Shown here: positions 1-64,000 of the stretch, piece by piece
Position numbering within the stretch: position 1 is the stretch's first letter
Layout: every line of letters begins with the position of its first letter
Origin: Chlorobium sp.
Lineage (GTDB): Bacteria > Bacteroidota > Chlorobiia > Chlorobiales > Chlorobiaceae
Reading direction: 5' to 3'
Length of the DNA: 64,000 nt
Assembly (NCBI GenBank): GCA_028277485.1
Contig: JANQGE010000057.1
Coordinates: forward strand, 5,709 to 69,708
Made by a program: the position numbers and the translations under genes
Notes under the pieces: model-generated
Told to the model about the DNA's origin: nothing
The model's input: only the letters and a program-made list of their open reading frames with translations
Database searches by the model: none

Positions 1-898
1 CGAGAATCGAGGTGACGATGGTTGCCACACAGGTAAACAGCATGATGAACGTTGGTATGATGAGGTCCGGGAGCTGATCAAGCTTTCTGACAAGCAGTGA
101 AATGATAATGGAAAAGATCAGGGAGTTTGTCTGAATCATGATGTTTGCTTTCTGATCAACGATAGCACTGAAACTCACATGGTTTCTGGAGGACGTTCGG
201 TAATACACCTCCATGTTGCGCTCTACGCCACGATTTTTTCCGATGTCCTCTTTTTTTTCTTTTTTGGCGGTATCTTTCTTCTTTCTCTGGATCTTCTTTT
301 TTTCCAGATCTTCCTGGAGTTTTATAAGATTTTCCTTTTTTCCGGGGTCGAAGGCGTCGCGGGCGAAAGGAGTGAAAAAACTGTGACCGGCAAAGAAGCC
401 GATATTGAGCTCAAGCCATTCGGTGTCTGTGAACGGGAAGCCGCGGGCTTTTTCAAATTCAGCCCTCAACCGCATATTTTTTTGGGCGTAACTGTCTGAA
501 CCAAGGTGCACAAGGTCAGCATCACATACAACTTGCTGCAACAGATTTTGCGGCGCCTGGGGTATTTTTGTGGCCAGAATACAGCCTTTGACGAGTTCTA
601 TGGTTTCACTGTCCACCCCCTGTTTGCTGAGAAAAGCGTCTGCCTCTTCAGCGCTTCTTTGCTCATGGTCTTCGGCAGATTCATGGTAACAGAGGTCGTG
701 AAACCAGCAGGCAAGCATGACAACGGCAATGGATTCATCCGGCAGGCTCATTCCCTCCGCGATCATTCTGCCTGCTGCAACAGTCTCGCGTGTGTGGGTT
801 AGATCATGATAAAGCCCCTCTCCCTCTGTCCCGTCGGCATGGAATCGGTGGAAGATATACTCTGATGCTTTTTCAAGCAGTGTGTTATTGACGGTCAT
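1..898 (-). CDS. HD-domain protein fused to a DUF5706/Pycsar-effector-like membrane domain (3' end runs off the window)
   Basis: Absent from the ORF track because its stop lies outside the window. Manual translation from ATG at 898 is open to base 1: MTVNNTLLEKASEYIF...LYHDLTHTRETV...LACWFHDL...HEQRSAEEA...VCDADLVHLG (HD motifs), a Lys-rich linker, then YYRTSSRNHVSFSAIVDQKANIMIQTNSLIFSII plus hydrophobic helices (DUF5706-type). Confidence 0.85.
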   Translation of the reverse strand, partial: MTVNNTLLEKASEYIFHRFHADGTEGEGLYHDLTHTRETVAAGRMIAEGMSLPDESIAVVMLACWFHDLCYHESAEDHEQRSAEEADAFLSKQGVDSETIELVKGCILATKIPQAPQNLLQQVVCDADLVHLGSDSYAQKNMRLRAEFEKARGFPFTDTEWLELNIGFFAGHSFFTPFARDAFDPGKKENLIKLQEDLEKKKIQRKKKDTAKKEKKEDIGKNRGVERNMEVYYRTSSRNHVSFSAIVDQKANIMIQTNSLIFSIIISLLVRKLDQLPDLIIPTFIMLFTCVATIVTSIL

Positions 899-914
899 TG
901 CATTGTTTTGCAGA

Positions 915-979
915 GGGCGTTTCAAAATGCTCCGTTCGCCTTGCTCTTGAACCGCTCATGACAATAAATAGAGGTGCCC
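915..979 (-). mobile_element. Short internally deleted copy of the MITE-like repeat (family A)
   Basis: TGCTCCGTTCGCCTTG...CGCTCATGACAATAAATAGAGGTGCCC matches the reverse complement of the 5' part of the 47979 copy. Confidence 0.7.
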
Positions 980-1046
980 TTTATATGGGCCGTGATAGGT
1001 GGCATATAATCTTACAAATTTAGGGACTTCTTTTGCATAAAATCAA

Positions 1047-1187
1047 GGGTATCTCTATTAATTTGTTGCACGTCCTGATTACTATCGTTGAGTGGTGCTT
1101 GAAATCCTGTCACGACAGTCGGAGCACTCCGGTTTTGTAGTTTATCCTGAGTTCTCAAGTCGCTCACGACAATGTAAGAAGGAGTGC
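1047..1187 (-). mobile_element. Degenerate full-length MITE-like repeat (family A)
   Basis: GGGTATCTCTATTAATTTGTTGCACGTCCTGATTAC...GAAATCC...CTCCGGTTT...CTCAAGTCGCTCACGACAAT is colinear with the 20310 copy. Confidence 0.75.
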
Positions 1188-1222
1188 TTTCAAAAGGAAT
1201 TTTTGTCGAATCAGCAGTGTAT

Positions 1223-2071
1223 ATGACCGTATCAGCAAAAAGATTCTGGTTTCTTGCGGCAATTGCAGGGTATCTTTGCTCACTGCAGCTTTTTGCAGCA
1301 AAACCGGTTTTTGCCGGCAGCCGTTCAACAGGCGACATTCTTTCAGATGACACGGCGCATTTCTTTCGTGATTTCAGGGATATTTTCTCTTCTCCCGTAC
1401 GTTTTGACGGCCGTGACTGGATAACGGTCGGTGCTGTTGCCGGTACTGTTGCCGCAGCGGTGGTATGGGCCGATGTTCCTGTCCGGAAATATATGCTTGG
1501 CAACCGTTCCAGGTTTGCCGATGACATCGTATCTGTCGGGGATTACTACGGTAGATTTTCTACCGGTTACTATCTGGGAACTGCTCTTTATCTTGCAGGC
1601 ATCGCCGGTGAAGACGACCAGGTGCGTCTTACCGGAAGGGCGGTGCTTGAAGCGCATACCTTTTCATTGCTGATCACCGGTGTCCTGAAAGCCGTTTCCG
1701 GGCGGTCGAGGCCCTGTCTTTTTGAAGGCAACAAGCGTTTCAACTGGTTTGAAACGGAAAACGGGAAATGGTCTCTCCCTTCCGGGCACTCGGCCGCAGC
1801 CTTTGCAATCTCCTCGGTTTTGAGCAAGAGGATCAATCGCCCATGGGCAACTGCGGGACTGTATGCCCTTTCAGGTATAACCGTTCTGGACCGTATCTAC
1901 GACGATAAACACTGGCTGTCCGATACCATACTCGGGGCGGCAATAGGAACCGCAGTAGGCCTGGCAGTGGGGCGGATGATCGATGAAGAAGAGAAAGAGA
2001 AGAAAAAGGGAGGATTGGAAACCTTGAATGAGCGGCCGGTTGAGCTGGTACATTTCTCGGTGAGCTTTTAA
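1223..2071 (+). CDS. PAP2-family phosphatase with N-terminal signal/hydrophobic segment
   Basis: KAVSGRSRP, SLPSGH and RIYDDKHWLSD motifs. ATG 1223 is preferred over GTG 1184, which lies inside a MITE end. Confidence 0.85.
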   Translation: MTVSAKRFWFLAAIAGYLCSLQLFAAKPVFAGSRSTGDILSDDTAHFFRDFRDIFSSPVRFDGRDWITVGAVAGTVAAAVVWADVPVRKYMLGNRSRFADDIVSVGDYYGRFSTGYYLGTALYLAGIAGEDDQVRLTGRAVLEAHTFSLLITGVLKAVSGRSRPCLFEGNKRFNWFETENGKWSLPSGHSAAAFAISSVLSKRINRPWATAGLYALSGITVLDRIYDDKHWLSDTILGAAIGTAVGLAVGRMIDEEEKEKKKGGLETLNERPVELVHFSVSF

Positions 2072-2090
2072 GGACGAATAAAACCCCTTT

Positions 2091-2759
2091 CTATGCTTTG
2101 TTTTTCGATAACCACTCAATGATTTCTTGTGGCTTTTCAACCAGTTTTTTTGCACCGCTTTCCACAAGCTCCTGCTCCGTTCTGAACCCCCAAAGTGCCC
2201 CGAGCGGGTACATGCCCGCAGCAGTTGCGGTCTGCATATCGACTTCGCTGTCACCTACGTAGAGGATATTTTCCGGAACGATGCCCATCATGTCAGCCAT
2301 CAGAAGGGCCCCCTGCGGGTCGGGTTTGTGTTTGATTCCGGGATGGTGCCCGGTGACCTGGTCAAATTTCCATGAGGAGAGCAGTGTCTCGACGCACAGT
2401 TTTGTGAATCTGTCAGGTTTGTTGGATAAAACGCCTTTTTTAATCAGAGCGGTGTCCAGCCAGTCGAGAAGTTCTTCAATACCGGGGTAGGGAATGGTAT
2501 GAGTTTTCCAGGTTTTGGCATAGTGTTCCTGCATCTCTTGCCGGAGCTTCTCAAGAAGTTCATGCCGGCTTTGCAGGTTTTTGGGAAGTGCTCTTCTGAC
2601 CAGGTCGTCCATGCCGTAGCCGACGAGGTAGCGGAACTCTTCTATGTTGTGCACCGGGAGCCCGTTGTTGTCCAGGACGCTGTTGAGCGTGTTTGCCAGG
2701 TCTTTAAGTGAGTCGAGAAGCGTGCCGTCCAGATCGAAAATAACCGCTTTGAAATTCAT
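2091..2759 (-). CDS. HAD-family hydrolase (phosphoglycolate phosphatase-like)
   Basis: FDLDGTLLDS motif I, SNK, KP and YVGDSEVD motifs. Confidence 0.9.
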   Translation of the reverse strand: MNFKAVIFDLDGTLLDSLKDLANTLNSVLDNNGLPVHNIEEFRYLVGYGMDDLVRRALPKNLQSRHELLEKLRQEMQEHYAKTWKTHTIPYPGIEELLDWLDTALIKKGVLSNKPDRFTKLCVETLLSSWKFDQVTGHHPGIKHKPDPQGALLMADMMGIVPENILYVGDSEVDMQTATAAGMYPLGALWGFRTEQELVESGAKKLVEKPQEIIEWLSKNKA

Positions 2760-2780
2760 GGGAGGAGTTTCTTGGAGGCG

Positions 2781-3485
2781 TTATTGCCGGATGGGTTTGC
2801 GTGCGACAGCAAGGAATACGGTGTATGTTTTTTCCTTGCCGGCACGGTTCACTTTTTTAATTGATGCGGCATTTGAAAAACAAATGCCGGAAAAACCGCA
2901 CTGTTCAAAGAGGTTTTGCAGAGCCTTGCGGTTGAAACCATGATACACGTGAGCATCCAGGTTATCATGAAAAGATCCGTCCTCTTCGTCCAGGTCGGCG
3001 ATTGCCAGGTGACCTTCCGGGAGAAGCAGTGTGTGGAGCCTCTGCAATGCTTCGCGCGTATTGCCGATGTGATGGAAAGTCATGCTGCTGAAAATGAGAG
3101 CGTACTGTCCGCCCTGTCGATATGCCGAAGGAGCGGTAAAAATATCGGAAGCAACCGTCCGGATATTGGTGATGCCATGCTCCCTGACTTTTACTTCGAG
3201 CGCGTTGAGCATCCCTTGTGAAGTGTCGACGGCGGTCAGTGAGGCTACCTTGCCGGCGACGGGACAAGTCAGCAACCCCGTTCCGCATCCTATTTCCATT
3301 GTGTTCCAGTGTTTCTGAAACGGAATCGCATCCATCAGGGATTTCAATATCTGGCGGGCAAGATCTACCCTGCGGGGGTTGTGATCCCACGTTTCGGCGG
3401 CGCTGTCAAAGCGGTTTCTGCTGTTCGGTTTTTCTTCCAAAGACGGCAATTTGATAGTAAGGGATGAACAAAGGAGAAAGTACAA
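2781..3485 (-). CDS. Class I SAM-dependent methyltransferase
   Basis: RFDSAAETWD, MEIGCGTG and SSMTFHH motifs. Start codon uncertain. Confidence 0.85.
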   Translation of the reverse strand: MYFLLCSSLTIKLPSLEEKPNSRNRFDSAAETWDHNPRRVDLARQILKSLMDAIPFQKHWNTMEIGCGTGLLTCPVAGKVASLTAVDTSQGMLNALEVKVREHGITNIRTVASDIFTAPSAYRQGGQYALIFSSMTFHHIGNTREALQRLHTLLLPEGHLAIADLDEEDGSFHDNLDAHVYHGFNRKALQNLFEQCGFSGICFSNAASIKKVNRAGKEKTYTVFLAVARKPIRQ

Positions 3486-3520
3486 AGCAAGGTGATAATT
3501 GCAAAAAAGATTGGGATGCG

Positions 3521-4993
3521 CTAAACCTGCTCAACCGGGAAAATCCGGGAAATCATCAAAAAAACGGTCGCTATCCAGATGGCAGCGATAATGTTCAGGA
3601 AGAATCCGAGCCGCAGTACTGTCTTTATTGAGACTTTTTCAAGCCCACCGAAAGCAAGGGCATTGACGGGAGTGGCTATGGGGCTCATGAACGCCCCGGA
3701 AGCAGCAGCGGTGACAAGGAGGAGCAGCAGGAGCTGTTCGGAATGGAAAACCGGCTGCACAGCCAGGATCGCAGGGGCCAGGACAAACAAGACGGTTGTA
3801 TTGTTGAAGATTTCGGTAGCGAATATGGTTGAAACTCCCATGATGCCAAAAAGCAGTACCGGGTTCTCGGCCGATGAAATAGCCTGGCTGCTGAAGTTTT
3901 TAAAAAGTACAAAAAGCCACCCATCGATTTCTGATGTTGCCGGATTATCTCCTACGGATATGATCAGCAGCAAAAGTGCAGCAGTAAAGCTCATAAGAAG
4001 CAGCCCGAAATAGGGGATTTCAAGCATAATCTGGTTTATCGAAAGGACGGAATTGTAATTATGTATGGACAGGGAAGTGAACGTTTCTCCAAAAAGGCGT
4101 TTCCAAAAACGATTGATCATATCCAGCAGAAAGCGATCGAGCGCCGTGTATGCCTTACGGGATGGAATGCGAAGCCTTTTTTCGAGCTGCTCGAGCGTTT
4201 TGCTGACAAAGATTATGGGAAATGCTGTAAGGTACAGTACGAGAAATATGATGTTTTTCAGAGCGTTTCTCACCGTAGTGGCTCTGCGGGGAAAAACAAA
4301 GGAGAAAAAAAGAATGACGAGCAGATAAAGAATCAAACCCAGATCGATGATGTTCAGCCCTGAAATCACAGGATCCGGGGTAAAGAAAAACTGAAAGGCA
4401 CTGAAGATAAGGATAAGGGTGATATTGCTGATGAAGAAAACAAGAGGTTTCCTCGGTAGAAGAGAGCCTTTTCCGTGCAATACAGGGGTAACCGATAGCT
4501 CCAGTTCAACGGGAGTACTCATCAAAAGAAGCCATCGTCCGGCAAGAATGAGCATGAGTGTAGCAGGAATACCGACCATGAGCCATGAGAAAAAGGTAAG
4601 GTGTTCCGTTCCGGGAAACGCATGAAAGCTTGCGAATCCCACCGCTGCAACGTTCAGCGGGCTGCCCGTCAGCGAAGCCATACCGCCTGTATTGGCACCG
4701 AAGATCAGAGCACAGTAGAAAAGTGCGGCAAGTGTTTTCCGGTTGTCCACATTTTTGAAAACAGCCATCAGTTTTCGCACAACCGGCAGCATGGCGAGGA
4801 CAACGACGGTATTCGAGAAGAAAATTGAAAGGCTGTAAGACAGAAGAAGCGTTGCGGTCAGCAAGCCCCCGGTGGTGGTGCGGGTATGACCGAGAAGATA
4901 TGCGATAAACCTGTGATGAGTTTTGGCCGCAATCAGTATCTGCGAAAGCAGAAAGCCGATTATCAGAATAATGATGTTCTGCAGCCAGTTCAT
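3521..4993 (-). CDS. SLC13/DASS (ion transporter superfamily) permease
   Basis: Polytopic; FFSNT, GANTGGMASLTGSPLN, FNNT and AFMSPIATPVNA motifs. Confidence 0.8.
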   Translation of the reverse strand: MNWLQNIIILIIGFLLSQILIAAKTHHRFIAYLLGHTRTTTGGLLTATLLLSYSLSIFFSNTVVVLAMLPVVRKLMAVFKNVDNRKTLAALFYCALIFGANTGGMASLTGSPLNVAAVGFASFHAFPGTEHLTFFSWLMVGIPATLMLILAGRWLLLMSTPVELELSVTPVLHGKGSLLPRKPLVFFISNITLILIFSAFQFFFTPDPVISGLNIIDLGLILYLLVILFFSFVFPRRATTVRNALKNIIFLVLYLTAFPIIFVSKTLEQLEKRLRIPSRKAYTALDRFLLDMINRFWKRLFGETFTSLSIHNYNSVLSINQIMLEIPYFGLLLMSFTAALLLLIISVGDNPATSEIDGWLFVLFKNFSSQAISSAENPVLLFGIMGVSTIFATEIFNNTTVLFVLAPAILAVQPVFHSEQLLLLLLVTAAASGAFMSPIATPVNALAFGGLEKVSIKTVLRLGFFLNIIAAIWIATVFLMISRIFPVEQV

Positions 4994-5031
4994 GCGGTTG
5001 TTGTTTTAGGCCTGTTGTAAAGATGTCTCAA

Positions 5032-5071
5032 TTTTACACAATATTCACTAAACCGTAACCATACCACAACA
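5032..5071 (+). promoter_or_regulatory. Putative Pho-box-like 11-bp phased repeats in the divergent SLC13/plsC promoter
   Basis: Heptamers TTTTACA (5032), ATTCACT (5043), CGTAACC (5054) and CACAACA (5065) at exact 11-bp spacing; they resemble the array upstream of the porin. Confidence 0.4.
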
Positions 5072-5138
5072 TTCTTTTCCGTAATTCTTAGTGAGCCTCT
5101 AAAAATGGTTTTTTCCCATAAAAAAATTTTCATCCCTC

Positions 5139-5996
5139 ATGAAAAACTTTTTCAGGATGAAATATCTGCGGGAGAATCTTTTTGGCAAACTGCCGTTTCT
5201 TCAACCTCTGGAATCATTGCTGCTGAGGTTTTTCATGATTCCGAACCTTTTTCTTCTTCATGCCGAAGGCTTGGAGCATATCAGGGATCGGAAAGGTCCG
5301 GTGATTTTTGCGTTCAACCATAACAACTCGATGGAATCGCTTTTTGTGCCGGTGTTTCTTGTCTATCACAGCGGTGGAAGAAAGATAAGTTTTGTTATCG
5401 ACTGGATGTTCGGAAAAATACCTCTGTTAGGTTCTCTGTTCAGGCTGGCGGAGCCGGTTTATGTTTACCATAAGCGGTCTACCTGGGCAGTTCTCGAGTC
5501 CAGGAGGCCGAAAAAGCCGCCTTTCCCGGACACGGTTTCTCTCTGCTGTGAAAAACTCGGAAGGGGGGGACGTATAGGTATTTTCCCCGAAGGAACTCGA
5601 AACAGGGACCCTTTCAGGCTCCTGCCGGGGAAACCCGGAATAGGTCATATTGCTCTGCGGTCCGGTGTGCCCGTGATTCCGGTGGGGATAAACTGTGTGT
5701 CGGGGAGGAAAAGAAAAAAGGTTCATGCTTTCGGCAGGGTTGTTCTAAAGATCGGCAAACCGCTTCAGTTTGACGACCTTTCGGAATCTTACCGTTTGGC
5801 GGGCCGTACAAGTTCTTCATCTCTTGCTGAAGGCCGGGAGCGATATGTGCTTGCATTGACTGCGACACACAGGGTGATGTCGAACCTTGCCGGGCTTTGC
5901 GGAAAAAAATATACCTATCCGGCACCCGGGCTGAAGCTTGATAAAAAATCAATAGCCGACAACCATAACATCAAGGAGGTGCTATGTCCAGCGTAA
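5139..5996 (+). CDS. Lysophospholipid acyltransferase family protein (PlsC/OlsA-like)
   Basis: NHNNSME (HX4D-like motif, here HX4E), GIFPEGTR and PVIPVGI blocks. Confidence 0.85.
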   Translation: MKNFFRMKYLRENLFGKLPFLQPLESLLLRFFMIPNLFLLHAEGLEHIRDRKGPVIFAFNHNNSMESLFVPVFLVYHSGGRKISFVIDWMFGKIPLLGSLFRLAEPVYVYHKRSTWAVLESRRPKKPPFPDTVSLCCEKLGRGGRIGIFPEGTRNRDPFRLLPGKPGIGHIALRSGVPVIPVGINCVSGRKRKKVHAFGRVVLKIGKPLQFDDLSESYRLAGRTSSSSLAEGRERYVLALTATHRVMSNLAGLCGKKYTYPAPGLKLDKKSIADNHNIKEVLCPA

Positions 5997-6643
5997 CGGT
6001 TAACAGAGTGTTGACGCAGGAGAACCGCACTGCGGCTGTGAGGGTTATTGAACAGGTGTTCCAGCGGGAGAAAAAATGGATACGTGCGGCTCAGGATCAG
6101 GTGCCCCGGACACTCGAGAAGGACGGCTGCTATTCATGGTTTCTTGCGAAAGTTGGCTGCAGGCCGGCAGGAGTGCTGCGTTTGATGTATGATCCGCCCC
6201 TCGAGCTGCCTGAAGAGTATGATGTCAAGCTTCTTCCAGGTGTGGATATCGAGAAGATGAAACAGGAAGGGCGTTACGTCGAAATCGGTCGTTTTATGAT
6301 AAAAAGCGAGTTCAGAAAAAATCCCCGGATCGCACTCCGTTTGATGCGAACGGCCACCAAGGAGGTTCTGGAAAGGGATTATACCCATTTCATTACAGAT
6401 GTTTTTGAAGGCGAGTCCAATTCCCCTCTCAATTTTCACACGAGGGTTCTCGGGTTCGAGGTGATCGGAAAGCACATGTTTGGTGACCTGAACTGCAGCT
6501 CCACTCGTATAATCCTGACGCTTGACATACTGAAGGTATATCGCAGGATCAAAAACAACCGCAGCAGGGTATACAGTGAACTTACCGAGGGAATGCGGGG
6601 AATTCTTGAAAGAAAGCTTGCAGCAGCAGGGCCGCGGATGTAA
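5984..6643 (+). CDS. GNAT-fold N-acyltransferase (FeeM/OlsB/LuxI-like)
   Basis: AGVLRLMYDPPLELPEEY...YVEIGRFMIKSEFRK pattern; overlaps the upstream acyltransferase by 13 bp. Confidence 0.75.
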   Translation: MSSVTVNRVLTQENRTAAVRVIEQVFQREKKWIRAAQDQVPRTLEKDGCYSWFLAKVGCRPAGVLRLMYDPPLELPEEYDVKLLPGVDIEKMKQEGRYVEIGRFMIKSEFRKNPRIALRLMRTATKEVLERDYTHFITDVFEGESNSPLNFHTRVLGFEVIGKHMFGDLNCSSTRIILTLDILKVYRRIKNNRSRVYSELTEGMRGILERKLAAAGPRM

Positions 6644-6682
6644 ATCGCATTTAGGGGCACTTCGAAAAAAAGAGAAACTCAA

Positions 6683-6825
6683 GGGCATCTCTATTAATTG
6701 TCGTGAGCGACCTGAAGACAAGGCGAACGGAGCGCAGAAACCGGAGTGTACACGGAGTACATGAAGATTTCGAGCACCGATCAACGAAGCAATTGAATCG
6801 CGGAGTAGATAAATAAGAGGGGCCC
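6683..6825 (+). mobile_element. Full-length MITE-like repeat (family A)
   Basis: GGGCATCTCTATTAATTGTCGTGAGCG...GCAGAAACCGGAGTGTACACGGAGTACATGAAGATTTCGAGCACCG...AGAGGGGCCC. Confidence 0.85.
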
Positions 6826-6908
6826 TCAAAAAGACCGTTTTAAGAATGCCCGTAATTGCAGGCGGCAACGGACGGGCAGATGCACATGAGCCTTAACAGT
6901 GGAGGGAT

Positions 6909-7160
6909 ATGCTGAAACTTGAGGAACTGCGGAGTGTGATCAAGGGAGAGATCTTTGTTCAGGAAGATATGGCCAAGCACGACATAAAGAAGATCACGGG
7001 AGTTGCAGATATACTGATCAAGCCGTCAGGGAAAAAAGATCTTACAAAAACACTTCATGTGCTTAAGAAATCGCGTTTTCCTTACGTTGTCATCAACAGG
7101 AAGGGCAGGGTTATATTCCCTGATGATCGCTATCACGGGGTGGTGGTAGTGACGGATTGA
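6909..7160 (+). CDS. Small protein resembling the N-terminal FAD-binding subdomain of MurB
   Basis: GGAGG RBS; GEIFVQEDMAKHDIKKITGVADILIKPSGKKDL...PYVVINRKGRVIFPDDRYHGVVV follows the MurB N-terminal pattern but lacks GxGSN. Confidence 0.65.
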   Translation: MLKLEELRSVIKGEIFVQEDMAKHDIKKITGVADILIKPSGKKDLTKTLHVLKKSRFPYVVINRKGRVIFPDDRYHGVVVVTD

Positions 7161-7187
7161 TATGCCGGGTGTTGCATCGGAATATTT

Positions 7188-7227
7188 TGTAACAATATCG
7201 TTTCGGTTCCGTAACAGTTCCTTAACA
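7188..7227 (+). promoter_or_regulatory. Putative Pho box (11-bp phased direct repeats) upstream of porin-pstS
   Basis: TGTAACA (7188), CGTAACA (7210) and CTTAACA (7221), spaced 22 and 11 bp. Confidence 0.55.
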
Positions 7228-7326
7228 ATAGGAGTTATAAATTAGCTTGCGATGACGGGCATATAATTTTTTTTATGTCTTGTGTTCCTTGATATGAAAA
7301 AACCAGAAAACATAACCTGTGTTATC

Positions 7327-8430
7327 ATGAAAAAATTTTTAGCGCTTTTTGCTTTTCTACTTGTTTCCGGCTGGAGCAATGCTCAGGCTGTGGACTGGAA
7401 CTGGAAAGGTGACGTCCGCTACCGGTACGAGTCGAAAATTAAGGAAGATGCTGACAACAGCAGAGACCGCCATCGTCTTCGTGTGCGTCTCGGTGTTTAT
7501 CCCTGGATTACCGAAGAGCTGACCGCCGGTGTTCAGTTCTCTACAGCCGGTGCGGGCGATCCGGTTTCACGCAACCAGACGCTTGGTAACGGTTTCACTG
7601 CAAAAGACCTTAACCTCAATCAGGCCTTCATCGACTATCATCCGATGTTCCTCGATGGTGAAGCAAACTTCATTTTCGGTAAAAGAGAGGTCAAGCAGAC
7701 TCTTATCCGCGTCAACGACCTTGTCTGGGACAGCGACCTTACCCTCGAAGGTATGACTTTCCATTTCGGCAAAGACGGCAAGAAACAGCGTTCTGGTTTG
7801 AATGCGGTTGCTGGGTATTACTTTATCAATGAGATTAAAAAGAGTGAGGACGATCCTTTCTTCTGGGCAGCACAGCTTGCCTATACAGGCAAGGCCGGAG
7901 ACCTTGGCTTCATGCTCGGTGCCGGCTACTATGATTATGAAAACATTGAGGGTGGAGCAGATGGTGTCTTGGGTAAGTGGGCAGATGGTGAAGGTTTCTT
8001 CGGGAATTCCAATACCGCCGGTACCTATGATTTTGACTATAATATTTTTGAAGTGTTTGCCAATGTGGGCGGTAAGTTCGACAGTCTGCCATGGAAGCTC
8101 TACGGTCAGTATGCCGTGAACGTTGCCGACGACATTGATGATGATGACAAAGGGTATCTTGTTGGTTTCAAATTGGGTAAAGCCAAGAAAGTCGGTCAGT
8201 GGGAACTCGACGCCAACTACAGCTATATCGAAAAAGATGCTGTTGTCGGTGCTTATACGGACTCGGACCGCTGGGGCGGCGGTACTGACGGCGAGGGTTT
8301 TGAAGTCGGCGGGAAATATCATCTGGTCCAGAATATGACCGTTGGCGTTAAATATCTTGGTCATGAAGATGGTATTGACAGCGATGAAACTCTTCATGTT
8401 CTGCAGGCTGACATGGTTGTTAAGTTCTGA
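7327..8430 (+). CDS. Putative outer-membrane porin (likely phosphate-selective by context)
   Basis: Signal peptide, WKGDVRYRYE...RHRLRVRLG N-terminus, beta-strand periodicity, C-terminal Phe (QADMVVKF); first gene before pstS. Confidence 0.8.
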   Translation: MKKFLALFAFLLVSGWSNAQAVDWNWKGDVRYRYESKIKEDADNSRDRHRLRVRLGVYPWITEELTAGVQFSTAGAGDPVSRNQTLGNGFTAKDLNLNQAFIDYHPMFLDGEANFIFGKREVKQTLIRVNDLVWDSDLTLEGMTFHFGKDGKKQRSGLNAVAGYYFINEIKKSEDDPFFWAAQLAYTGKAGDLGFMLGAGYYDYENIEGGADGVLGKWADGEGFFGNSNTAGTYDFDYNIFEVFANVGGKFDSLPWKLYGQYAVNVADDIDDDDKGYLVGFKLGKAKKVGQWELDANYSYIEKDAVVGAYTDSDRWGGGTDGEGFEVGGKYHLVQNMTVGVKYLGHEDGIDSDETLHVLQADMVVKF

Positions 8431-8511
8431 TGTCTGAAATGGTATTCTTGTTTTTGTGTTGCTGTTCTTTCTTCGTCGATTAAGCTGTAAAGCTTAACGA
8501 AGTTCCTTCCG

Positions 8512-8542
8512 CCGTTTCCCCCTCTTCAGAGGGGGAGAACGG
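8512..8542. repeat. Palindromic hairpin between porin and pstS
   Basis: CCGTTTCCCCCTCT-TC-AGAGGGGGAGAACGG inverted repeat. Confidence 0.6.
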
Positions 8543-8604
8543 TAATGCTCTGGCAAGATTGTACAGCCTTACTTTTTTAAAACGTTTCAAATGAAAAAAT
8601 TATT

Positions 8605-9423
8605 ATGAACAAGATGAAAAAACTGTTGATGCTCGTTGCAGTTTTTTGTTTTGCTGCAGCCGGTCCCTTGCAGGCTAAGAACAATATTGTCATGGACGGC
8701 TCAACAACTGTCGGTCCTATCGCTAAATCTTTTGCGGCATATTTCACCGATAAGACAGGTGTTCAGGTTACGGTCAGTGAATCCGGCAGCGGTAACGGTG
8801 CGAAAAGCCTTATCAACGGTGCCTGCGACATTGCCAACATGTCCCGTCCGATGAAAGAAAAAGAAGCTGCGGCCGCGAAAACCAAAGGAATCAACCCTGT
8901 CGAGCATGTTGTTGCGCTTGACGGTCTTTCAGTCGTCGTGCATCCAAGTAACTATGTTTCTGCCTTGAAAGTCGAACAGATCCGCGATATCTACACCGGA
9001 AAAGTCACCAACTGGAGCAAGGTGGGCGGTCCCAACGCGAAAATCGTTGTTATCCAGCGTGAATCGAACAGCGGTACACAGGATTCTTTCAAGAAGCTTG
9101 TTGTCGGTAAGGGTAATCCTGTCACCAAACGTGCCGAAACCCAGGCAAGCAATGGGGCAGTCAAAAGCCGCGTTGCGTCAACCCCTGCAGCTATCGGCTT
9201 CATCGGCCTTGGTTTTATCGACGATTCGGTCAAACCTCTGATTGTCAACGGCGTTGCTCCGAGCGAAGAGACAGTAAAGCAAGGGGCTTATCCTGTTGCC
9301 CGTCCTTTGTTCATGTACACAAACGGTGAGCCGACAGGAGTTGTCAAGGATTTTGTCGATCTGCCGAAAACGGATGATGGTAAGCGCATGATCAGTGAAC
9401 TTGGTTACGTTAACCGTTATTAA
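8605..9423 (+). CDS. pstS: Phosphate ABC transporter substrate-binding protein PstS (system A)
   Basis: DGSTTV, SESGSGNG, RESNSGT and GFIG motifs; signal peptide. Confidence 0.93.
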   Translation: MNKMKKLLMLVAVFCFAAAGPLQAKNNIVMDGSTTVGPIAKSFAAYFTDKTGVQVTVSESGSGNGAKSLINGACDIANMSRPMKEKEAAAAKTKGINPVEHVVALDGLSVVVHPSNYVSALKVEQIRDIYTGKVTNWSKVGGPNAKIVVIQRESNSGTQDSFKKLVVGKGNPVTKRAETQASNGAVKSRVASTPAAIGFIGLGFIDDSVKPLIVNGVAPSEETVKQGAYPVARPLFMYTNGEPTGVVKDFVDLPKTDDGKRMISELGYVNRY

Positions 9424-9465
9424 TAGTTTGCAACCGAATTAATAGCGGATTTTCTGCACTGCATG

Positions 9466-9496
9466 AAAAGCCGTCCAGTTTTGGGCGGCTTTTTTA
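9466..9496 (+). terminator. Rho-independent terminator
   Basis: AAAAGCCGTCC-AGTTTT-GGGCGGCTTTTTT after pstS. Confidence 0.8.
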
Positions 9497-9497
9497 T

Positions 9498-9563
9498 GGG
9501 CATCCCCCCCCTACCCGCCGAACGAAGCAATTGAATTTACTCGCGGAATAGGTAGAGGTGCCC
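9498..9563 (+). mobile_element. Short MITE-like remnant (family A) with both terminal repeats
   Basis: GGGCATC...AACGAAGCAATTGAA...CGCGGAATAGGTAGAGGTGCCC. Confidence 0.7.
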
Positions 9564-9590
9564 TTGTGAGATGGTTTTTTTGATACGGTT

Positions 9591-9608
9591 ATGTTACAAT
9601 TTTGTCAA
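9591..9608 (+). promoter_or_regulatory. Possible Pho box upstream of the second pstS
   Basis: ATGTTAC-AATT-TTGTCAA, 11-bp period, resembling the proteobacterial CTGTCAT-N4-CTGTCAC consensus. Confidence 0.35.
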
Positions 9609-9727
9609 CATTTTCCGATATGGATGAATAAGATCAAATCAAATTGTAACTACCACAACATACCAGTTCTGGTAGGTACTCGCTGTTATTTGTTACTTCA
9701 AATTCAAAAACAATTAAGGGGACGGAA

Positions 9728-10852
9728 ATGAAGAAAACTGTTACTTTGGCGGCCCTTTTTCTTTTACTGGCGGGCTCTTTGTCAGTGATCGGCTGCGGTC
9801 CTAAGGCAGATCAGGCCGGACAATCCGCACCTGAAACCGGTCAGGCCGGGGAAGGGGCACAATCTGCACGTGATTATATCAGCATCGTCGGTTCTTCGAC
9901 GGTTTATCCTTTTGCTACGGTCGTTGCCGAACAGTTCGGCAAAACAACTGAATTCAAAACCCCGAAGATTGAGTCTACCGGTTCAGGCGGTGGATTCAAA
10001 CTGTTCTCGGCCGGGGTTGGTATCGAACATCCTGATATTACCAATGCCTCACGCCGGATAAAAAAGTCCGAATGCGAGAAGTGTGCTGAAAACGGTGTGG
10101 CCGAAGTTGTGGAAATCAAGATCGGTTATGACGGCATTGTTATGGCCAATTCAAAGAAGACCGAACCATTCAAGCTGAGCCGCAAGGATATCTTCCTGGC
10201 CCTGGCAAAAGAGGTGCCTGATCCGAACGGGGCTGAAGGAAAACTGGTGCCGAATCCGTACAAAACCTGGAAAGACGTCAATCCGGCTTTGCCTGCAACA
10301 AGAATCGAGGTGCTCGGCCCTCCTCCGACATCAGGGACGCGTGATGCTTTCGTCGAGCTGGCTATGGAAGCCGGAGCGAAAAAGTTTGCGTGGTTAAAGG
10401 CGCTGAGAAAAGAGGATAAAAAAGCATTCAAGGAAATCAGCCATACTCTTCGTGAAGACGGCGCATTCATCGAAGCCGGTGAGAACGACAACCTGATTGT
10501 TCAAAAACTCGATGCAAACGCCGATGCACTGGGCATTTTCGGTTTCAGCTTCCTTGATCAGAATACCGACAAGATTCAGGGGGCCTTTGTCGATGATGTA
10601 CAGCCTGCATTCGGTGCAATTGCCGATGGTTCGTATCCTCTTTCCCGTCCACTGTTTTTCTATGTCAAGAAAGCCCATGTGGGAACTATTCCCGGTATCG
10701 CCGAATATCTTGCCGAGTTTACAGCAGAGAAAACATGGGGAGATGAAGGATACCTTACTGAAAAGGGTCTGATACCGATGCCGAAACAGGAAAGGGAGCA
10801 ATACGCGAAAGCTGCGCAGGAGCTGATCTCAATTTCCTGCGGTGAACTGTGA
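9728..10852 (+). CDS. pstS: Phosphate ABC transporter substrate-binding lipoprotein PstS (system B, proteobacterial type)
   Basis: Lipobox-like SVIGC; VGSSTVYPF, ESTGSGGG, GPPPTSGTRDAF and GIFGFSF motifs. Confidence 0.93.
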   Translation: MKKTVTLAALFLLLAGSLSVIGCGPKADQAGQSAPETGQAGEGAQSARDYISIVGSSTVYPFATVVAEQFGKTTEFKTPKIESTGSGGGFKLFSAGVGIEHPDITNASRRIKKSECEKCAENGVAEVVEIKIGYDGIVMANSKKTEPFKLSRKDIFLALAKEVPDPNGAEGKLVPNPYKTWKDVNPALPATRIEVLGPPPTSGTRDAFVELAMEAGAKKFAWLKALRKEDKKAFKEISHTLREDGAFIEAGENDNLIVQKLDANADALGIFGFSFLDQNTDKIQGAFVDDVQPAFGAIADGSYPLSRPLFFYVKKAHVGTIPGIAEYLAEFTAEKTWGDEGYLTEKGLIPMPKQEREQYAKAAQELISISCGEL

Positions 10853-10894
10853 TCTCTTTTAGAGGAGATTGAAGCAAGCTGTTTTTTTCCCGTT

Positions 10895-10930
10895 TTTTCG
10901 GGCCGGCGGGCTACTCTGCCGGCCCGAAAA
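10895..10930. terminator. Strong hairpin after the second pstS (terminator or mRNA-stabilising stem)
   Basis: TTTTCGGGCCGGCGGG-CTA-CTCTGCCGGCCCGAAAA. Confidence 0.6.
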
Positions 10931-11048
10931 TATTTTACTTTGCAGGATATATTTTCGAACTTTCGCTGCCTGACGGAAGTTGCCGGCCGGATGATGAAGG
11001 ATCGAATAATTGTAAACAGTTGTTACCACGGGAAACAATCGCAAATAC

Positions 11049-11894
11049 ATGCAAGAAGTACTGAAAAAGAAGTCCGCTGAAAAACGCATCCTGGCTCCCA
11101 GGGAAAGCCGTAAAACAATCGGGAATATCAATGTTCAGAACCCGCGAATGGTTTGTCGAAACGTTGACGTGTATTACGATGACAAGCAGGCTATTCGAAA
11201 TGTATCGATCGACATAGGGCGTAACGAGGTTCTTTCCATGATCGGCCCTTCGGGTTGCGGGAAATCAACCTTTCTGCGGTGTTTGAACCGGATGAACGAT
11301 ACCATTGACAGTTGCCGGGTGACCGGTGAAATTCTTTTTGACGGCAAGGATATCTATGACTCTTCTATAGATGTTGTTCCTCTCAGGGCTCAGATAGGTA
11401 TGGTTTTCCAGAAACCGAACCCCTTTCCGAAATCGATTTACGAAAATGTTGGCTGGGCCCCTAAAATCCATGGGCTGGTGGAGTCAAAGGCTGAAACGGA
11501 TGAACTCGTCGAATCCACTCTGCAGAAGGCCGGATTATGGAATGAGGTCAAAGATCGCCTGGATCAGCCTGGAACAGGCCTTTCCGGAGGGCAGCAGCAG
11601 CGTCTTTGCATAGCCCGTGCGATTGCGGTCAGCCCCGAAGTTATTCTCATGGATGAGCCCTGTTCGGCTCTCGATCCTATTGCAACTGCTAAAATCGAAG
11701 ATCTCATCGACGAGCTGCGGGAGCAGTATACCATTGTCATTGTAACGCATTCAATGCAGCAGGCTTCACGTGTATCCCAACGGACGGCCTTTTTCCATCT
11801 CGGAGACCTGATTGAAGTAGGAACCACAGAAAATATTTTCACCAAGCCGTCTCATCAACTAACCGAGGATTACATTACCGGACGGTACGGCTGA
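11049..11894 (+). CDS. pstB: Phosphate ABC transporter ATP-binding protein PstB (system B)
   Basis: GPSGCGKST Walker [20 protein letters not shown] and [10 protein letters not shown]. Confidence 0.95.
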
Positions 11895-11915
11895 TGTATC
11901 AAGCCCACAATTGTC

Positions 11916-13307
11916 ATGATGTCACCGTTAGCCCTGCTTCTGGCATTGCTCCTGCTATCCGCTGCCGGATATTTTATCGGGCGGAGAAAAGCGCTTTATG
12001 CAGCTGACAAGGCCGGCGGGCCGAACATGCTGCATTCCCGCCCCAACTATTATGGAGTACTGACCGCTCTCTGGTGTTGCCTGCCGGCTTTTTTCCTGTT
12101 TATTCTCTGGCTTGCCTTTGAACAAAGCATCATTACAAGCCTTATGGTGGCTGATCTTCCGCCCGGGCTTCGCAATCTTCCGCAGGAACGTCTCAGTTTG
12201 TTTGTAAATGACGCCCGGAACCTTGCGAGCGGAAATATCGTGTCGGGTGAGATCACCGCCGAGATGAGGGCGGCGGCGGCGCATTATGTAAATCTTCAGG
12301 GCATAGGCAAGATGATCGCGGGCGTGACCGTCCTGGTCGTTGCCATTGCAGGTATGTTGTTTGTGCATCGTCATATAACGCCCGAGCTCCGTGCCCGGAA
12401 CCAGGTAGAGAGGGCTATCATGGCCCTTTTGATTTTCTGCTCCACCATAGCGATTTTCACTACTATCGGCATCGTGCTTTCCGTGCTCTACGAAGCTGTC
12501 AGGTTTTTTCAACAGGTGCCGGTCACGGATTTCCTTTTCGGTCTTAAATGGAGCCCTCAAATGGCCATTCGGGAAGAACAGGTTGGTTCTTCAGGAGCTT
12601 TCGGAGCCATTCCGGTATTTGCAGGAACGATGCTTATCTCAGGCATCGCCATGATGGTGGCTGTTCCTATAGGGTTAATGTCAGCCATTTTTCTTTCGGA
12701 ATATGCCAATAAGCAGGTTCGGGCCGTAGCCAAGCCGCTGCTCGAAATCCTGGCGGGCGTTCCCACCGTAGTGTATGGTTTTTTTGCGGCTCTTGTTGTC
12801 GCACCCGTGATTCGTGCCGGAGGTTCGCAACTGGGAATCGACGTGTCTTCCGAAAGCGCCCTTGCGGCCGGGCTGGTGATGGGAATCATGATTATCCCGT
12901 TTGTCTCTTCTTTGTCGGATGATGTGATCAACGCTGTTCCCCAGTCTCTCAGGGATGGGGCCTACAGCGTCGGAGCTACCCGTTCTGAAACTATCAAACA
13001 TGTGCTTATTCCGGCGGCGCTGCCCGGAATTGTCGGAGGGATACTTCTTGCGGTATCACGAGCGATCGGTGAAACCATGATCGTGGTCATGGCTGCCGGC
13101 CTGTCAGCCAACCTTACGGCCAATCCGCTGCAGGCTGTGACGACCGTGACGGTGCAAATCGTTACGCTGCTGGTGGGTGACCAGGAATTCGACAGTCCGA
13201 AAACTCTTGCGGCATTTGCCCTGGGGCTCGTGCTGTTTGTTGTAACACTTTTTTTGAACATCATCGCCTTGACGGTGGTCAGAAAATATCGGGAGAGATA
13301 TGAGTAG
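11916..13307 (+). CDS. pstC: Phosphate ABC transporter permease PstC (system B, long N-terminal domain)
   Basis: LEILAGVPTVVYG, EAA-like loop SLRDGAYSVGAT and RAIGETM motifs. Confidence 0.93.
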   Translation: MMSPLALLLALLLLSAAGYFIGRRKALYAADKAGGPNMLHSRPNYYGVLTALWCCLPAFFLFILWLAFEQSIITSLMVADLPPGLRNLPQERLSLFVNDARNLASGNIVSGEITAEMRAAAAHYVNLQGIGKMIAGVTVLVVAIAGMLFVHRHITPELRARNQVERAIMALLIFCSTIAIFTTIGIVLSVLYEAVRFFQQVPVTDFLFGLKWSPQMAIREEQVGSSGAFGAIPVFAGTMLISGIAMMVAVPIGLMSAIFLSEYANKQVRAVAKPLLEILAGVPTVVYGFFAALVVAPVIRAGGSQLGIDVSSESALAAGLVMGIMIIPFVSSLSDDVINAVPQSLRDGAYSVGATRSETIKHVLIPAALPGIVGGILLAVSRAIGETMIVVMAAGLSANLTANPLQAVTTVTVQIVTLLVGDQEFDSPKTLAAFALGLVLFVVTLFLNIIALTVVRKYRERYE

Positions 13308-14610
13308 CGTCGCAAAGAAACCGTCAACCGGAGCGTCAGGAGGCTCAGGCCGGGAGCGCGCTATCGATATTGTCAACAGAAGACTGGCCAAAAGGTACCG
13401 GGTTGAAAAACGTTTCAGGTTTTATGGCCTGTGTTCCATTATAGCAAGCGTGGTATTTCTGGCGGTTCTTTTGACAAGTATTGTCGGTAACGGTTACACC
13501 GCATTTTTCCAGACCTACATTAAACTGGACGTGGCGCTTGATGCAACGATGCTGGACCGGGCAGATCCGGGCGGTTCGGATTATCAGGGGATAATCAAGA
13601 AGTCGATCAATAAGCTGTACCCAGAAGTCGAGGATCGCAGGAGCAAGCGGGAGCTTTACGCCCTGTTCAGTTCCGGAGCGGCTTTTCAACTGCGGAACAC
13701 TGTTATGGAAAATCCCGACCTGATCGGCACGACCGTAACGTTGTGGGTGCCGGCTGATGACGACGTGGATATGCTGATGAAAGGTCATATAAAAAGGGAT
13801 GTTCCGGAAAGCGGACGGCGTTTGAGCGACAAACAGCTTGGATGGATAGACCGGCTTGCGGTTGAGGATAGGATCGAGAAAAGGTTCAATGTGACGTTCT
13901 TTACTGCCGGGGATTCCAGGGAACCCGAACTGTCTGGGATATGGGGGGCGGTCAAGGGATCGTTTTTCACGCTTCTTATCACGCTCGTACTTTCGTTTCC
14001 GATCGGGCTGGCAGCTGCTGTTTATCTTGAAGAGTTTGCCCCGAAAAATCTTGCCACGGATTTTATCGAGGTCAACATCAACAACCTGGCGGCGGTACCG
14101 TCGATTGTTTTCGGGCTGCTCGGCCTGGCTGTTTTCCTCAACTTTTTCGGTATGCCCCGGTCCACCCCTCTGGTAGGGGGCCTGGTGCTGACGCTTATGA
14201 CGCTGCCGACCATCATTATCGCCAGCAGAGCTGCGCTTAAAGCCGTGCCTCCCTCTATCCGGGAGGCTGCATTGGGGGTCGGCTCTTCCAAAATGCAGAT
14301 GGTTTCCAGCCACGTTTTGCCGCTTGCACTCCCGGGAATGCTTACCGGCACGATCATCGGTATGGCACAGGCACTGGGAGAAACCGCACCCCTCTTGATG
14401 ATCGGTATGGTTGCTTTTATCGTGGACGTTCCCGGCGGGTTTACCGATCCCGCAGCCGTTATGCCGGTCCAGATATACCTCTGGGCGGACAGCCCGGAAC
14501 GCGCTTTTCTGGAGAGGACATCGGCGGCTATCATGGTACTGCTTGCCTTTTTGATCCTTATGAACGCTACTGCGGTCGTTATGAGGAAACGTTTTGAAAA
14601 ACGGTGGTAA
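13300..14610 (+). CDS. pstA: Phosphate ABC transporter permease PstA (system B, periplasmic insertion)
   Basis: INNLAAVPSIVFG, IREAALGVGSS and ALGETAPL; overlaps pstC by 8 bp. Confidence 0.93.
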   Translation: MSSVAKKPSTGASGGSGRERAIDIVNRRLAKRYRVEKRFRFYGLCSIIASVVFLAVLLTSIVGNGYTAFFQTYIKLDVALDATMLDRADPGGSDYQGIIKKSINKLYPEVEDRRSKRELYALFSSGAAFQLRNTVMENPDLIGTTVTLWVPADDDVDMLMKGHIKRDVPESGRRLSDKQLGWIDRLAVEDRIEKRFNVTFFTAGDSREPELSGIWGAVKGSFFTLLITLVLSFPIGLAAAVYLEEFAPKNLATDFIEVNINNLAAVPSIVFGLLGLAVFLNFFGMPRSTPLVGGLVLTLMTLPTIIIASRAALKAVPPSIREAALGVGSSKMQMVSSHVLPLALPGMLTGTIIGMAQALGETAPLLMIGMVAFIVDVPGGFTDPAAVMPVQIYLWADSPERAFLERTSAAIMVLLAFLILMNATAVVMRKRFEKRW

Positions 14611-14621
14611 AGGTGAATCAC

Positions 14622-14645
14622 GGCACGCCGCGAATTGAGGTGTCC
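14622..14645 (+). repeat. Minimal MITE-like remnant (family A ends only)
   Basis: GGCACGCCGCGAATTGAGGTGTCC resembles fused left and right ends of the element. Confidence 0.4.
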
Positions 14646-14771
14646 ATGAGAAGATGTTGCAGTTTTGTAACAAGAGCGGCATTGTCAACTTGAGGAGGGG
14701 AGTATACATTATAAAACAAAATCAAGGCTCGTGTCTGATCGATGCATTTTTAGTTTTAACGTGGGTCCTCT

Positions 14772-15935
14772 ATGGCAGAAACAACTTTGGTTGGGGGGAA
14801 AAAATCAGAAGCCTTTGTGCTTAGCCCCGAAAAGCTGCGCAGGCAGAGAATTGCAAAGTTTATCGGTGAAGGTTTTCTTTTGACCGTAGCGTCGTTTGTC
14901 GCTATTGTCGTGCTGTTTATTTTCTACTTTGTTGCCGTTGATGCAATTCCGTTTTTCCAGCAGCGCGGTTTTGAGGAGTTTTTTACAAGCACCGGCTGGT
15001 ATCCTGCTGATGATCCCGGGGAATTCGGGGCGCTTGCCATTATTTACGGCAGCGGGATGGTGACGATAGGATCGGCGCTCATTGCCGTGCCTCTTGGCAT
15101 CTCCGCTGCAATATGTCTTAGTGATGTTCTGCCTTTTTCGATAAGACAATACGCCAAGCCGGTTATCGAAATGCTTGCGGCAATTCCTTCCGTAGCCTAC
15201 GGTTTTTTCGCGCTGGTGATTTTCGCCCCGTTACTGCAAAACCATGGGGGGCCTATACTGATGTGGGCATGGTGGCTGATTGCGGGTCCTTTTGTTCTTC
15301 TGGCGGTCGTTGTTGCCGGTGATCTGCTGACTTCAAGACAGACAGACGAGTCGAGACGCAAGACAATGCGTACAATGCTCACGGGAGTATTGGGTGTTAT
15401 TGCGGTGGTGTTCCTTTACTGGGTAGGAAAGACACTCAATGCGATCCAGATTCTCAGCGGAACAAACGCTCTCAACGTATCGCTTATCCTGAGTTTCATG
15501 GCCCTGCCGACAATAGTCAGTGTTTCCGAAGACTCCCTGCAAGCTGTCGGGCGGGAGTTGAGAGAGGGCAGTTACGCGCTTGGTGCAACAAGAGCCGAAA
15601 CTCTTGTGAGAACAGTGCTTCCGGCGGCCAGCAGCGGTATTCTGGCTGCGGTTATTCTTGGCATCATGCGGGCAATTGGTGAGACGATGGTTGTGTGGAT
15701 GGCCTCGGGCAACTCTTCGCATATTCCGGATCCGTGGTATAACTATCTTGATTCAATAAGAACGCTTACGGCAACCATTGCCGGTGATATGGGTGAAGCC
15801 GATCAGGTTACCGGTTCGGCACGCTATCATGTGCTGTTTGCCATGGGGCTGTTGCTGCTTGTTTTCAGTTTTATCAGCAACCTTGTCAGCGAAAGAATAG
15901 TCATCAGGCAGAGGAAGATACTTTCCGGTGAATAG
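14772..15935 (+). CDS. pstC: Phosphate ABC transporter permease PstC (system A)
   Basis: IEMLAAIPSVAYG, LREGSYALGAT and RAIGETM motifs; two extra TM segments. Confidence 0.93.
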   Translation: MAETTLVGGKKSEAFVLSPEKLRRQRIAKFIGEGFLLTVASFVAIVVLFIFYFVAVDAIPFFQQRGFEEFFTSTGWYPADDPGEFGALAIIYGSGMVTIGSALIAVPLGISAAICLSDVLPFSIRQYAKPVIEMLAAIPSVAYGFFALVIFAPLLQNHGGPILMWAWWLIAGPFVLLAVVVAGDLLTSRQTDESRRKTMRTMLTGVLGVIAVVFLYWVGKTLNAIQILSGTNALNVSLILSFMALPTIVSVSEDSLQAVGRELREGSYALGATRAETLVRTVLPAASSGILAAVILGIMRAIGETMVVWMASGNSSHIPDPWYNYLDSIRTLTATIAGDMGEADQVTGSARYHVLFAMGLLLLVFSFISNLVSERIVIRQRKILSGE

Positions 15936-15963
15936 CTCCTCTCTATCACTTAACTCCTGAACC

Positions 15964-17310
15964 ATGAATCTCGGAACCAGAAAAATTCTCGACCGATCAT
16001 TTACCGTCGTTGGCATTACTTCGATTATGCTGATGGCTACAGCCTTGCTGGTTGTAGTGGTGCCGATTTTCACCGGAGGGATTGGTGCAATATATTTCGA
16101 GGGTACGATAGAGCACAGAAAGCTTCAGTACAACGAGTTCGGAAAGGGAGATCGCGGTGCTATCGAAAGACAGATAGCCGAAACGGAACCGTATCGAAAT
16201 GAGGTGTTCAGAATTCTCGATGCTTTCGGTGACGAGATGGAAACGATGGAGCCCGGAGAGAAAAGAAACTATCTTTCCAAGTACAAAAAAGTCAGAAAGA
16301 TGCTGTCCCGCCTTCTCGGACCGCTTCCGGGTGACCAAAAGCCTATTCTTTTACGTTACCAGTACGGCAGCACACGCTGGGAGAAAGCTGAGGAACTGCT
16401 GCATGATCTCATGTTTGTGACAAAGTGGGATTATTCCAATCCGGACGAGATGGCCAAGCGGTATTTTGTTCCGAGGGCCGATGAGTTTGCCGGTACCGCG
16501 CTGGCCAGCCTTTTTCTGTACTTGGAGAACAACCTTGAAAAAATGCTGCTGCCTGAGCGGACTTTCTATTGGGGGTTTCTCACCGACCGTTCGCTTGATG
16601 CACACATCTTCGGAGGCATCTGGGCGGAAATTCAGGGTACTTTTTTCCTTGCAGTTGGGGCTATGCTCTTTGCGTTTCCGCTTGGGGTGATAGCGGCCAT
16701 CTACTTTACGGAATATGCAAGGGATAACTTTTTTACCAGCATCCTGCGCAGTGCCAACAGTACGCTGGCCGGTGTGCCGAGCATCGTTTTCGGCCTTTTT
16801 GGCTTGGCCTTTTTTATCAACACCATCAAGGTATCCGATTCGAAAAGTGTTCTTGCCGGTTCGCTTACGTTGGCAATCATGATACTGCCGACGATAATCC
16901 GGGCGGCGGAAGAGGCGATTCTTGCCGTTCCGAAAACATACAAAGAGGCATCCCTGGCCCTTGGCTCGACGAAATGGAGGACCATCGTGACAGTTATTCT
17001 TCCGGCAGCGCTTCCCGGCATCATTACCGGAGGGATTATCAGCCTCGGCCGTGCAGCCGGTGAAACCGCTCCTATTATCTTTACGGCTGCGGTCAGTGTC
17101 GGTGCGACAATCGGCCTTGCCGATGTGTTTACCATGCCGACGCCGGCACTGTCCTGGAACATTTATAATCTTGCAAGTGAACACGAAGCGGCCAATGAGA
17201 TCCGGCATGTTCAGTACGGCATGGTGCTTGCGCTGATATCAATTGTGCTTTTGCTTAATTTATCGGCTATATTGCTGAGGGCACGGATTTCCAAAAAATT
17301 AAAAGGTTAA
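15964..17310 (+). CDS. pstA: Phosphate ABC transporter permease PstA (system A, large periplasmic insertion)
   Basis: LAGVPSIVFGLFG, YKEASLALGST and RAAGETAP motifs. Confidence 0.93.
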   Translation: MNLGTRKILDRSFTVVGITSIMLMATALLVVVVPIFTGGIGAIYFEGTIEHRKLQYNEFGKGDRGAIERQIAETEPYRNEVFRILDAFGDEMETMEPGEKRNYLSKYKKVRKMLSRLLGPLPGDQKPILLRYQYGSTRWEKAEELLHDLMFVTKWDYSNPDEMAKRYFVPRADEFAGTALASLFLYLENNLEKMLLPERTFYWGFLTDRSLDAHIFGGIWAEIQGTFFLAVGAMLFAFPLGVIAAIYFTEYARDNFFTSILRSANSTLAGVPSIVFGLFGLAFFINTIKVSDSKSVLAGSLTLAIMILPTIIRAAEEAILAVPKTYKEASLALGSTKWRTIVTVILPAALPGIITGGIISLGRAAGETAPIIFTAAVSVGATIGLADVFTMPTPALSWNIYNLASEHEAANEIRHVQYGMVLALISIVLLLNLSAILLRARISKKLKG

Positions 17311-17316
17311 AAAGTA

Positions 17317-18177
17317 ATGCAGATGACTGTTGAAGAAAAAGATACGGACAAGGTCGCGTCAAAAAGTGGTGCGACTCGTGATATTTTTCTTCCTCCTGAG
17401 CGTCAGAGGGTCAGGGATGGCGGAAATCCTCATGTTATGGCAAAGAACTTCTCTATTTTCTACGGGGATTTCGAAGCGGTCAAAAAGGTAAGTGCGGATA
17501 TTCTCTCAAAGTATGTGACGGCTATTATCGGGCCCAGCGGCTGCGGGAAAAGCACATTTCTTCGGGCCATCAACCGCATGAATGATCTTATTCCTTCCTG
17601 TTATACAACCGGCACGCTGATGTTTGACGGGGAGGATATATACGGCAGGTATACCGATGAAGTCCAGCTCAGAAAGAAAATCGGGATGGTTTTTCAGAAA
17701 CCCAATCCTTTCCCGAAATCGATTTTTGACAACATTGCATACGGTCCGCGCCTTCATGGCGTAAAAGATAAAAAGGTTCTTGAAGAGATTGTTGAAAAAA
17801 GCCTTCGCAAAGCCGCGTTGTGGGATGAAGTGAAGGACCGCATGGAGAGAAACGCCCTGGGGCTCAGCGGCGGTCAGCAGCAGCGCTTATGTGTTGCAAG
17901 AACACTTGCCGTGGGGCCTGAAATTCTGCTGCTCGATGAGCCTACCTCGGCCCTGGACCCGAAGGCAACCGCAAAAATCGAAGATCTTATCGAGGAATTA
18001 CGAGGGAGTTATACTATACTTATCGTTACTCATAACATGCAGCAGGCTTCCCGTGTCTCCGACTACACCATGTTTTATTACGAAGGTGATCTTGTGGAAT
18101 ATGCTCCGACAAAGCAGCTCTTTACCAATCCCCGGGATCAGGTGACGGAAGATTACATTACCGGAAGGTTCAGCTGA
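17317..18177 (+). CDS. pstB: Phosphate ABC transporter ATP-binding protein PstB (system A)
   Basis: [28 protein letters not shown] and [10 protein letters not shown]. Confidence 0.95.
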
Positions 18178-18197
18178 AAACAAAAACTCTACTTTCT

Positions 18198-18887
18198 ATG
18201 GCGGACAGACCTGTTCATGAGCATATCAAGGATTTATCAAATTCTCTGGTTATCCTTTCCGACAAGGTGCTGAGAAACTTTACGAGCGCCATGGATGCTC
18301 TGTTAAATCCTGAAGAAAGCTCGGGCGAGGATATAAGACTTGCCGATGGGGAAATCGATGCTTCCGAAGTCAGGCTCGAAGAGCAGTGCCTGGTGTTTCT
18401 GGCGCTGCAGCAGCCGGTGGCCAGGGATTTAAGGACTATCATCACCATTCTCAAGATAAATACCGACCTGGAAAGAATCGGCGATCTCGCGGTGCATATC
18501 TTCGAGAGGGTTCCGGATGTCGATCACCTGTTCCTTCAGGATTTCCGGTTTGAAAGGATGGGAGGGGTGGCAAAAGAGATGGTGCAGAAATCAATACAGG
18601 CTTTTGTTAACCAGGACCGTCGGCTTGCCGAAGAGGTGTGTGACATGGATGAAGATCTGGATACAATGCATCGTGCAGTGTTCAAGAAAGTATCTGCGGA
18701 GATCAGGGATACCAGCCGGGATACCAACCAGTATATTGTCGCCATGAGTGTTTCGCGGTATATAGAAAGAATCGGCGATCATGCCACCAGAATAGCCAGG
18801 GAGGTTCTTTATCTGGTTACCGGAGAGATTGTCCGGCATACGGAAGGTTCCTCCTTTGAAAAGCTCATTCAGTCATTGAAAGATTAA
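18198..18887 (+). CDS. phoU: Phosphate signalling protein PhoU
   Basis: IDASE...QQPVARDLR...DLERIGDLA and IERIGDHATRIA tandem PhoU motifs. Confidence 0.95.
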   Translation: MADRPVHEHIKDLSNSLVILSDKVLRNFTSAMDALLNPEESSGEDIRLADGEIDASEVRLEEQCLVFLALQQPVARDLRTIITILKINTDLERIGDLAVHIFERVPDVDHLFLQDFRFERMGGVAKEMVQKSIQAFVNQDRRLAEEVCDMDEDLDTMHRAVFKKVSAEIRDTSRDTNQYIVAMSVSRYIERIGDHATRIAREVLYLVTGEIVRHTEGSSFEKLIQSLKD

Positions 18888-19020
18888 CCCCGGTTTTATT
18901 TTTTTCTTGCAATTGACCCGTTCACTCAGCTAAATTATCACCACCTAACCGGCATAATTCACCAAAGGAATAAGAGGGAGAGCGAGGAGTAAGAAAGTGC
19001 CAGGTGTCAGGCGGGAAAAA

Positions 19021-19170
19021 ATAATCGGGGATCGGGTTTCGGGGTCGAAAGGGAATCCGTTGGCAATCGGCAATGTTAACAGATGTTGCCATTGTGCTAA
19101 CGAGCTATCATCATAGCCATACTATAATTCGATTCCCGATACCGATAGCGACGCCGAGCCCCGAAAGAAA
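19021..19170. repeat. Family B repeat: converging hexamer arrays (ATCGGG)n ... (CGATAC)n-CGAAAG
   Basis: ATCGGGGATCGGGTTTCGGGGTCGAAA and TTCGATTCCCGATACCGATAGCGACGCCGAGCCCCGAAAG; similar arrays at 55431-55520 and 62651-62720. Confidence 0.65.
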
Positions 19171-19321
19171 CAAATAGAAATCAAGGGTTAGGTTTCGAGG
19201 TCCATCTTTTGCCTTTTGACCTTTGACTTTCTTGACATGGATGCTGGTTCTCATGTGAAAGCTACAGTCCTGGTGTTCGGACTCTCATGAATTATTCCGG
19301 CTAAGTTGAGCGTTGTTATTA

Positions 19322-19434
19322 GGGCACCTCAATTGTCGTGAGCGACATGAGTACGAGGCGGACGGAGCACAGAAACCCTTTCCTATCCGGCCAACGAAGT
19401 AATCAGGGCGCACAACAAATTAATAGAGGTGCCC
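19322..19434 (+). mobile_element. MITE-like repeat (family A), internally deleted
   Basis: GGGCACCTCAATTGTCGTGAGCGAC...CAGAAACC...AACGAAGTAATCAGGGCGCACAACAAATTAATAGAGGTGCCC. Confidence 0.85.
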
Positions 19435-19525
19435 ATTAGTCACTGTTTAACAATCGCCCGATGCAGGCTCCGGTTTTTATGGAATTTCTTCTCCTCTTTA
19501 CAAACAGCTTAGCGAATACTGAACA

Positions 19526-20281
19526 ATGCTAAAACTTTTCGGAAAAAAATCCGGTTCCCCCGGTGACAGTACGGCCAGAAAGGGGATTGAAAAAGTTGCA
19601 CGTCCCGATGCTTTTACGATCAAGATCGACCCCGGTAAGTTCAATCTTGCAACCAAGCCTGCCGGACCCGTCCATGAGCAGCTTGAAACACTCAAGCAGA
19701 AGCTGACGAAGCTCTCGTCGAATGTCGAGAACAATCTGATGCTTGTTATACGTGCATCGACCAAGAAAAACAGCGACCTTGCGCAATCTGCTTTTGAATT
19801 TGACAAGGAATATATTCAGAAGGGCAAGTTCGAGGTCGAGTATCTCTGCCTGGCATACAGCTATTTCCAGGATCTTGATGAGGAAAACAGGAAGGTGGTT
19901 GACACGGCTCGCGAAATTATGCAAAAACTGGAGTCGATCGGTCAGTATGCACTCAACATTGCTGACAAAACAGAGTACATTCAGCTCGCCAATACAGAGG
20001 TGCTGCACAAGGATGAGTATGATCTTAAGCCCATGGGGGATATTACCGCTGAAATGATCAAAAAGGTTGTGGAAGCTTTTGTGAGCGGTAATTACAAACA
20101 TGCATCCGAGACACTCGACATGATGAAAGAGGTCGAGGAGATTTACGGAAAAGCGGTTAAAAAGCTTAAGGAAGAAGTCTCCGACCCAAACATCACCAAT
20201 TCCACAGGAATTCTGTCCGTTGTCGAGCATGTGAAAGCGTCGGCGGACATATCATGTGATATTGCCCGGATGCTGCTGTAA
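19526..20281 (+). CDS. Divergent PhoU-domain protein
   Basis: Two PhoU-like helical repeats (KLESIGQYALNIA; LKPMGDITAEMIKKVVEAFVSGN) with an N-terminal extension. Confidence 0.75.
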   Translation: MLKLFGKKSGSPGDSTARKGIEKVARPDAFTIKIDPGKFNLATKPAGPVHEQLETLKQKLTKLSSNVENNLMLVIRASTKKNSDLAQSAFEFDKEYIQKGKFEVEYLCLAYSYFQDLDEENRKVVDTAREIMQKLESIGQYALNIADKTEYIQLANTEVLHKDEYDLKPMGDITAEMIKKVVEAFVSGNYKHASETLDMMKEVEEIYGKAVKKLKEEVSDPNITNSTGILSVVEHVKASADISCDIARMLL

Positions 20282-20309
20282 CCTGGTTACAGTTTTTCCT
20301 GATGATACT

Positions 20310-20614
20310 GGGCACCTCTATAAATTGTCGTGCGCGCCTTGATTACTTCGTTAGCCGGTGCTCGAAATCCTCATGTACTCTATGTACGCTCTGGTTTCTG
20401 TGCTCCGTTCGCCTCGTACTCAAGTCGCTCACGACAATTTATAGAGGTGCCTTTTATTCCGCGGTTCAATTGCAGCGTTGACCGGATAGAGCTACATAGA
20501 GGTGCCCACATGTTGTTGAATAGGGCGGGCGGCTGTTCGCCCCGGCCCCTTTATTGGCCGGTGCCGGGAATCCTCAAGTCCCGGCTTGTCGGGACACACG
20601 ACATTTGAGGTGCC
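20310..20614 (-). mobile_element. Cluster of MITE-like repeats (family A): one complete copy (20310-20452) plus two partial copies ending at 20507 and ~20614
   Basis: GGGCACCTCTATAAATTGTCG...ACGACAATTTATAGAGGTGCC, with two further (A)GAGGTGCC ends downstream. Confidence 0.85.
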
Positions 20615-20701
20615 TCTCGGCGGCTGTTCTTCTTCCTGTTTCCCTGCCATGGTTTTTCAGTGTTTTCCTTATCTTCCTTCATCTCTTTGTTTCATGCATA
20701 G

Positions 20702-21115
20702 TTGTCGATGATGAACTGGTTTAAAAACAATTCTTCTGTACTCATCATATCGCGGGTTGTGCTTGCTTTTTCGTGGATCTATCAGGGAGCGGTTCCCAAG
20801 GTTATCTGCCGGAGCCCGGAAGAAATCGAGCTTCTGGAGCATGTTGTCGGAGCTTATGAGCTGGCTTGTGCGGCGGTTACCTGGATGGGGTATGGTGAGA
20901 TTGTGTTCGGAATTGTTCTTCTGTTCACATCCCGGGGTTGGGTCTTCCTGCTTAATGTTTTAGCTTTACTAATGCTTTTGGGTTATGTGGCGGTTTTTCA
21001 GCCGGATCTTTTGACCCTGCCGTTTAATCCGCTGATCCTCAACGTGTCCCTTATCGGCATTTCCCTGATAGCCTATGGTGAACTTAGAAAAGACAAAACC
21101 CTTGCAAGGCGCTAA
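20702..21115 (+). CDS. DoxX-like family membrane protein
   Basis: LAFSWIYQGAVPK...GYGEIVFG...PFNPLILN pattern; about 4 TM segments. Confidence 0.8.
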   Translation: MSMMNWFKNNSSVLIISRVVLAFSWIYQGAVPKVICRSPEEIELLEHVVGAYELACAAVTWMGYGEIVFGIVLLFTSRGWVFLLNVLALLMLLGYVAVFQPDLLTLPFNPLILNVSLIGISLIAYGELRKDKTLARR

Positions 21116-22388
21116 AAAAAACCGATTTGCGATCGAGCCGGGTGCAATTGCCAGGATATACCTTTCCGTATCGGTGTTTATCATAACCCTGGCAGCCTTT
21201 CTGGGGGCAGCCGGCGCATGGACCGGCAGTGTGTTTTTCAATACGGTGCATCCGTATGTTTTTTTTGTGGGATTTGGCAATCTGGCGATCCTTATCCTCA
21301 ATCGCTATCTGACTTCCGCAATCTATCCTGCGCTGGAGGTGGATCCCGGAAAGCAGATGCGTTATATTTACGGCGTTTTGCTCTCGGTGTTCTGCGTCAT
21401 TGTGGCGATTTACATGGGGTGGCCGGTTCTCAAGGCTTTTGTCGGTCTGTTCCTCACGGTCATTGTTGCGTTTGCTGCATGGGAAATTTTTTCAACGGCT
21501 TCCGTGGGAAAGATGTGGCGCGAGGTGGCCGTGCGCTACTATGTTTTTGATGTGCTTTTTTTACTCAATGCCAACCTGGGACTGTTTGCTCTGGGGCTCA
21601 AGGAGACCTTCCCCGACCTCGGCGTTATCCCTTTTTTCGTGACCCAGTCTGTATATTTTCTGGGCTCATCCTTTCCGCTGAGCATAAGCGTCATGGGGTT
21701 TCTCTATACATACGTCTGGCGCCGTTCGTCCAAAAGAGAGCTGATCAAACAGCTCTTCAGTATCTGGTTCTATGTTTTCGTGGGAGGCGTGCTGGTTTTT
21801 CTGGTTGCTATTCTGATGGGAAATTACCTCGGTATGATGCTGATAAGTCATACCCTTATGTTAGGTGTCGTGGCAATTCTTGCTGGTTTTTCCCGGTATC
21901 TGTACAGGTTTTTTTCCCGGTATTTCAAGCACCCTGCGCTTGCTTTCCTGCTTTCAGGGCTTGCCCTGCTTTTGGCTGCAAGCGCTTATGGCATCATGAA
22001 TATTTACTTTTTCGAGCAATTCGGCTCCGTGCCGCCGATACCAAAGGACAGTATGTGGATTTATCACTCTCATACTCATGCCGCGCTGCTGGGATGGATA
22101 ACGTTCTCGTTTACAGGTATGGTCTATATTGTGGTTCCGGCTATTGTCCGCACAAACTCGTTTGAGCTGCTGCGGACAGAAGACACCCTTTCGCAACTGC
22201 TTGACGAAAAAACCTTCGCCAGAGCTTTCCGGCAATTGGTCGTTGCCCTGGTTTCGGCAGCAGCGGTTCTCCTGGCTTTCTATCTTGAAAGCAATTCTCT
22301 GCTGGCCCTGTCCGGCATGGTTTTCGGAATCGTCATGTATTACTCGAAGGTTAATCTCGGCAAGGCTTTCCGCAGCTATCCCGCTTAG
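21075..22388 (+). CDS. Polytopic membrane protein, heme-copper oxidase subunit I / NnrS-like
   Basis: About 12 TM segments; His motifs TVHPYVFFVGF and YHSHTHAALLGW. Confidence 0.6.
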   Translation: MVNLEKTKPLQGAKKNRFAIEPGAIARIYLSVSVFIITLAAFLGAAGAWTGSVFFNTVHPYVFFVGFGNLAILILNRYLTSAIYPALEVDPGKQMRYIYGVLLSVFCVIVAIYMGWPVLKAFVGLFLTVIVAFAAWEIFSTASVGKMWREVAVRYYVFDVLFLLNANLGLFALGLKETFPDLGVIPFFVTQSVYFLGSSFPLSISVMGFLYTYVWRRSSKRELIKQLFSIWFYVFVGGVLVFLVAILMGNYLGMMLISHTLMLGVVAILAGFSRYLYRFFSRYFKHPALAFLLSGLALLLAASAYGIMNIYFFEQFGSVPPIPKDSMWIYHSHTHAALLGWITFSFTGMVYIVVPAIVRTNSFELLRTEDTLSQLLDEKTFARAFRQLVVALVSAAAVLLAFYLESNSLLALSGMVFGIVMYYSKVNLGKAFRSYPA

Positions 22389-22401
22389 TAAACAAATAAA
22401 G

Positions 22402-23745
22402 ATGACAATGAGACAAGTTTTGATTATATGTGCATTTTGCATCTTTGCGCTGACTTTCCGGTCAACAGGTCATTCATACGACAACGTGCACTACGGTATT
22501 ATCCAGGAAGGCGTCGAGGAGTGGAACAAGGCGAGAAAGAGTGAGCCCGAAAAGCGTTTTGATCTCAGTGGTGCCATCTTGAAAGGGAAAAATCTCAGGG
22601 GAGTCGATTTCAGCAATACCGATTTACAGGAAGCAATTTTTACGGGTTCCGATCTGAGTGACGCCGATCTTCGCGGAGCGGTTCTCGACGGTGCTGATCT
22701 GAAAAAAGCTCTTCTTTATGACGCAATCCTTCGCGAAGCTTCGTTACGCGACGCCGATCTTGAAGAAGCAAGCCTTGAAGGCGCGGATATGAGAGGTGCT
22801 GTCCTTGACGGTGCGGTCATAAAACAGGCGGATCTTGCTAACAGTGTGCTGCGAGGGGCAAGTCTTCGAGGAGTCGATCTGCGTGCTTCCAGCCTCAGGA
22901 CGGCTGACCTTGCCGGGTGCAACCTTGATGGTGCTTATTTGTGGAGGGCTGTGCTTGACGAAGCAAATCTTGAAAAAGCTCTGGTAACACCGGTGACCGT
23001 TGTTGAAACAGGCAATTATGCCGATCGGGCATGGGCGGAGAAAAAGAGGGCTGTTTTATCGGCTCCTGAAAACAACGACGTTAGCACCATTGCAGCACCG
23101 ATGAACGTGGTCGATGCCGGAGGCAGTGCCGATCGGGTATCGGCAGAAAAGACAATGGTTGCTGGGTCAAGCTCTGACACTCGGTCCATAACATCGGGGA
23201 CGGAAAGCGGGAAGCAGGAAACCGCAGCGGTAGTTCCGGAAAAGACCTGGCCCGTAAATCCCGTACAACAGAAGATCCGGTTTGGTGTGACGCGTCGGGA
23301 TGCCGGAGGCTTGTCTTATGATGTTCACCAGCGCGAGCTGCTGGTCGACAGTGTTTCGCGGTGGAACAAGACGAGAAAAATGAACCCCGAGGCTCCCGTA
23401 CATCTTGCAGGGGCGAAATTAAGCCGGAAAGTGTTGGATGGTGCGGATTTGCGAAATGCGGATCTGAGAGGTGCCCTGTTAAAACGCACTGATCTTATCG
23501 ATGCGGACATGCGGGGGGCCAACCTGACGGGCGCGAACCTTCGTGAAGCGGATCTGACAACCGCGGATCTCGGGGGGGTCGACCTTCGAGGGGCTTATCT
23601 ATGGAGGGCGAATCTCAGCTGGACCATACTTGACGGTGCGGTTGTCAATTCTCTCACTGTTTTGGAAACCGGAAAAAACGCGACTCCGGAATGGGCGGAA
23701 AAAGCAGGTGCGGTGTACCATAGCGCGTCCGACACCGGGGATTAG
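22402..23745 (+). CDS. Exported pentapeptide-repeat protein with two repeat modules
   Basis: Signal peptide from ATG 22402; A(D/N)LxxA repeats; duplicated caps W-N-K-x-R-K and YLWRA...ETG...WAEK. Confidence 0.9.
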   Translation: MTMRQVLIICAFCIFALTFRSTGHSYDNVHYGIIQEGVEEWNKARKSEPEKRFDLSGAILKGKNLRGVDFSNTDLQEAIFTGSDLSDADLRGAVLDGADLKKALLYDAILREASLRDADLEEASLEGADMRGAVLDGAVIKQADLANSVLRGASLRGVDLRASSLRTADLAGCNLDGAYLWRAVLDEANLEKALVTPVTVVETGNYADRAWAEKKRAVLSAPENNDVSTIAAPMNVVDAGGSADRVSAEKTMVAGSSSDTRSITSGTESGKQETAAVVPEKTWPVNPVQQKIRFGVTRRDAGGLSYDVHQRELLVDSVSRWNKTRKMNPEAPVHLAGAKLSRKVLDGADLRNADLRGALLKRTDLIDADMRGANLTGANLREADLTTADLGGVDLRGAYLWRANLSWTILDGAVVNSLTVLETGKNATPEWAEKAGAVYHSASDTGD

Positions 23746-23747
23746 AA

Positions 23748-23880
23748 GGCGCCTGTCTGTCGTGAGCGGCTTGAATAAGATGGGGACGGAGTCCCCCGGC
23801 GTGCCGGGATACGCAGAGTACATGAGGATTTCAAGTGCCGGCTGGCGAAGGAATCAGGACGTGCGACAAATTGAGGAGCC
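23748..23880 (+). mobile_element. Degenerate MITE-like repeat (family A)
   Basis: GGCGCCT...TGTCGTGAGCGGCTTGA...GAGTACATGAGGATTTCAAG...GTGCGACAAATTGAGGAGCC. Confidence 0.75.
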
Positions 23881-24092
23881 ATAAGGAAAATGACCTGAAT
23901 TTATTGTTGTATACTATAGCCGAAAGGGAAAACCATCGGCTGTCAGGGGAATGATACAACTCAGGATAAATAATTTTGAATCGAGCGTCTTGAATTGTCC
24001 TTTATAACAAGTAATACATGTGACGAGAGAAAAGAGAAAAGTCACGGGGTTCTCGAACGATCGCTCAATTCAGGTGAAAATTTTGGAGCACT

Positions 24093-24962
24093 ATGAAAAG
24101 AACAGGTGAACCGCTGGTAACGGTTACTATTCCGATGTATAACAATGAGAAGTTCATCAGCCAGACTATTGAATCGATTCTTTCTCAAACATACACCAAT
24201 TTCGAGCTGCTGATCTATGACGACAACTCGACTGACGCATCATACAAGATAGCAACTTCCTTCAGGGATTCCAGGTTGCGTGTTTTCAGAAACGAAAAAA
24301 ACCTGGGCCCTGAAGGGAACTGGAACAGGGCTATTAACAACGTCAGCGGCAAGTATGTCAAACTTATATGCGGTGATGACATTCTCTATCCGAAATGCCT
24401 GGAGAAGCAGGTGGCTGTGTTTGAAAAACATTCGCAGGCCGGTATAAGTCTTGTCTGCAGCCAGCGGACAATTATCAATCCGGAAGGAAAATCCCTGATA
24501 AAGAAGATCAATCTGGTAGACAAAGGAAGGCATAAGGCTGTCGATGTTATCAGAAAGATCATACGAATGGGAACAAATATTCTCGGTGAGCCGGTCTGCG
24601 GACTTTACCCGGCAGTGCTTCTCCCGTATACCCGCGGGTACAGCGCAAAGGTTCCTTACACTATCGATCTTGAATTCTGGATGCAGCTTCTCAGGCTCGG
24701 CGATCTTTATATGATCGATGAATCTCTCTGCGCATTCAGGATTTCCGATGAATCATGGTCGTCGAGGATTGGGGATATGCGCTACCATCACTTTATAGAG
24801 TTTATGGAACAGACGGCTTCGGAAAAGTCGTTCGAGGTGACCGATCTTGACATGTTCATCGGGAAAATCAATTGCGCCGTTCATTCCATGACCAGCACTG
24901 TGGGCTTTAAACTGTTTGCAGGATCTTCCCAGGGAGATGACCGGCCGGCATTCGGCGGTTAA
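24093..24962 (+). CDS. Glycosyltransferase family 2
   Basis: [21 protein letters not shown] (DxD-like) and IDLEFW motifs. Confidence 0.92.
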
Positions 24963-25117
24963 CTTCGGGTTCTTCTCAGAAGGTTTTTACCGGTTCTTTC
25001 CTGGGAAGAAAAGGATTTATTGATGATATTACACAGAGAAATGGTTTGTCTCCGGTTGAGGGCTTTAAGGGCACCTCTATGTATTGTTCATTCTAACACC
25101 ATAAACTGTCGGTAGTT

Positions 25118-25381
25118 ATGTCAGTAGCTTCAGCAAAGGAGTTTTTGGAAAAAATTACATCAGACGATGCTTTTCGCCATGCGCTCATCAGCAAGCTTGC
25201 CAGATACCGGACCGAGCTTGTCAGCCAAGCCGGTTTTGAGTTCAACGAAAAGGAGCTTGACGAGGCCAAATCCGCCTTGCCCGCAGGAAGGTTGGGACAG
25301 GTGCCGAGCTGGTTCTGCGATGTTGAAGAGAGCGGCAAGCCCTATGCGGGGCGCAGGTGCGGCGGCGGACTCTGGCATTAA
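25118..25381 (+). CDS. Nif11-like leader peptide family protein (putative RiPP precursor)
   Basis: MSVASAKEFLEKITSDDAFR...AGFEFNEKEL follows the Nif11 leader pattern; C-terminal tail has 2 Cys and 2 Trp. Confidence 0.8.
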   Translation: MSVASAKEFLEKITSDDAFRHALISKLARYRTELVSQAGFEFNEKELDEAKSALPAGRLGQVPSWFCDVEESGKPYAGRRCGGGLWH

Positions 25382-25432
25382 TACAATGCTTGTTTCTATG
25401 GCTTGCGAACTATCAACCTAACCCCCCCAGAC

Positions 25433-26713
25433 ATGAAACCGATCTGCATCAACAACTATTGCTTTGACCATGCTCACCTGTGGATTCAGTATGACAAGTC
25501 TGTTCCCCTGTTTGTCGAGGTGGCGATAGAGATTTTTTATCCCCGTGACCGCCAGGCAAACGGGCTTGTGATGTTCAACCACGGATTTCTTATCGGTGTC
25601 GACCTGTTGTTCTATCCGAAAAAAATTATCGGACCCCTGTTCAACGACAATCCTCTCTTTGGAGTTCATCCATCGTACTACTACAACTACTCCCGTGCCC
25701 TTGTCGAAAAGAACTGGGCCATGGCGTATGTGACCGCGACACACATACAGGCCCAGGGTATTCCCTGGACCGATTTTGGAGGCAATCCGAGAGTGGGACA
25801 GGAGGCTTATGCCGCCGCCTCTTATCTTATCAAGTACGGCGTGACCGACGAGTTTTACAAAGCGGAAAGACGGTATAAGAACACCTCCCTGTATAAACCC
25901 GAAGAGGTTGAAAAAGCCCGCTTCATGCGTTCTAACAACGTGATTTTTGCGGGTCATTCTGTGGGCGGCGCCCATGCCCAGGTTCCGGCAACCGGTTTCG
26001 AAACTATGCAGAAGATCGGCAACGACACCTGCCGGCCGTTTAACCCGGTTATCTATGACCGTGAAGTTTTTCCCAAATATTCAGACTGCATGTCGGATTG
26101 GGAACCGGAAGAGAGAGCGAACCCTGTCGGTCTCATACAGCTTTCTCCCGTAGATCAGAAGATACCGCTGCTTGCTCCCGGAATGGCTCCATATCGCGAG
26201 GCTTTGTCTGAAAAACCGTTGCCTATACTCATGATTGTCGGGGAATGCGACAGCGCCAGCCTGAAAGATTCACAACCGCCGGCATGGTCTGCAAAACCGG
26301 GGGAGACAACCGAATTTTCTCAGCAGGCACCCGAAGGAAGTGACTCATGGGCGGTTGTTGCAAATGTGAAGCACGGCAGCCACTGCGGCTATCTTACACA
26401 AAAAAGCGATCTATGCAGTCTTGCCGATGAAAATTCAGGTTTGTGTAAAAAAGGCACCCCGACCTGGAAAGCCGGCGGAGAGGAAGCTGCATTTACCACC
26501 GAACTGTTCAAGAAGTTTATCGGCATGTATCCCGACGGCCAAGGGTTTCCCGGTGATTTTAAACAATGGATCCACAGCGATTTCATCCAGTGGCTCAACA
26601 AGGAAAACCCGTATGGTGAGATCAAGCTGGTGCCGTTTGCCGACAAGAGGTATATCGACTATGTCTCGCGCGGCGGCTGCCCGCCGCTGGAAGAGAAAAA
26701 GGGCAAGAAGTAG
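25433..26713 (+). CDS. Alpha/beta hydrolase (chlorophyllase-like motif layout), Cys-rich, no signal peptide
   Basis: NHGF oxyanion region, AGHSVGG nucleophile elbow, LSPVD, GECD and HGSHCGY. Start ATG 25433 or TTG 25403. Confidence 0.75.
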   Translation: MKPICINNYCFDHAHLWIQYDKSVPLFVEVAIEIFYPRDRQANGLVMFNHGFLIGVDLLFYPKKIIGPLFNDNPLFGVHPSYYYNYSRALVEKNWAMAYVTATHIQAQGIPWTDFGGNPRVGQEAYAAASYLIKYGVTDEFYKAERRYKNTSLYKPEEVEKARFMRSNNVIFAGHSVGGAHAQVPATGFETMQKIGNDTCRPFNPVIYDREVFPKYSDCMSDWEPEERANPVGLIQLSPVDQKIPLLAPGMAPYREALSEKPLPILMIVGECDSASLKDSQPPAWSAKPGETTEFSQQAPEGSDSWAVVANVKHGSHCGYLTQKSDLCSLADENSGLCKKGTPTWKAGGEEAAFTTELFKKFIGMYPDGQGFPGDFKQWIHSDFIQWLNKENPYGEIKLVPFADKRYIDYVSRGGCPPLEEKKGKK

Positions 26714-26852
26714 AGCTGGGGGAAGGAGCCGGAATTTGGAAGCAAGAAACCAGTGAGACAAGTCGGCAGTTGGCAGGGAAGTGCTAAGTACTGAGTGTTG
26801 AGCAATGAGAGTTGAGTTCTGGGTTGAGGAAGCAGGAGAGCGTTTTATTGCC

Positions 26853-26929
26853 TGTCACCTTCTGGCTTGACCCGGAGAACCATCTTTTGTCGGAAATGAG
26901 TATGGATGCCGCATCAAATGTGGCATGAC
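26853..26929. repeat. Pair of inverted REP-like palindromes (CGTC/TGTC-tagged type)
   Basis: TGTCACCTTCTGGCTTGACCCGGAGAACC ... TGGATGCCGCATCAAATGTGGCATGAC. Confidence 0.55.
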
Positions 26930-27127
26930 TCTGTTAACCTTGGCGTGTAAGCCGTCAGGTCAACAGGCACCCAGGAAACGTCTTACTTGTCGGTGTTATA
27001 ACGAATGATTGACCGGTTAATGGCGTTATATTAAAAGAAGCAGCCGGAGAAAAAAGCCTGAAAGGAATATGGAAAGACAGCGGTTTTGAGAAACTGGTTG
27101 ATCTTGGCGAGGCAGAAGTATGCACAA

Positions 27128-27430
27128 TCAGTTTTCAGGATTGACATTTCGGTTTGCCGAGGCATCATAGAGGCTGCCGGAAACATACTTGTGAATAATA
27201 CTGGCAACTAATGTTTGATAGGGGATCCCCTCCTGCAATGCTTTTCTTTGAATTGCTGTCAAATCCCTTCCCGATATCTTTATGCTTATTGTTTTATTTC
27301 GCTTGAATGCCTCCCTTGCGGATTCTTCAAGGAATTTTTTCCTTTCGGGGGTAAGAGTCGAAGTGAATTCTCCCGCTTCATAAGCTTCCAGCATTTCCTG
27401 CTCTTCTTTATCGAGTTTATTGCTATTCAT
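27128..27430 (-). CDS. Antitoxin (CopG/RHH-like, BrnA-type partner)
   Basis: KTISIKISGRDLTAIQRKALQEGIPYQTLVASIIHKYV ribbon-helix-helix pattern; 4-bp overlap with the toxin. Confidence 0.8.
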   Translation of the reverse strand: MNSNKLDKEEQEMLEAYEAGEFTSTLTPERKKFLEESAREAFKRNKTISIKISGRDLTAIQRKALQEGIPYQTLVASIIHKYVSGSLYDASANRNVNPEN

Positions 27431-27705
27431 TTTTTAACTCCCAGATATCGTCGGGTTGCTTTGCGACTCGGCACTATCGTTTTCAGAAAAATTTCCTGCT
27501 CATTTTCAACATAAGGAACAAGGTAAGCGTACTCATCGATGGCAACGATAAAAACCCGCTGGTGTGCATATTGCTCTTTGCCAGGATGAGAGATGTCGTC
27601 AAGCAAACCTCCTGACTGCATCGAAAAAACAATTTCTTCAAAAGAAATTTTTCTTTCAGTGATAAGTTTGCGGTTTTTCTCCGGATTCCAGTTGATGGTT
27701 TTCAT
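27427..27705 (-). CDS. BrnT-like type II toxin
   Basis: WNPEKNRKLITERKISFEEI...YLVPYVE...FLKTIVPSRKAT pattern. Confidence 0.8.
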   Translation of the reverse strand: MKTINWNPEKNRKLITERKISFEEIVFSMQSGGLLDDISHPGKEQYAHQRVFIVAIDEYAYLVPYVENEQEIFLKTIVPSRKATRRYLGVKK

Positions 27706-28040
27706 GGAACGCGACCTTTACATAAATAATAAAAATTTTAAAATTTTTCGCTTGAAGGCATGTTTTAAGCTCCCGTTTCATGCCTTTGCTCTGTAGAGCT
27801 ATCCAAGCAACCAACCAACTCAGGTCTGACCCGATTAGCTACAGGGGGCAAGGGAGTGCCAAGTGCTGAGCAATGGACAATCAAGCTATAAGCCATCCAG
27901 CTATCCAGCCACTTGTTACTTTTGAATTTTGACTTTCCTTTCGAGAGCGAATTTTATAAGGTTTTTATCAGTTTGCTCTTGTAACTTCCGTGGAGTTTGT
28001 CGTATCGCCTTCATGGATATGAGAATTATTTTTCTGATAT

Positions 28041-31000
28041 TTGGCTGACTTTCGGGGCCAAGTATTGCCTGAATTGAGCGTTTCAACAAATGCCCAGGGT
28101 TTAGTTATTGCCATTGTGGATACTGCATCTGTGCGCGAGATACCATATAATTATACATCCGCTACCGACGGACAGCTATTGTCGTACCTTTTGGGCGAAG
28201 ATAACGCCCGAATGCTCGACGAACTGAGAGATGTCCGTGTCACCGGGCGTTCGGCGAGGCTGTTGATGCGTATCATCGGCGGGGTTCTTATCCACCGGAG
28301 AAACCCTTACTTGTTTCAGGAGCTTGTTAATTTGCCTCCGCGCAGAAAGAGGCTCTTTCAACAAGCTTTCAAGGATCTCGATACCATTGAAGGTTCTGCG
28401 AACGGAGAGCAGCGGGTTTTATCGATTGTTGCAACGCTGAGAAAGCTCCTTGATAAGTTTCAGGCTGAGGTGGAAAGGGTTCCAGAGTTCAGAAGACACC
28501 TGAAAAGAGAATTCGGGGCTATTGTTGGGGCAAAAAATGTTCTGTTCGATCCGTTCACGCTTGTTTCCCACGCAACCGATGCCACAGACTGGCGCCTGCA
28601 TCTTCCGGTTGCGGTGGCAACCCCTGATGATGAGGCCCAGGTTGGTTCCCTGCTTGTGGCGACAGGAAGGCTTGGACTGAAAGCAATTCCAAGAGGGGCC
28701 GGTACGGGGCTGACCGGGGGTTCTGTTCCGCTTCGTCCGGATTGTGTGATCATCAATACAGAAAAGCTTGACAGGATAAGGGGGATTCATGAACGTGAGT
28801 TTCAGCTTGACGGCGGAGAAACGGTTTCTGCGCCGGTTATAGAGGTTGAGGCGGGTGTCGTCACAGAAAAAGCCATGGCTTATGCCAGCAGCCGCGGTCT
28901 TGTGTTCGCCACCGATCCTACAAGCGAGTGGTCCTGCACTGTCGGCGGAAATATTGCTGAAAATGCCGGAGGAAAAAAGGCTGTCAGATGGGGAACCTGC
29001 ATCGATAATCTTGTCGAGTGGGTTATGGCAATGCCATCGGGGGAAAGCTGGAGGGTTCGCAGGACCAACCACAGACTTCGCAAGATCATGCCGGATGATA
29101 CCGTTATCTACGAAGTGCTGGACCGTACAGGGGAGCTCATCAGGCGCATCGAACTGTGCGGTACCGATATTCGAAAAAAAGGTCTCTGGAAAGATATTAC
29201 CAACAAGGCTCTGGGCGGTGTGCCCGGCCTGCAGAAAGAAGGTACTGACGGAGTGATCACTTCCGCTTTTTTTGTGTTGTACCCGAAGTATGAAGATACA
29301 GCAACACTGTGCCTTGAATTTTTCGGGCCCGATATGGATGAGGCGAGCCGGGTTATTGTGGCGCTGTCGAGGATTTTTCCTCTTTCAACAGATAACAAAG
29401 AGGCATTGCTTGCCCTGGAGCATTTCGACGACGAGTATATCAGGGCGATTGACTACAAGGTCAAGGCGCCCCGTGCCCAGATGCCCAAAGCGGTGTTGCT
29501 GATCGATATTGCAGGCCATAAACCGGAAGAAGTAAAAGCCGGAATCAGCAGAGTTGAGAAGCTGCTTGAACAGCATCCAAACACACTGCTGTTTATTGCC
29601 TCTGATGCAGAAGAGGCACAGCGTTTCTGGGCTGACCGAAAGAAGCTCAGTGCGATTGCACGCAGAACCAACGCATTCAAACTCAATGAGGATGTGGTTA
29701 TTCCCCTTGATGCCCTTGCTGAATTCTCTCGCTTTGTCGATGCGTTGAATATTGAAGAGGAGCGTTATTCGCAGCTTTGTTTCATTGATACGGTACTGGT
29801 CCTGCTGCATGATGCGGATATGGAGGAGGATGGAGAGCAGTTTGCCTCGAAGATACCTCCTGCCAGGGCTCTCTGCTCTGCAACAGGGGAAAAGCTCAGT
29901 ACTTCCGATGAGAAGGCCCTGCGCACCCTTGCTGAAGTACAGGAGTTCCGCAATGAGTTCAATGAGCTGTTTCACGGTTATCCCCATATCGTAAAGGCTT
30001 TCGATGACGCGTTTCAGTATGTGCGTGACCGGCGCATTGTCATTGCTACGCACATGCATGCAGGGGACGGTAACATACATGTTAACATACCTGTCCTCTC
30101 GAATGACCAGCCGATGCTCCGCCGGGCTGATCAGGTTGTTGACAAGGTAATGGCAAAAGTGGTTTCTCTTGGCGGCGTTGTTTCGGGTGAACACGGAATC
30201 GGTGTGACCAAGCTGAAGTATTTGGATAAAAAGCGCATCGATGAGCTTACAGCTTACAGGAAAACGGTCGATCCGGAAGGTGTCATGAATCCGGGCAAAC
30301 TGGACGATTTCGATGTTCTGGATCATATTTTCACCCCATCGTTCAACCTCCTGGAGCTTGAGGCCAATATTCTGAAAAGGGCAAAGATCGAAGAGCTGTC
30401 CAAGAACGTCGATGTCTGTATCCGCTGCGGCAAATGCAAGACGGATTGCTGTGTTTACTATCCTGCCCGCGGTATGTTTTATCACCCGAGAAACAAGAAC
30501 CTGGCTGTCGGCTCGTTGATCGAGGCGCTTCTCTATGTTGCCCAGCGTGAGCGGTCAACCGATTTTGAACTGCTGCAATGGCTCGAAGATGTCGCCGATC
30601 ATTGCACGATATGTCATAAGTGCCTGAAACCTTGCCCTGTCGATATCGATACCGGAGAAGTTTCGGTTCTTGAGCGCGATATCCTTGAGGCAAGGGGGTA
30701 CAAGCATTTTTCGGCGGTTACGCAGATGACGCTGAAGTATCTCGAAAACCGTTCTCCGTTTGTTAACAAGATGTTCCGCAACGGTGTCGTCCGTATGGGC
30801 GGGGCTGCAATCCGCGCGGGCAACAAGCTTGCCAAGCCTCTTCAGCCGGCTGAAAACCCTTCTTCTTTTTATCCTCTCAAGATGGTGCGTTCATCGGTGC
30901 CGCCTGTTCCGGAAGAGACGCTGCGGGACGTGCTCCCGCATTGCGAGCCGGACCAGGTGCTGGTGTTCGAGCCGGACAGGATGAATGGCAGTACGGTGTT

Positions 31001-31739
31001 TTATTTCCCAGGGTGCGGTTCGGAGAGGATGCATTCCTCCATTTCTATGGCGGCAATTCATCTGCTTCTGGAGACAGGAATCAGGGTTGTGCTGCCGCCG
31101 CCGTTTTTATGCTGCGGTTTTCCGGCCTATGTAAATGCGCAAAACGATCAGCACTCGAAGATTGTGCTTCGCAACACGGTGATCTTTACGCAGATCCGCG
31201 AAATGTTTTCCTACCTTGATTTTGATGCCTGTGTCATTTCCTGCGGAACATGCATGGAGGCTCTGGAGGGGATGGAAACCAGGAAGCTGTTTGGCGGGAG
31301 TATTGTTGATGTTATGATCTATGCAAAGAGCCAGGGCCTGAAGTTGAACGGCAGCGACGATCGCCTGTATCATGCGCCCTGCCATGACTCGCTCGGGGGG
31401 AAAGCCCCGGAAAAACTCAAGGATCTTGGCGGTTTCGGGGTGATTACCCCGGTCGAACACTGCTGTTCAGAGGCCGGCACGCTTGCCCTGTCAAGACCCG
31501 ATATTACCGATTCGATGCTGCAGCGCAAGAGGAACGCTATCGGGGAAGCGAAAAAGGAGACAGGTGATACCGTTATACTGACCAATTGTCCTTCCTGTGT
31601 CCAGGGGCTTGGGAGAAGCCGGGATCTGGGCGTGGAGCCGCTTCATATTGCGGTTGCAATTGCTGAAAAGATTTCGGGCCCCGACTGGAAAGCGCGTTTC
31701 AGAGAGCAGGCGGCAAGAGCAGCCGCTGTAAGATTTTAA
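28041..31739 (+). CDS. Large FAD-linked oxidase / 4Fe-4S / CCG-domain oxidoreductase (DUF3683-type N-terminus)
   Basis: REIPYNYTS, PRGAGTGLTGG, HAGDGNIH, SGEHGIG, CxxCxxC clusters and CCG domains. True start may be GTG 28116 or 28131. Confidence 0.9.
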   Translation: MADFRGQVLPELSVSTNAQGLVIAIVDTASVREIPYNYTSATDGQLLSYLLGEDNARMLDELRDVRVTGRSARLLMRIIGGVLIHRRNPYLFQELVNLPPRRKRLFQQAFKDLDTIEGSANGEQRVLSIVATLRKLLDKFQAEVERVPEFRRHLKREFGAIVGAKNVLFDPFTLVSHATDATDWRLHLPVAVATPDDEAQVGSLLVATGRLGLKAIPRGAGTGLTGGSVPLRPDCVIINTEKLDRIRGIHEREFQLDGGETVSAPVIEVEAGVVTEKAMAYASSRGLVFATDPTSEWSCTVGGNIAENAGGKKAVRWGTCIDNLVEWVMAMPSGESWRVRRTNHRLRKIMPDDTVIYEVLDRTGELIRRIELCGTDIRKKGLWKDITNKALGGVPGLQKEGTDGVITSAFFVLYPKYEDTATLCLEFFGPDMDEASRVIVALSRIFPLSTDNKEALLALEHFDDEYIRAIDYKVKAPRAQMPKAVLLIDIAGHKPEEVKAGISRVEKLLEQHPNTLLFIASDAEEAQRFWADRKKLSAIARRTNAFKLNEDVVIPLDALAEFSRFVDALNIEEERYSQLCFIDTVLVLLHDADMEEDGEQFASKIPPARALCSATGEKLSTSDEKALRTLAEVQEFRNEFNELFHGYPHIVKAFDDAFQYVRDRRIVIATHMHAGDGNIHVNIPVLSNDQPMLRRADQVVDKVMAKVVSLGGVVSGEHGIGVTKLKYLDKKRIDELTAYRKTVDPEGVMNPGKLDDFDVLDHIFTPSFNLLELEANILKRAKIEELSKNVDVCIRCGKCKTDCCVYYPARGMFYHPRNKNLAVGSLIEALLYVAQRERSTDFELLQWLEDVADHCTICHKCLKPCPVDIDTGEVSVLERDILEARGYKHFSAVTQMTLKYLENRSPFVNKMFRNGVVRMGGAAIRAGNKLAKPLQPAENPSSFYPLKMVRSSVPPVPEETLRDVLPHCEPDQVLVFEPDRMNGSTVFYFPGCGSERMHSSISMAAIHLLLETGIRVVLPPPFLCCGFPAYVNAQNDQHSKIVLRNTVIFTQIREMFSYLDFDACVISCGTCMEALEGMETRKLFGGSIVDVMIYAKSQGLKLNGSDDRLYHAPCHDSLGGKAPEKLKDLGGFGVITPVEHCCSEAGTLALSRPDITDSMLQRKRNAIGEAKKETGDTVILTNCPSCVQGLGRSRDLGVEPLHIAVAIAEKISGPDWKARFREQAARAAAVRF

Positions 31740-31745
31740 GCCTGC

Positions 31746-31987
31746 TGTGCTCCGTTCGCCTTGCACTTGAACCGCTCATGACGGTGCCCTGAAGAATCCT
31801 TTCTGTTTCATAGATGAGTGAGAAAGCATTCAGGGAGCGGAGTGCCTGGCGGGAAGGTGGTGTGCCTCGGCATATGGAGAATTGCTTCTTTTTATGTAAG
31901 ATATAATCCCTGCTTTTCAGGGTGCCCCTTTTGCGTGCCCTGATTACTCTGCTGGACGGATGGGAAGGGGTTATGCTGGAGGTGCCC
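31746..31987 (-). mobile_element. Two partial MITE-like repeats (family A) at 31746-31789 and 31920-31987
   Basis: TGTGCTCCGTTCGCCTTGCACTTGAACCGCTCATGACGGTGCCC; GGGTGCCCC-TTTTGCGTGCCCTGATTAC...GAGGTGCCC. Confidence 0.65.
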
Positions 31988-32011
31988 TTTAATGTGAAAC
32001 GTGCACAAAAC

Positions 32012-33265
32012 ATGTTTGATGAAATTGAATTTGAAAAGATAAAACGGCTTCCGAAGTATGTCTTTGCGGCAGTTGACGAGCTGAAAATGGCTGAAAGGCG
32101 GGCCGGAGAGGATGTTATAGATTTTTCAATGGGAAACCCTGACGGCCCGACGCCCCGGCACATTATCGACAAGCTTATTGAAAGTGTGCAGAAACCGAGG
32201 ACACACGGCTATTCCGCTTCCAAAGGCATTTACAAGCTCCGTCTGGCTATCTGCGGCTGGTATCTCAACAAGTTCGGGGTGGAGCTGGATCCCGACACAG
32301 AGGTGGTTGCTTCAATGGGTTCAAAAGAGGGATATGTGAACCTGGTCCAGGCGATCACTAACCCCGGTGATGTCGCCATGGTGCCGGACCCGTGTTATCC
32401 CATCCATTCGCAGGCTTTTATTCTTGCCGGCGGCAATGTGCACCGCTTCAGATTGGTAACAAGAGACGATTTTACACTTGACGAGGGGGCTTTTTTCCGC
32501 AACGTCGAGACAGTAATGCGTGAATCCTCACCCAAACCGAAATATCTGGTGGTGAATTTTCCCAATAACCCGACAACCGCTACGGTTGATCTTGCCTTTT
32601 ATGAAAAGCTGGTTGCGGTTGCGCGAGAAGAACGGTTTTATGTCATCAGCGATATTGCGTATGCCGAAATAACGTTTGACGGATATCAGGTTCCGTCTAT
32701 TCTGCAGGTTCCCGGAGCTAAAGATGTTGCGATTGAAAGCTATACCCTTTCGAAGACCTACAACATGGCCGGCTGGCGGGTTGGTTTTCTCGTAGGCAAT
32801 CCGAAACTTGTGGGGGCGCTGGCGAGAATCAAAAGCTGGCTTGATTACGGCATGTTTACTCCGATACAGGTGGCTTCGACCATAGCGCTTAACGAGAGCC
32901 AGTCTTGTGTGGAAGAGATCAGGGAGACCTACCGCAAACGCCGGGATGTTCTTCTCAAGAGCTTTTTAAACGCCGGCTGGCACATTGCAAAACCAAGGGC
33001 ATCCATGTTTGTCTGGGCAAGAATTCCCGAGTCTTTCCGGGAGCTCGGCAGCCTCGAGTTCAGTAAAAGGCTTTTGAAGGAAGCCAAGGTCGCAGTAAGT
33101 CCGGGGATTGGGTTCGGTCCTTATGGGGATGAATATGTGAGAATCGCCCTGATTGAGAACGAGGAAAGGATCCGCCAGGCGGCAAGAAATGTGAAGAGGT
33201 TTCTGAGATCGCACAGGGAGAGGGAGGTCAGGAGCATGAAGCAGGGAGTTGCGGAAAGAGAATAG
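32012..33265 (+). CDS. alaC: Class I/II PLP aminotransferase (AlaC/YfdZ or DapL-like)
   Basis: RLPKYVF...DFSMGNPDG, DIAYA and TLSKTYNMAGWRVG (PLP lysine). Start moved to ATG 32012 because the upstream in-frame extension is MITE sequence. Confidence 0.85.
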   Translation: MFDEIEFEKIKRLPKYVFAAVDELKMAERRAGEDVIDFSMGNPDGPTPRHIIDKLIESVQKPRTHGYSASKGIYKLRLAICGWYLNKFGVELDPDTEVVASMGSKEGYVNLVQAITNPGDVAMVPDPCYPIHSQAFILAGGNVHRFRLVTRDDFTLDEGAFFRNVETVMRESSPKPKYLVVNFPNNPTTATVDLAFYEKLVAVAREERFYVISDIAYAEITFDGYQVPSILQVPGAKDVAIESYTLSKTYNMAGWRVGFLVGNPKLVGALARIKSWLDYGMFTPIQVASTIALNESQSCVEEIRETYRKRRDVLLKSFLNAGWHIAKPRASMFVWARIPESFRELGSLEFSKRLLKEAKVAVSPGIGFGPYGDEYVRIALIENEERIRQAARNVKRFLRSHREREVRSMKQGVAERE

Positions 33266-33310
33266 GTAAAAGGAAAGAATCTGAACGGCGGCAAGCGACC
33301 GATAACGGGC

Positions 33311-34906
33311 TCACTCCGGCAGTTCTTCTACAGCAAAGATTTCCTTGATTGCGTCTGGAATCGAGTGCAGGACATCTTCGGATGAAACGAGGCTCGAAAC
33401 CGTGGAAGCAAGGTCTCCCGCACGGCCGTGAAACCATGCAGCAGTGGCGCCGGCGTTAAAGGTGTCGAGACCTTTCGCGGCAAGCGCACCGATCATACCC
33501 GCAAGTACATCACCCGTTCCGGCTGTTGAGAGGGCTTCCGTACCGCTGTTGTTGATGAGGATGTCTCCCGAAGGACAGGCGATACAGGTAGGGCTGCCTT
33601 TCAGCAAAAGGTTGACATTGTTTGCCTCGGTAAACCTGCGGATGATCCCGAGACGGTCAGCCTGTATTTCAGCGGCAGGGAGGTTTGCAAGCCTGCTGAA
33701 TTCTCCGGCATGAGGTGTGAGCAGGGTGTCCCGGAAATCGTGCTTTTCGAGAGAAAAGCTGTTTTGGGAAACGGCAAAGAGCGCGTCGGCATCGAGAACA
33801 AGTTTTTTTGATGCCACAACCGGGTCTGCAAGGAGTTGATGCAGCAGCGAGATGGTGCCGGGTGCCCTTCCAAGGCCGCATCCCATGACAATGGCGTCGG
33901 CCCACGACGCCTTTTCGATGATTGATTCGTAATCTCTTCCGGTCACCGTTGCAGAGGGTGCGTAGGTATGCAGCGGCCCGGCCAGTTCAGCGGGCAGCGA
34001 AACGCAGACATAGCCTGCTCCTGTGGCGGTTGCGGCTTTTGCGGCGAGCAACGAGGCTCCGAGCATTGAGCTGTTGCGGTTTTGCGAACCTGCTATGATG
34101 AGCAGCTTTCCGTTATTGTGCTTGGCCCCGCCAGGAGGGCGGAGAATGAAGTTCTCCGAGGCGAATTCCCTGTCGGTCAGATGGCATCCGCAATCGCTGG
34201 CAAGAAATTTCGGTATTGAAATTTCGGCGATATGTATCTCGCCGGAAAGTTCAGGGCCTGAATTCAGGAAAAACCCGGTTTTCAGGTAAGCCATACAGAC
34301 GGTAAGGTCTGCGTTTACCGCAGGGGAGGATGCAAAGCCGCGGGTCGCGTCAAGGCCGCTGGGCAGGTCCAGGGCAATGGTGGCGGCCGAGCTCCGTTCA
34401 CGAATGCTGTTGATAAGTGCGACGGCCTGCTTGACAGGGTCTTTCAATGCATCACCTTCGGCTTTCAAACTCAGTCCTGTACCAAGCACCGCGTCGACAA
34501 TGCCGTCGTAGCGGGCTTCGGCAACAAACGGCAACGCTTCATCATGACCGTTGAAAATCCGCACCTTATCGGTATGAGCGCTGTAAGCGTCTACAATGGC
34601 CAGACCGTCACGGTTAAGCGAAGCAAGGCTTTCAGGAGGGTAGAGCAGTACCAGATCAACCGCGGCTCCGAGATTGAGCAGGTGGCGGGCAAGCACGAAA
34701 CCATCTCCCCCGTTGTTTCCCTTTCCGCAGACAATCAGAAATGCCCGTTCACCGAACCCTTCATCCCTTTTATCGAAGGATTCCCTGATGATCCTTGCGG
34801 CCTCCCGGCCGGCAAGCTCCATGAGCCTCGATTCATCCGTATGCAACAGTTCAATCGCGGCACGGTCGGCACGGCTCATCTCTTCAGCTGTCAGGACTGG
34901 GCGCAT
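33311..34906 (-). CDS. nnr: Bifunctional NAD(P)H-hydrate epimerase/dehydratase
   Basis: CGKGNNGGDG, VDAVLGTG, DLPSG, VLDADAL, LTPHAGEF and AGTGDVLAG. Confidence 0.95.
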   Translation of the reverse strand: MRPVLTAEEMSRADRAAIELLHTDESRLMELAGREAARIIRESFDKRDEGFGERAFLIVCGKGNNGGDGFVLARHLLNLGAAVDLVLLYPPESLASLNRDGLAIVDAYSAHTDKVRIFNGHDEALPFVAEARYDGIVDAVLGTGLSLKAEGDALKDPVKQAVALINSIRERSSAATIALDLPSGLDATRGFASSPAVNADLTVCMAYLKTGFFLNSGPELSGEIHIAEISIPKFLASDCGCHLTDREFASENFILRPPGGAKHNNGKLLIIAGSQNRNSSMLGASLLAAKAATATGAGYVCVSLPAELAGPLHTYAPSATVTGRDYESIIEKASWADAIVMGCGLGRAPGTISLLHQLLADPVVASKKLVLDADALFAVSQNSFSLEKHDFRDTLLTPHAGEFSRLANLPAAEIQADRLGIIRRFTEANNVNLLLKGSPTCIACPSGDILINNSGTEALSTAGTGDVLAGMIGALAAKGLDTFNAGATAAWFHGRAGDLASTVSSLVSSEDVLHSIPDAIKEIFAVEELPE

Positions 34907-34912
34907 GACGTA

Positions 34913-37195
34913 TCACAAGGTTTCAAGTTCATCGAGATGGAGCGCCTCCTCGAGGGCGTTGTAATAGGCTTGCAGCAGTTCTTCAGTCGTGAATGAGAGC
35001 GTTTCTTTGCCGTTTATCTCTATTGAGGCGTCTTTTTCGCGAACCTGGCCGATAACCCTTGCGGAAATGCCGTACCGGTGTGCCAGGTCGATTGTTTTTA
35101 CGGCGTTTTCGGGCTGAAGGCTCAGGAGTACGCGGCCCTGGGCTTCAGAAAAGAGGAGCTCCTGAGCGAATGAGCTGTTTTTTTCACTGGATTCAAGGTC
35201 TACGGCAAAGCCGAGCGGGCTTGGCTTGTCCATGACGGCCTTCTCGACAAGTGCGGTAAAAAGACCGCCGTCGGAAATGTCGTGTGCTGAGCTCAGCATG
35301 CGTGACTGTGCGAGAACAACAAGAAGTTCCTGAAGTTTGCGTTCCTGTTCGAGATCGAATGCCGGGGCATCGCATCCCGGAGTTCCATATTGCAGGACAA
35401 GGTATTCCGACCCGTCGAGTGTAAGCGGCGGATCTCCAAGCATGAGGATCGCGTCACCGGGTTTCCTGAATGTGGAGACGGTGAGATTGTCGATGTTGTC
35501 CAGGAGGCCGATCATTCCTATGACAGGAGTGGGATATACTGCGGTGCCGGTCAGCGATGATTCGTTGTAGAAACTCACGTTGCCGCCGGTAACCGGTGTA
35601 TTGAATGCCCTGCAGGCTTCTCCCATGCCTTCGACGGAGGCCTTGAACTGAAAATAAACATCCGGTTTATAAGGGTTGCCGAAATTAAGGCAGTTGGTTA
35701 TGGCCAGGGGTCTGGCTCCGGAACATGCAATGTTCCGCGCGCACTCGGCGACGGCGATCATGCCGCCTTTTTTCGGGTTGAGATAGACATAACGGGCATT
35801 GCAGTCCGTTTTCATCGCCAACGCCTTTTTCGTCTCCTTGATGCGGATCACTGCCGCGTCGGTACGGCCTGCGGCGGTTACGGTATTGGTCTGCACCATC
35901 GAGTCGTACTGCTGGTAAACCCACTGTTTGCTGGCAATGTTGGGGTGGGACAGCAGACGCAGGCTCACGGAATGCAGATCAAGCGAGCTGTCGGGAACAA
36001 GATCAGCGGGAGAAGTATCCGGTTTTTTTTCAACCGTCTCGCGGATGTATACAGGGGCGCCGCCGCCAAGCACGAGTGATTTCGCAGGTATTTCAGCAAC
36101 GACAGAGCCGCGGTGTTTTACCCTGAGCTGATTGTCCGCGGTAACTTTTCCGATCACAACGGCATGAACGTCCCATTTTTTGTACACATCGATGATTTTC
36201 TGTTCGTATCCTTTTGCTGCGACGATGAGCATGCGCTCCTGGGATTCAGAGAGCATGATTTCGTAAGCGCTCATATCTTTTTCACGGATGGGCGCGAGAT
36301 CCAGATCGATTTCGATGCCTCCTGAACCGTTTTTACTGATGCCCCTGGAGCTCATTTCCGAGGTGGAGCTGGTTAGGCCTGCCGCGCCCATATCCTGAAG
36401 CCCGACGACACGGCCGGTGGCAATAGCTTCAAGGGTTGCTTCAAGCAGAAGCTTTTCGGCAAAAGGGTCGCCGACCTGTACGCTGGGGCGTTTGTCTTCC
36501 GAGGCCTCGCTCAGGTCTTCGGATGCAAATGTTGCACCGTGGATGCCGTCTTTTCCGGTTGATGAGCCGACAATGAGTACGGGATTTCCTTCCCCCTCGG
36601 CAGTTGCACTGACGGTATTATGGTGTTCCACAAGACCGACGGACATAGCATTGACCAGGGGGTTGCCTGTATAACAGTCTTCAAAGTAGATTTCCCCGCC
36701 GACAGTTGGTACTCCGAAAGAGTTGCCGTAATCACCGATCCCCCTGACGACACCGTCAACAAGATAGCGTACTCTCGGGTCTTTGGGAGACCCGAAACGA
36801 AGAGAATTCAATGCAGCAACCGGTCTGGCGCCCATGGTGAAAATATCACGGTGTATCCCTCCGACCCCTGTCGCAGCACCTTGATAGGGCTCAACAGCGG
36901 AAGGGTGGTTGTGGGACTCGATTTTAAATGCGACCGCCAGGTTGTCTCCTATATCTACGAGCCCGGCGTTTTCTTCTCCGGCAGTAGCAAGCAGGCTCCC
37001 TCCGTCACGAGGGAGTGATTTCAGTACAGCAATGGAGTTTTTGTAGCTGCAGTGTTCGGACCACATGACAGAAAAAATACCCAGTTCGGTGAAAGTCGGG
37101 GTTCGTCCGAGAATATCGAGAATTTTACCGTACTCTTCTTCGCTAAGACCATGCTCCGTAGCGAGTTCAAGGGTTACGTCGGGTTCATGTACCAT
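34913..37195 (-). CDS. purL: Phosphoribosylformylglycinamidine synthase subunit PurL
   Basis: [30 protein letters not shown] and GGNVSFYN. Confidence 0.97.
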
Positions 37196-37221
37196 ATTGT
37201 GTTTGTTTTCGGCTCGTCGTT

Positions 37222-40200
37222 TTACCTGCCGCAGCAGTTTTTGTATTTTTTGCCGCTTCCGCAGGGGCAGGGTTCGTTCCGTCCCGGTGTTTTTTCCGCC
37301 CTTACCGGCTGCAGAGACTGCTTCGTGGTCTCCCTGCTGTTGCGTCCCTGTTTTGCTTTGTCCTGACGGGCTTCAGCCTGGGCGGCGGAACTGCTATAGG
37401 TTGTTTCCGCCTTGTCGTGGCGGGTGACCAGGCGATCGTGGCGCAGCTGCGACTTTTTACGTTCTGCCTCGATCTGCTGTTGGGCTTCTTCCGTCACGGG
37501 GAAGAGCTTGAAAGCCAGCGACAGGGTTTCATTCTCGATATCGCGGAGCATATCAACGAAAAGCTTGTAAGCCTCCTGCTTGTATTCAAGCAGCGGGTCC
37601 TTCTGGCCGTATGCTCTCAGGTTGATGCCTTCCTTGAGGGTATCTGTTTCCCTGAGATGTTCACGCCATTTCTGGTCGATGACACTCAACACGGCATATT
37701 TCTCGATCTGCCGCATAAGGTCTTCGGGGATTGCCGTCTCCTTGCGTTTATAGAAGTCGAGCGCGGCATGGTAAAGGTTTTCAGCGGCTTTTTCATTGCC
37801 GCTGCTTTCAAATGTTTTTTCGTCGATCCTGAATTCCACGGAAAGATCCCTCAGCACCTGTTCTTCGAGACCCTGCACATCATAGTCCCGGGAGTGACGG
37901 TTAATGATGTTTTCTGCATAATCGTGAAGCAGGTCAAAAATATCCGCGGTCAGACGCGTTTTGGTAAGCGCACCACGACGCCGTTTGTATATCACCTCAC
38001 GCTGCTGGTTGAGCACGTCGTCATACTCGAGAAGACGTTTACGTATGGAAAAGTTCTGCTCTTCGACCTTTTTCTGGGCGCGTTCAATCGACTTGGTAAC
38101 CATTGAATGTTCAATAACGTCACCTTCCTCATGACCAAGCTTGTCCATGACGGAAATAACCCTGTCCGAACCGAAAAGCCGCATCAGGTTATCTTCCAGG
38201 GAAACATAAAATATGGATTCGCCAGGATCCCCCTGTCGTCCGGACCGGCCTCGAAGCTGTCGGTCGATTCTCCGGGACTCATGCCTTTCCGATCCAAGAA
38301 TAAAAAGCCCTCCCATTTCCCTGACGCCTTCGCCAAGCTTGATATCCGTGCCTCGTCCAGCCATGTTGGTTGCAATCGTAACGGCGCCTTTTTGTCCGGC
38401 GGTAGCGACAATTTCCGCCTCCCGTTCATGCTGTTTGGCGTTAAGGACATTATGTTCGACTTTTTTTGCACGAAGCATTCTTGAAAGGGTCTCGGATACC
38501 TCGACACTGGCGGTTCCAACAAGTACCGGCTGGCTTTTCTTCTGCAGTTCGGTAATCTTGCTGATTATGGCCGCATATTTTTCTCTGCGTGTTTTGTAGA
38601 CATAATCGTCCCGGTCCGTCCGGATAACCGGCCTGTTGGTTGGGATGACGACAACGTCGAGTTTGTAAATACCGTAGAACTCCGCCGATTCGGTTTCTGC
38701 CGTGCCGGTCATGCCGGAAAGTTTCTTGTAAAGGCGGAAAAAATTTTGAATGGTAATGGTGGCGAGAGTCTGGGTTTCCCCCTCGATTTTGACGCTTTCC
38801 TTGGCTTCGATCGCCTGATGAAGCCCGTCGCTGTAACGTCTTCCGGGAAGGATACGGCCGGTGAATTCGTCGACGATCATGACCTGCCCATTCTGTACGA
38901 CATACTCATCGTCTTTTTCAAACAGCGAATACGCCTTGAGCAGCTGGCTGATGTTGTGGAGTTTTTCCGAACGTTCGGAAAAAAGCCGGTAAATCTCATC
39001 CTTTTTCCGGATTCTCTGCTGAGCGTCAAGTGACGGATCACTTTCTATTGCGGCTATTTCCACACCTACGTCAGGGACAAGAAAGAGGTCGTTATCCTGA
39101 TGACTGAGCTTGCTGAGAAAGTCTCGACCCTTATCGGTCAAGTCGATCGAGTTTGATTTCTCGTCTATGGAGAAATACAGCTCATCATCAACCTCATGCA
39201 TTCTCCTTGCATTGTCCTTGAGATACTCATTTTCAACACTTTGTATCAGCTTGGCCATGCCTGTCTGCGACAGCATTTTGATCAGGCGGCTGCTCTTCGG
39301 GTGTCCCCGTTTGGCGCGCAGGAGGTCGAGGCCTGCCTGAAAGTCGTCGGAATCCTTCCCGACAAGCTTTTCAGCTTCAGACAGGTACCCGGCGATCAGG
39401 TTCTGCTGGGCTTTGACCAGGCGTTCGATCCAGGGTTTGATCTCGGTGAACTTGGCGGTGTCCGAGTCGGGAACTGGCCCTGAAATAATGAGAGGTGTTC
39501 GTGCTTCGTCGATCAGGACGCTGTCAACCTCGTCGACGATGGCGTAATAATAGTTCCGCTGGACAAGATCGGCGGGTGAACCAGCCATGTTGTCCCGGAG
39601 ATAATCGAAACCGAACTCGTTGTTTGTCCCGTAGGTTATATCGCATTCGTACTCTTTTTTCCTTTCATCCGGGCGCATTCGGCTGAGTATGACGCCCGTT
39701 GTCAGACCGTGAAACTCGAATATCGGATTCATCCACTCCCTGTCCCGCCGGGCGAGGTAATCGTTTACGGTGACGATGTGGACGCCTCTCCCGGTAAGGG
39801 CGTTGAGAAAAGCCGGTAGCGTGGATACCAGGGTTTTGCCTTCACCCGTGGCCATTTCGGCTATTTTTCCCTGGTGCAGGACAATGCCTCCGATCAGCTG
39901 CACATCATAGGGAATCATATCCCAGGTCATGGGGTGTTCCATAACCTCGTAATTGTATCCCACGAGCCTTCTGCAGGTATCTTTCACAATCGCGAAGGTT
40001 TCAGGCAAAACCTCCTCGAGTGCAGCCTTTGTTTCGGCTTCATAGGCTGCATCAAGTTCATCGAGCTCCCTGTTTATGCTCTCGATCTGGCTGAAATTGA
40101 TATCAGGGTTTTCGAGTTCGCCGAGGAGATCGTTTTTCTGCCGTTGAAGCTCGGTCAGCCGTTTTTGTACGCTTGATTTCAGCGCCTGGCTTTTAGCTCG

Positions 40201-40326
40201 GAGTTCATCGTCACCGAGGTCATGGAGTGTGGCGCAAATCTCATTGATGCGATCAACAAGGGGAAGAATTTTTTTTATGTCCTTATCGTGCTTTGAGCCA
40301 AATATTTTTTCGAAAATTTTAAGCAT
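37222..40326 (-). CDS. secA: Preprotein translocase subunit SecA
   Basis: [35 protein letters not shown] and C-terminal SEC-C motif [13 protein letters not shown]. Confidence 0.98.
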
Positions 40327-40545
40327 CCAGTACAATCGGTCTATGGTTATTTGCCGGTGAAAAAGAGCTTGAAAAGCACGTTGCCGGCAGATCCTGTTCC
40401 CTGGAGAGTGTCTCGATGGAATTGTTAAACAAAGTATTGAATTACCAGTTGAGAAAAAACAGCATTTGAGCGTTTTTCTTTACCGTTTGTCAACGGGACA
40501 ATTTAACCGTAAATTAAAGTTTAGATTAATTTGAATAATGAACCG

Positions 40546-41616
40546 ATGATCACACCTGAGTATGGACGGAGACTCGAGGAGAAGGAGTGGGCACCATGCA
40601 TCGATATGCTGCTTGGCGGGGAGCATATCGTTCTTACAACGCACGTTAATTCAGATGGGGACGGTCTCGGGAGCGAAGTGGCTCTTGCCGAAATATTGAG
40701 ATCGCTCGGTAAGAAAGTTTCGATTGTCAACCCTACGGAAGTTCCTACCAATTACACTTTTTTACAAGAGATCGCCGATATAACCGTGTTCGACGAGCAG
40801 GGTGAAGAAGTTATCGAAGAAATCTCGCTTGCCGATCTGGTGGTGCTTCTTGACGCCAATCTGAGCGAACGCATGGGAGGTATCTGGAGCCATGTAAGTT
40901 TTGCCCGGGAGCTCGGCAGCCTGCAAGTGCTGTGCATCGATCATCATCTCGATCCCGAGGATTTTGCCGATCTGATGGTATGTGAAACGTATGCATCGTC
41001 AACCGGAGAGCTTATCTACGATCTTGTTACGGCGATCGAGGCCCGTATTGGAAAACATCTGATTACGCCGGGTGTCGCACAAGGCTTGTATGTAGCGGTG
41101 ATGACGGATACAGGGTCTTTCAGATTCCCGAAAACAACTCCCTACGTATACAGCCTTGCAGGTGATCTGGTGGCAAAGGGAGCGAATCCGAACGATATTT
41201 ATGACAAGGTGTATAATTCGCTTAAACCGCAGTCACTAAAGCTCCTCGGTGCTGCGCTCAGCGAGATCAAACTGATCGATGGCTGTACTGTCTCCTGGCT
41301 GTTTATCTCCCAGGAAATGCTTAATAACACCGGTAGTAAACTGTTTGATACAGACCTTATCATCAAGTACCTGCTAAGCGTGCAAAGTGTCCGCATTGCC
41401 GTGCTTATGGTTGAAATGCACGATGGGAGAACAAAGGTCAGTTTCAGATCGAGAGGAGATATCTACGTTAATCAGATAGCTAAAAAGTACGGCGGAGGGG
41501 GGCACAAAAATGCGGCGGGCTGCCTGCTTCGCTATGCTCCTGAAAAAGCTACGCAGATAGTTCTGGCCGATGTCAGAAATTTCCTGAAGAGTCCGAATGC
41601 CGTTAGTAATGGGTAA
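40546..41616 (+). CDS. nrnA: DHH/DHHA1 phosphoesterase (NrnA-like oligoribonuclease/pAp phosphatase)
   Basis: HVNSDGD, IDHH, TDTGSF and GGGGHKNAAG motifs. Confidence 0.9.
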   Translation: MITPEYGRRLEEKEWAPCIDMLLGGEHIVLTTHVNSDGDGLGSEVALAEILRSLGKKVSIVNPTEVPTNYTFLQEIADITVFDEQGEEVIEEISLADLVVLLDANLSERMGGIWSHVSFARELGSLQVLCIDHHLDPEDFADLMVCETYASSTGELIYDLVTAIEARIGKHLITPGVAQGLYVAVMTDTGSFRFPKTTPYVYSLAGDLVAKGANPNDIYDKVYNSLKPQSLKLLGAALSEIKLIDGCTVSWLFISQEMLNNTGSKLFDTDLIIKYLLSVQSVRIAVLMVEMHDGRTKVSFRSRGDIYVNQIAKKYGGGGHKNAAGCLLRYAPEKATQIVLADVRNFLKSPNAVSNG

Positions 41617-41656
41617 ACTTGAAAGTTTAGGATAAAAAAACATTGATAAACGCGCT

Positions 41657-43177
41657 ATGATAAAAGTGACGGTAAGCCGGGGTTCGCTGAAAAATCTTAA
41701 AAGCGGCCTGCTGGTTATGCCTTTTACGGCCAAGGAGCTGAAAAAAGAGGCTGTAAGGAGCTTCGAGGTGTTTGGCCTTGATAAGGGTTCCCTGAAAGAT
41801 TTCAAGGGCAAAACGGGTGACGCTCTTGTGGTTTATTCCGGTGGGGCAAAACTGAAAACCCCCAGGGTTCTGCTGCTTGGGCTTGGCGATGCCGCTGAGA
41901 TGGAGGATTTTCGCAAGTCGGCTTATACTGCAGCTCAGCAGGCAAAGTCTTTACAGGTGCAGAGCCTTGTTTTCGACTGTTCATCGATCACGGCGTGGGC
42001 CCGCAATACCGGCGAATCCGGTGAAATGATAGCAGAGTGTATAGTCGATACCATCCTTTACGGCTTGTACAGTTTCGACCGTTTGAAAAGCGGGAAGCTG
42101 AACAAAACGAAACGGAAAGAAAAAGAGGAGAAGGCGGGCCTCAGAGAGCTGCAGATCCGGGTTAACGCGGGTGGCGTAAAAGAGGTTGAGGACGGGGCCC
42201 GCAGGGGCGTGATTATTGCCGATGCCCGGAACCTTGCCCGTGACCTGGTCAATCTTCCGGGTAACCTGCTCAACGCGGCTGATATTGCCGATGCAGCCAG
42301 GAAATCCGCTGAAAAATCCGGCTGCAAGGTAACGGTATTTCATAAGAAAGAGATTGAAAAACTTGGGATGGGCGGACTTGTGGCCGTCAACAAGGGAAGT
42401 CACAGCCCTCCGACGTTCACCATTCTCGACTATGAACCCGCAGGCAAGCCGGTTGCCACCGTCGCACTTGTCGGTAAAGGTGTCACGTTCGATTCCGGAG
42501 GGATCTCGCTCAAGCCCGCCAACGCGATGGACGAGATGAAATGTGATATGGCTGGTGCGGCGGCTGTGATCGGAGGGGTTGAGGCTGCGGCGCTGCTTGG
42601 TCTTCCGCTGCGTATAGTAGGCCTCATTCCTGCCACGGACAACATGCCGGGAGGAGCGGCCCAGAAACCGGGCGATGTCATCACGACATACTCCGGTATT
42701 ACCGTTGAAGTGGGCAATACCGACGCTGAGGGCCGTCTCATACTTGCAGATGCTCTTGCCTATGCGATAAAGCATTACAAGCCGGATGCCATTGTTGATC
42801 TCGCCACCCTTACGGGCGCGTGTATCGTGGCTTTGGGATACTCGGTTGCCGGGTTGTTCAGCAACAACGATGGTTTTGCCCGGAAGATTTACGAAGCCGG
42901 AAAACGATCCGGTGAGAAAGTATGGCAAATGCCTGTCTGGGAAGAGTATGATGAGCTTATCAAGTCCGAGGTTGCCGATGTCCACAATACGGGGGGAAAA
43001 GGTGCCGGATCGATAACTGCTGCAAAGTTTCTCGAGAAATTTATTGACGGTCACAAGACCTGGGCTCATATCGATATCGCCGGGCCGGCCTTTTCGGCCA
43101 AAAGCGCGAAAAAAAACCACGGAGGGACAGGGTTCGGTGTCCGTCTGCTCATAGAACTTCTGAGAGCATGGAGGTAG
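41657..43177 (+). CDS. pepA: Leucyl aminopeptidase (M17)
   Basis: [18 protein letters not shown] and NTDAEGRL. Confidence 0.96.
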
Positions 43178-43186
43178 CGGCAAACA

Positions 43187-43891
43187 ATGACTGAGGTGGC
43201 TCAAAATCCGATTGTGATTCTCCCCGGTGTTCTTTTCTGGGACAACCTGTACACAGGGATGAAAAAGGCTCTGGCAGCGTACGTTCCCGAGAAGAAAATT
43301 GCCATAGCTCCTGTCAATCTTCATCACTGGCTTGGGTTTCCCCCTTCCCCTGAACGCTCGACAAACCGCGTTATGGAGGCGCTTGACCGTACCGTAGCCT
43401 CGATGCAGCAGCGTTATCCCGAAGAAAAGATCACCATTGTCGCACACAGCGGGGGTGGTACGGTGGCTCTGATTTATCTTCTTGAAAAACCTTTTCAGGG
43501 GGACGTGTATCACCGCAGCCTGTCGGTCGGCAAATTGCTCACATTGGGAACGCCGTTTCATACGACGGAGCATTACGCAAAGATCAAAACCGATTTTATC
43601 AATGCGCATCTCAAACCGGGATTTTTCGACAGGTGCAAGGTTGTTTCAGTGGTGAGCAACCAATACACCGGATCACTGGAGAAGGGGGTGATTGAGCGGA
43701 TGTGTTACATGTTCTACAGAAACGCCTTAGGGGAAGGGAATGTAGCCGGCGACGGCATCGTGCCGGTAAAAAGCTGTTTTTTGGAAGGTGCGGAAAATGT
43801 CACAATTTCAGGGATAGAGCATCTGCCGACACCGCATACCAGGTGGTATGGCACGAAAGAAGGTATCGAGGAATGGATACGATGGTTGTAA
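43187..43891 (+). CDS. Alpha/beta hydrolase (lipase/esterase, PGAP1-like)
   Basis: AHSGGG nucleophile motif, LTLGTP and GDGIVP. Confidence 0.85.
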
Positions 43892-44727
43892 AGAAATACA
43901 CGTACCGGACTGTCCTGACAGGATTGCTGTTTTCTCTGTATCTTTTTGCCGGATGCGGCAAAGAAAAAATGGACGCCGAGTTCCAGCGGGAACATATTGA
44001 TTCGATGATGATTATGCTGACCCAGGTTCAGAAGAATCTCGGCAGGATTCAGCAGAAGGAGGCGGTTGTCGAGAGGCTGTCGTCAAATATCGAAAAGGGT
44101 GAGGACAAAAGCGTCGAACAGCTTGGCAAGGATATCTACGCCAGTATCCGTTTTATCGACTCTACCCTTGAAGCCAGCAGAAATCTGATTGCCAGACTTG
44201 AGGAGGAAAACAGGAGTTCAGCGTACCGTATTGAATCACTCGATCGGCTTGCGGCGGAAATGCGCAACACTCTCCAAAACAAGGATCAGGAGATACGCGA
44301 ACTCAAGATTGAAGTTCAGCAACTCGATGCCCAGGTTTCCGAACTGCTTGAAACAGTTGATGTGCTTGATGAATTCATCCTCGAGCAGGAAGATATCCTT
44401 GCCTATGCTTACTATATCACAGGCAGTTACGAGGAACTCTCTGAAAAAGGGATTCTTTCAAGGCCGAAAAGCCCGTTGTCGAAAATCTTTGACACGGATT
44501 ACAGGCTTGCACGTGATTTCGACGTCGCCCTTTTCAACAAGATTGATATTACCGAAACAAGGGACCTGTTTTTTGAAAAGCCTGTAAACAACCTCAGGAT
44601 CGTTACTCCGCATACAGAAGGTTCGTATGAACTTGTGGGAGGCAGGGCGTCTTCACTGCTTCTCATCAAGGATGAGTCTGAGTTCTGGAAAAAATCCCGA
44701 TGCCTCGTTATCGTGATCGATGATTGA
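43882..44727 (+). CDS. Coiled-coil lipoprotein resembling the Cbp1-family adhesin of Bacteroidota
   Basis: Lipobox LFAGC, long heptad region, C-terminal [16 protein letters not shown]...KIDI...TPHTEGSY...[10 protein letters not shown] domain; start overlaps the upstream stop. Confidence 0.7.
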
Positions 44728-44733
44728 TCTTGT

Positions 44734-46227
44734 TTATTTTCCCGCCTTCTGAGTCCCGTTCACGTACCGGTCGATAATTTTCGCTCCAACACTGTCACCC
44801 CAGACGTTGACGGTTGTTCTGCACCGGTCAAGAAACCAGTCGATTGCAAGTATCAGGGCGATCCCCTCAACCGGCAGATTGACCGCTTTGAGTACCAGAA
44901 CCATCGTTACCAGTCCGGCTTCGGGAATACTTGCCGCGCCTATTGCTGCAAGCGTTGCGGTAAGAAGTACTATGGCGAGCTCGGGAGTCCCGAGAGTGAT
45001 GCCGTTAATCTGTGCAATAAAGATAACCGCTACCGCTTCATAGAGTGCCGTTCCATCCATATTGATGGTTGCGCCGAGAGGAAGAACGAAACCTGCGGTA
45101 CGGGGAGAGACGCCGTTTTTTTCTTCCGCACATTCCACGGTCAGCGGAAGGGTTGCCGAACTTGAAGCGGTTGAGAACGCCGTCAGCAGGGCGGGGGAGG
45201 TGTTATATGCAAAACGGGTAACGCCGGTTTTACCGAGAAATTTCAGCATGAGGGGAAGGATAACCATGCTGTGGATCAGGAGTCCCGCAATGACGGTAAA
45301 AGCGTATTTTCCCAGACGAAGCAGTTCGGGCAGAAACCCGATGAAGCCACCCGCTTCCCCGAGTCTTCCGGCTATCAGCGCCCCGATGCCTATCGGTGCG
45401 GCATACATGGCAAGGTGGATGATTTTCATGATCGCTTCATTGAGCCCGTTGAAAAAGTCAACCACGGGTTTGCCCTGTTCGCCAAGTGTCGAGAGCACCG
45501 CACCCAAAAGAAGCGAAAACGTGATGACGGGGAGAATGTCGTTCTCGGTCATAGCCTTGAAAAGATTCGAAGGAACCAGGCTGGTCAGCACTTCCCTGAG
45601 AACGTCGATGATGCTTCGTTCCTCCTGCAGAAACCTTTCGGCCGGAAGTTTGTCGATGGTGATGCCCGTGCCGTTACCGAAGACGTTTGTCAGGTGTTTT
45701 TTGCCTTGCTTCCATGAGGAAACTTCGATGGTATCTCTGCCGTTTTTCCCATGCGCCACGATCTCCCCTTTTACATTCCGGTCAAGCAGGTATATGGAAT
45801 GGGTTGGAGAATACTGCTTTGGCAAGGACGTTCCTTCAATAATGACAGTGTTTCCTTTGACGCTGTAGGCGGCTTCCGGGAGCACGATACCTCCTCTTGC
45901 TTCGGTTTGTTCGGTTTCCGATGCAAGTTTTCCCGGATGGATCATGACAACCAGAAGGATTCCCGTTATTACGGAGAGGGCTGTTGTCCCCAGATAGTAC
46001 AGAATAGTCCTGAAACCGAGCGGTCCGAGCTTTCTGACGTCGCCGAACCTGCATATACCGCTTATCATTGCGGCGATGATGAGCGGCATGACAATCATCA
46101 TCAGGAACTTAATGAAGAGATGACCGATGAAACCAACGGCCAGTCCGGCTTCAGGGTTCAGCCCTCCGAGAAGGGAACCCGCTGCTATGCCTGCTACTAT
46201 TCCCGCAAGAAGTTTGTTGTTTTGCAA
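44734..46227 (-). CDS. Dicarboxylate/amino acid:cation symporter (DAACS, GltP-like)
   Basis: [21 protein letters not shown] and [13 protein letters not shown]. Confidence 0.95.
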
Positions 46228-46336
46228 ATGCTTCTACCTTGTTGCAGTTATCAAACCCTAAGCCGAGTGTTCCACGGTGTCCCAAATAGTAGTGACAAGA
46301 GACCTGTGACAAGCTATGAAGACATGGCAAGCTTCA

Positions 46337-46415
46337 GGGCACCTCTATATTCCGCGAGTTTCAATTGCGCTTCGTTAAGCGAATAGAAGGGGGTTTCACT
46401 CATGGCAAGGTGCCC
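46337..46415 (-). mobile_element. Short MITE-like repeat (family A)
   Basis: GGGCACCTCTATATTCCGCGAGTTTCAATTGCGCTTCGTT...AGGTGCCC. Confidence 0.7.
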
Positions 46416-46630
46416 TTTGGTGAGGAATACATTGCTCGCCGCAGGCTGCCTCTCACCCGTTACTGTTGCGGGATGCTCGAGTAGTCGCTCGGTTTAGGTG
46501 AGTCTGTACGATTAAGAGGAAGGTACTGTTTTTTCCATAAATTTTTTATATATAGGGGCATTTATCGTGCAGACGCAGCCGGGTTCCGGTTTCTGCGAGG
46601 GTGTATTTGTCAACGAGTAAAATTGTTGTT

Positions 46631-47992
46631 ATGAAAATTACCATATTTGGTTCAGGATATGTAGGCCTGGTGACAGGCGCATGCTTTGCTGAAGTGGGTA
46701 ACGATGTGCTTTGTGTGGACATTGATGAGGAAAAAATCCGGCGCCTGAAGCAGGGAGACATTCCGATCTATGAGCCTGGCCTGGAAGATATGGTGATTGA
46801 AAACAGCCGGGAAGGGCGTCTGCGGTTCACATCCGATCTGGAAGAGGGGGTACACCTCGGGCTGTTTCAGTTCATAGCTGTCGGGACACCGCCGGATGAG
46901 GATGGTTCGGCCGACCTGCGTCATGTATTGAGTGTTGCAGAGAGCATCGGCAGAAACATGGAGGACTACCGCATTATCGTCGATAAATCGACCGTTCCGG
47001 TCGGTACCGCTGATCTGGTAAAAGAGAGAGTGGGTGCCATCCTGGAAGAGCGGGGAATATCGATAGATTACGATGTTGTCTCGAATCCGGAGTTTCTCAA
47101 GGAAGGTGACGCTGTCAGTGATTTCATGAAGCCTGAGCGTATCATTGTCGGGGTGGATAACCCGCGGACAAAAGAGCTGTTGAGGAACCTCTACGCACCG
47201 TTCAACCGCAGCCATGAACGATTTATAGCGATGGATGTCCGCTCTGCGGAACTGACAAAGTATGCGGCAAACGCGATGCTTGCCACAAAAATCAGTTTCA
47301 TGAACGAGATCGCAAATATAGCCGAGCGTGTAGGGGCGGATGTCGAAGCCGTCCGTCATGGCATAGGTTCGGACTCCCGGATTGGTTTTTCATTTATCTA
47401 CCCCGGCGTCGGTTACGGTGGCTCTTGTTTTCCAAAAGACGTGCAGGCCCTTGAACGCACGGCAAAAAAACACGGCTATGATGCCAGGATTCTCCAGGCG
47501 GTCGAGGAAGTCAACCTTGATCAGAAAGCTTCCCTGGTGCGCAAAATCAAGGATCATTTCAAAGGAGACCTGAAGGGAAAGACCATTGCATTGTGGGGTC
47601 TGGCATTCAAGCCCAATACCGATGATATGCGTGAGGCACCGAGCCGGAGAATTCTCGAAGAGCTGTGGGCGGCCGGTGCGGCGGTCAGGGCCTACGACCC
47701 TGTTGCCATGGATGAGGCGCGGAGGATCTACGGGGAAAGGGAAGACCTGGTGCTTGCCGAGACTCCTGACGATGCGCTCAAGGGGGCGGATGCTCTGGCA
47801 ATTGTGACCGAGTGGATGGTGTTCAGGAGCCCTGATTTTGATGTTGTAAAACAGGAACTCAACGCCCCGGTAATCTTTGACGGCCGCAATATCTACAATC
47901 CCGATCTTATGGAGCAGCTCGGTTTTACCTACTACTCGATAGGCAGAAGGCCAAGAGGAGCGGCCTTTGAAAACCTTAGGGCACCTCTATAA
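46631..47992 (+). CDS. ugd: UDP-glucose 6-dehydrogenase
   Basis: [26 protein letters not shown] and [10 protein letters not shown]. The last codons (RAPL*) lie inside a MITE end. Confidence 0.96.
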
Positions 47993-48119
47993 ATTGTCGT
48001 GAGCGTCTTGAGTACGAGGCGGACGGAGCGCAGAAACCGGAGTGTACACAGAGTACACAAGGATTTCGAGCACCGGCGAACGAAGTAATCAGGGCGCGCA
48101 ACAAATTAATAGAGGTGTC
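47979..48119 (+). mobile_element. Most intact MITE-like repeat (family A reference copy, 141 bp)
   Basis: TA|GGGCACCTCTATAAATTGTCG...CAACAAATTAATAGAGGTGTC; long imperfect terminal inverted repeats; between convergent ugd and thiD. Confidence 0.9.
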
Positions 48120-48121
48120 AT

Positions 48122-48946
48122 TTAGTGCCACCACCGGTGGAAGTGGTGCAAAGGCCCGGTCTCTTTCCCTAACGCGAACGGCGCGCCGGCTTTCAACGCT
48201 TCAAATGTGAAAAGCCTGCCTTTTCTGACCGCTTCGTGAAGATCAAGGTTTTTGGCCGTGTGTGCGGCAATGGCTGAAGAAAGGGTGCACCCTGTCCCGT
48301 GCGTGTGTTTTGTCGGAATCCTCCGTGATGAAAACCATTCTCCTTTCTCGTGCGAAAGCAGGTAATCCTCGCACATATCTCCCGCCATGTGCCCCCCTTT
48401 TATCAGAACAGCCGCCGCACCTTTTGCCCTGAGGACTTCGGCTGTTTCCTCGATGTCTTGTTTCGAGCCGGGCACGGTGCCCAATCCGGCCAGTTCCGCG
48501 GCTTCGGGAAGGTTGGGGGTAATGAGCGTGGCAAATGGAAAAAGCTCTTTCGCAATGGAGGCTTTCACGTCCCCGGAAGCAAGTTCCCTGCCGTCCGATG
48601 ATCTCAGGACTGTATCGAGAATGACCGGAATCAAGGGGTGCTTGTGTAATGCTTCGGCAATAGCCCGGACTGTTCCGGCCGAAGAAATCATGCCTATCTT
48701 GACCGCATGGATTGCGATATCTTCTGCAAGTACGTTGAACTGCTCCGTCACAAGTTCAGGGGGAAGAGCGAAAGTGCTCTGGACTCCGCATGTATTCTGT
48801 GCCGTAATGTCCGTAACGACACTCAAGCCGTAACAGCCCAGAGCGGCGAATGTTTTGAGATCCGCCTGTATTCCCGCACCGCAGCTGCCGTCAGAGCCGG
48901 CAATGGTAAGCACGGTCGTGTAGCTTTTCGGTGTTATTGAAGGCAT
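48122..48946 (-). CDS. thiD: Hydroxymethylpyrimidine/phosphomethylpyrimidine kinase
   Basis: LTIAGSDGSCGAGIQADLKT, ITPNLPEA, KGGH and HGTGCTLS. Confidence 0.96.
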   Translation of the reverse strand: MPSITPKSYTTVLTIAGSDGSCGAGIQADLKTFAALGCYGLSVVTDITAQNTCGVQSTFALPPELVTEQFNVLAEDIAIHAVKIGMISSAGTVRAIAEALHKHPLIPVILDTVLRSSDGRELASGDVKASIAKELFPFATLITPNLPEAAELAGLGTVPGSKQDIEETAEVLRAKGAAAVLIKGGHMAGDMCEDYLLSHEKGEWFSSRRIPTKHTHGTGCTLSSAIAAHTAKNLDLHEAVRKGRLFTFEALKAGAPFALGKETGPLHHFHRWWH

Positions 48947-49557
48947 GATTGCATTTTTTTTATGAGCAGGGATACGGCTTTTTCAGGGTCGGGAGCATCA
49001 GCAACTGCGGAAATGACCGCCACACCGCATGCGCCCGCTTTGATGACCTCACACACGTTTTTGCCGGTAATCCCCCCGATGGCGATAACCGGCAAGGGTA
49101 ACGCGCGCGCAATTTCCGCGATACTGCCGGGTCCGATCGGTTGGCTGGATTTTTGTTTGGATGCTGTCGGGTAGATATGCCCCAGCCCTATATAATCGGC
49201 CTCCGCCTGCAAGGCTTTTTCCGCTTCGGCAACCGATGAGACCGATACCCCAAGAATCTTGTCTTTGCCGAGCAGTCTTCTCGCAACATCGGCCGGAAGG
49301 TCTTCCTGCCCGAGATGAACCCCATCCGCATCGGCGGCAAGAGCTATATCCAGCCGGTCGTTAACGATACATGCCGCACCATGGGTATGGCACAATTCCT
49401 GTATGCTCGACGCCCATTCATACAGCTCCGACCCGGAAGCTGATTTATGACGGAGCTGAACCATGGTTGCACCTCCTCTCAGAGCTTTTGCCGCCTGCAT
49501 TACCGGACATGAAGAACTGGCGGTTATACAGCAGAGTGTTACTTTTTGTATCTTCAT
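48934..49557 (-). CDS. thiE: Thiamine-phosphate synthase
   Basis: VQLRHK, IVNDRLDIA, DGVHLGQED and VIAIGGI. Confidence 0.95.
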   Translation of the reverse strand: MKIQKVTLCCITASSSCPVMQAAKALRGGATMVQLRHKSASGSELYEWASSIQELCHTHGAACIVNDRLDIALAADADGVHLGQEDLPADVARRLLGKDKILGVSVSSVAEAEKALQAEADYIGLGHIYPTASKQKSSQPIGPGSIAEIARALPLPVIAIGGITGKNVCEVIKAGACGVAVISAVADAPDPEKAVSLLIKKMQSCLQ

Positions 49558-50192
49558 CGCTCGAATGCAGTATGAAAATTTTCCAGGGTACCCTCCAGGT
49601 TTTCACTGGCATGAAAAACTGACATCGCAGCAACGCCGTATGCGCCATACTCAAGGCATTGACGGGTATTCTGCGGGGTGATGCCGCCTATCGCATATAC
49701 CGGGACGGAGACGCTCCGGCATATCTCGCCAAGTTTACCGAGTCCCATGGGAGGTCCATAGCGCTTTTTCAAAGGGGTTTCGAATACCGGGCCGAAAATC
49801 AGATAATCAGTCCCGTCGGCTTCGGCTCGGAGAGCCGCCTCCAGAGAATGTGTGCTTTTTCCGGCGATTCTTCCGGATAAAAAGGCGGCGGCTTTGCCGA
49901 GCGGACAGCTATTTTCAGGAAAGTGTACCCCATCGGCCCCTGCAGCAAGCGCAATGTCGAATCGTTCATTGATAAAAAGCAGTGAACCGGTGGCATGTAT
50001 ATGCCTTTTAACGGTCAGAGCCAGCTCGAAAAGAGCTTTTGCAGCAAGATGCTTTTCTCTCAACTGAACGACCACGGGGACAAGGGCAGTGACCCTCCGG
50101 ACAAGTTCAGGGAACTGTTTTTCCGGGCAGGAAAACCCTTGGTTGCCACTTACCATGTAAAGCCTCGGGAGGTCTGTTTTTACTGCCTTCAT
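49554..50192 (-). CDS. Second ThiE/TenI-like protein
   Basis: VQLREK, INERFDIA, DGVHFP, FGPVFETP and YAIGGI; 4-bp overlap with thiE. Confidence 0.9.
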   Translation of the reverse strand: MKAVKTDLPRLYMVSGNQGFSCPEKQFPELVRRVTALVPVVVQLREKHLAAKALFELALTVKRHIHATGSLLFINERFDIALAAGADGVHFPENSCPLGKAAAFLSGRIAGKSTHSLEAALRAEADGTDYLIFGPVFETPLKKRYGPPMGLGKLGEICRSVSVPVYAIGGITPQNTRQCLEYGAYGVAAMSVFHASENLEGTLENFHTAFER

Positions 50193-50221
50193 GTGCGGCT
50201 GCCTGCATTCATCTTTAGGAG

Positions 50222-50554
50222 CTAATCAATGTTCTCGAGTATCAACTGAGCGGCTTTTTTCCCGCTGAGGAACATCCCTCCAAAGATAGGGCCCATCCTG
50301 AAGCCGCCCATCGCATTGTTGGCCGCCATACCCGAGGCATAAAGCCCGGGGTAGAGGCTTTTGGTAAACAGCATGCCGCCGCCGGGAGCCAGCTTGCTTT
50401 CGAAAATAGCAACTTTTTTGCCGGCAAGGGCAAGTTCTTTGCCGGCGATCATGCCTGAAGGTCCTGCCCCGACAACAGCAGCATCGAGGGAAAGAGAGTC
50501 TTCGAGTTTATTGAAAAAACTCCTGATAATGGATTTCGAGATTTTTTCTTCCAT
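50222..50554 (-). pseudogene. thi4: Internally deleted thiazole synthase Thi4 (110 aa: N- and C-termini fused in frame)
   Basis: N-terminal [11 protein letters not shown]...KLAPGGG joined directly to [20 protein letters not shown]...[17 protein letters not shown]; more than half of a normal ~250-aa Thi4 is missing. Confidence 0.85.
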
Positions 50555-50630
50555 GTGATTTCTGCTTATAGTTACGTAGTAAGCAGGCGGGCTGAAACGG
50601 CAAGAAAAAAAGCGGATAAAAACGCGGAAC

Positions 50631-50718
50631 GTTTCATCTTTTTCCTTGCGTCAGTATTACCTGCATCAAGTTATATGGGTTTAATCTCAGCCGCGTGAGC
50701 AGCACCCCAAAGAGAAAC
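50631..50718 (-). promoter_or_regulatory. TPP riboswitch
   Basis: Minus strand GGGGTGC...GCTGAGATTAAACCC-ATATAACTTGATGCAGGTAATACTGACGCAAGGAAA, with P1 GTTTCTCTTT/AAAGATGAAAC; upstream of the thi operon. Confidence 0.92.
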
Positions 50719-50908
50719 TGTAGTTGTTTCTACGCTTGTACAATAAGAATTTTTCCCATAGTAACAAAGTGAATCTTTCCCGGGCAGGTGTCCTTGTTGT
50801 TTGAACTGTTCCAGCATCATATCGGCAGTTCTTGTGGCGGGGAAGGGTAGGAGGTATGACAAAAAGCCTTACATTTAAAAAAATCATTCACATCTAAATA
50901 CCTTCGCC

Positions 50909-51379
50909 ATGTCAGAGATTGAAACAAGGCTTCACAAGGCCGGCATTATTCTGCCTGAATGTGCGAGTCCGGCGGGTATTTACATACCGGCTTTGTGGTT
51001 TGGAAACCTTGTGTATACATCCGGCCAGCTTCCTCTGGTGGACGGTGTGCTTATGGAGCAGGGTGGAAAAGGAAAAGTTAACGAGATCAACCAGGCGCAA
51101 GCAGCAATGGCTGCACGTGTAGCGGCGCTAAACGCTCTTGCTGCGTTGAAAAAGGTTGTGGGAAATCTGGACATGATTGATACGGTGCTGAAGCTGACTG
51201 TCTATGTGGCCAGTGAATCATTTTTTTCCAATCAGCACATCGTCGCTAACGGTGCATCGGCGGTGCTTTATGAGGCATTTGGAGAGAACGGCAAGCATGT
51301 TCGAAGCGCTGTCGGCGTGGCCGAGCTTCCCATGGGTGCCAGCGTTGAGCTGGAGCTGATTGCGGGGTGCTCCGGATGA
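50909..51379 (+). CDS. RidA/YjgF family protein
   Basis: [25 protein letters not shown] and VELELI. Confidence 0.92.
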
Positions 51380-51550
51380 TGCTTTAGTGTGATGCAGGTG
51401 TTTTTCATCCGGAATGCCTTATAGCATTGCTTCTGTATGCAAGCAGCATTCCTGTGCTTTTTTCAAACTTTTTTCCCCACGTCAGCCCCCTTTTTCTCTC
51501 CTCCTTCGAATCTGCCGCCTCGACCAACATTGATTATAATTTCAAATTTA

Positions 51551-51667
51551 AGGCACCTCTATTTATTTATTCCGCGCTTCAATTGTTTCGTTGATCGGAT
51601 AGAAAGGGGTTTCTGCACTCCGTTCGCCTCGCACTTGAATCGCTCATGACGATAAATAGAGGCGCCC
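51551..51667 (-). mobile_element. MITE-like repeat (family A), internally deleted
   Basis: AGGCACCTCTATTTATTTATTCCGCG...CTCCGTTCGCCTCGCACTTGAATCGCTCATGACGATAAATAGAGGCGCCC. Confidence 0.8.
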
Positions 51668-51669
51668 TT

Positions 51670-52050
51670 TATTTCGTGAATCATGATTTATTTAATCTAA
51701 TTTTATCGTTTAATAAATCATTGTTTTTTTTATGATAATTTCAAATTTTTTTCATAAAAGTGTTGATTTTTCTTTCCATTATTTGGAATTATTTTTTGCA
51801 TTTACAATATGGAATTTTTTTTATGTAATTCAATTTAAAATATTTTATTATAATATTTAATTGATTTTTGATTAATTATTTATTCTATTTATATGATTGT
51901 TGTTTTTTGTCGTTTTAATGTGAGTTGTTTTCTGTGATTTGTTTTCATTTTTTTTATTTGATTTTCTGATTAATGTGTTTTTTGTTTGGTGTTTTTTTTG
52001 ATTTTTTGATTTGTGTGTTGTCGCTGTAACTGTTTTACTGTTTTTGTTTT
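51670..52050. other. Extremely AT-rich, T-rich, C-depleted low-complexity tract
   Basis: Only 5 C (versus 28 G) in 51841-52020 by manual count; lies between two MITE copies. Confidence 0.8.
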
Positions 52051-52148
52051 TGAGGGCGCCTCCGCATGTGTTTCTTTCCGCATTCAGATGTATTGGTCGT
52101 TCTTTTTTTGGGTTTTTGCCTGCCGATAAGTAAAATAACGAAGAGTGA

Positions 52149-52269
52149 GGGCACCTCTTACGTTGTCGTAAGTCTCTTGAGGGTAAGCCGGAGTGCCCCG
52201 ACAAGCCGGGAGGTGAGGATTTCAAGCGCTGCCTGACGAAGCGTCAGGGCGCGCAACTGCAGAGGCGTC
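52149..52269 (+). mobile_element. Degenerate MITE-like repeat (family A variant)
   Basis: GGGCACCTCTTACGTTGTCGT...GAGGATTTCAAG...GACGAAGCGTCAGGGCGCGCAACTGCAGAGGCGTC. Confidence 0.7.
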
Positions 52270-52318
52270 TGTAACACTGCCCGCACTTTTTTCTTCAGAA
52301 CGATTTGCACCTGAGGTT

Positions 52319-53926
52319 ATGTCCCGTTTTTTCCAGGTACTGCTGATTGTCGCTGTTTTGTTTTTCGGGGTTCTGATCGGTTACGGACTCCGTAAAGGTC
52401 CTCCGGACGCTGTGTTTGGTCAGCAGAAAAAAATACTCGAAGCACTGAACACGATTTCAGCGCTGTATGTTGACGAAGTTGATGGTCAGAGGCTGGTTGA
52501 TTCGGGTATTGAAGGTATGACGCAGGATCTTGACCCGCATACGGCATATTTGAAAGCTGACCAGGTTCGTTTTTCGAATTCGGAATTTCAGGGTAATTTC
52601 GAAGGGATAGGCATTGAATTCGATATTGTACACGATACTCTCCTTGTAGTAACCCCTCTCGCGGGTGGTCCCAGCGAATCAGCCGGGATTATGGCGGGGG
52701 ACCGGATAGTGGTTATCGATTCTCTTTCTGCAGTGGGGTTGTCTCCGATGGAGGTGATCAGCAGGCTCCGGGGGGAAAAAGGTTCGGTCGTGACCCTTCA
52801 GATTTATCGGCCTTACACTTCGAGGATGCTGGTGGTCGATATTGTTCGCGACAAGATCCCGACTTACAGTGTCGATGCGTTTTTTATGCTTGATGAATCA
52901 ACCGGATATGTTCGGGTGAGCAGGTTTGTGGCTACCACGGCAAATGAGTTCAGGAATGCAATGGAAAAGCTGCTGGATCGGGGTATGCAGAAACTCATCA
53001 TTGACGTTCGCGGCAATCCTGGCGGATATCTTGACCAGGCTGTCGAGATTGCTGACGAGTTTCTCCCGGACGGCAAGCTTATCGTCTACACGAAAAGCCG
53101 GAACGGCGGATCTGATGAAATGCGTTATGTTGCAACACCGGGGGGTATTTTCGAAGAACGAAAGGTCATGGTGCTTGTTGACAGGGGGAGTGCGTCAGCC
53201 GCTGAAATCCTCGCCGGTGCTTTGCAGGATAACGGCAGGGCGGTGGTTGCAGGGGAGCTCACTTTCGGTAAGGGTCTGGTGCAGCGGCAGTTCGATTTTG
53301 AAGATGGTTCGGCAATACGTTTGACTATCGCAAGGTATTTTACCCCTTCAGGCAGGAGGATACAGCGTGATTACAGTCCCGGCAGTGAAGGAAGGGAAAA
53401 GTATTATCAGGAGAGTATGGAAGGCCGGGAAGGCGAGAAACTCTTTGAAGCGTCGAGCGGTTTACAGGTTGAAAGCGCTGTCGAGGGGATAGCGGTTTAC
53501 CGGCCTTCTCCTGACCCTTTCAAGGCATCGGGAGGGATATTGCCGGATTACTGGGTTGTAGGGCAGAAGATAGATGATTTTTACAGCAGGCTGTTAACGC
53601 AGGGAGTATTTGACGAAACGGCGCTGAACATTATTGATGATCCATCAACTTCTGTGAGACATTTCAGTGAAGATCTTCAAGGTTTCATCAGGAACTACTC
53701 GGAAGATGAAAAGGTGGAATACTACCTGCGGAAGGTCTGCAAGGAAAAGGGAATTGCGTTTGATGAAGCCGTTTTCGGGCGGGAGCGGAAAGGAATCGCT
53801 ATTGCCGTAAAGTCACGGATTGCCCGTCAGCTTTTCGGAATTGAAGCTCAGATAAGGGTTCTTGCGGAAGAATCTGACAAGATGCTGCAGTTTGCCCGCG
53901 ACTATATAAGCCGGGATGCCGCGTGA
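52319..53926 (+). CDS. S41 C-terminal processing peptidase (CtpA/Prc)
   Basis: LDPHT, GIGI PDZ domain, DVRGNPGG, SASAAE and TFGKG. Confidence 0.95.
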   Translation: MSRFFQVLLIVAVLFFGVLIGYGLRKGPPDAVFGQQKKILEALNTISALYVDEVDGQRLVDSGIEGMTQDLDPHTAYLKADQVRFSNSEFQGNFEGIGIEFDIVHDTLLVVTPLAGGPSESAGIMAGDRIVVIDSLSAVGLSPMEVISRLRGEKGSVVTLQIYRPYTSRMLVVDIVRDKIPTYSVDAFFMLDESTGYVRVSRFVATTANEFRNAMEKLLDRGMQKLIIDVRGNPGGYLDQAVEIADEFLPDGKLIVYTKSRNGGSDEMRYVATPGGIFEERKVMVLVDRGSASAAEILAGALQDNGRAVVAGELTFGKGLVQRQFDFEDGSAIRLTIARYFTPSGRRIQRDYSPGSEGREKYYQESMEGREGEKLFEASSGLQVESAVEGIAVYRPSPDPFKASGGILPDYWVVGQKIDDFYSRLLTQGVFDETALNIIDDPSTSVRHFSEDLQGFIRNYSEDEKVEYYLRKVCKEKGIAFDEAVFGRERKGIAIAVKSRIARQLFGIEAQIRVLAEESDKMLQFARDYISRDAA

Positions 53927-53994
53927 CTGCACTTTGCTGTGCTTTCAGCGGACGTAAAAAGTTTATATCTTCCTAAATCAAAGTTTCCTTGCCT

Positions 53995-54651
53995 ATGTCT
54001 TTGCTCGAAAAGATCCAGAACAACACCTGTTCACTGCGTCTGCAGAAAGACTGGCTGCAAATTTACACCTGTCCGGTGCCGACGTCCGAATTTCTGTCAT
54101 TTGTCGGCATCGCGGTTATCGATGTGCCGCAGCATAGCGTGCTTCATCTGCTTTACGATCTTGATGCTGCAACTGAATGGGTCTGGAAGACAAGGGAGAT
54201 GAGGATTCTGCAGGAGCTTTCGGGCAACCAGGGCAGGATTGTCTATCAACTGGTCAATGCACCGTGGCCTCTTGCAGACCGGGAAATTATCAGCCAGTCT
54301 CAAGGGTACAAAGATCCCAAGACATCCGAAATTTTTATCAAAATCACCGCTGTTCCCGATTTTCTGCCTGAAGACAGCAATTATGTGCGCGTTCGGCAGC
54401 TCGAGGGCGCCTGGAATATCATGCCGCTTTCCGAGAATCAGTGCAGGGTTGTTTTCAGGGTGCACCTCGAACCCGGTGGGGAGATACCTTCATGGCTTGC
54501 AAACATCGCGGTTATCGATACACCCTATCACACAATGGCTAACATGCGGGAGATGGTAAAGCGTGAAAAATACAAGACTCCGATTGAGGTTCCTTTTACA
54601 CGTTCAGCAAAAAATATAGATCAAAACTACAAGGAGTTTATTACCGAATAA
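53995..54651 (+). CDS. START-domain lipid-binding protein
   Basis: [14 protein letters not shown] and [12 protein letters not shown] motifs. Confidence 0.88.
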
Positions 54652-54714
54652 GGGTACCTCTAAATATACGCCACACATCTGAAGTATTTTTCAATTGTAA
54701 ACAGTAACAGCAGT

Positions 54715-55338
54715 ATGGATTTTGAGCGTGCAAGGGAAGACGAGTGGGAGTTTCGCGTCGAGCACAAGAATATCAGGGTATATTCAGCAAAGATGAAAAA
54801 TTCTCACAACCTCGGGTTCAAAGGCATAATAGAATTCCCTGTATCGCTCAGGCGGCTGATCAGCCTTTTTCATGATACCGGCAGTTACAAGCGCTGGGTA
54901 CATCAGCTTGCCAGTATGCAGGTGCTTGAAAAGGGCAGCAACCTCGAGTACGTTATCCACCAGGTTATCAATACGCCGTGGCCTTTTCCGAAACGGGAGA
55001 TGATTGTCCGTACAGGGCTTGATGTTGAAGGGGATAACGGCATTGCGGTGACGATGAAGGCCGAGCCTGACTATCTTCCTAAAAAGCCGGGGTATTTCAG
55101 GATTCGGGAAACATACGGAAGGTGGGTTTTTGAGCCGCTGGCAAACGATGTCGTTCGCATTACGTTCATCATGCATGTGAACCCGGGCGAAGATGTGCCG
55201 CCTCCAATGAGCAACACGGCAATGTTTGAGGTTCCGTTTTACTCTCTTCAGAACCTGAGAAGCCTGGCTTTTGATAACGCCTATAATCCGCCATATCCTC
55301 AAGAGGTCGACGAGTATATCTCTATAAGTGAAACATGA
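54715..55338 (+). CDS. START-domain lipid-binding protein (tandem paralogue)
   Basis: [15 protein letters not shown] and NPGEDVP motifs. Confidence 0.88.
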
Positions 55339-55377
55339 CGCCGGCTTTTCTGCTGAATCGTCGGGTTTCGGGAGAGT

Positions 55378-55773
55378 AGTGACAAGTAACGAGTGACAAG
55401 GGGGGGGGGCCAGCAGTTCTTGAATCGGAAATCGGGGTCGGTATCGGGTTTCGGGGTCGAAATGGGAGTTTGGCAGAGTGTTTCGATACCGATAGCGATA
55501 GCGGCGGCGAACTCCGAAAGAGAAGAGACGGACAAAAATCCTGGTTCTTCTTGCAGCGTGTAACAGTGGTAACGAAACGTGAAGGAAGAAGATACTCGAT
55601 TCAAAAGGATGCAGCCAAACAATAAGTCTGAAATAAATGCCGGCAGTTCTTGAGTCGGAAATCGGGGTCGGATTGAATCAGTTGGCAGTTTTCAGTAGGC
55701 AGTTGGCAAAAGAATAGTGACAAGTAACAAGTGACAAAGTGCTTTAAATCAACTTGTCACTCGTCACTGTTAC
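55378..55773. repeat. Nested repeat cassette: heptamer patches, 30-bp direct repeats and family B core
   Basis: AGTGACAAGTAAC(G/A)AGTGACAA at 55378 and 55716; GCAGTTCTTGA(A/G)TCGGAAATCGGGGTCGG at ~55412 and ~55642 (230 bp apart); core 55505-55642 is similar to 62701-62836. Confidence 0.8.
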
Positions 55774-55776
55774 TTT

Positions 55777-56775
55777 TTACATTTTGGCTTGCGTGTTGAA
55801 ATGTTCGCGGCAGACTCTGAGCAGCTTTTCAGGGTTGACCGGCACCGCTCCGACCTCCTGACAAACCGTTCCGGCAGCAAGATTGGCTATTTTTGCACTT
55901 GTTTCGATGTCCAGCCCTGCGGCAAATCCCAGGGAAAGGATACCGATAACGGTGTCTCCGGCGCCTGAGACGTCGGCAACATCGAGTGACGCGGCCGGAA
56001 TGTGGGTAAAACGGTCATTGCATACCGTCAGACCCTTTTCGCTTCGCGTCACGACAAGGTGCTCGCAACGTAACTTTTCTTTAAGCATGAGACAGGCATG
56101 CTCGATGTCGCTGTCCATGTTTTTCAGGGCGATGCCCAGAGATGAAGCAATTTCCGTAAGGTTTGGCTTGAAAACCGTGCAGCCGCTGTAGTTGAAAAAC
56201 CCTTCCGATTTCGGGTCGACAAAGACCGGCACAGCATGTGAGGAAGCTAACGTTATGATCCTGTTGACAAGGGCAGGGGTCAGCACGCCCTTGTTATAAT
56301 CCTGAAGCACTAAAGCATCGAGAGAGCCTATGGTTTCCCTGAGGTGCTTCTCGATGAAGCTTTCGGCGGTTCCCGAGATGGCTTTTCGGCTTTCATAATC
56401 AACCCTCGCGATGTGATGGTTCTGGGAGAGAATCCTGGTTTTGCAGGTTGTCGGCCTGTCCGGATCGCTGAAAAGATGTTCCGTGGAAAGTCCGTGTTTT
56501 TCAACCAACTCCATCAGGGCTTCAGCGTTGCCGTCCTGCCCGGTGACGCCGAAAAGCGTCGTATCCGCTCCCATGGCATGGATGTTGACGCCCACGTTGG
56601 CGGCTCCGCCCAGTCTCATCGTTTCATTCGAAACGTCGACGACAGGAACGGGGTATTCGGGCGAGATTCGTGATACATGTCCGAAAATGTACCTGTCGAG
56701 CATGATGTCTCCGATAACCGCTATCCTTTTGTTTTCGAATGACTTGAACAGTGCATCAATATTCATGTCATGCAT
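55777..56775 (-). CDS. rfaE1: D-glycero-beta-D-manno-heptose-7-phosphate kinase (RfaE domain I / HldE N-terminal)
   Basis: IGDIMLDRY...[32 protein letters not shown] and DVSGAGDT. Start among ATG 56796, 56775 and 56766. Confidence 0.92.
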
Positions 56776-57003
56776 GGTGAGGTGTTTTTTTCGCATTGAA
56801 TGCTTAATATCCGGTGTCGGGTGCCCGGAATGTGCAACGCTTATTGTAAGGGAATATATAAAAGCGTTAGAGATATAAAAGAGGTGCCCGTGAAACATCC
56901 GGGGCGGTGAGGAAGGGGAGATAGTCTTTTATTTTTGTGCTTTTTTTGTTATACTTAAAGCTATCCATTTTTAGCTCTTGCATGGTGAATAAAGTCTTGT
57001 GCG

Positions 57004-58353
57004 ATGTTTGATAATTTAAGCGACAAGTTAGAGGCGACTTTTAAAAAGCTGGCCGGACAGGCAACGATCAATGAAGTCAATATCGGCATAGCCATGCGTG
57101 ATATCAAGCGGGCTTTGCTGGGTGCCGACGTCAACTACAAGGTTACCAAGAAATTTGTTGAAGAGGTCAGGGAGAAAGCTTTGGGCCAGGATGTCGTCAA
57201 GAGTGTTGCTCCCGCACAGATGATCGTTAAAATAGTCAGTGATGAGCTGACCGAAGTTATGGGTGGCGAAAACAAGCCGCTCAACCTGACAACAAAAAAG
57301 CTTCCGGCCGTCGTGATGGTTGCCGGTCTGCAGGGATCGGGTAAGACCACCTTTTGTGCGAAGCTGGCAAAGCGTTTGAAGAAGAACGGCAAACGTCCTC
57401 TGCTGGTCGCGGCTGATGTCTATCGCCCTGCGGCTGTAGAACAGCTTAAAACACTTGGTGAGCAGATTGAAGTTCCGGTGTTTTCTTTGGAGAAGCCGGA
57501 TGCGTTGAGGGCTGCTCTCGAGGGCGTTGATTCGGCAAGAAGCAACGGCAACGATGTTGCTGTCATCGATACGGCCGGACGTTTACAGGTTGACGAGGCC
57601 ATGATGGCTGAAGCCGAGGCTCTCAAGGAACAACTGAAGCCCGAAGAACTCCTGTTTGTTGTGGATGCCATGATGGGGCAGGAGGCGGTCAATACTGCAA
57701 AAGTGTTCAACGAGCGTCTTGATTTTGACGGTGTGGTGCTGACGAAACTCGACGGAGACGCCAGAGGAGGTGCGGCACTTTCGATCAAGCAGGTTGTCGA
57801 CAAGCCGATCAAATTCATGAGTGTCGGCGAGAAGGTCGATGATCTGGATCTTTTTTATCCTGACCGTATGGCCCAGCGTATCCTTGGTATGGGCGATATT
57901 GTCAGTTTCGTTGAAAAGGCCCAGGATACGCTTGATCTTGAGAAAACGCGCAAGATGCAGTCCCGCCTGCTGAAAAACGAGTTTGATCTCGACGATTTTT
58001 TTGAACAGCTTCAGCAGTTGAAAAAAATGGGTTCAATCCAGGGACTCGTTGAAATGGTGCCCGGTCTCAACAAGATGATTCCGAAACAGGATCTTGACGG
58101 CCTTGATTTCAAGCCCATAGAAGCGATTATCTCTTCCATGACGAAAGAGGAGCGGGCGACTCCTGAAATTATCAACGGCAGCCGCAGGCAGAGAATTGCA
58201 AAAGGGAGCGGTACGCGTGTTCAGGATGTCAACATGCTGCTCAAGCAGTTCAAGGAGATGAAGAAGATGATGAGCTCGGTAACAAAGATGACCAACTCGG
58301 GCCGCAAGATACTGCCTCAGAATCTGCCGCTTGAAAAGCTTTTGAAACGATAA
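57004..58353 (+). CDS. ffh: Signal recognition particle protein
   Basis: [24 protein letters not shown] and Met-rich M domain. Confidence 0.98.
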
Positions 58354-58393
58354 CAGTTTGTTTTTTTACAACTAACTAAAAAATCTATAACCA

Positions 58394-58819
58394 TTGGTTA
58401 AAATAAGACTTAGAAGAGCTGGAAGAAAAAAGCTGCCTTTTTACCAAATCGTGGCTGCCGATGCGCGCGCCCCGAGAGACGGTAAGTTCCTTGAGGTGAT
58501 CGGTCACTACCAGCCGACGGCAAAGCCCCATGCAATTACAATAGACAAGGAGCGGACGGCTTACTGGCTCGGGGTCGGTGCGCAGCCGACAACAACCGTA
58601 CGCAGTCTTATCCGTGCTACCGGTCTTCTGCATGAGCTGAACATGAAGCGCCGGGGCCGGAGTGATGAAGAGGTGACTGCTGAGATGGAAAAATGGCAGG
58701 CTCGTGAAACCGAAAGAAGACAAAAAAGGCTTGCGGTCAAAACACGTCGCCGTCAGGCGAAAAAAGCAGCAGAAACCCAGGAGCCGGCAGTTTCAGCCAA
58801 AGCGGAGGGTGACGGGTAA
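58394..58819 (+). CDS. rpsP: 30S ribosomal protein S16 (C-terminally extended)
   Basis: [34 protein letters not shown]. Confidence 0.97.
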
Positions 58820-58873
58820 GCTTTTGCCGTCAGGCTTGTGCTATATTCAAAACCGTTTTTTTGAAGTGTTCCT

Positions 58874-59383
58874 ATGAAGGAGGAGCTGTACCTGGCAGGC
58901 AGAATCCTTAAGCCGAAAGGCCTGAAGGGCGAAGTGAAGGTGTTGCCGGTTACGGATTTTCCTGAGAGTTTTCTTGACCGAAAGGTCTTTTATGTTGGGA
59001 AAACCGAGGAGGAGGCGATGTGCTGCCGGGTTCTCCACGCGGTTTTGCGCAAAGGGTTCGCTTATCTTCTTTTTTCGGGTATAAACAGCAGAGAGAAGGC
59101 AGAAGCAATAGCGGGACATAAGGTGTATGTGTCGGCTGATGAATTAATTCCGCTTTCTCCTGACAGGGCGTATCTTCATGAGTTGAGAGGTTTGAAGGTA
59201 CTCAGTGAATCTCGCGAGGAGGTCGGTATCCTGAGTGACGTTCTGAAAATGCCGGCTCATGAGGTTTATGAGGTACAGTACGGCATACGCAGGGTTCTGA
59301 TCCCTGCAATCGAGGAATTTGTTGAGGAGATTGATATAGAAAAAGGATATATGGTGCTCAAAAGGTTCGACGAGTTCCTGTAA
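58874..59383 (+). CDS. rimM: Ribosome maturation factor RimM
   Basis: [18 protein letters not shown] and [10 protein letters not shown]; position in the rpsP-rimM-trmD-rplS operon. Confidence 0.95.
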
Positions 59384-59427
59384 ATCCCCGAGCTGTTCTT
59401 TTGCAATTTGTTGAAAAATCTCTGCTG

Positions 59428-60138
59428 ATGGCGCCGTTGCGGATTGATGTCATTTCGGTTATTCCCGGTTTTTTTGAATCGCCCCTCAACAAGGGGATAT
59501 TCGGCATAGCCCGGAAAAAAGAGCTGGTCGATATACATGTTCATAATCTGCATGATTACGGTTTGGGCAGATACAAGCAGGTCGATGACACTCCTTTCGG
59601 AGGCGGTGCTGGGATGGTAATCAGGCCCGAACCGGTGTTTGCCTGTATTGAAAAGCTTTTGGCCGAAAGGTCTTACGACGCGGTGATTTTTATGACACCG
59701 GACGGCCGTAAACTTGATCAGCCCACGGCAAACCGGCTTTCAGTAACGAAAAATCTGATTATATTGTGCGGCCATTATAAGGCCGTTGACGAAAGGGTCC
59801 GGAAAAAACTTGTCACCATGGAGTTGTCGGTTGGCGACATTGTGCTTTCAGGCGGTGAAATTCCAGCTCTGCTTTTAATGGATGCAGCAATAAGGCTTAT
59901 TCCCGGCGCTCTGGGTGACAGTGAATCAGCCTTAACCGATTCGTTTCAGACAGGTATACTCGATTGCGAGTATTATACCCGGCCGGCTGAATTCAGGGGG
60001 ATGCGTGTCCCCGATGTGCTGTTGTCGGGTCATCATAAAAAAATCGAAGAGTGGAAGAACAGGAATGCTCTGGAACGTACAGCGGAAAGGCGGCCTGACC
60101 TTCTTGACGGGGATATAGAAGAGTTAAAGGAAAAATAA
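59428..60138 (+). CDS. trmD: tRNA (guanine37-N1)-methyltransferase
   Basis: [33 protein letters not shown] and YTRP. Confidence 0.97.
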
Positions 60139-60153
60139 AGAATAAACACTATC

Positions 60154-60519
60154 ATGGATCAGTTAATTCAGTTGGTCGAGGCAGCGCAGGAACGGAGCGA
60201 CTTGCCGGAAATTTATCCGGGAGATACGGTGAGAATGCAGATGAAAGTTATCGAAGGCGAGAAAGAGCGTCTGCAGGCTTTTGAAGGGGTCGTTATCAGT
60301 GAAAGAGGAACCGGCGCATCGAAAACCGTAACCGTTCGCAAGATTTCCAACGGCATCGGGGTCGAGCGTATAATTCCTTTGAACTCGCCGAACATTGAAA
60401 ACATCAAGGTGCTGAGAAGCGGTAAGACCCGCCGTGCGAAACTGTTCTATCTCAGGAAGCGCACGGGTAAGGCGGCTTTGAAGGTCAAGGAGCGCAAGGC
60501 TGCGCCATCCTCAAATTGA
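60154..60519 (+). CDS. rplS: 50S ribosomal protein L19
   Basis: PGDTV...[11 protein letters not shown]...GVERI...RRAKLFYLR. Confidence 0.98.
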
Positions 60520-60632
60520 GGGCATTCTCTGCGTTGTCGTGAGTCCGGGGTGTGTCGGGGTCAACTGCGGACATGCGGATTTCGGGCTCCGCTCGACGAA
60601 GCAATCGAGCAGTGGAGTACATAGAGGTGCCC
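60520..60632 (+). mobile_element. Degenerate MITE-like repeat (family A) directly after the rplS stop
   Basis: GGGCATTCTC...TTGTCGTGAG...GGATTTCGGGCTCCG...GACGAAGCAATCGAG...ATAGAGGTGCCC|TTAA. Confidence 0.7.
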
Positions 60633-60694
60633 TTAAGACTCATCATACGGTTTAAAGAGTACCGTTGCGCAGTATTCGCAGATTGCGTACAATG

Positions 60695-60727
60695 AAAAAA
60701 GCCTGGCATGTGTCAGGCTCTTTTTTT
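60695..60727 (+). terminator. Rho-independent terminator of the rplS operon
   Basis: AAAAAAGCCTGGCA-TG-TGTCAGGCTC-TTTTTTT. Confidence 0.7.
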
Positions 60728-60800
60728 GCCGCCCGGCCCATCCGGCGGCAGGGCTTGCCGCGCGCGATTCTTTTTCCTTTTGAATGTTGACGTTAGCCTT

Positions 60801-61643
60801 ATGCTTGCAATCGGTGAATATACGCTGCAGACGCTTGATGTTCAGTATTTCAGCCTTGACGGCGGTTCAATTTTCGGAGTGGTCCCGAAGGTGCTGTGGG
60901 AGAAAATGATTGCTCCCGACCATCTCAACAGGGTCAGGCTGTCAATGCGGGTTCTGCTTATCAGGGGAAAGGGCAGGAACATTCTTGTCGACGCTGCAAT
61001 GGGTACGGCCTGGAGTGAGAAGATGAAGCAGATATACGATCTGTCTGAATGGCGTCTGGACGAAGAACTGCAGCGTGCGGATCTGAAACGCCGGGATATC
61101 ACGGATGTTGTTTTTACACACCTGCATTTCGATCACGTTGCGGGCGCATTCGAAGAAAGGGATGGCAGGCTTGTTTCGGTTTTTCCCAATGCCCGTTTTT
61201 ACGTTCAGAGGAAGAACTACGAGGCAGCATCCCGGCCAAACATGAAGGAAAAGTCCAGTTATGTTTTCCCGTTTATTGAAGCTCTGGAAAAAAGCGGATC
61301 GATGGAACTGATTGACGGTTGTGTCGAGTTATTGCCGGGGGTGGAGATGATTCTCCGCGGTAACGGGCATACGGCAGGGCATCAACTGGTCAGGATCACC
61401 GGAAATGACAAGACGCTGGTTCATGGCGGCGATCTTATTCCATCATCGGCCCATCTTGCCGTTACGAGGGGGCTTGCTTTTGATATTGCTCCGCTCGAGG
61501 TGATCCGCGATAAAATTGCGTTGTTGAACGATCTGCTTGAAAAGCGTTGGCTGCTTTACTTTGCTCACGACCCGTTTATCGAGGCTGCGACAGTTCGCCG
61601 GGGTGAAAAGCATGTTGTTGTCGATAAAATGGTGAAAGTGTGA
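60801..61643 (+). CDS. MBL-fold metallo-hydrolase (YtnP-like)
   Basis: [31 protein letters not shown] and HDP. Confidence 0.92.
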
Positions 61644-61737
61644 AGTCGAAGCGTTAATCGTATTTGTAATTGGAAAGAACAGTGTCGCACGGAGGCTTGG
61701 GGTGGACAGGGGTGGAATTTTCGGAAAGGGATGTCGA

Positions 61738-62556
61738 ATGGGGCTCGATCAACAGCAGATACAGCGTTTTCAGGAGAAAGTTTTTGCTTTCTACCGTGAA
61801 AACAAGAGGCGGTTTCCCTGGAGAGAGACAACCGACCGTTACGCTGTCATGGTCAGTGAGATGATGCTTCAGCAGACACAGGCCGAGCGTGTTATCGACA
61901 AGTTTCTCTCATGGCTGGATCGTTTTCCCGATATCCGTTCCCTTGCTGACGCATCATTGAAAGAGGTTTTGTTTTACTGGAGCGGACTCGGTTACAATGC
62001 CAGGGGGCAGCGCCTGCACCGTTGCGCAAAGATCATCGCCGTTGAATATTCATCGGTTGTGCCGCCGTCACCTGAAGAACTGATCAAGCTTCCGGGCATT
62101 GGTGTCTACTCATCCCGTTCGATACCGATTTTTGCGGACAATCTTGATATTGCCGCTGTCGATACCAATATCAGGAGAATATGTATCCATGAGCTCGGAT
62201 TACCCGAAACCATCCGGGCGGGTGAATTGCTTGCCGTGGCAGGAGAAGTGCTTCCCCTTGGGAGAAGCCGTGACTGGCATAATGCGCTGATGGATTACGG
62301 TGCTCTGGTTCTGACCGGACGGCGAACCGGAATACGTGCGCTCACTCGACAGTCCAAATTCAAAGGGTCAAAACGGTGGTACAGGGGCAGAATCATCAGC
62401 GATCTTGTTGGCGTCGTGGATGGAATGGTTCTCGAGGAGTTTACCGAACGGTACGGTGAGCAGGTTGTTGCTGTTCTTGCCGAACTTGAGCAGGAAGGTC
62501 TTGTAGAGCGTTCTCCTGATGAAGCCCCCAATCCTTATTACAAAATCCCGGACTGA
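61738..62556 (+). CDS. mutY: Short MutY-like HhH-GPD adenine glycosylase lacking the Fe-S cysteines
   Basis: [33 protein letters not shown] and ALMDYG; no Cys cluster after ALMDYG. Confidence 0.8.
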
Positions 62557-62650
62557 CACTACGCCTGTTAAGCTGTTGATGTGTTGCATCGTTGATCATC
62601 TCGTACTTGGCGAAGCAGTGATCGTACTCATCGTCGAAAGAAACAGAAAC

Positions 62651-62836
62651 GGTCGATACCGATTCCCCCCGTGAAATCAAACCGGATATTTCACAGGGGC
62701 GACGGCGAACCCCGAAAGAGAAGAGATGGACAAAATGTTTTTCCTTACAACGTGCAACTATGGTAACGAAACGCGAAGGAAGAGGATACTCTATTCGAAA
62801 GGATGCAGCCGAACATGAGTCTGAAAGTAAATGCCG
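62651..62836. repeat. Family B repeat copy with an inserted palindrome
   Basis: GTCGATACCGATT-CCCCGTGAAATC...GATATTTCACAGGGG-CGACGGCGAACCCCGAAAGAGAAGAG...GTAAATGCCG; colinear with 55505-55642. Confidence 0.8.
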
Positions 62837-62894
62837 TCTGAACCCACGCTGAAAAACTTGAAGGTTTTGTTGCTGCCGTCAAGAGAGGGTGCGA

Positions 62895-64000
62895 CTACTC
62901 CGAGTTGTAGAGTGAATTCATTGAGCTGAAAAGTGAATCGATCTCTTTTTCAAAGGTTTTGCTTATAGCTTTCCGTTTCAGTTTGAGTGTTGGTGTCATG
63001 TAGCCGTTTTCAATGGTGAAAGGCTCTTTCATCAGCAGAAACTTCCTTACTTTTTCATGTGCGGCAAGCTGTCTCGATATGTTGCGCAGCAGCGATTCAT
63101 ATATCTTGCGGATCTGCTTATGCTCAATGAGGTCGTTTCTCGCTGCGGCTGAGATCTGTTGTTCATCGGCAAAAGATTCCAGTTCGGAGAAATTGGGCAC
63201 GATAAGGGCGACAAGAAACGGTTTTTTCTCACCGACAACCATTACCTGGTCGACATACTTGTTTTCGGCGATCATCTGTTCGATGGGAAGGGGTGCGATG
63301 TTTTTACCCCCGGATGTTACGATAATATGTTTCTTTCTGTCTGTGATTTTCAGATATCCGTCTTCATCGAGCTCTCCTATGTCGCCTGTGTGGAACCAGC
63401 CGTCGTAGATGACTTCACGGGTTGACTCCTCGTCATTCCAGTAGCCTTTCATGATATTCGGGCCGCGGAACAGTACCTCGCCATCACTGTCGATTGTAAC
63501 GGTGACATTGTCAATGACGGGACCGACGGTTCCGAATTTGATCTTTTCAGGCCGGTTGACATTGGTGACCGGAGATGTTTCGGTAAGCCCGTACCCTTCA
63601 AGTATGGTGATGCCGAGAGCCTGGAAAAATTCCCCCACCTTCTGGGGAAGAGCCGCCCCGCCGGAAACAAAGTAACGAAGATGACCGCCGAACTTGCCAC
63701 GGATCTTGGAGTAGACAAGCTTATCGGCGATTGCATGTTTCATGGAAAGTATCGCCGAAGGTTTTCCGGTCAGCAGTTTTTTGTGGTACTCGATTCCGGT
63801 TGCATGAGCCCAGTTGAAAATCTTTTGTTTTGCCGGGCTTTCATTTTCTATCTGTTTCAAAATGTTGGCTTTTATCCGGTCGAAAAGCCGCGGGACGGTA
63901 AAGATAATGGTGGGTTTGGCTTCGGTGATGTTCAATGATACGGTTTCAACGCTTTCTGCAAGATAAATCTGGGCGCCGCATGCAAAAAGCAGGTAGTAGC
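62895..64000 (-). CDS. fadD: Long-chain fatty acid-CoA ligase (5' part outside the window)
   Basis: [23 protein letters not shown] and [15 protein letters not shown]; frame is open to the window edge. Confidence 0.93.

Follow-up and report, generated by a model that had tools for sequence, protein, structure and literature searches.

Profile, word and local alignment searches revealed a 142-bp element in the window, that is, the whole 64-kb stretch of Chlorobium sp. DNA analysed here, with about 10 clear copies and another 8 that are fragments (Table 1). The terminal 11-mer GGGCACCTCTA, with up to one mismatch allowed, was found 19 times against 0.51 expected (shuffle maximum, 3), and a profile built from genome copies gave 12 loci at E ≤ 0.01. 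The abundant repeat of about 142 bp reported in the initial annotation is therefore real, and its lists of near-full copies (1047, 6683, 20310 and 47979) and deleted copies were essentially right. The lone ends that it placed at 25069, 54652 and 56881 are bare 11-mers only; the last of them (56879–56889) is probably a decayed remnant of the element, since the orthologous spacer of the congener G005 carries a 116-nt copy.

The copy at 47979–48120 occupies the spacer of two convergent genes, ugd and a thiD-like gene, and ugd now takes its last 4 codons and its stop codon (47990–47992) from it; the copy at 60520–60632 lies directly 3′ of a TGA stop. The full-length copy at 20310–20452 and the piece abutting it form a single 198-nt insertion absent from G005, and at the edge corresponding to the fragment at 31931–31987, a full copy is present in G005, along with 2.4 kb of additional DNA.

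Table 1. Copies, fragments and end-like sequences of the element in the window
Feature	Position	Strand	Profile locus (E ≤ 0.01)	Evidence and remarks
Partial copy, left arm (consensus 1–59)	919–979	-	928–979	Exact terminal 11-mer at 969–979
Diverged near-full copy	1047–1188	-	1049–1182	nhmmer E 2e-17; end GGGTATCTCTA at 1047
Full-length copy, variant right arm (...AAGCAATTGAATCGCGG...)	6683–6820	+	6683–6820	nhmmer E 1e-37; repeats D1, I9
Right-end fragment (consensus 95–142)	9515–9563	+		Local alignment; fragments also in orthologous spacer of G005
113-nt copy of the 117-nt class, CCTTTCCTATCCG in place of the apex	19322–19434	+	19322–19433	nhmmer E 6e-26
Full-length 143-nt copy	20310–20452	-	20310–20451	nhmmer E 2e-42; site empty in G005
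Abutting 55-nt piece of a second element	20453–20507	.	20453–20485	Exact terminal 11-mer at end
Diverged copy	23748–23873	+	23758–23873	nhmmer E 3e-15; copy shared by G005 at orthologous place
Exact terminal 11-mer standing alone, with no convincing adjoining element	25069–25079	+		11-mer scan, local alignment
Left-arm fragment	31745–31789	-	31743–31785	Profile and local alignment
Right-arm fragment	31931–31987	-		Repeats I10, I21; local alignment
Partial copy, exact end followed by variant-type subterminal sequence	46337–46393	+		Local alignment; G005 spacer without copy
Full-length 142-nt copy, 96% identity to consensus	47979–48120	+	47979–48119	nhmmer
117-nt-class copy	51551–51667	-	51552–51667	nhmmer E 2e-25
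Diverged copy	52149–52257	+	52149–52257	nhmmer E 9e-9
Lone end-like 11-mer, 1 mismatch, weak	54652–54662	+		11-mer scan, local alignment
Lone end-like 11-mer, 1 mismatch	56879–56889	-		116-nt copy in orthologous spacer of G005
Diverged 113-nt copy, both ends	60520–60632	+	60564–60631	Both ends by local alignment; flanks TTGA/TTAA; site empty in G005

The whole 2.5-Mb assembly, from a member of the Chlorobiaceae that is probably a Prosthecochloris, contains about 450 merged loci of this inverted-repeat element, equal to 1.7% of the DNA, with 252 copies retaining both ends and about 1000 element ends in all; 58 of the 244 contig ends break inside it. The element is small (86–143 nt), non-coding and dispersed, and is bounded by imperfect terminal inverted repeats (TIRs) of about 20 bp (GGGCACCTCTATAAATTGTCGTG... 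/ ...CAACAAATTAATAGAGGTGCCC). What had been described as internal deletions are in fact three size classes (142, 117 and 86–90 nt), each of them amplified, which differ in the hairpin apex. Among 225 assessable copies, 218 were intergenic and 7 fell inside crude ORF calls. The copies assessed genome-wide show no bias towards sense or antisense placement beside adjacent genes (about 100 against 91) and favour no type of spacer. Nearest-neighbour identity among copies peaks at 94–97%, with few at 98% or above; this gives no sign of very recent bursts, with the caveat that identical copies would be under-assembled.

Comparison of the flanks of 245 copies found identical 4-mers on both sides in 106, where shuffles gave 12.3 on average and 22 at most, and 4-mers agreeing with at most one mismatch in 157; no enrichment was seen in these copies for flanks of 2, 3 or 5 bases. 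The flanks are a 4-bp target site duplication (TSD) of AT-rich sequence, TAAA, ATAA, TCAA and TTAA among others, and not the TA/TAA noted at first. The ugd/thiD-like spacer is filled in the source genome only and is empty in all 17 congeners compared. Between the window and G005, insertions specific to each were found, one of these differences being resolved base by base with a TSD of TCAA, and copies at orthologous sites were seen to decay into fragments.

A search for an insertion sequence (IS) with the same ends identified copies of 1290–1333 bp (about 1.3 kb) in relatives (L094:1312-2613, L131:1386-2699 and others). Their transposase of 352–356 amino acids matches the IS5-family model NF033581 with 280 bits (cut-off 140), as well as PF01609 and PF05598. 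The IS ends read GGGCACCTCTA..., and the duplications flanking them are TAAA, TTAA, TCAA, TGTA, GAAT and AAAA, so the IS and the element share a TSD length of 4 bp and AT-rich targets. The terminal 11–21 nt of the two are identical or nearly so; two differing IS ends match two differing ends of the element over 17–21 nt, the ends of element subfamilies, for example ...AAAAAGTGTC, have counterparts in other IS variants, and the IS resident in the complete genome G041 has the end GGGCGTCTCTAAAAAGTCAA, matched there by the element ends GGGCATCTCTAAAAAGTGTC. Of 122 Chlorobiaceae genomes, 74 carry the element and 51 the IS transposase, each being present in all 3 genera, while 16 genomes from other families of the order gave neither the element nor a close match. 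Beyond about 20 nt, the IS copies seen have subterminal DNA unrelated to the interior of the element, so that simple loss of the inside of a known IS copy does not account for the element.

As initially reported, the window encodes no transposase, and neither the partner IS type nor any PF01609 type was found in the whole assembly. The 70 contig ends at which an end of the element lies all run on as the element and none as the IS, and mobilisation within this genome is therefore putative. The assembly contains no contig shorter than 1523 bp, and a 1.3-kb contig into which IS copies had collapsed could thus have been removed by filtering.

The element is bounded by TIRs and flanked by a 4-bp duplication, its insertions are polymorphic between species, and an IS with matching ends resides in relatives. 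[quoted passage not shown] Its imperfect TIRs of about 20 bp, starting GGGCACCTCTA, enclose an imperfect hairpin of about 105 nt that encodes nothing. In the proposed mechanism, the DDE transposase of the 1.3-kb IS would recognise MITE ends that match those of the IS and move, or have moved, the MITE in trans. By cutting AT-rich targets (TAAA, ATAA, TCAA, TTAA) with a 4-bp stagger, it would then leave the 4-bp duplication around each insertion. We infer that mobilisation is due to the transposase of this IS family and took place in this lineage. With no IS copy in the assembly, the swarm would either be immobile at present or depend on an IS lost from the assembly.

The interior of the element is predicted to fold at -61 kcal/mol (z = -8). 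In the hairpin, 97% of cells are paired and double changes occur at 15 of 28 pairs, against 4–10 in shifted controls, and G-U cells exceed A-C cells 187:48 on one strand. The interior is not filler but a modular hairpin kept paired by compensatory changes. Repeats homologous to its sequence of about 112 nt occur in 94 of the 401 Pseudomonadota genomes sampled (23%), in nearly all E. coli and, sporadically, in other Bacteroidota. The proteobacterial copies are flanked by other IS5-type ends and duplications, so that the core occurs with at least 3 unrelated IS5-type end sets and TSD types: GGGCACCTCTA ends with 4-bp AT-rich duplications in Chlorobiaceae, CAGGCCGTTGAAAAA ends with 4-bp YTAR duplications in G693, and GAGCCTATCCCAGTAGG ends with 3-bp TNA duplications in G585 and E. 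coli. YTAR is the classical IS5 duplication, and the target used in Chlorobiaceae (TAAA, ATAA, TCAA) is looser. The apex CAGAAACCGGAaTGTAC-loop-GTACATGAGGATTTCGAGCACCG, which the MITE shares with the proteobacterial IS5-type MITEs, is nearly invariant across phyla, whereas the stems on either side co-vary; its apparent invariance is inflated because the proteobacterial copies were gathered with a 21-mer.

The core resembles the Rfam family sX9 (RF02228), whose model aligns on the minus strand to one arm and the apex, only half of the hairpin. Genome-wide, the model finds 126 places at E ≤ 0.01, of which 2 exceed the gathering score of 44 bits (46.4 and 44.1 bits); the window copy at 47983–48058 falls below that score with 25 bits, and proteobacterial copies reach 88.7 bits. 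The sX9 RNA was seen as a 75-nt band on Northern blots of Xanthomonas (Schmidtke et al. 2012, PMC3300014) and is listed in Rfam as an sRNA gene, not catalogued as a repeat or MITE. As the core resembles sX9 and is carried on several kinds of IS5 ends in many Proteobacteria, the comparison suggests that many annotated sX9 sRNA genes are MITE copies.

These features raise the alternative that the essential unit is the hairpin module itself, with IS5-type ends only as its vehicle. Copies would then be kept because the module benefits the host or the element's own spread, acting for instance as a structured RNA or single-stranded DNA, whether as an sRNA of the sX9 type or as a site for processing, termination or a host factor. 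The exchange of ends, the apex with its co-varying stems, an apex variant in G693 that keeps the fold, the G-U excess on one strand and the sX9 transcript all point this way, as does a core copy in the qseG-qseE spacer that is fixed in E. coli (5425 of 5426 genomes). Against it, the 117-nt and 86–90-nt classes, about 115 copies that lack the conserved apex, were amplified in the source genome, where the apex is evidently not needed for mobility. The lack of bias in orientation or spacer type, the decay at orthologous sites, the 21-mer collection of the proteobacterial copies and an Rfam sX9 strand opposite to that favoured by G-U pairs also speak against it, and we consider this explanation doubtful. 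Equally tentative is the related proposal that the core is a functional, structure-constrained module repeatedly joined to the ends of different IS5 subgroups in at least 2 phyla. If it were true, what is widely annotated as the sX9 sRNA family would be cargo carried by a MITE superfamily of pan-bacterial extent, of which RPE1 may be a diverged branch, and the core would either help itself to move or persist, or serve the host as an RNA element.

The core had first been likened to the Rickettsia palindromic element RPE1, and the element might then represent that family in Chlorobiaceae. Both are palindromic repeats of roughly 100–150 bp. The RPE1 profile TIGR01045 gave no match to the six frames of the consensus (E ≤ 10), to the six-frame source genome (E ≤ 1), or to peptides corrected for a 1-nt indel and ten other module variants, and it exceeded its 30-bit cut-off in none of the 401 Pseudomonadota genomes, including the 94 core carriers. 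Its sole signal among these, a sub-threshold match of 22–22.7 bits in G551 (profile positions 17–35; E 4e-4 per genome, 7e-5 per library scan), falls exactly on a core copy, where the core model R1 scores 44 bits (E 4e-16), and RPE1 and the core may therefore be distantly related. RPE1 is known for in-frame insertion within genes, whereas the Chlorobiaceae copies are intergenic, and it is not known to have TIRs, a TSD or an IS partner. Membership of the element in the RPE1 family is thus unsupported, and we regard it as unlikely.

REPs are palindromes of 20–40 bp without target duplication. A REP/BIME-like palindrome, static or RAYT-mobilised, was considered because GTAG or CGTC-like tetranucleotides (CGTAGCGAGCG or CGTCGCGAGCG) stand at the foot of the proteobacterial module, but it is very improbable given the 4-bp TSD, the length of 142 bp, the TIRs of about 20 bp, an IS partner that is a DDE and not a Y1 element, and the second GTAG missing from Chlorobiaceae copies. 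GTAG and CGTC are the tags of the two REP superfamilies, and CGTC repeats have been reported in Chlorobi (PMC3733652). Close parallels to a MITE of this kind are Correia/NEMIS of Neisseria, ERIC, RUP and Nezha, which are likewise hairpin-forming, TIR-bounded, intergenic elements of 100–160 bp, occur in hundreds of copies that make up 1–2% of a small genome, and can lengthen genes or take over their ends as well as interrupt assemblies (PMC3733652, PMC2759123). All are unrelated in sequence, Correia, ERIC and RUP have a TA duplication in place of the 4 bp seen here, and for the Chlorobiaceae element, in contrast to these systems, a cognate IS family can be named.

Neither this MITE family nor its IS5-family driver was found in the searchable literature, and the present analysis names the family and its likely driver for green sulfur bacteria. 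The element accounts for a quarter of the assembly breaks and 1.7% of the DNA of the source genome, has remodelled gene ends, as in ugd, whose stop codon now lies within it, and marks many species-specific differences among otherwise collinear Prosthecochloris-type genomes. It is a MITE of a familiar type with an unusually conserved, modular, cross-phylum core, and offers a concrete, testable case of a MITE in which conservation is higher in the interior than at the ends.

The window holds 19 matches to the 11-mer GGGCACCTCTA with at most one mismatch, where 0.5 would be expected. Repeat finding aligned the full copies at 79-92% identity in both orientations, and a profile built from the genome's copies recovered 12 loci in the window, to which shorter pieces were added by local alignment. 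By these searches the copies of the putative MITE family had been placed essentially correctly in the initial annotation; the three 'lone ends' listed there are bare 11-mers only, and the one at 56879 is the site of a full copy in a congener. The 142-bp consensus is GGGCACCTCTATAAATTGTCGTGAGCGACTTGAGTACGAGGCGGACGGAGCGCAGAAACCGGAGTGTACACAGAGTACATGAGGATTTCGAGCACCGACCAACGAAGTAATCAGGGCGCGCAACAAATTAATAGAGGTGCCC. The window is positions 5709-69708 of contig C86 in an assembly of 2.51 Mb and 122 contigs. Across this assembly, BLAST matches merged into 451 loci that together cover 42 kb (1.7% of the genome), and 58 of the 244 contig ends fall inside an element. About 1000 element ends are present, and both ends were found in 252 copies. 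There are three size classes, with about 90 copies of 142 nt, about 80 of 111-119 nt and about 32 of 85-92 nt, the shorter classes having the apex ...GGAGTGTACACAGAGTACATGAGGATTTCGAGCACCG... swapped for CTCTCCTATCCG or wholly missing. Since each size class is multi-copy, forms reduced to the ends and basal arms were still able to spread. The identity of a copy to its nearest neighbour peaks at 94-97%.

On either strand the element folds as a single long imperfect hairpin, at -61 and -58 kcal/mol (z = -8 and -7). Over 92 distinct full copies, 97% of the cells of the consensus helix are paired, versus 23-45% with shifted partners, and 15 of the 28 helix pairs show changes on both sides; pair 31-113 is UA in 39, CG in 28 and AU in 10 copies, and pair 36-108 is AU in 42 and GC in 39.

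The four bases flanking the element are identical in 106 of 245 copies, compared with a mean of 12.3 and a maximum of 22 in 1000 shuffles; no enrichment was seen in these copies for identity at 2, 3 or 5 bases. The duplicated 4-mers vary (TAAA/TTTA 28, ATAA/TTAT 25, TCAA/TTGA 11, TTAA 7, and others), and are therefore a target duplication and not element sequence. Comparison of orthologous sites, proposed at the outset for defining the duplication, revealed both filled and empty sites. The copy between the convergent ugd and thiD-like genes provides ugd with its stop and final four codons and is present only in the window genome; in 17 of 17 congeners the gap between these genes measures -13 to +56 bp and is without the element. 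Over 80 kb, the congener G005 is collinear with the window (about 80% identity), and insertions there differ in both directions (Table). One G005 insertion was resolved to the base, ...AATC TCAA (element) TCAA AAAGGC..., and the empty site in the window reads ...AATCTCGGCAAGGC.... For other strains of the same species, exact-protein look-up returned only one short Logan contig, ending at the MITE.

Table. Locations of element copies, partner insertion sequences and neighbouring features
Feature	Window position	Other location	Remark
Copy between ugd and thiD-like genes	47979-48120		Missing from G005
Copy	20310-20507		Missing from G005
Copy	60520-60632		Missing from G005
Copy	46337		Probably also missing from G005
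Copies or remnants in both genomes	Spacers at 9515, 19322, 23748, 31931, 56879	G005	
G005-only insertions		G005 contig C56: 84133, 126859, 130286, 141715	
Junction	31741-32005		2.4 kb extra DNA in G005
Junction	33204-33336		10 kb extra DNA in G005
Nested second Pst system	9578-18946	G005:C56:71783-81164	Collinear, 84% identity
331-nt repeat beside MITE at 19322	18930-19260	G000:C6 ~33870-34215, beside another MITE	92% identity
Second dispersed repeat	55373-55737, 62699-62815	Contig ends C8, C31, C99, C122	
thi4 length difference	50366-50375	G005:C56:126052-126496	~444 bp more in G005
TPP riboswitch	50626-50719		thi4 lies under it
Partner IS, locus L094		L094:1312-2613	1302 bp, 352-aa transposase
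Partner IS, locus L131		L131:1386-2699	
E. coli core copy, locus L322		NZ_CP023820.1 2994988-2995098	qseG-qseE (glrK) spacer; 76.8 bits; unannotated; full module, IS1031-like ends
Weak TIGR01045 match		G551:C4:4979-5035	22 bits

Several other features of the collinear region were observed. At the first junction in the Table, MITE copies or fragments form the bounds in both the window and G005, and a MITE-associated deletion or insertion is a possibility. The second Pst system is collinear in the two genomes and the spacer to its left holds MITE fragments in G005 too; thus the arrangement is older than the divergence of the two species, and a recent MITE-mediated insertion does not explain it. 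The length difference at thi4 fits an internal deletion of that gene in the window genome. The TPP riboswitch is the only feature of the window that passes the Rfam gathering thresholds.

Autonomous copies were sought in the genome as end pairs 0.4-6 kb apart, and none was found among the eight inspected, each of which proved to be two separate MITEs with ordinary genes in between. Behind lone ends, the genome has repeated DNA only as one 331-nt and one 264-nt pair. The 331-nt repeat at 18930-19260, which lies beside MITEs, could be either a flank that was duplicated or a longer, composite repeat. At several places genome-wide, for example GGGCACCTCTATTAAGGGCACCTC (5 places), a new element end directly follows the 11-nt end and TTAA. 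As the terminal inverted repeat holds the preferred targets TAAA, TTAA and ATAA, elements may insert into each other, leaving 'lone ends'. A second dispersed repeat, CCTGAATAATTCA..., followed by ATCGGN hexamer arrays and AGTGACAAG motifs, abuts GGGCACCTCTA ends at several contig ends, and the two families may be nested or have common insertion sites.

PF01609 transposases are present in relatives of the window genome, and several of the loci have GGGCACCTCTAA beside the gene. The transposase of L094 scored 280 bits against NF033581 (IS5 family; cut-off 140), and its homologues carry the name 'IS5 family transposase' in public records. It was found in 51 of 122 Chlorobiaceae genomes, covering all three genera. 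Copies in five species of at least two genera (L121-L125, from G015, G077, G064, G016 and G018) are 98-100% identical, which indicates recent horizontal spread of the IS. The 16 full-length IS copies are 1290-1333 bp long, have ends starting GGG(C/A/G)A(C/T)CTC(T/G)A, and are flanked by 4-bp duplications of the same kind as those of the MITE (TAAA, TTAA, TCAA, TGTA, GAAT and AAAA). The two IS ends are unlike each other and each matches one MITE end: the IS 3′ end GGGCACCTCTATAAATTGAC corresponds to the MITE left end GGGCACCTCTATAAATTGTC, and the IS 5′ end GGGCACCTCTATTTATT to the MITE right end GGGCACCTCTATTAATT. Other IS variants match the ends of MITE subfamilies, e.g. GGGCACCTCTAAAAAGTGTC. 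In the complete genome G041, with four intact IS copies, the MITE ends (GGGCATCTCTAAAAAGTGTC) track the resident IS end (GGGCGTCTCTAAAAAGTCAA); the MITEs of this genome are flanked by duplications of ATAA and TCAA, to which the complete genomes G067 and G073 add ATGA, TTAT and TTTA.

The partner IS was thus found in relatives, and the earlier observation that the window has no transposase extends to the whole assembly: PF01609 gave 0 matches, tblastn with the partner transposase gave nothing below E 3.5, blastn with 12 IS variants returned one 41-nt chance match only, and contig ends carried no IS-type subterminal sequence. The shortest contig of the assembly is 1523 bp and the IS in public assemblies usually forms its own contigs of about 1.3 kb, so a collapsed IS contig could have been discarded. 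Based on the target duplications, the empty sites and the matching IS ends, we conclude that the initial annotation was right to read the element as a MITE, with a probability of about 0.9 for this kind of element; it would be mobilised in trans by an IS5-family transposase that leaves the 4-bp duplications. Activity of the transposase in this particular genome is less certain than that.

The MITE was found in 74 of the 122 Chlorobiaceae genomes, in all three genera, and in none of the 16 genomes taken from the order's other families. The cultivable relatives Prosthecochloris aestuarii and Chlorobaculum tepidum probably have copies too. The window genome had by far the most first-look candidates (436, the next genome having 209). 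The window encodes SecA, PurL and other housekeeping genes, and its 1232-aa GlcD-like protein is 85% identical to a protein of a 'Chlorobium sp.' MAG and 75% to one of Prosthecochloris ethylica. Judged by such matches, the window proteins are those of Chlorobiaceae, and for the assembly we infer the genus Prosthecochloris. Of the 225 copies that could be assessed on a crude ORF map, 218 lie between genes. They occupy divergent, tandem and convergent spacers roughly in proportion to how frequent these are; no spacer type is favoured, nor is either orientation relative to genes. Copies directly after stop codons, described as frequent in the initial annotation, are indeed common: 33 of 191 gene tails have a copy no more than 5 nt away. 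These positions are explained by the AT-rich, TAA-containing targets and by selection against insertion into genes, with no function needed. A literature search on green sulfur bacteria found nothing relevant on MITEs or on the terminal or core sequences of the element; Delihas's RU-2 and RU-3 repeats differ from it in sequence.

To follow the core, the hairpin interior of about 112 nt, the exact apex 21-mer GTACATGAGGATTTCGAGCAC was searched for in a set with one genome per species, and matched Chlorobiaceae and about 35 beta- and gammaproteobacterial genomes (Pseudomonas, Gallionella, Sideroxydans, Methylophilus, Thiobacillus, Andreprevotia, Halomonas, Methylovulum and others), with about 0.3 chance hits expected in 6e11 bases. 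Alignment revealed that the whole interior is homologous, comprising C-GT(A/C)G-CGAGCG, a variable co-varying stem, CGGAGCGCAGAAACCGGAaTGTAC-loop-GTACATGAGGATTTCGAGCACCG, a variable stem and then CGCGCAGTAG, and that the terminal repeats differ between the Chlorobiaceae and proteobacterial elements. A covariance model of the core, R1, matched over its full length in 94 of 401 evenly drawn Pseudomonadota genomes and, among 301 sampled Bacteroidota, in 46 Chlorobiaceae and 6 other genomes. One to four copies are present in 5425 of 5426 complete E. coli genomes. The full module in the qseG-qseE spacer, which bears IS1031-like ends and is not annotated, is there in almost all of these genomes. Among plasmids, matches were confined to chromosome-like E. 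coli, Klebsiella and Aeromonas records.

In the proteobacterial genome G693 the ends are CAGGCCGTTGAAAAA with flanks CTAA, TTAG, TTAA, CTAG and GTAA, which for the most part conform to the YTAR duplication classical for IS5. In the proteobacterial genome G585 and in E. coli the ends are GAGCCTATCCCAGTAGG with 3-bp TNA flanks, as in other IS5 subgroups. The proteobacterial copies, too, are MITEs of the IS5 type. Apexes of different make-up occur on the same ends and basal arms in G693 (lengths 141, 143, 173, 206, 236, 258 and 370 nt), one variant keeping the fold with a different sequence. Together with the three size classes in Chlorobiaceae, these variants show that the interior is modular.

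The Rfam model of sX9 (RF02228) aligns to one arm and the apex on the minus strand, scoring 25 bits in the window, 31.6 bits in Gallionella and up to 88.7 bits in Pseudomonas copies. In the window genome it has 126 matches at E<=0.01, and two of these exceed the 44-bit threshold. sX9 was defined by a 75-nt Northern-verified RNA of Xanthomonas (PMC3300014), is among the 20 Rfam sRNAs most often annotated (PMC9029176) and is multi-copy in Xanthomonas campestris (PMC10924375); in this literature it is not named as a repeat or MITE. By model alignment, the core of the element resembles the sX9 family and is common to IS5-type MITEs across phyla.

A role of its own for the core, as functional cargo, is a tentative reading and less likely than not. 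It is favoured by compensatory changes in the core stems, by there being, on one strand, more G-U than A-C cells (187:48) and by an apex that is invariant across phyla and end types, although this invariance is overstated because copies were gathered by an exact 21-mer from the apex itself; weighing on the other side, against a role in mobility, are the amplification of apex-less classes in the window genome, the absence of orientation bias among copies and their decay at old sites. The likeness to the Rickettsia palindromic element RPE1 noted initially is not supported as membership, since its profile TIGR01045 stayed below cut-off in every test, with no match on the consensus in all frames (E<=10), the six-frame window genome (E<=1), peptides corrected for a 1-nt indel or ten other element variants, and 0 of the 401 Pseudomonadota genomes over the cut-off. 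The single weak match in those genomes, in the proteobacterial G551 (22.7 bits and E 7e-5 on rescan; profile positions 17-35), sits exactly on a core copy scoring 44 bits (E 4e-16), and a distant relation of RPE1 to the core is possible. A protein search with the G551 ORF gave no candidates and tblastn against plasmids nothing relevant; literature searching for an RPE-1 consensus brought up papers on the cell line of that name and no others. The element is instead a member of the IS5-type MITEs, and it is their sX9-like core, common to different phyla, that is the part worth following.

Follow-up and report, generated by a model that had tools for sequence, protein, structure and literature searches.

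The presence of a Nif11 leader is treated as a dependable sign of a RiPP precursor, one that a C39 transporter cuts at a Gly-Gly site. The locus described here, in a 64,000-nucleotide stretch of Chlorobium sp. DNA (the window), raises the question of what such a leader does when its Gly-Gly site is gone and the next gene encodes a serine hydrolase. The open reading frame at 25118-25381 on the forward strand encodes an 87-aa Nif11-domain peptide, whose sequence (...ALPAGRLGQVPSW / FCDVEESGKPYAGRRCGGGLWH) agrees with that quoted in a preliminary description of the locus. The assignment of a Nif11 leader made there passes two HMM checks, each narrowly, with 29.7 bits against PF07862 Nif11 (gathering threshold 23.8, residues 1-47) and 34.6 bits against TIGR03798 (curated cut-off 32.3). 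The latter match covers only model positions 1-53 of 68, so that its cleavage-box part is left unmatched. The leader-like domain occupies residues 1-62 (25118..25303, forward strand), and AF2 modeling of the peptide joined to the hydrolase predicts, at low confidence, helices at residues 3-15, 17-37 and 44-52. Its pN is 0.15-0.31 with pS saturated.

The loss of the usual cleavage box, as the preliminary description had claimed, is real, since the canonical '...AAGG' aligns with '...VAGW' in the relatives and with 'VPSW' in the window peptide. This comparison is based on alignment A3, which includes the canonical N11P sequences P0166-P0170, together with the peptide sequences of the relatives; homology of the peptide to canonical N11P extends as far as the GG position and bears out its descent from Nif11 leaders. 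Gly-Gly is thus replaced by G-W or A-W in the relatives and by S64-W65 (25307..25312, forward strand) in the window. Every member of the peptide family has VAGW, VAAW or VPSW here, and the double-glycine leader cleavage motif (ELSDEELEAVAGG, as defined for the N11P family in PMC2887384) is absent from the aligned position in every one. The partners of a canonical precursor are also missing. Lanthionine synthetase, YcaO, radical SAM and C39 genes are indeed lacking from the window, and the source genome as a whole has no LanC-like gene, a best C39 peptidase match of 19.6 bits (below the 22-bit cut-off) and no Nif11 gene other than this single copy, so no canonical partner is found in the genome. 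Judged from its sequence, the peptide is a 'domesticated' descendant of the Nif11-type RiPP leader peptides.

What follows the lost site is the part of the peptide that has been kept most faithfully. The 22 residues of the tail, F66-H87 (25313..25381 with the stop codon, forward strand), consist of two nearly invariant Cys-bearing flanks, FCD and GRRCGGGLWH, and a variable nine-residue loop (69-77) between them, with a flank consensus of WFC... / G-R-x-CGGG-L/V-WH-stop. In A5, a paired alignment of 14 rows, W65, C67, G78, C81, G84, W86 and H87 do not vary; in the wider peptide family C67 is the sole fully invariant tail residue, with G78 and C81 nearly so. The C-terminus is ...G[LV]WH throughout, and the reading frame of each homologue stops directly past WH. 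With pN at 0.008-0.075 in the flanks and 0.20-0.68 in the loop, strong purifying selection acts on the flanks and the C-terminus; constraint on them greatly exceeds that on the leader, and the inter-Cys loop alone varies. The expectation that the tail is a variable RiPP core is therefore not sustained, as this single-copy, nearly invariant segment is the best-conserved part of the peptide.

The reading frame of the hydrolase runs from a TTG at 25403 to 26713 (436 aa). The start shared by all homologues is the ATG at 25433 (MKPICINN), which gives a gene at 25433..26713 on the forward strand, a protein of 426 aa and a gap of 51 bp from the stop codon of the peptide. The preliminary description of this enzyme, with its GHSVGG and LSPVD motifs, about nine Cys (exactly nine), approximate length and start 51 bp downstream, is accurate, and a GSHCGY motif is present as well. 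A hydropathy check finds no hydrophobic N-terminus, in agreement with the claimed lack of a signal peptide, and on this ground the hydrolase is probably cytoplasmic. Its 118 homologue clusters come without exception from Chlorobi, P. marina (Prosthecochloris) having a hydrolase that is 83% identical to it; a profile search against 1.84 billion representatives matched its own family only, and no Pfam family threshold is reached. The AF2 model (pLDDT 87.8, pTM 0.91) has 208 PDB alpha/beta-hydrolase matches in Foldseek at E <= 0.001, and the enzyme has the central beta-sheet, the GxSxG elbow and the acid and His in canonical order of that fold. The hydrolase is thus an orphan alpha/beta-fold serine hydrolase confined to Chlorobi, with a cutinase/Lp-PLA2-like fold.

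The catalytic set predicted from the sequence and the model is intact and invariant. Ser176 (25958..25960), the predicted nucleophile in G-H-S-V-G-G, follows the central strand 169-175 and is found in 37/37 homologues, and the invariant His317 (26381..26383), the probable catalytic base in G-S-H-C-G-Y, follows strand 307-312. Asp273 (26249..26251), which is preceded by C272, is invariant and probably the catalytic acid, based on its position after strand 265-270 in the model; Asp241 of SPVD (26153-26155) is an invariant alternative. All four codons lie on the forward strand. C318, beside His317, is kept in 35/37 homologues. The label 'chlorophyllase-like' does not hold, as PF07224 is matched by 2/37 family members with a best E of 0.16 and the window hydrolase matches neither of the chlorophyllase profiles PF07224 and PF12740. 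A role as BciC, the green sulfur bacterial chlorophyllide a hydrolase (PMC9066304), or as another pigment hydrolase was likewise rejected: BciC would be expected in all Chlorobiaceae that produce BChl c/d/e, the enzyme is present in 80/107 Chlorobiaceae and missing from many genomes that are at least 99% complete, and the chlorophyllase profile is unmatched. Whatever its substrate, it represents an uncharacterised, Chlorobi-confined enzyme family present in three quarters of Chlorobiaceae.

The distribution of the two genes was surveyed in 121 genomes of the class, of which 107 are Chlorobiaceae. A full-length peptide is encoded in 43 of the 121, and all 43 carry a hydrolase homologue somewhere in the genome, placed directly downstream of the peptide in 34 of them, across three genera. 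For this co-occurrence P is 5e-8 over the family and, in genus g3 alone, 0.011, both without phylogeny correction. The hydrolase itself occurs in 83 genomes of the class, about 40 of which have no peptide (a Chloroherpeton-like outgroup family among them), indicating that the enzyme works on its own. Hydrolase homologues without Nif11 neighbours, which the preliminary description had named as evidence against its proposal, thus do occur. Dependence is one-way: the peptide is never found in a genome without the hydrolase, and the hydrolase is often found without the peptide. Where the genes are adjacent, they share a strand with the peptide first, and the gap is 45-155 nt in the fetched loci and up to ~200 nt by genome-search coordinates. 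From this arrangement the peptide and hydrolase genes look linked.

A conserved element (CTGGGA...TTGATGATATTA), with its 12-mer at 25020-25031, lies upstream of the peptide at 25000..25033 on the forward strand and is a candidate promoter -10 region or operator of the peptide-hydrolase pair. Most g1 and g3 genomes, and some g2 genomes, carry TTGCKGATATTR with up to 3 mismatches at a distance of 50-150 nt before the peptide start, and the element also precedes the relocated peptide genes of two genomes, G049 and G048. The best match in the window is the copy upstream of the peptide; the window as a whole is rich in the motif, with 41 matches against 16.7 expected. A promoter of its own is probable for the pair. 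Between the two genes, no terminator-like site is predicted. A weak hairpin is predicted over the stop codon of the peptide, and Rfam gives no structured-RNA match at E <= 1 within 23700-28100.

Our best explanation, which we favor with some hesitation, is that peptide and hydrolase form a bicistronic accessory module and that the tail of the peptide is what the hydrolase acts on. The module would be specific to Chlorobiaceae and would occupy a fixed site of a conserved gene backbone, with GT2/SDR on one side and a large FAD/FeS oxidase on the other. Peptide and hydrolase would be co-transcribed, with the peptide as the dedicated client of the enzyme. The hydrolase would take the place of the absent C39 protease, with cleavage at or near W65|F66; alternatively, it may act on the Cys/His tail through ester, thioester or acyl-transfer chemistry. 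The product would be a single conserved small peptide, in contrast to a set of variable bacteriocins. In addition, the hydrolase would have a peptide-independent esterase role, and the GT2 would stand outside the system. AF2 modeling of the natural read-through fusion of peptide and hydrolase (A5, 14 paired rows; pTM 0.70) yields no confident docking and predicts a disordered tail (pLDDT about 27-30); such disorder is expected of a substrate-like peptide, and we count it for this explanation. In the g2 genomes that are missing the adjacent hydrolase a paralogue is present elsewhere, which also speaks for it, as do the short same-strand gaps, the hydrolase in all 43 peptide genomes, the lost GG position with no canonical partner, the selection on the tail flanks, the intact catalytic set and the promoter-like element that accompanies the peptide gene. 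Against it stand the absence of a confident complex, the roughly 40 hydrolase genomes without the peptide, the sites with one gene alone and a pair never seen to relocate jointly. A more specific form of the proposal appears rather unlikely at present: a minimal two-gene RiPP-like pathway in which the hydrolase processes a Nif11-derived precursor in the cytoplasm and matures its conserved two-Cys/Trp/His core, through leader removal at W|F or through ring or thioester formation, with no need of C39, LanM, YcaO or radical SAM enzymes. It would mean that green sulfur bacteria make one conserved peptide specific to them, be it a signal, a metal binder or a cofactor-like molecule.

The first alternative, which we regard as a lesser though serious possibility, is that the two genes share nothing more than inherited synteny. 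The peptide would then be an independent Nif11-domain protein with a Cys/Asp/His tail for metal or redox purposes, and the hydrolase an unrelated lineage-specific esterase in the same variable slot. The core syntenic backbone, DoxX-membrane protein-pentapeptide-GT2-(SDR)-FAD oxidase, is conserved family-wide regardless of peptide and hydrolase, each of which has been lost or kept independently at the site. The peptide stands there alone in 6 g2 genomes; the hydrolase stands there alone in G049, G066, G029, G062 and G084. The peptide lies away from any hydrolase in 9 genomes, and the relocated copies in G049 and G048 adjoin glyA with their tails intact. An 87-aa 'hydrolase remnant' after the relocated G049 peptide was discarded as a clustering artefact, being an alternative-frame reading over the peptide gene. 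In other contexts the hydrolase is monocistronic, and no small conserved reading frame was found upstream of the out-of-cluster hydrolases; one candidate for such a frame, c20, lies within the hydrolase gene in another frame. The pair was never seen to move together to a new locus among the surveyed genomes, so that the adjacency could all stem from one ancestral arrangement and the counts are not independent. The lack of predicted docking in the 14-row fusion also fits shared synteny. Against it stand the hydrolase in all 43 peptide genomes, the P value within g3 alone (phylogeny-uncorrected), the short same-strand gap with no predicted terminator-like site, and the purifying selection that holds the Nif11 leader though the canonical leader-binding enzyme is absent.

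The one-way dependence of the peptide on the hydrolase would also be accounted for if the peptide were never processed and served the enzyme as a regulator, inhibitor or targeting subunit, for example with its C-terminal G-L-W-H in the active site or with the Nif11 domain docking onto the enzyme. A regulatory role had been offered as an alternative in the preliminary description. The invariance of the exact C-terminus and the tail flanks, the single copy and the position of the gene just before that of the enzyme agree with such a partnership, which we nevertheless consider unlikely. The fusion model contains no confident complex, and in 6 or 7 g2 genomes tail type B pairs either with the adjacent hydrolase or with a paralogue elsewhere that is ~50% different, and this fits poorly with a tight, specific interface. 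We also know of no precedent for a Nif11 domain as an enzyme regulator or partner.

The GT2 glycosyltransferase (24093..24962, forward strand; PF00535, E = 1.4e-29) is located where the preliminary description had placed it, just upstream on the same strand and 155 bp before the peptide. GT2-family enzymes glycosylate glycocins, and a non-canonical RiPP that this GT2 glycosylates before the hydrolase cleaves or cyclises it had been suggested; this is highly improbable, as the GT2 is retained beside DoxX and the membrane protein in genomes that have neither peptide nor hydrolase and is thus not specifically linked to the peptide, resembles polysaccharide/lipid-linked GT2s (TuaG, EpsE, PglI), scores 14.1 bits against the SunS S-glycosyltransferase model TIGR04195 (cut-off 350) and is separated from the peptide by the conserved promoter-like element. 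A functional cluster of seven genes, from DoxX through the membrane protein, pentapeptide, GT2 and SDR genes to peptide and hydrolase, was also rejected: the membrane protein is present in 106/107 Chlorobiaceae genomes and the backbone persists where peptide or hydrolase is absent, which indicates core synteny and no dedicated cluster. The GT2 is accordingly judged a core-backbone neighbour outside the module.

NCBI names members of the Chlorobi peptide family 'Nif11-like leader peptide family natural product precursor'. A literature search returned no paper joining Nif11 with green sulfur bacteria beyond the mention of Chlorobium N11P by Haft et al. 2010 (PMC2887384), and those N11P have Gly-Gly sites and transporters. 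With the N11P RiPP precursors (TIGR03798, e.g., prochlorosin ProcA; family described in PMC2887384) the Chlorobi peptide shares a homologous N-terminal Nif11 domain, which aligns up to the cleavage-site position. It differs in having no Gly-Gly site and no C39 ABC transporter, LanM, YcaO or radical SAM neighbour, in occurring as one copy per genome with no paralogue family, and in carrying a conserved and not a hypervariable tail. The subfamily breaks three rules of its class, in having no Gly-Gly site, a single copy and a frozen tail, and these features make the peptide an atypical member of the RiPP precursors. If the hydrolase processes it, this would represent a new and very small maturation route to a conserved product in ecologically important anoxygenic phototrophs; if it does not, a RiPP leader domain would have been re-used as an ordinary small protein, a caution for annotation based on the leader alone.

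Among systems with a conserved product, PqqA and the mycofactocin precursor MftA are each encoded once per genome, have an invariant C-terminal core and give a single conserved product, to which the single-copy Chlorobi peptide with its conserved C-terminal part bears a likeness. PqqA and MftA need radical SAM enzymes and dedicated peptidases; in the window, both are absent near the peptide. BotH (bottromycin) and NosK (nosiheptide) adopt the alpha/beta fold and modify RiPP cores that contain Cys, through epimerisation or by transferring an acyl group to Cys; to our knowledge the hydrolase has no detectable homology to either. Bottromycin and nosiheptide biosynthesis further involves YcaO, radical SAM and additional enzymes, whereas YcaO and radical SAM are absent around the pair in the window. 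Precursor-adjacent serine hydrolases that remove a leader inside the cell are represented by the crocagin SGNH esterase CgnD and the prolyl oligopeptidase FlaP (PMC10885120, which also cites MftE as a dedicated peptidase), and by analogy this is the role that the Chlorobi hydrolase may play. It has no sequence relationship to them, CgnD having the SGNH fold and S9 enzymes carrying a beta-propeller; the S9 profile PF00326 is weakly matched by 3/37 family members (best E = 0.003), and none of the top 50 structural matches is described as a prolyl oligopeptidase, all being cutinases/PETases, Lp-PLA2 or other esterases. The best structural neighbours are cutinase/PETase and Lp-PLA2 (PAF acetylhydrolase), with Foldseek E of about 1e-7 and TM on target of 0.46-0.61. 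The hydrolase differs from them in its size (426 aa versus about 260, with large insertions), in showing no signal peptide and in an identity of 8-14%, and it shares with them the GxSxG nucleophile and a Cys beside the catalytic Asp and His.

The peptide, an 87-aa Nif11-domain ORF (25118-25381), lies on the forward strand between a GT2 glycosyltransferase (24093-24962, +; PF00535, E = 1.4e-29) and a serine hydrolase (+) whose reading frame is open from 25403. All hydrolase homologues start at the ATG at 25433 (MKPICINN), so the enzyme has 426 aa and begins 51 bp after the peptide stop; it contains 9 Cys, and no hydrophobic N-terminus was found on inspection. The peptide passes the cut-offs of both PF07862 (29.7 versus 23.8 bits) and TIGR03798, the profile for Nif11-derived RiPP precursors (34.6 versus 32.3 bits), with both matches confined to its first ~50 residues. 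The preliminary description of the three genes was accurate in these respects.

Relatives of the peptide were found in Chlorobi only, and NCBI and JGI already label them as Nif11-like natural-product precursors. When aligned with canonical Nif11 precursors, '...LSPEALDQAAGG|' stands opposite '...LPPGALGHVAGW|' in the relatives and 'LPAGRLGQVPSW|' in the window. Judged from this alignment, the Gly-Gly site, which is the site used by C39 transporters (PMC10885120; PMC2887384), is lost from the family. The 22 residues that follow the former Gly-Gly position form a tail of two types, FC[DEQ]-x8-RGRxCGGG[LV]WH (type A) and, in part of genus g2, FC[NYF]-x8-[KS]GHCCSSG[LV]WH (type B), and every peptide ORF stops directly after WH. 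Synonymous sites in the gene are saturated, and pN is 0.15-0.31 in the leader (residues 1-62), 0.008-0.075 in the tail flanks (residues 63-68 and 78-87) and 0.20-0.68 in the loop between the Cys residues (residues 69-77). The window's genome (2.5 Mb, 100% complete) holds this single Nif11 gene, and neither a LanC-like protein nor a C39 domain above cut-off was found in it. Outside the window, a weak C39-peptidase-like N-terminal region (G000:C2:33368-33727; 19.6 bits, cut-off 22) belongs to a 720-aa ORF, possibly an ABC exporter whose peptidase domain has degenerated. Ordinary Nif11 precursors reach 13 per genome in other Chlorobiaceae, and canonical leader gene arrays, matched within the leader only, were seen at G034:C12:45084-59872 (13 hits) and G061:C6:87256-102835 (11 hits).

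The hydrolase has no significant match among Pfam, NCBIfam and PDB sequences. Its family profile recovered seven of 1.84 billion representative proteins, each one a family member or a fragment of one; by these searches the family is a Chlorobi-restricted orphan. The named sources of hydrolase and peptide homologues are all Prosthecochloris, Chlorobium, Chlorobaculum, unclassified Chlorobiaceae or Chloroherpeton, which marks the window as DNA of a green sulfur bacterium related to Prosthecochloris. Across a 37-sequence alignment H50-G51, G174-H175-S176-x-G178, D241 (SPVD), D273 and H317 (GSHCGY) are invariant, and four Cys (C272, C318, C328 and C338) are each conserved in at least 35 members. 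The AF2 model is confident (pLDDT 87.8, pTM 0.91). In it S176 follows strand 169-175, D273 follows strand 265-270 and H317 follows strand 307-312, matching the canonical alpha/beta hydrolase order. Foldseek ranks cutinases/PETases and Lp-PLA2 highest (E about 1e-7), at 8-14% identity and with TM values of 0.3-0.4 for the query and 0.46-0.61 for the target; these proteins share the core fold, to which the hydrolase adds large insertions. A Pfam scan of all 37 members gave sub-threshold matches only, at the nucleophile elbow, and the chlorophyllase profile matched 2 of the 37 (best E = 0.16). A first suspicion that the enzyme is BciC, the chlorophyllide a hydrolase of green sulfur bacteria (PMC9066304), was set aside because 27 of the 107 Chlorobiaceae genomes, including many complete ones, lack the gene, a poor fit to an enzyme required for the main antenna pigment.

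Our survey of 121 genomes of the class located the hydrolase in 83 and a full-length peptide in 43. Every peptide-bearing genome has a hydrolase somewhere, and in 34 of the 43 the peptide lies directly upstream of a hydrolase gene on the same strand. The gap measures 45-155 nt where the locus was fetched and reaches about 200 nt when taken from genome-search coordinates. For the co-occurrence the hypergeometric P, uncorrected for phylogeny, is 5e-8 across the family and 0.011 within genus g3. About 40 genomes carry the hydrolase but no peptide, among them members of the outgroup family f2, where it is solitary between opposite-strand genes. The dependence is thus one-way.

Neighborhood maps of 39 loci suggested a seven-gene cluster of DoxX, MEM (a 12-TM protein), an exported pentapeptide-repeat protein, GT2, SDR, peptide and hydrolase; this unit was rejected, as genomes without the last two retain DoxX-MEM-(pentapeptide)-GT2-(SDR)-FAD oxidase-ATPase. 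Of 107 Chlorobiaceae genomes 106 encode MEM, and no sampled genome from another family of the class does. This makes GT2 part of a core syntenic backbone, the peptide-hydrolase pair a variable insert at one fixed site, and MEM a family-defining core gene of unknown function. In the window, DoxX_3, the ~437-aa MEM (HSHTH motif; no Pfam or NCBIfam match) and the pentapeptide-repeat protein form a tight operon (20702-23745). A FabG-like SDR (252 aa) separates GT2 from the peptide in g2 and g3 (L037-L049, L053-L058; e.g., L046:7046-7804) and is absent from the window's genus. In g1 and g3 the slot has a conserved downstream boundary, a 1232-aa protein (28041-31739) that by eye resembles an FAD-linked oxidase joined to a glycolate-oxidase-like Fe-S/CCG portion. 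Between it and the hydrolase, a BrnT-like toxin (PF04365, 25.3 bits) and CopG-like antitoxin (PF12441, 25.8 bits), both under Pfam cut-offs, form an insertion (27128-27705, - strand) with a counterpart in 0 of 38 related loci compared.

The slot itself holds both genes, either one alone, or neither. Six g2 genomes have the peptide alone, their only hydrolase being a paralogue elsewhere, and five genomes (G049, G066, G029, G062 and G084) have the hydrolase alone; in G049 and G048 the peptide gene adjoins glyA with its tail intact. The hydrolase tree requires three changes in the state 'in the cluster with the peptide'. It places the peptide-linked g2 copies in a long-branch clade and the out-of-cluster copies with sequences of g3 and g1. 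None of the loci examined shows the pair at a second site, and its adjacency may therefore stem from a single ancestral arrangement, which limits what the counts can prove. Inherited synteny of two genes with unrelated functions would explain such an arrangement and explains less readily a hydrolase in every peptide-bearing genome; we consider it possible, though somewhat doubtful.

Most g1 and g3 genomes, and several of g2, carry a 12-nt element, TTGCKGATATTR, 50-150 nt ahead of the peptide gene; it also precedes both relocated peptide copies. The copy at 25020-25031 is the best match within the window, across which the motif is enriched (41 matches versus 16.7 expected), suggesting a generic -10-type promoter element. 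Terminator prediction gave no site between peptide and hydrolase, and only a weak hairpin spans the peptide stop. Together with the upstream element, this points to a peptide-hydrolase transcript beginning after GT2. In G094 (L012/L033) the GT2-peptide intergenic region is enlarged by about five copies of a short tandem repeat (GAGCAATGA) plus a hairpin, both upstream of the conserved TTGCGGATATTA element.

Peptide and hydrolase share a reading frame (25118-26710), with a single TAA and 17 sense codons between them. Thirteen of the related loci examined likewise keep the frame, their linkers holding 1-3 stops; this is roughly the chance proportion and probably not meaningful. Read-through of the TAA would join the two proteins by an 18-residue linker, and this natural fusion was modeled with AF2 from a paired 14-row alignment of such fusions (mean pLDDT 61.7, pTM 0.70; peptide residues 28-107 below 50, tail about 27-30). 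The model lends no support to a defined complex and, given the shallow alignment and short tether, offers no evidence against one either; within it the tail behaves as a disordered peptide and not a folded domain. The peptide could instead partner or regulate the hydrolase without being its substrate; this reading would accord with their co-occurrence and draws no support from this model, and we think it unlikely. Glycosylation of the peptide by GT2, as proposed in the preliminary description, is very improbable, since GT2 belongs to the backbone that persists without either gene.

Our tentative preference is that the two genes form a bicistronic accessory module, with the tail of the peptide as the target of the hydrolase. 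The enzyme would remove the leader, replacing the lost C39 route, for which hydrolase-type leader removal by CgnD and FlaP offers precedents (PMC10885120), or could alternatively perform ester, thioester or acyl-transfer chemistry on the Cys/His tail; a single conserved peptide would result. What is new relative to known systems is a branch of the Nif11 peptide family that lacks the Gly-Gly site, is single-copy and has a conserved tail, encoded beside an uncharacterised Chlorobi-only serine hydrolase. Whereas normal Nif11-derived precursors combine a conserved leader with a hypervariable core, the peptide described here shows the reverse pattern.
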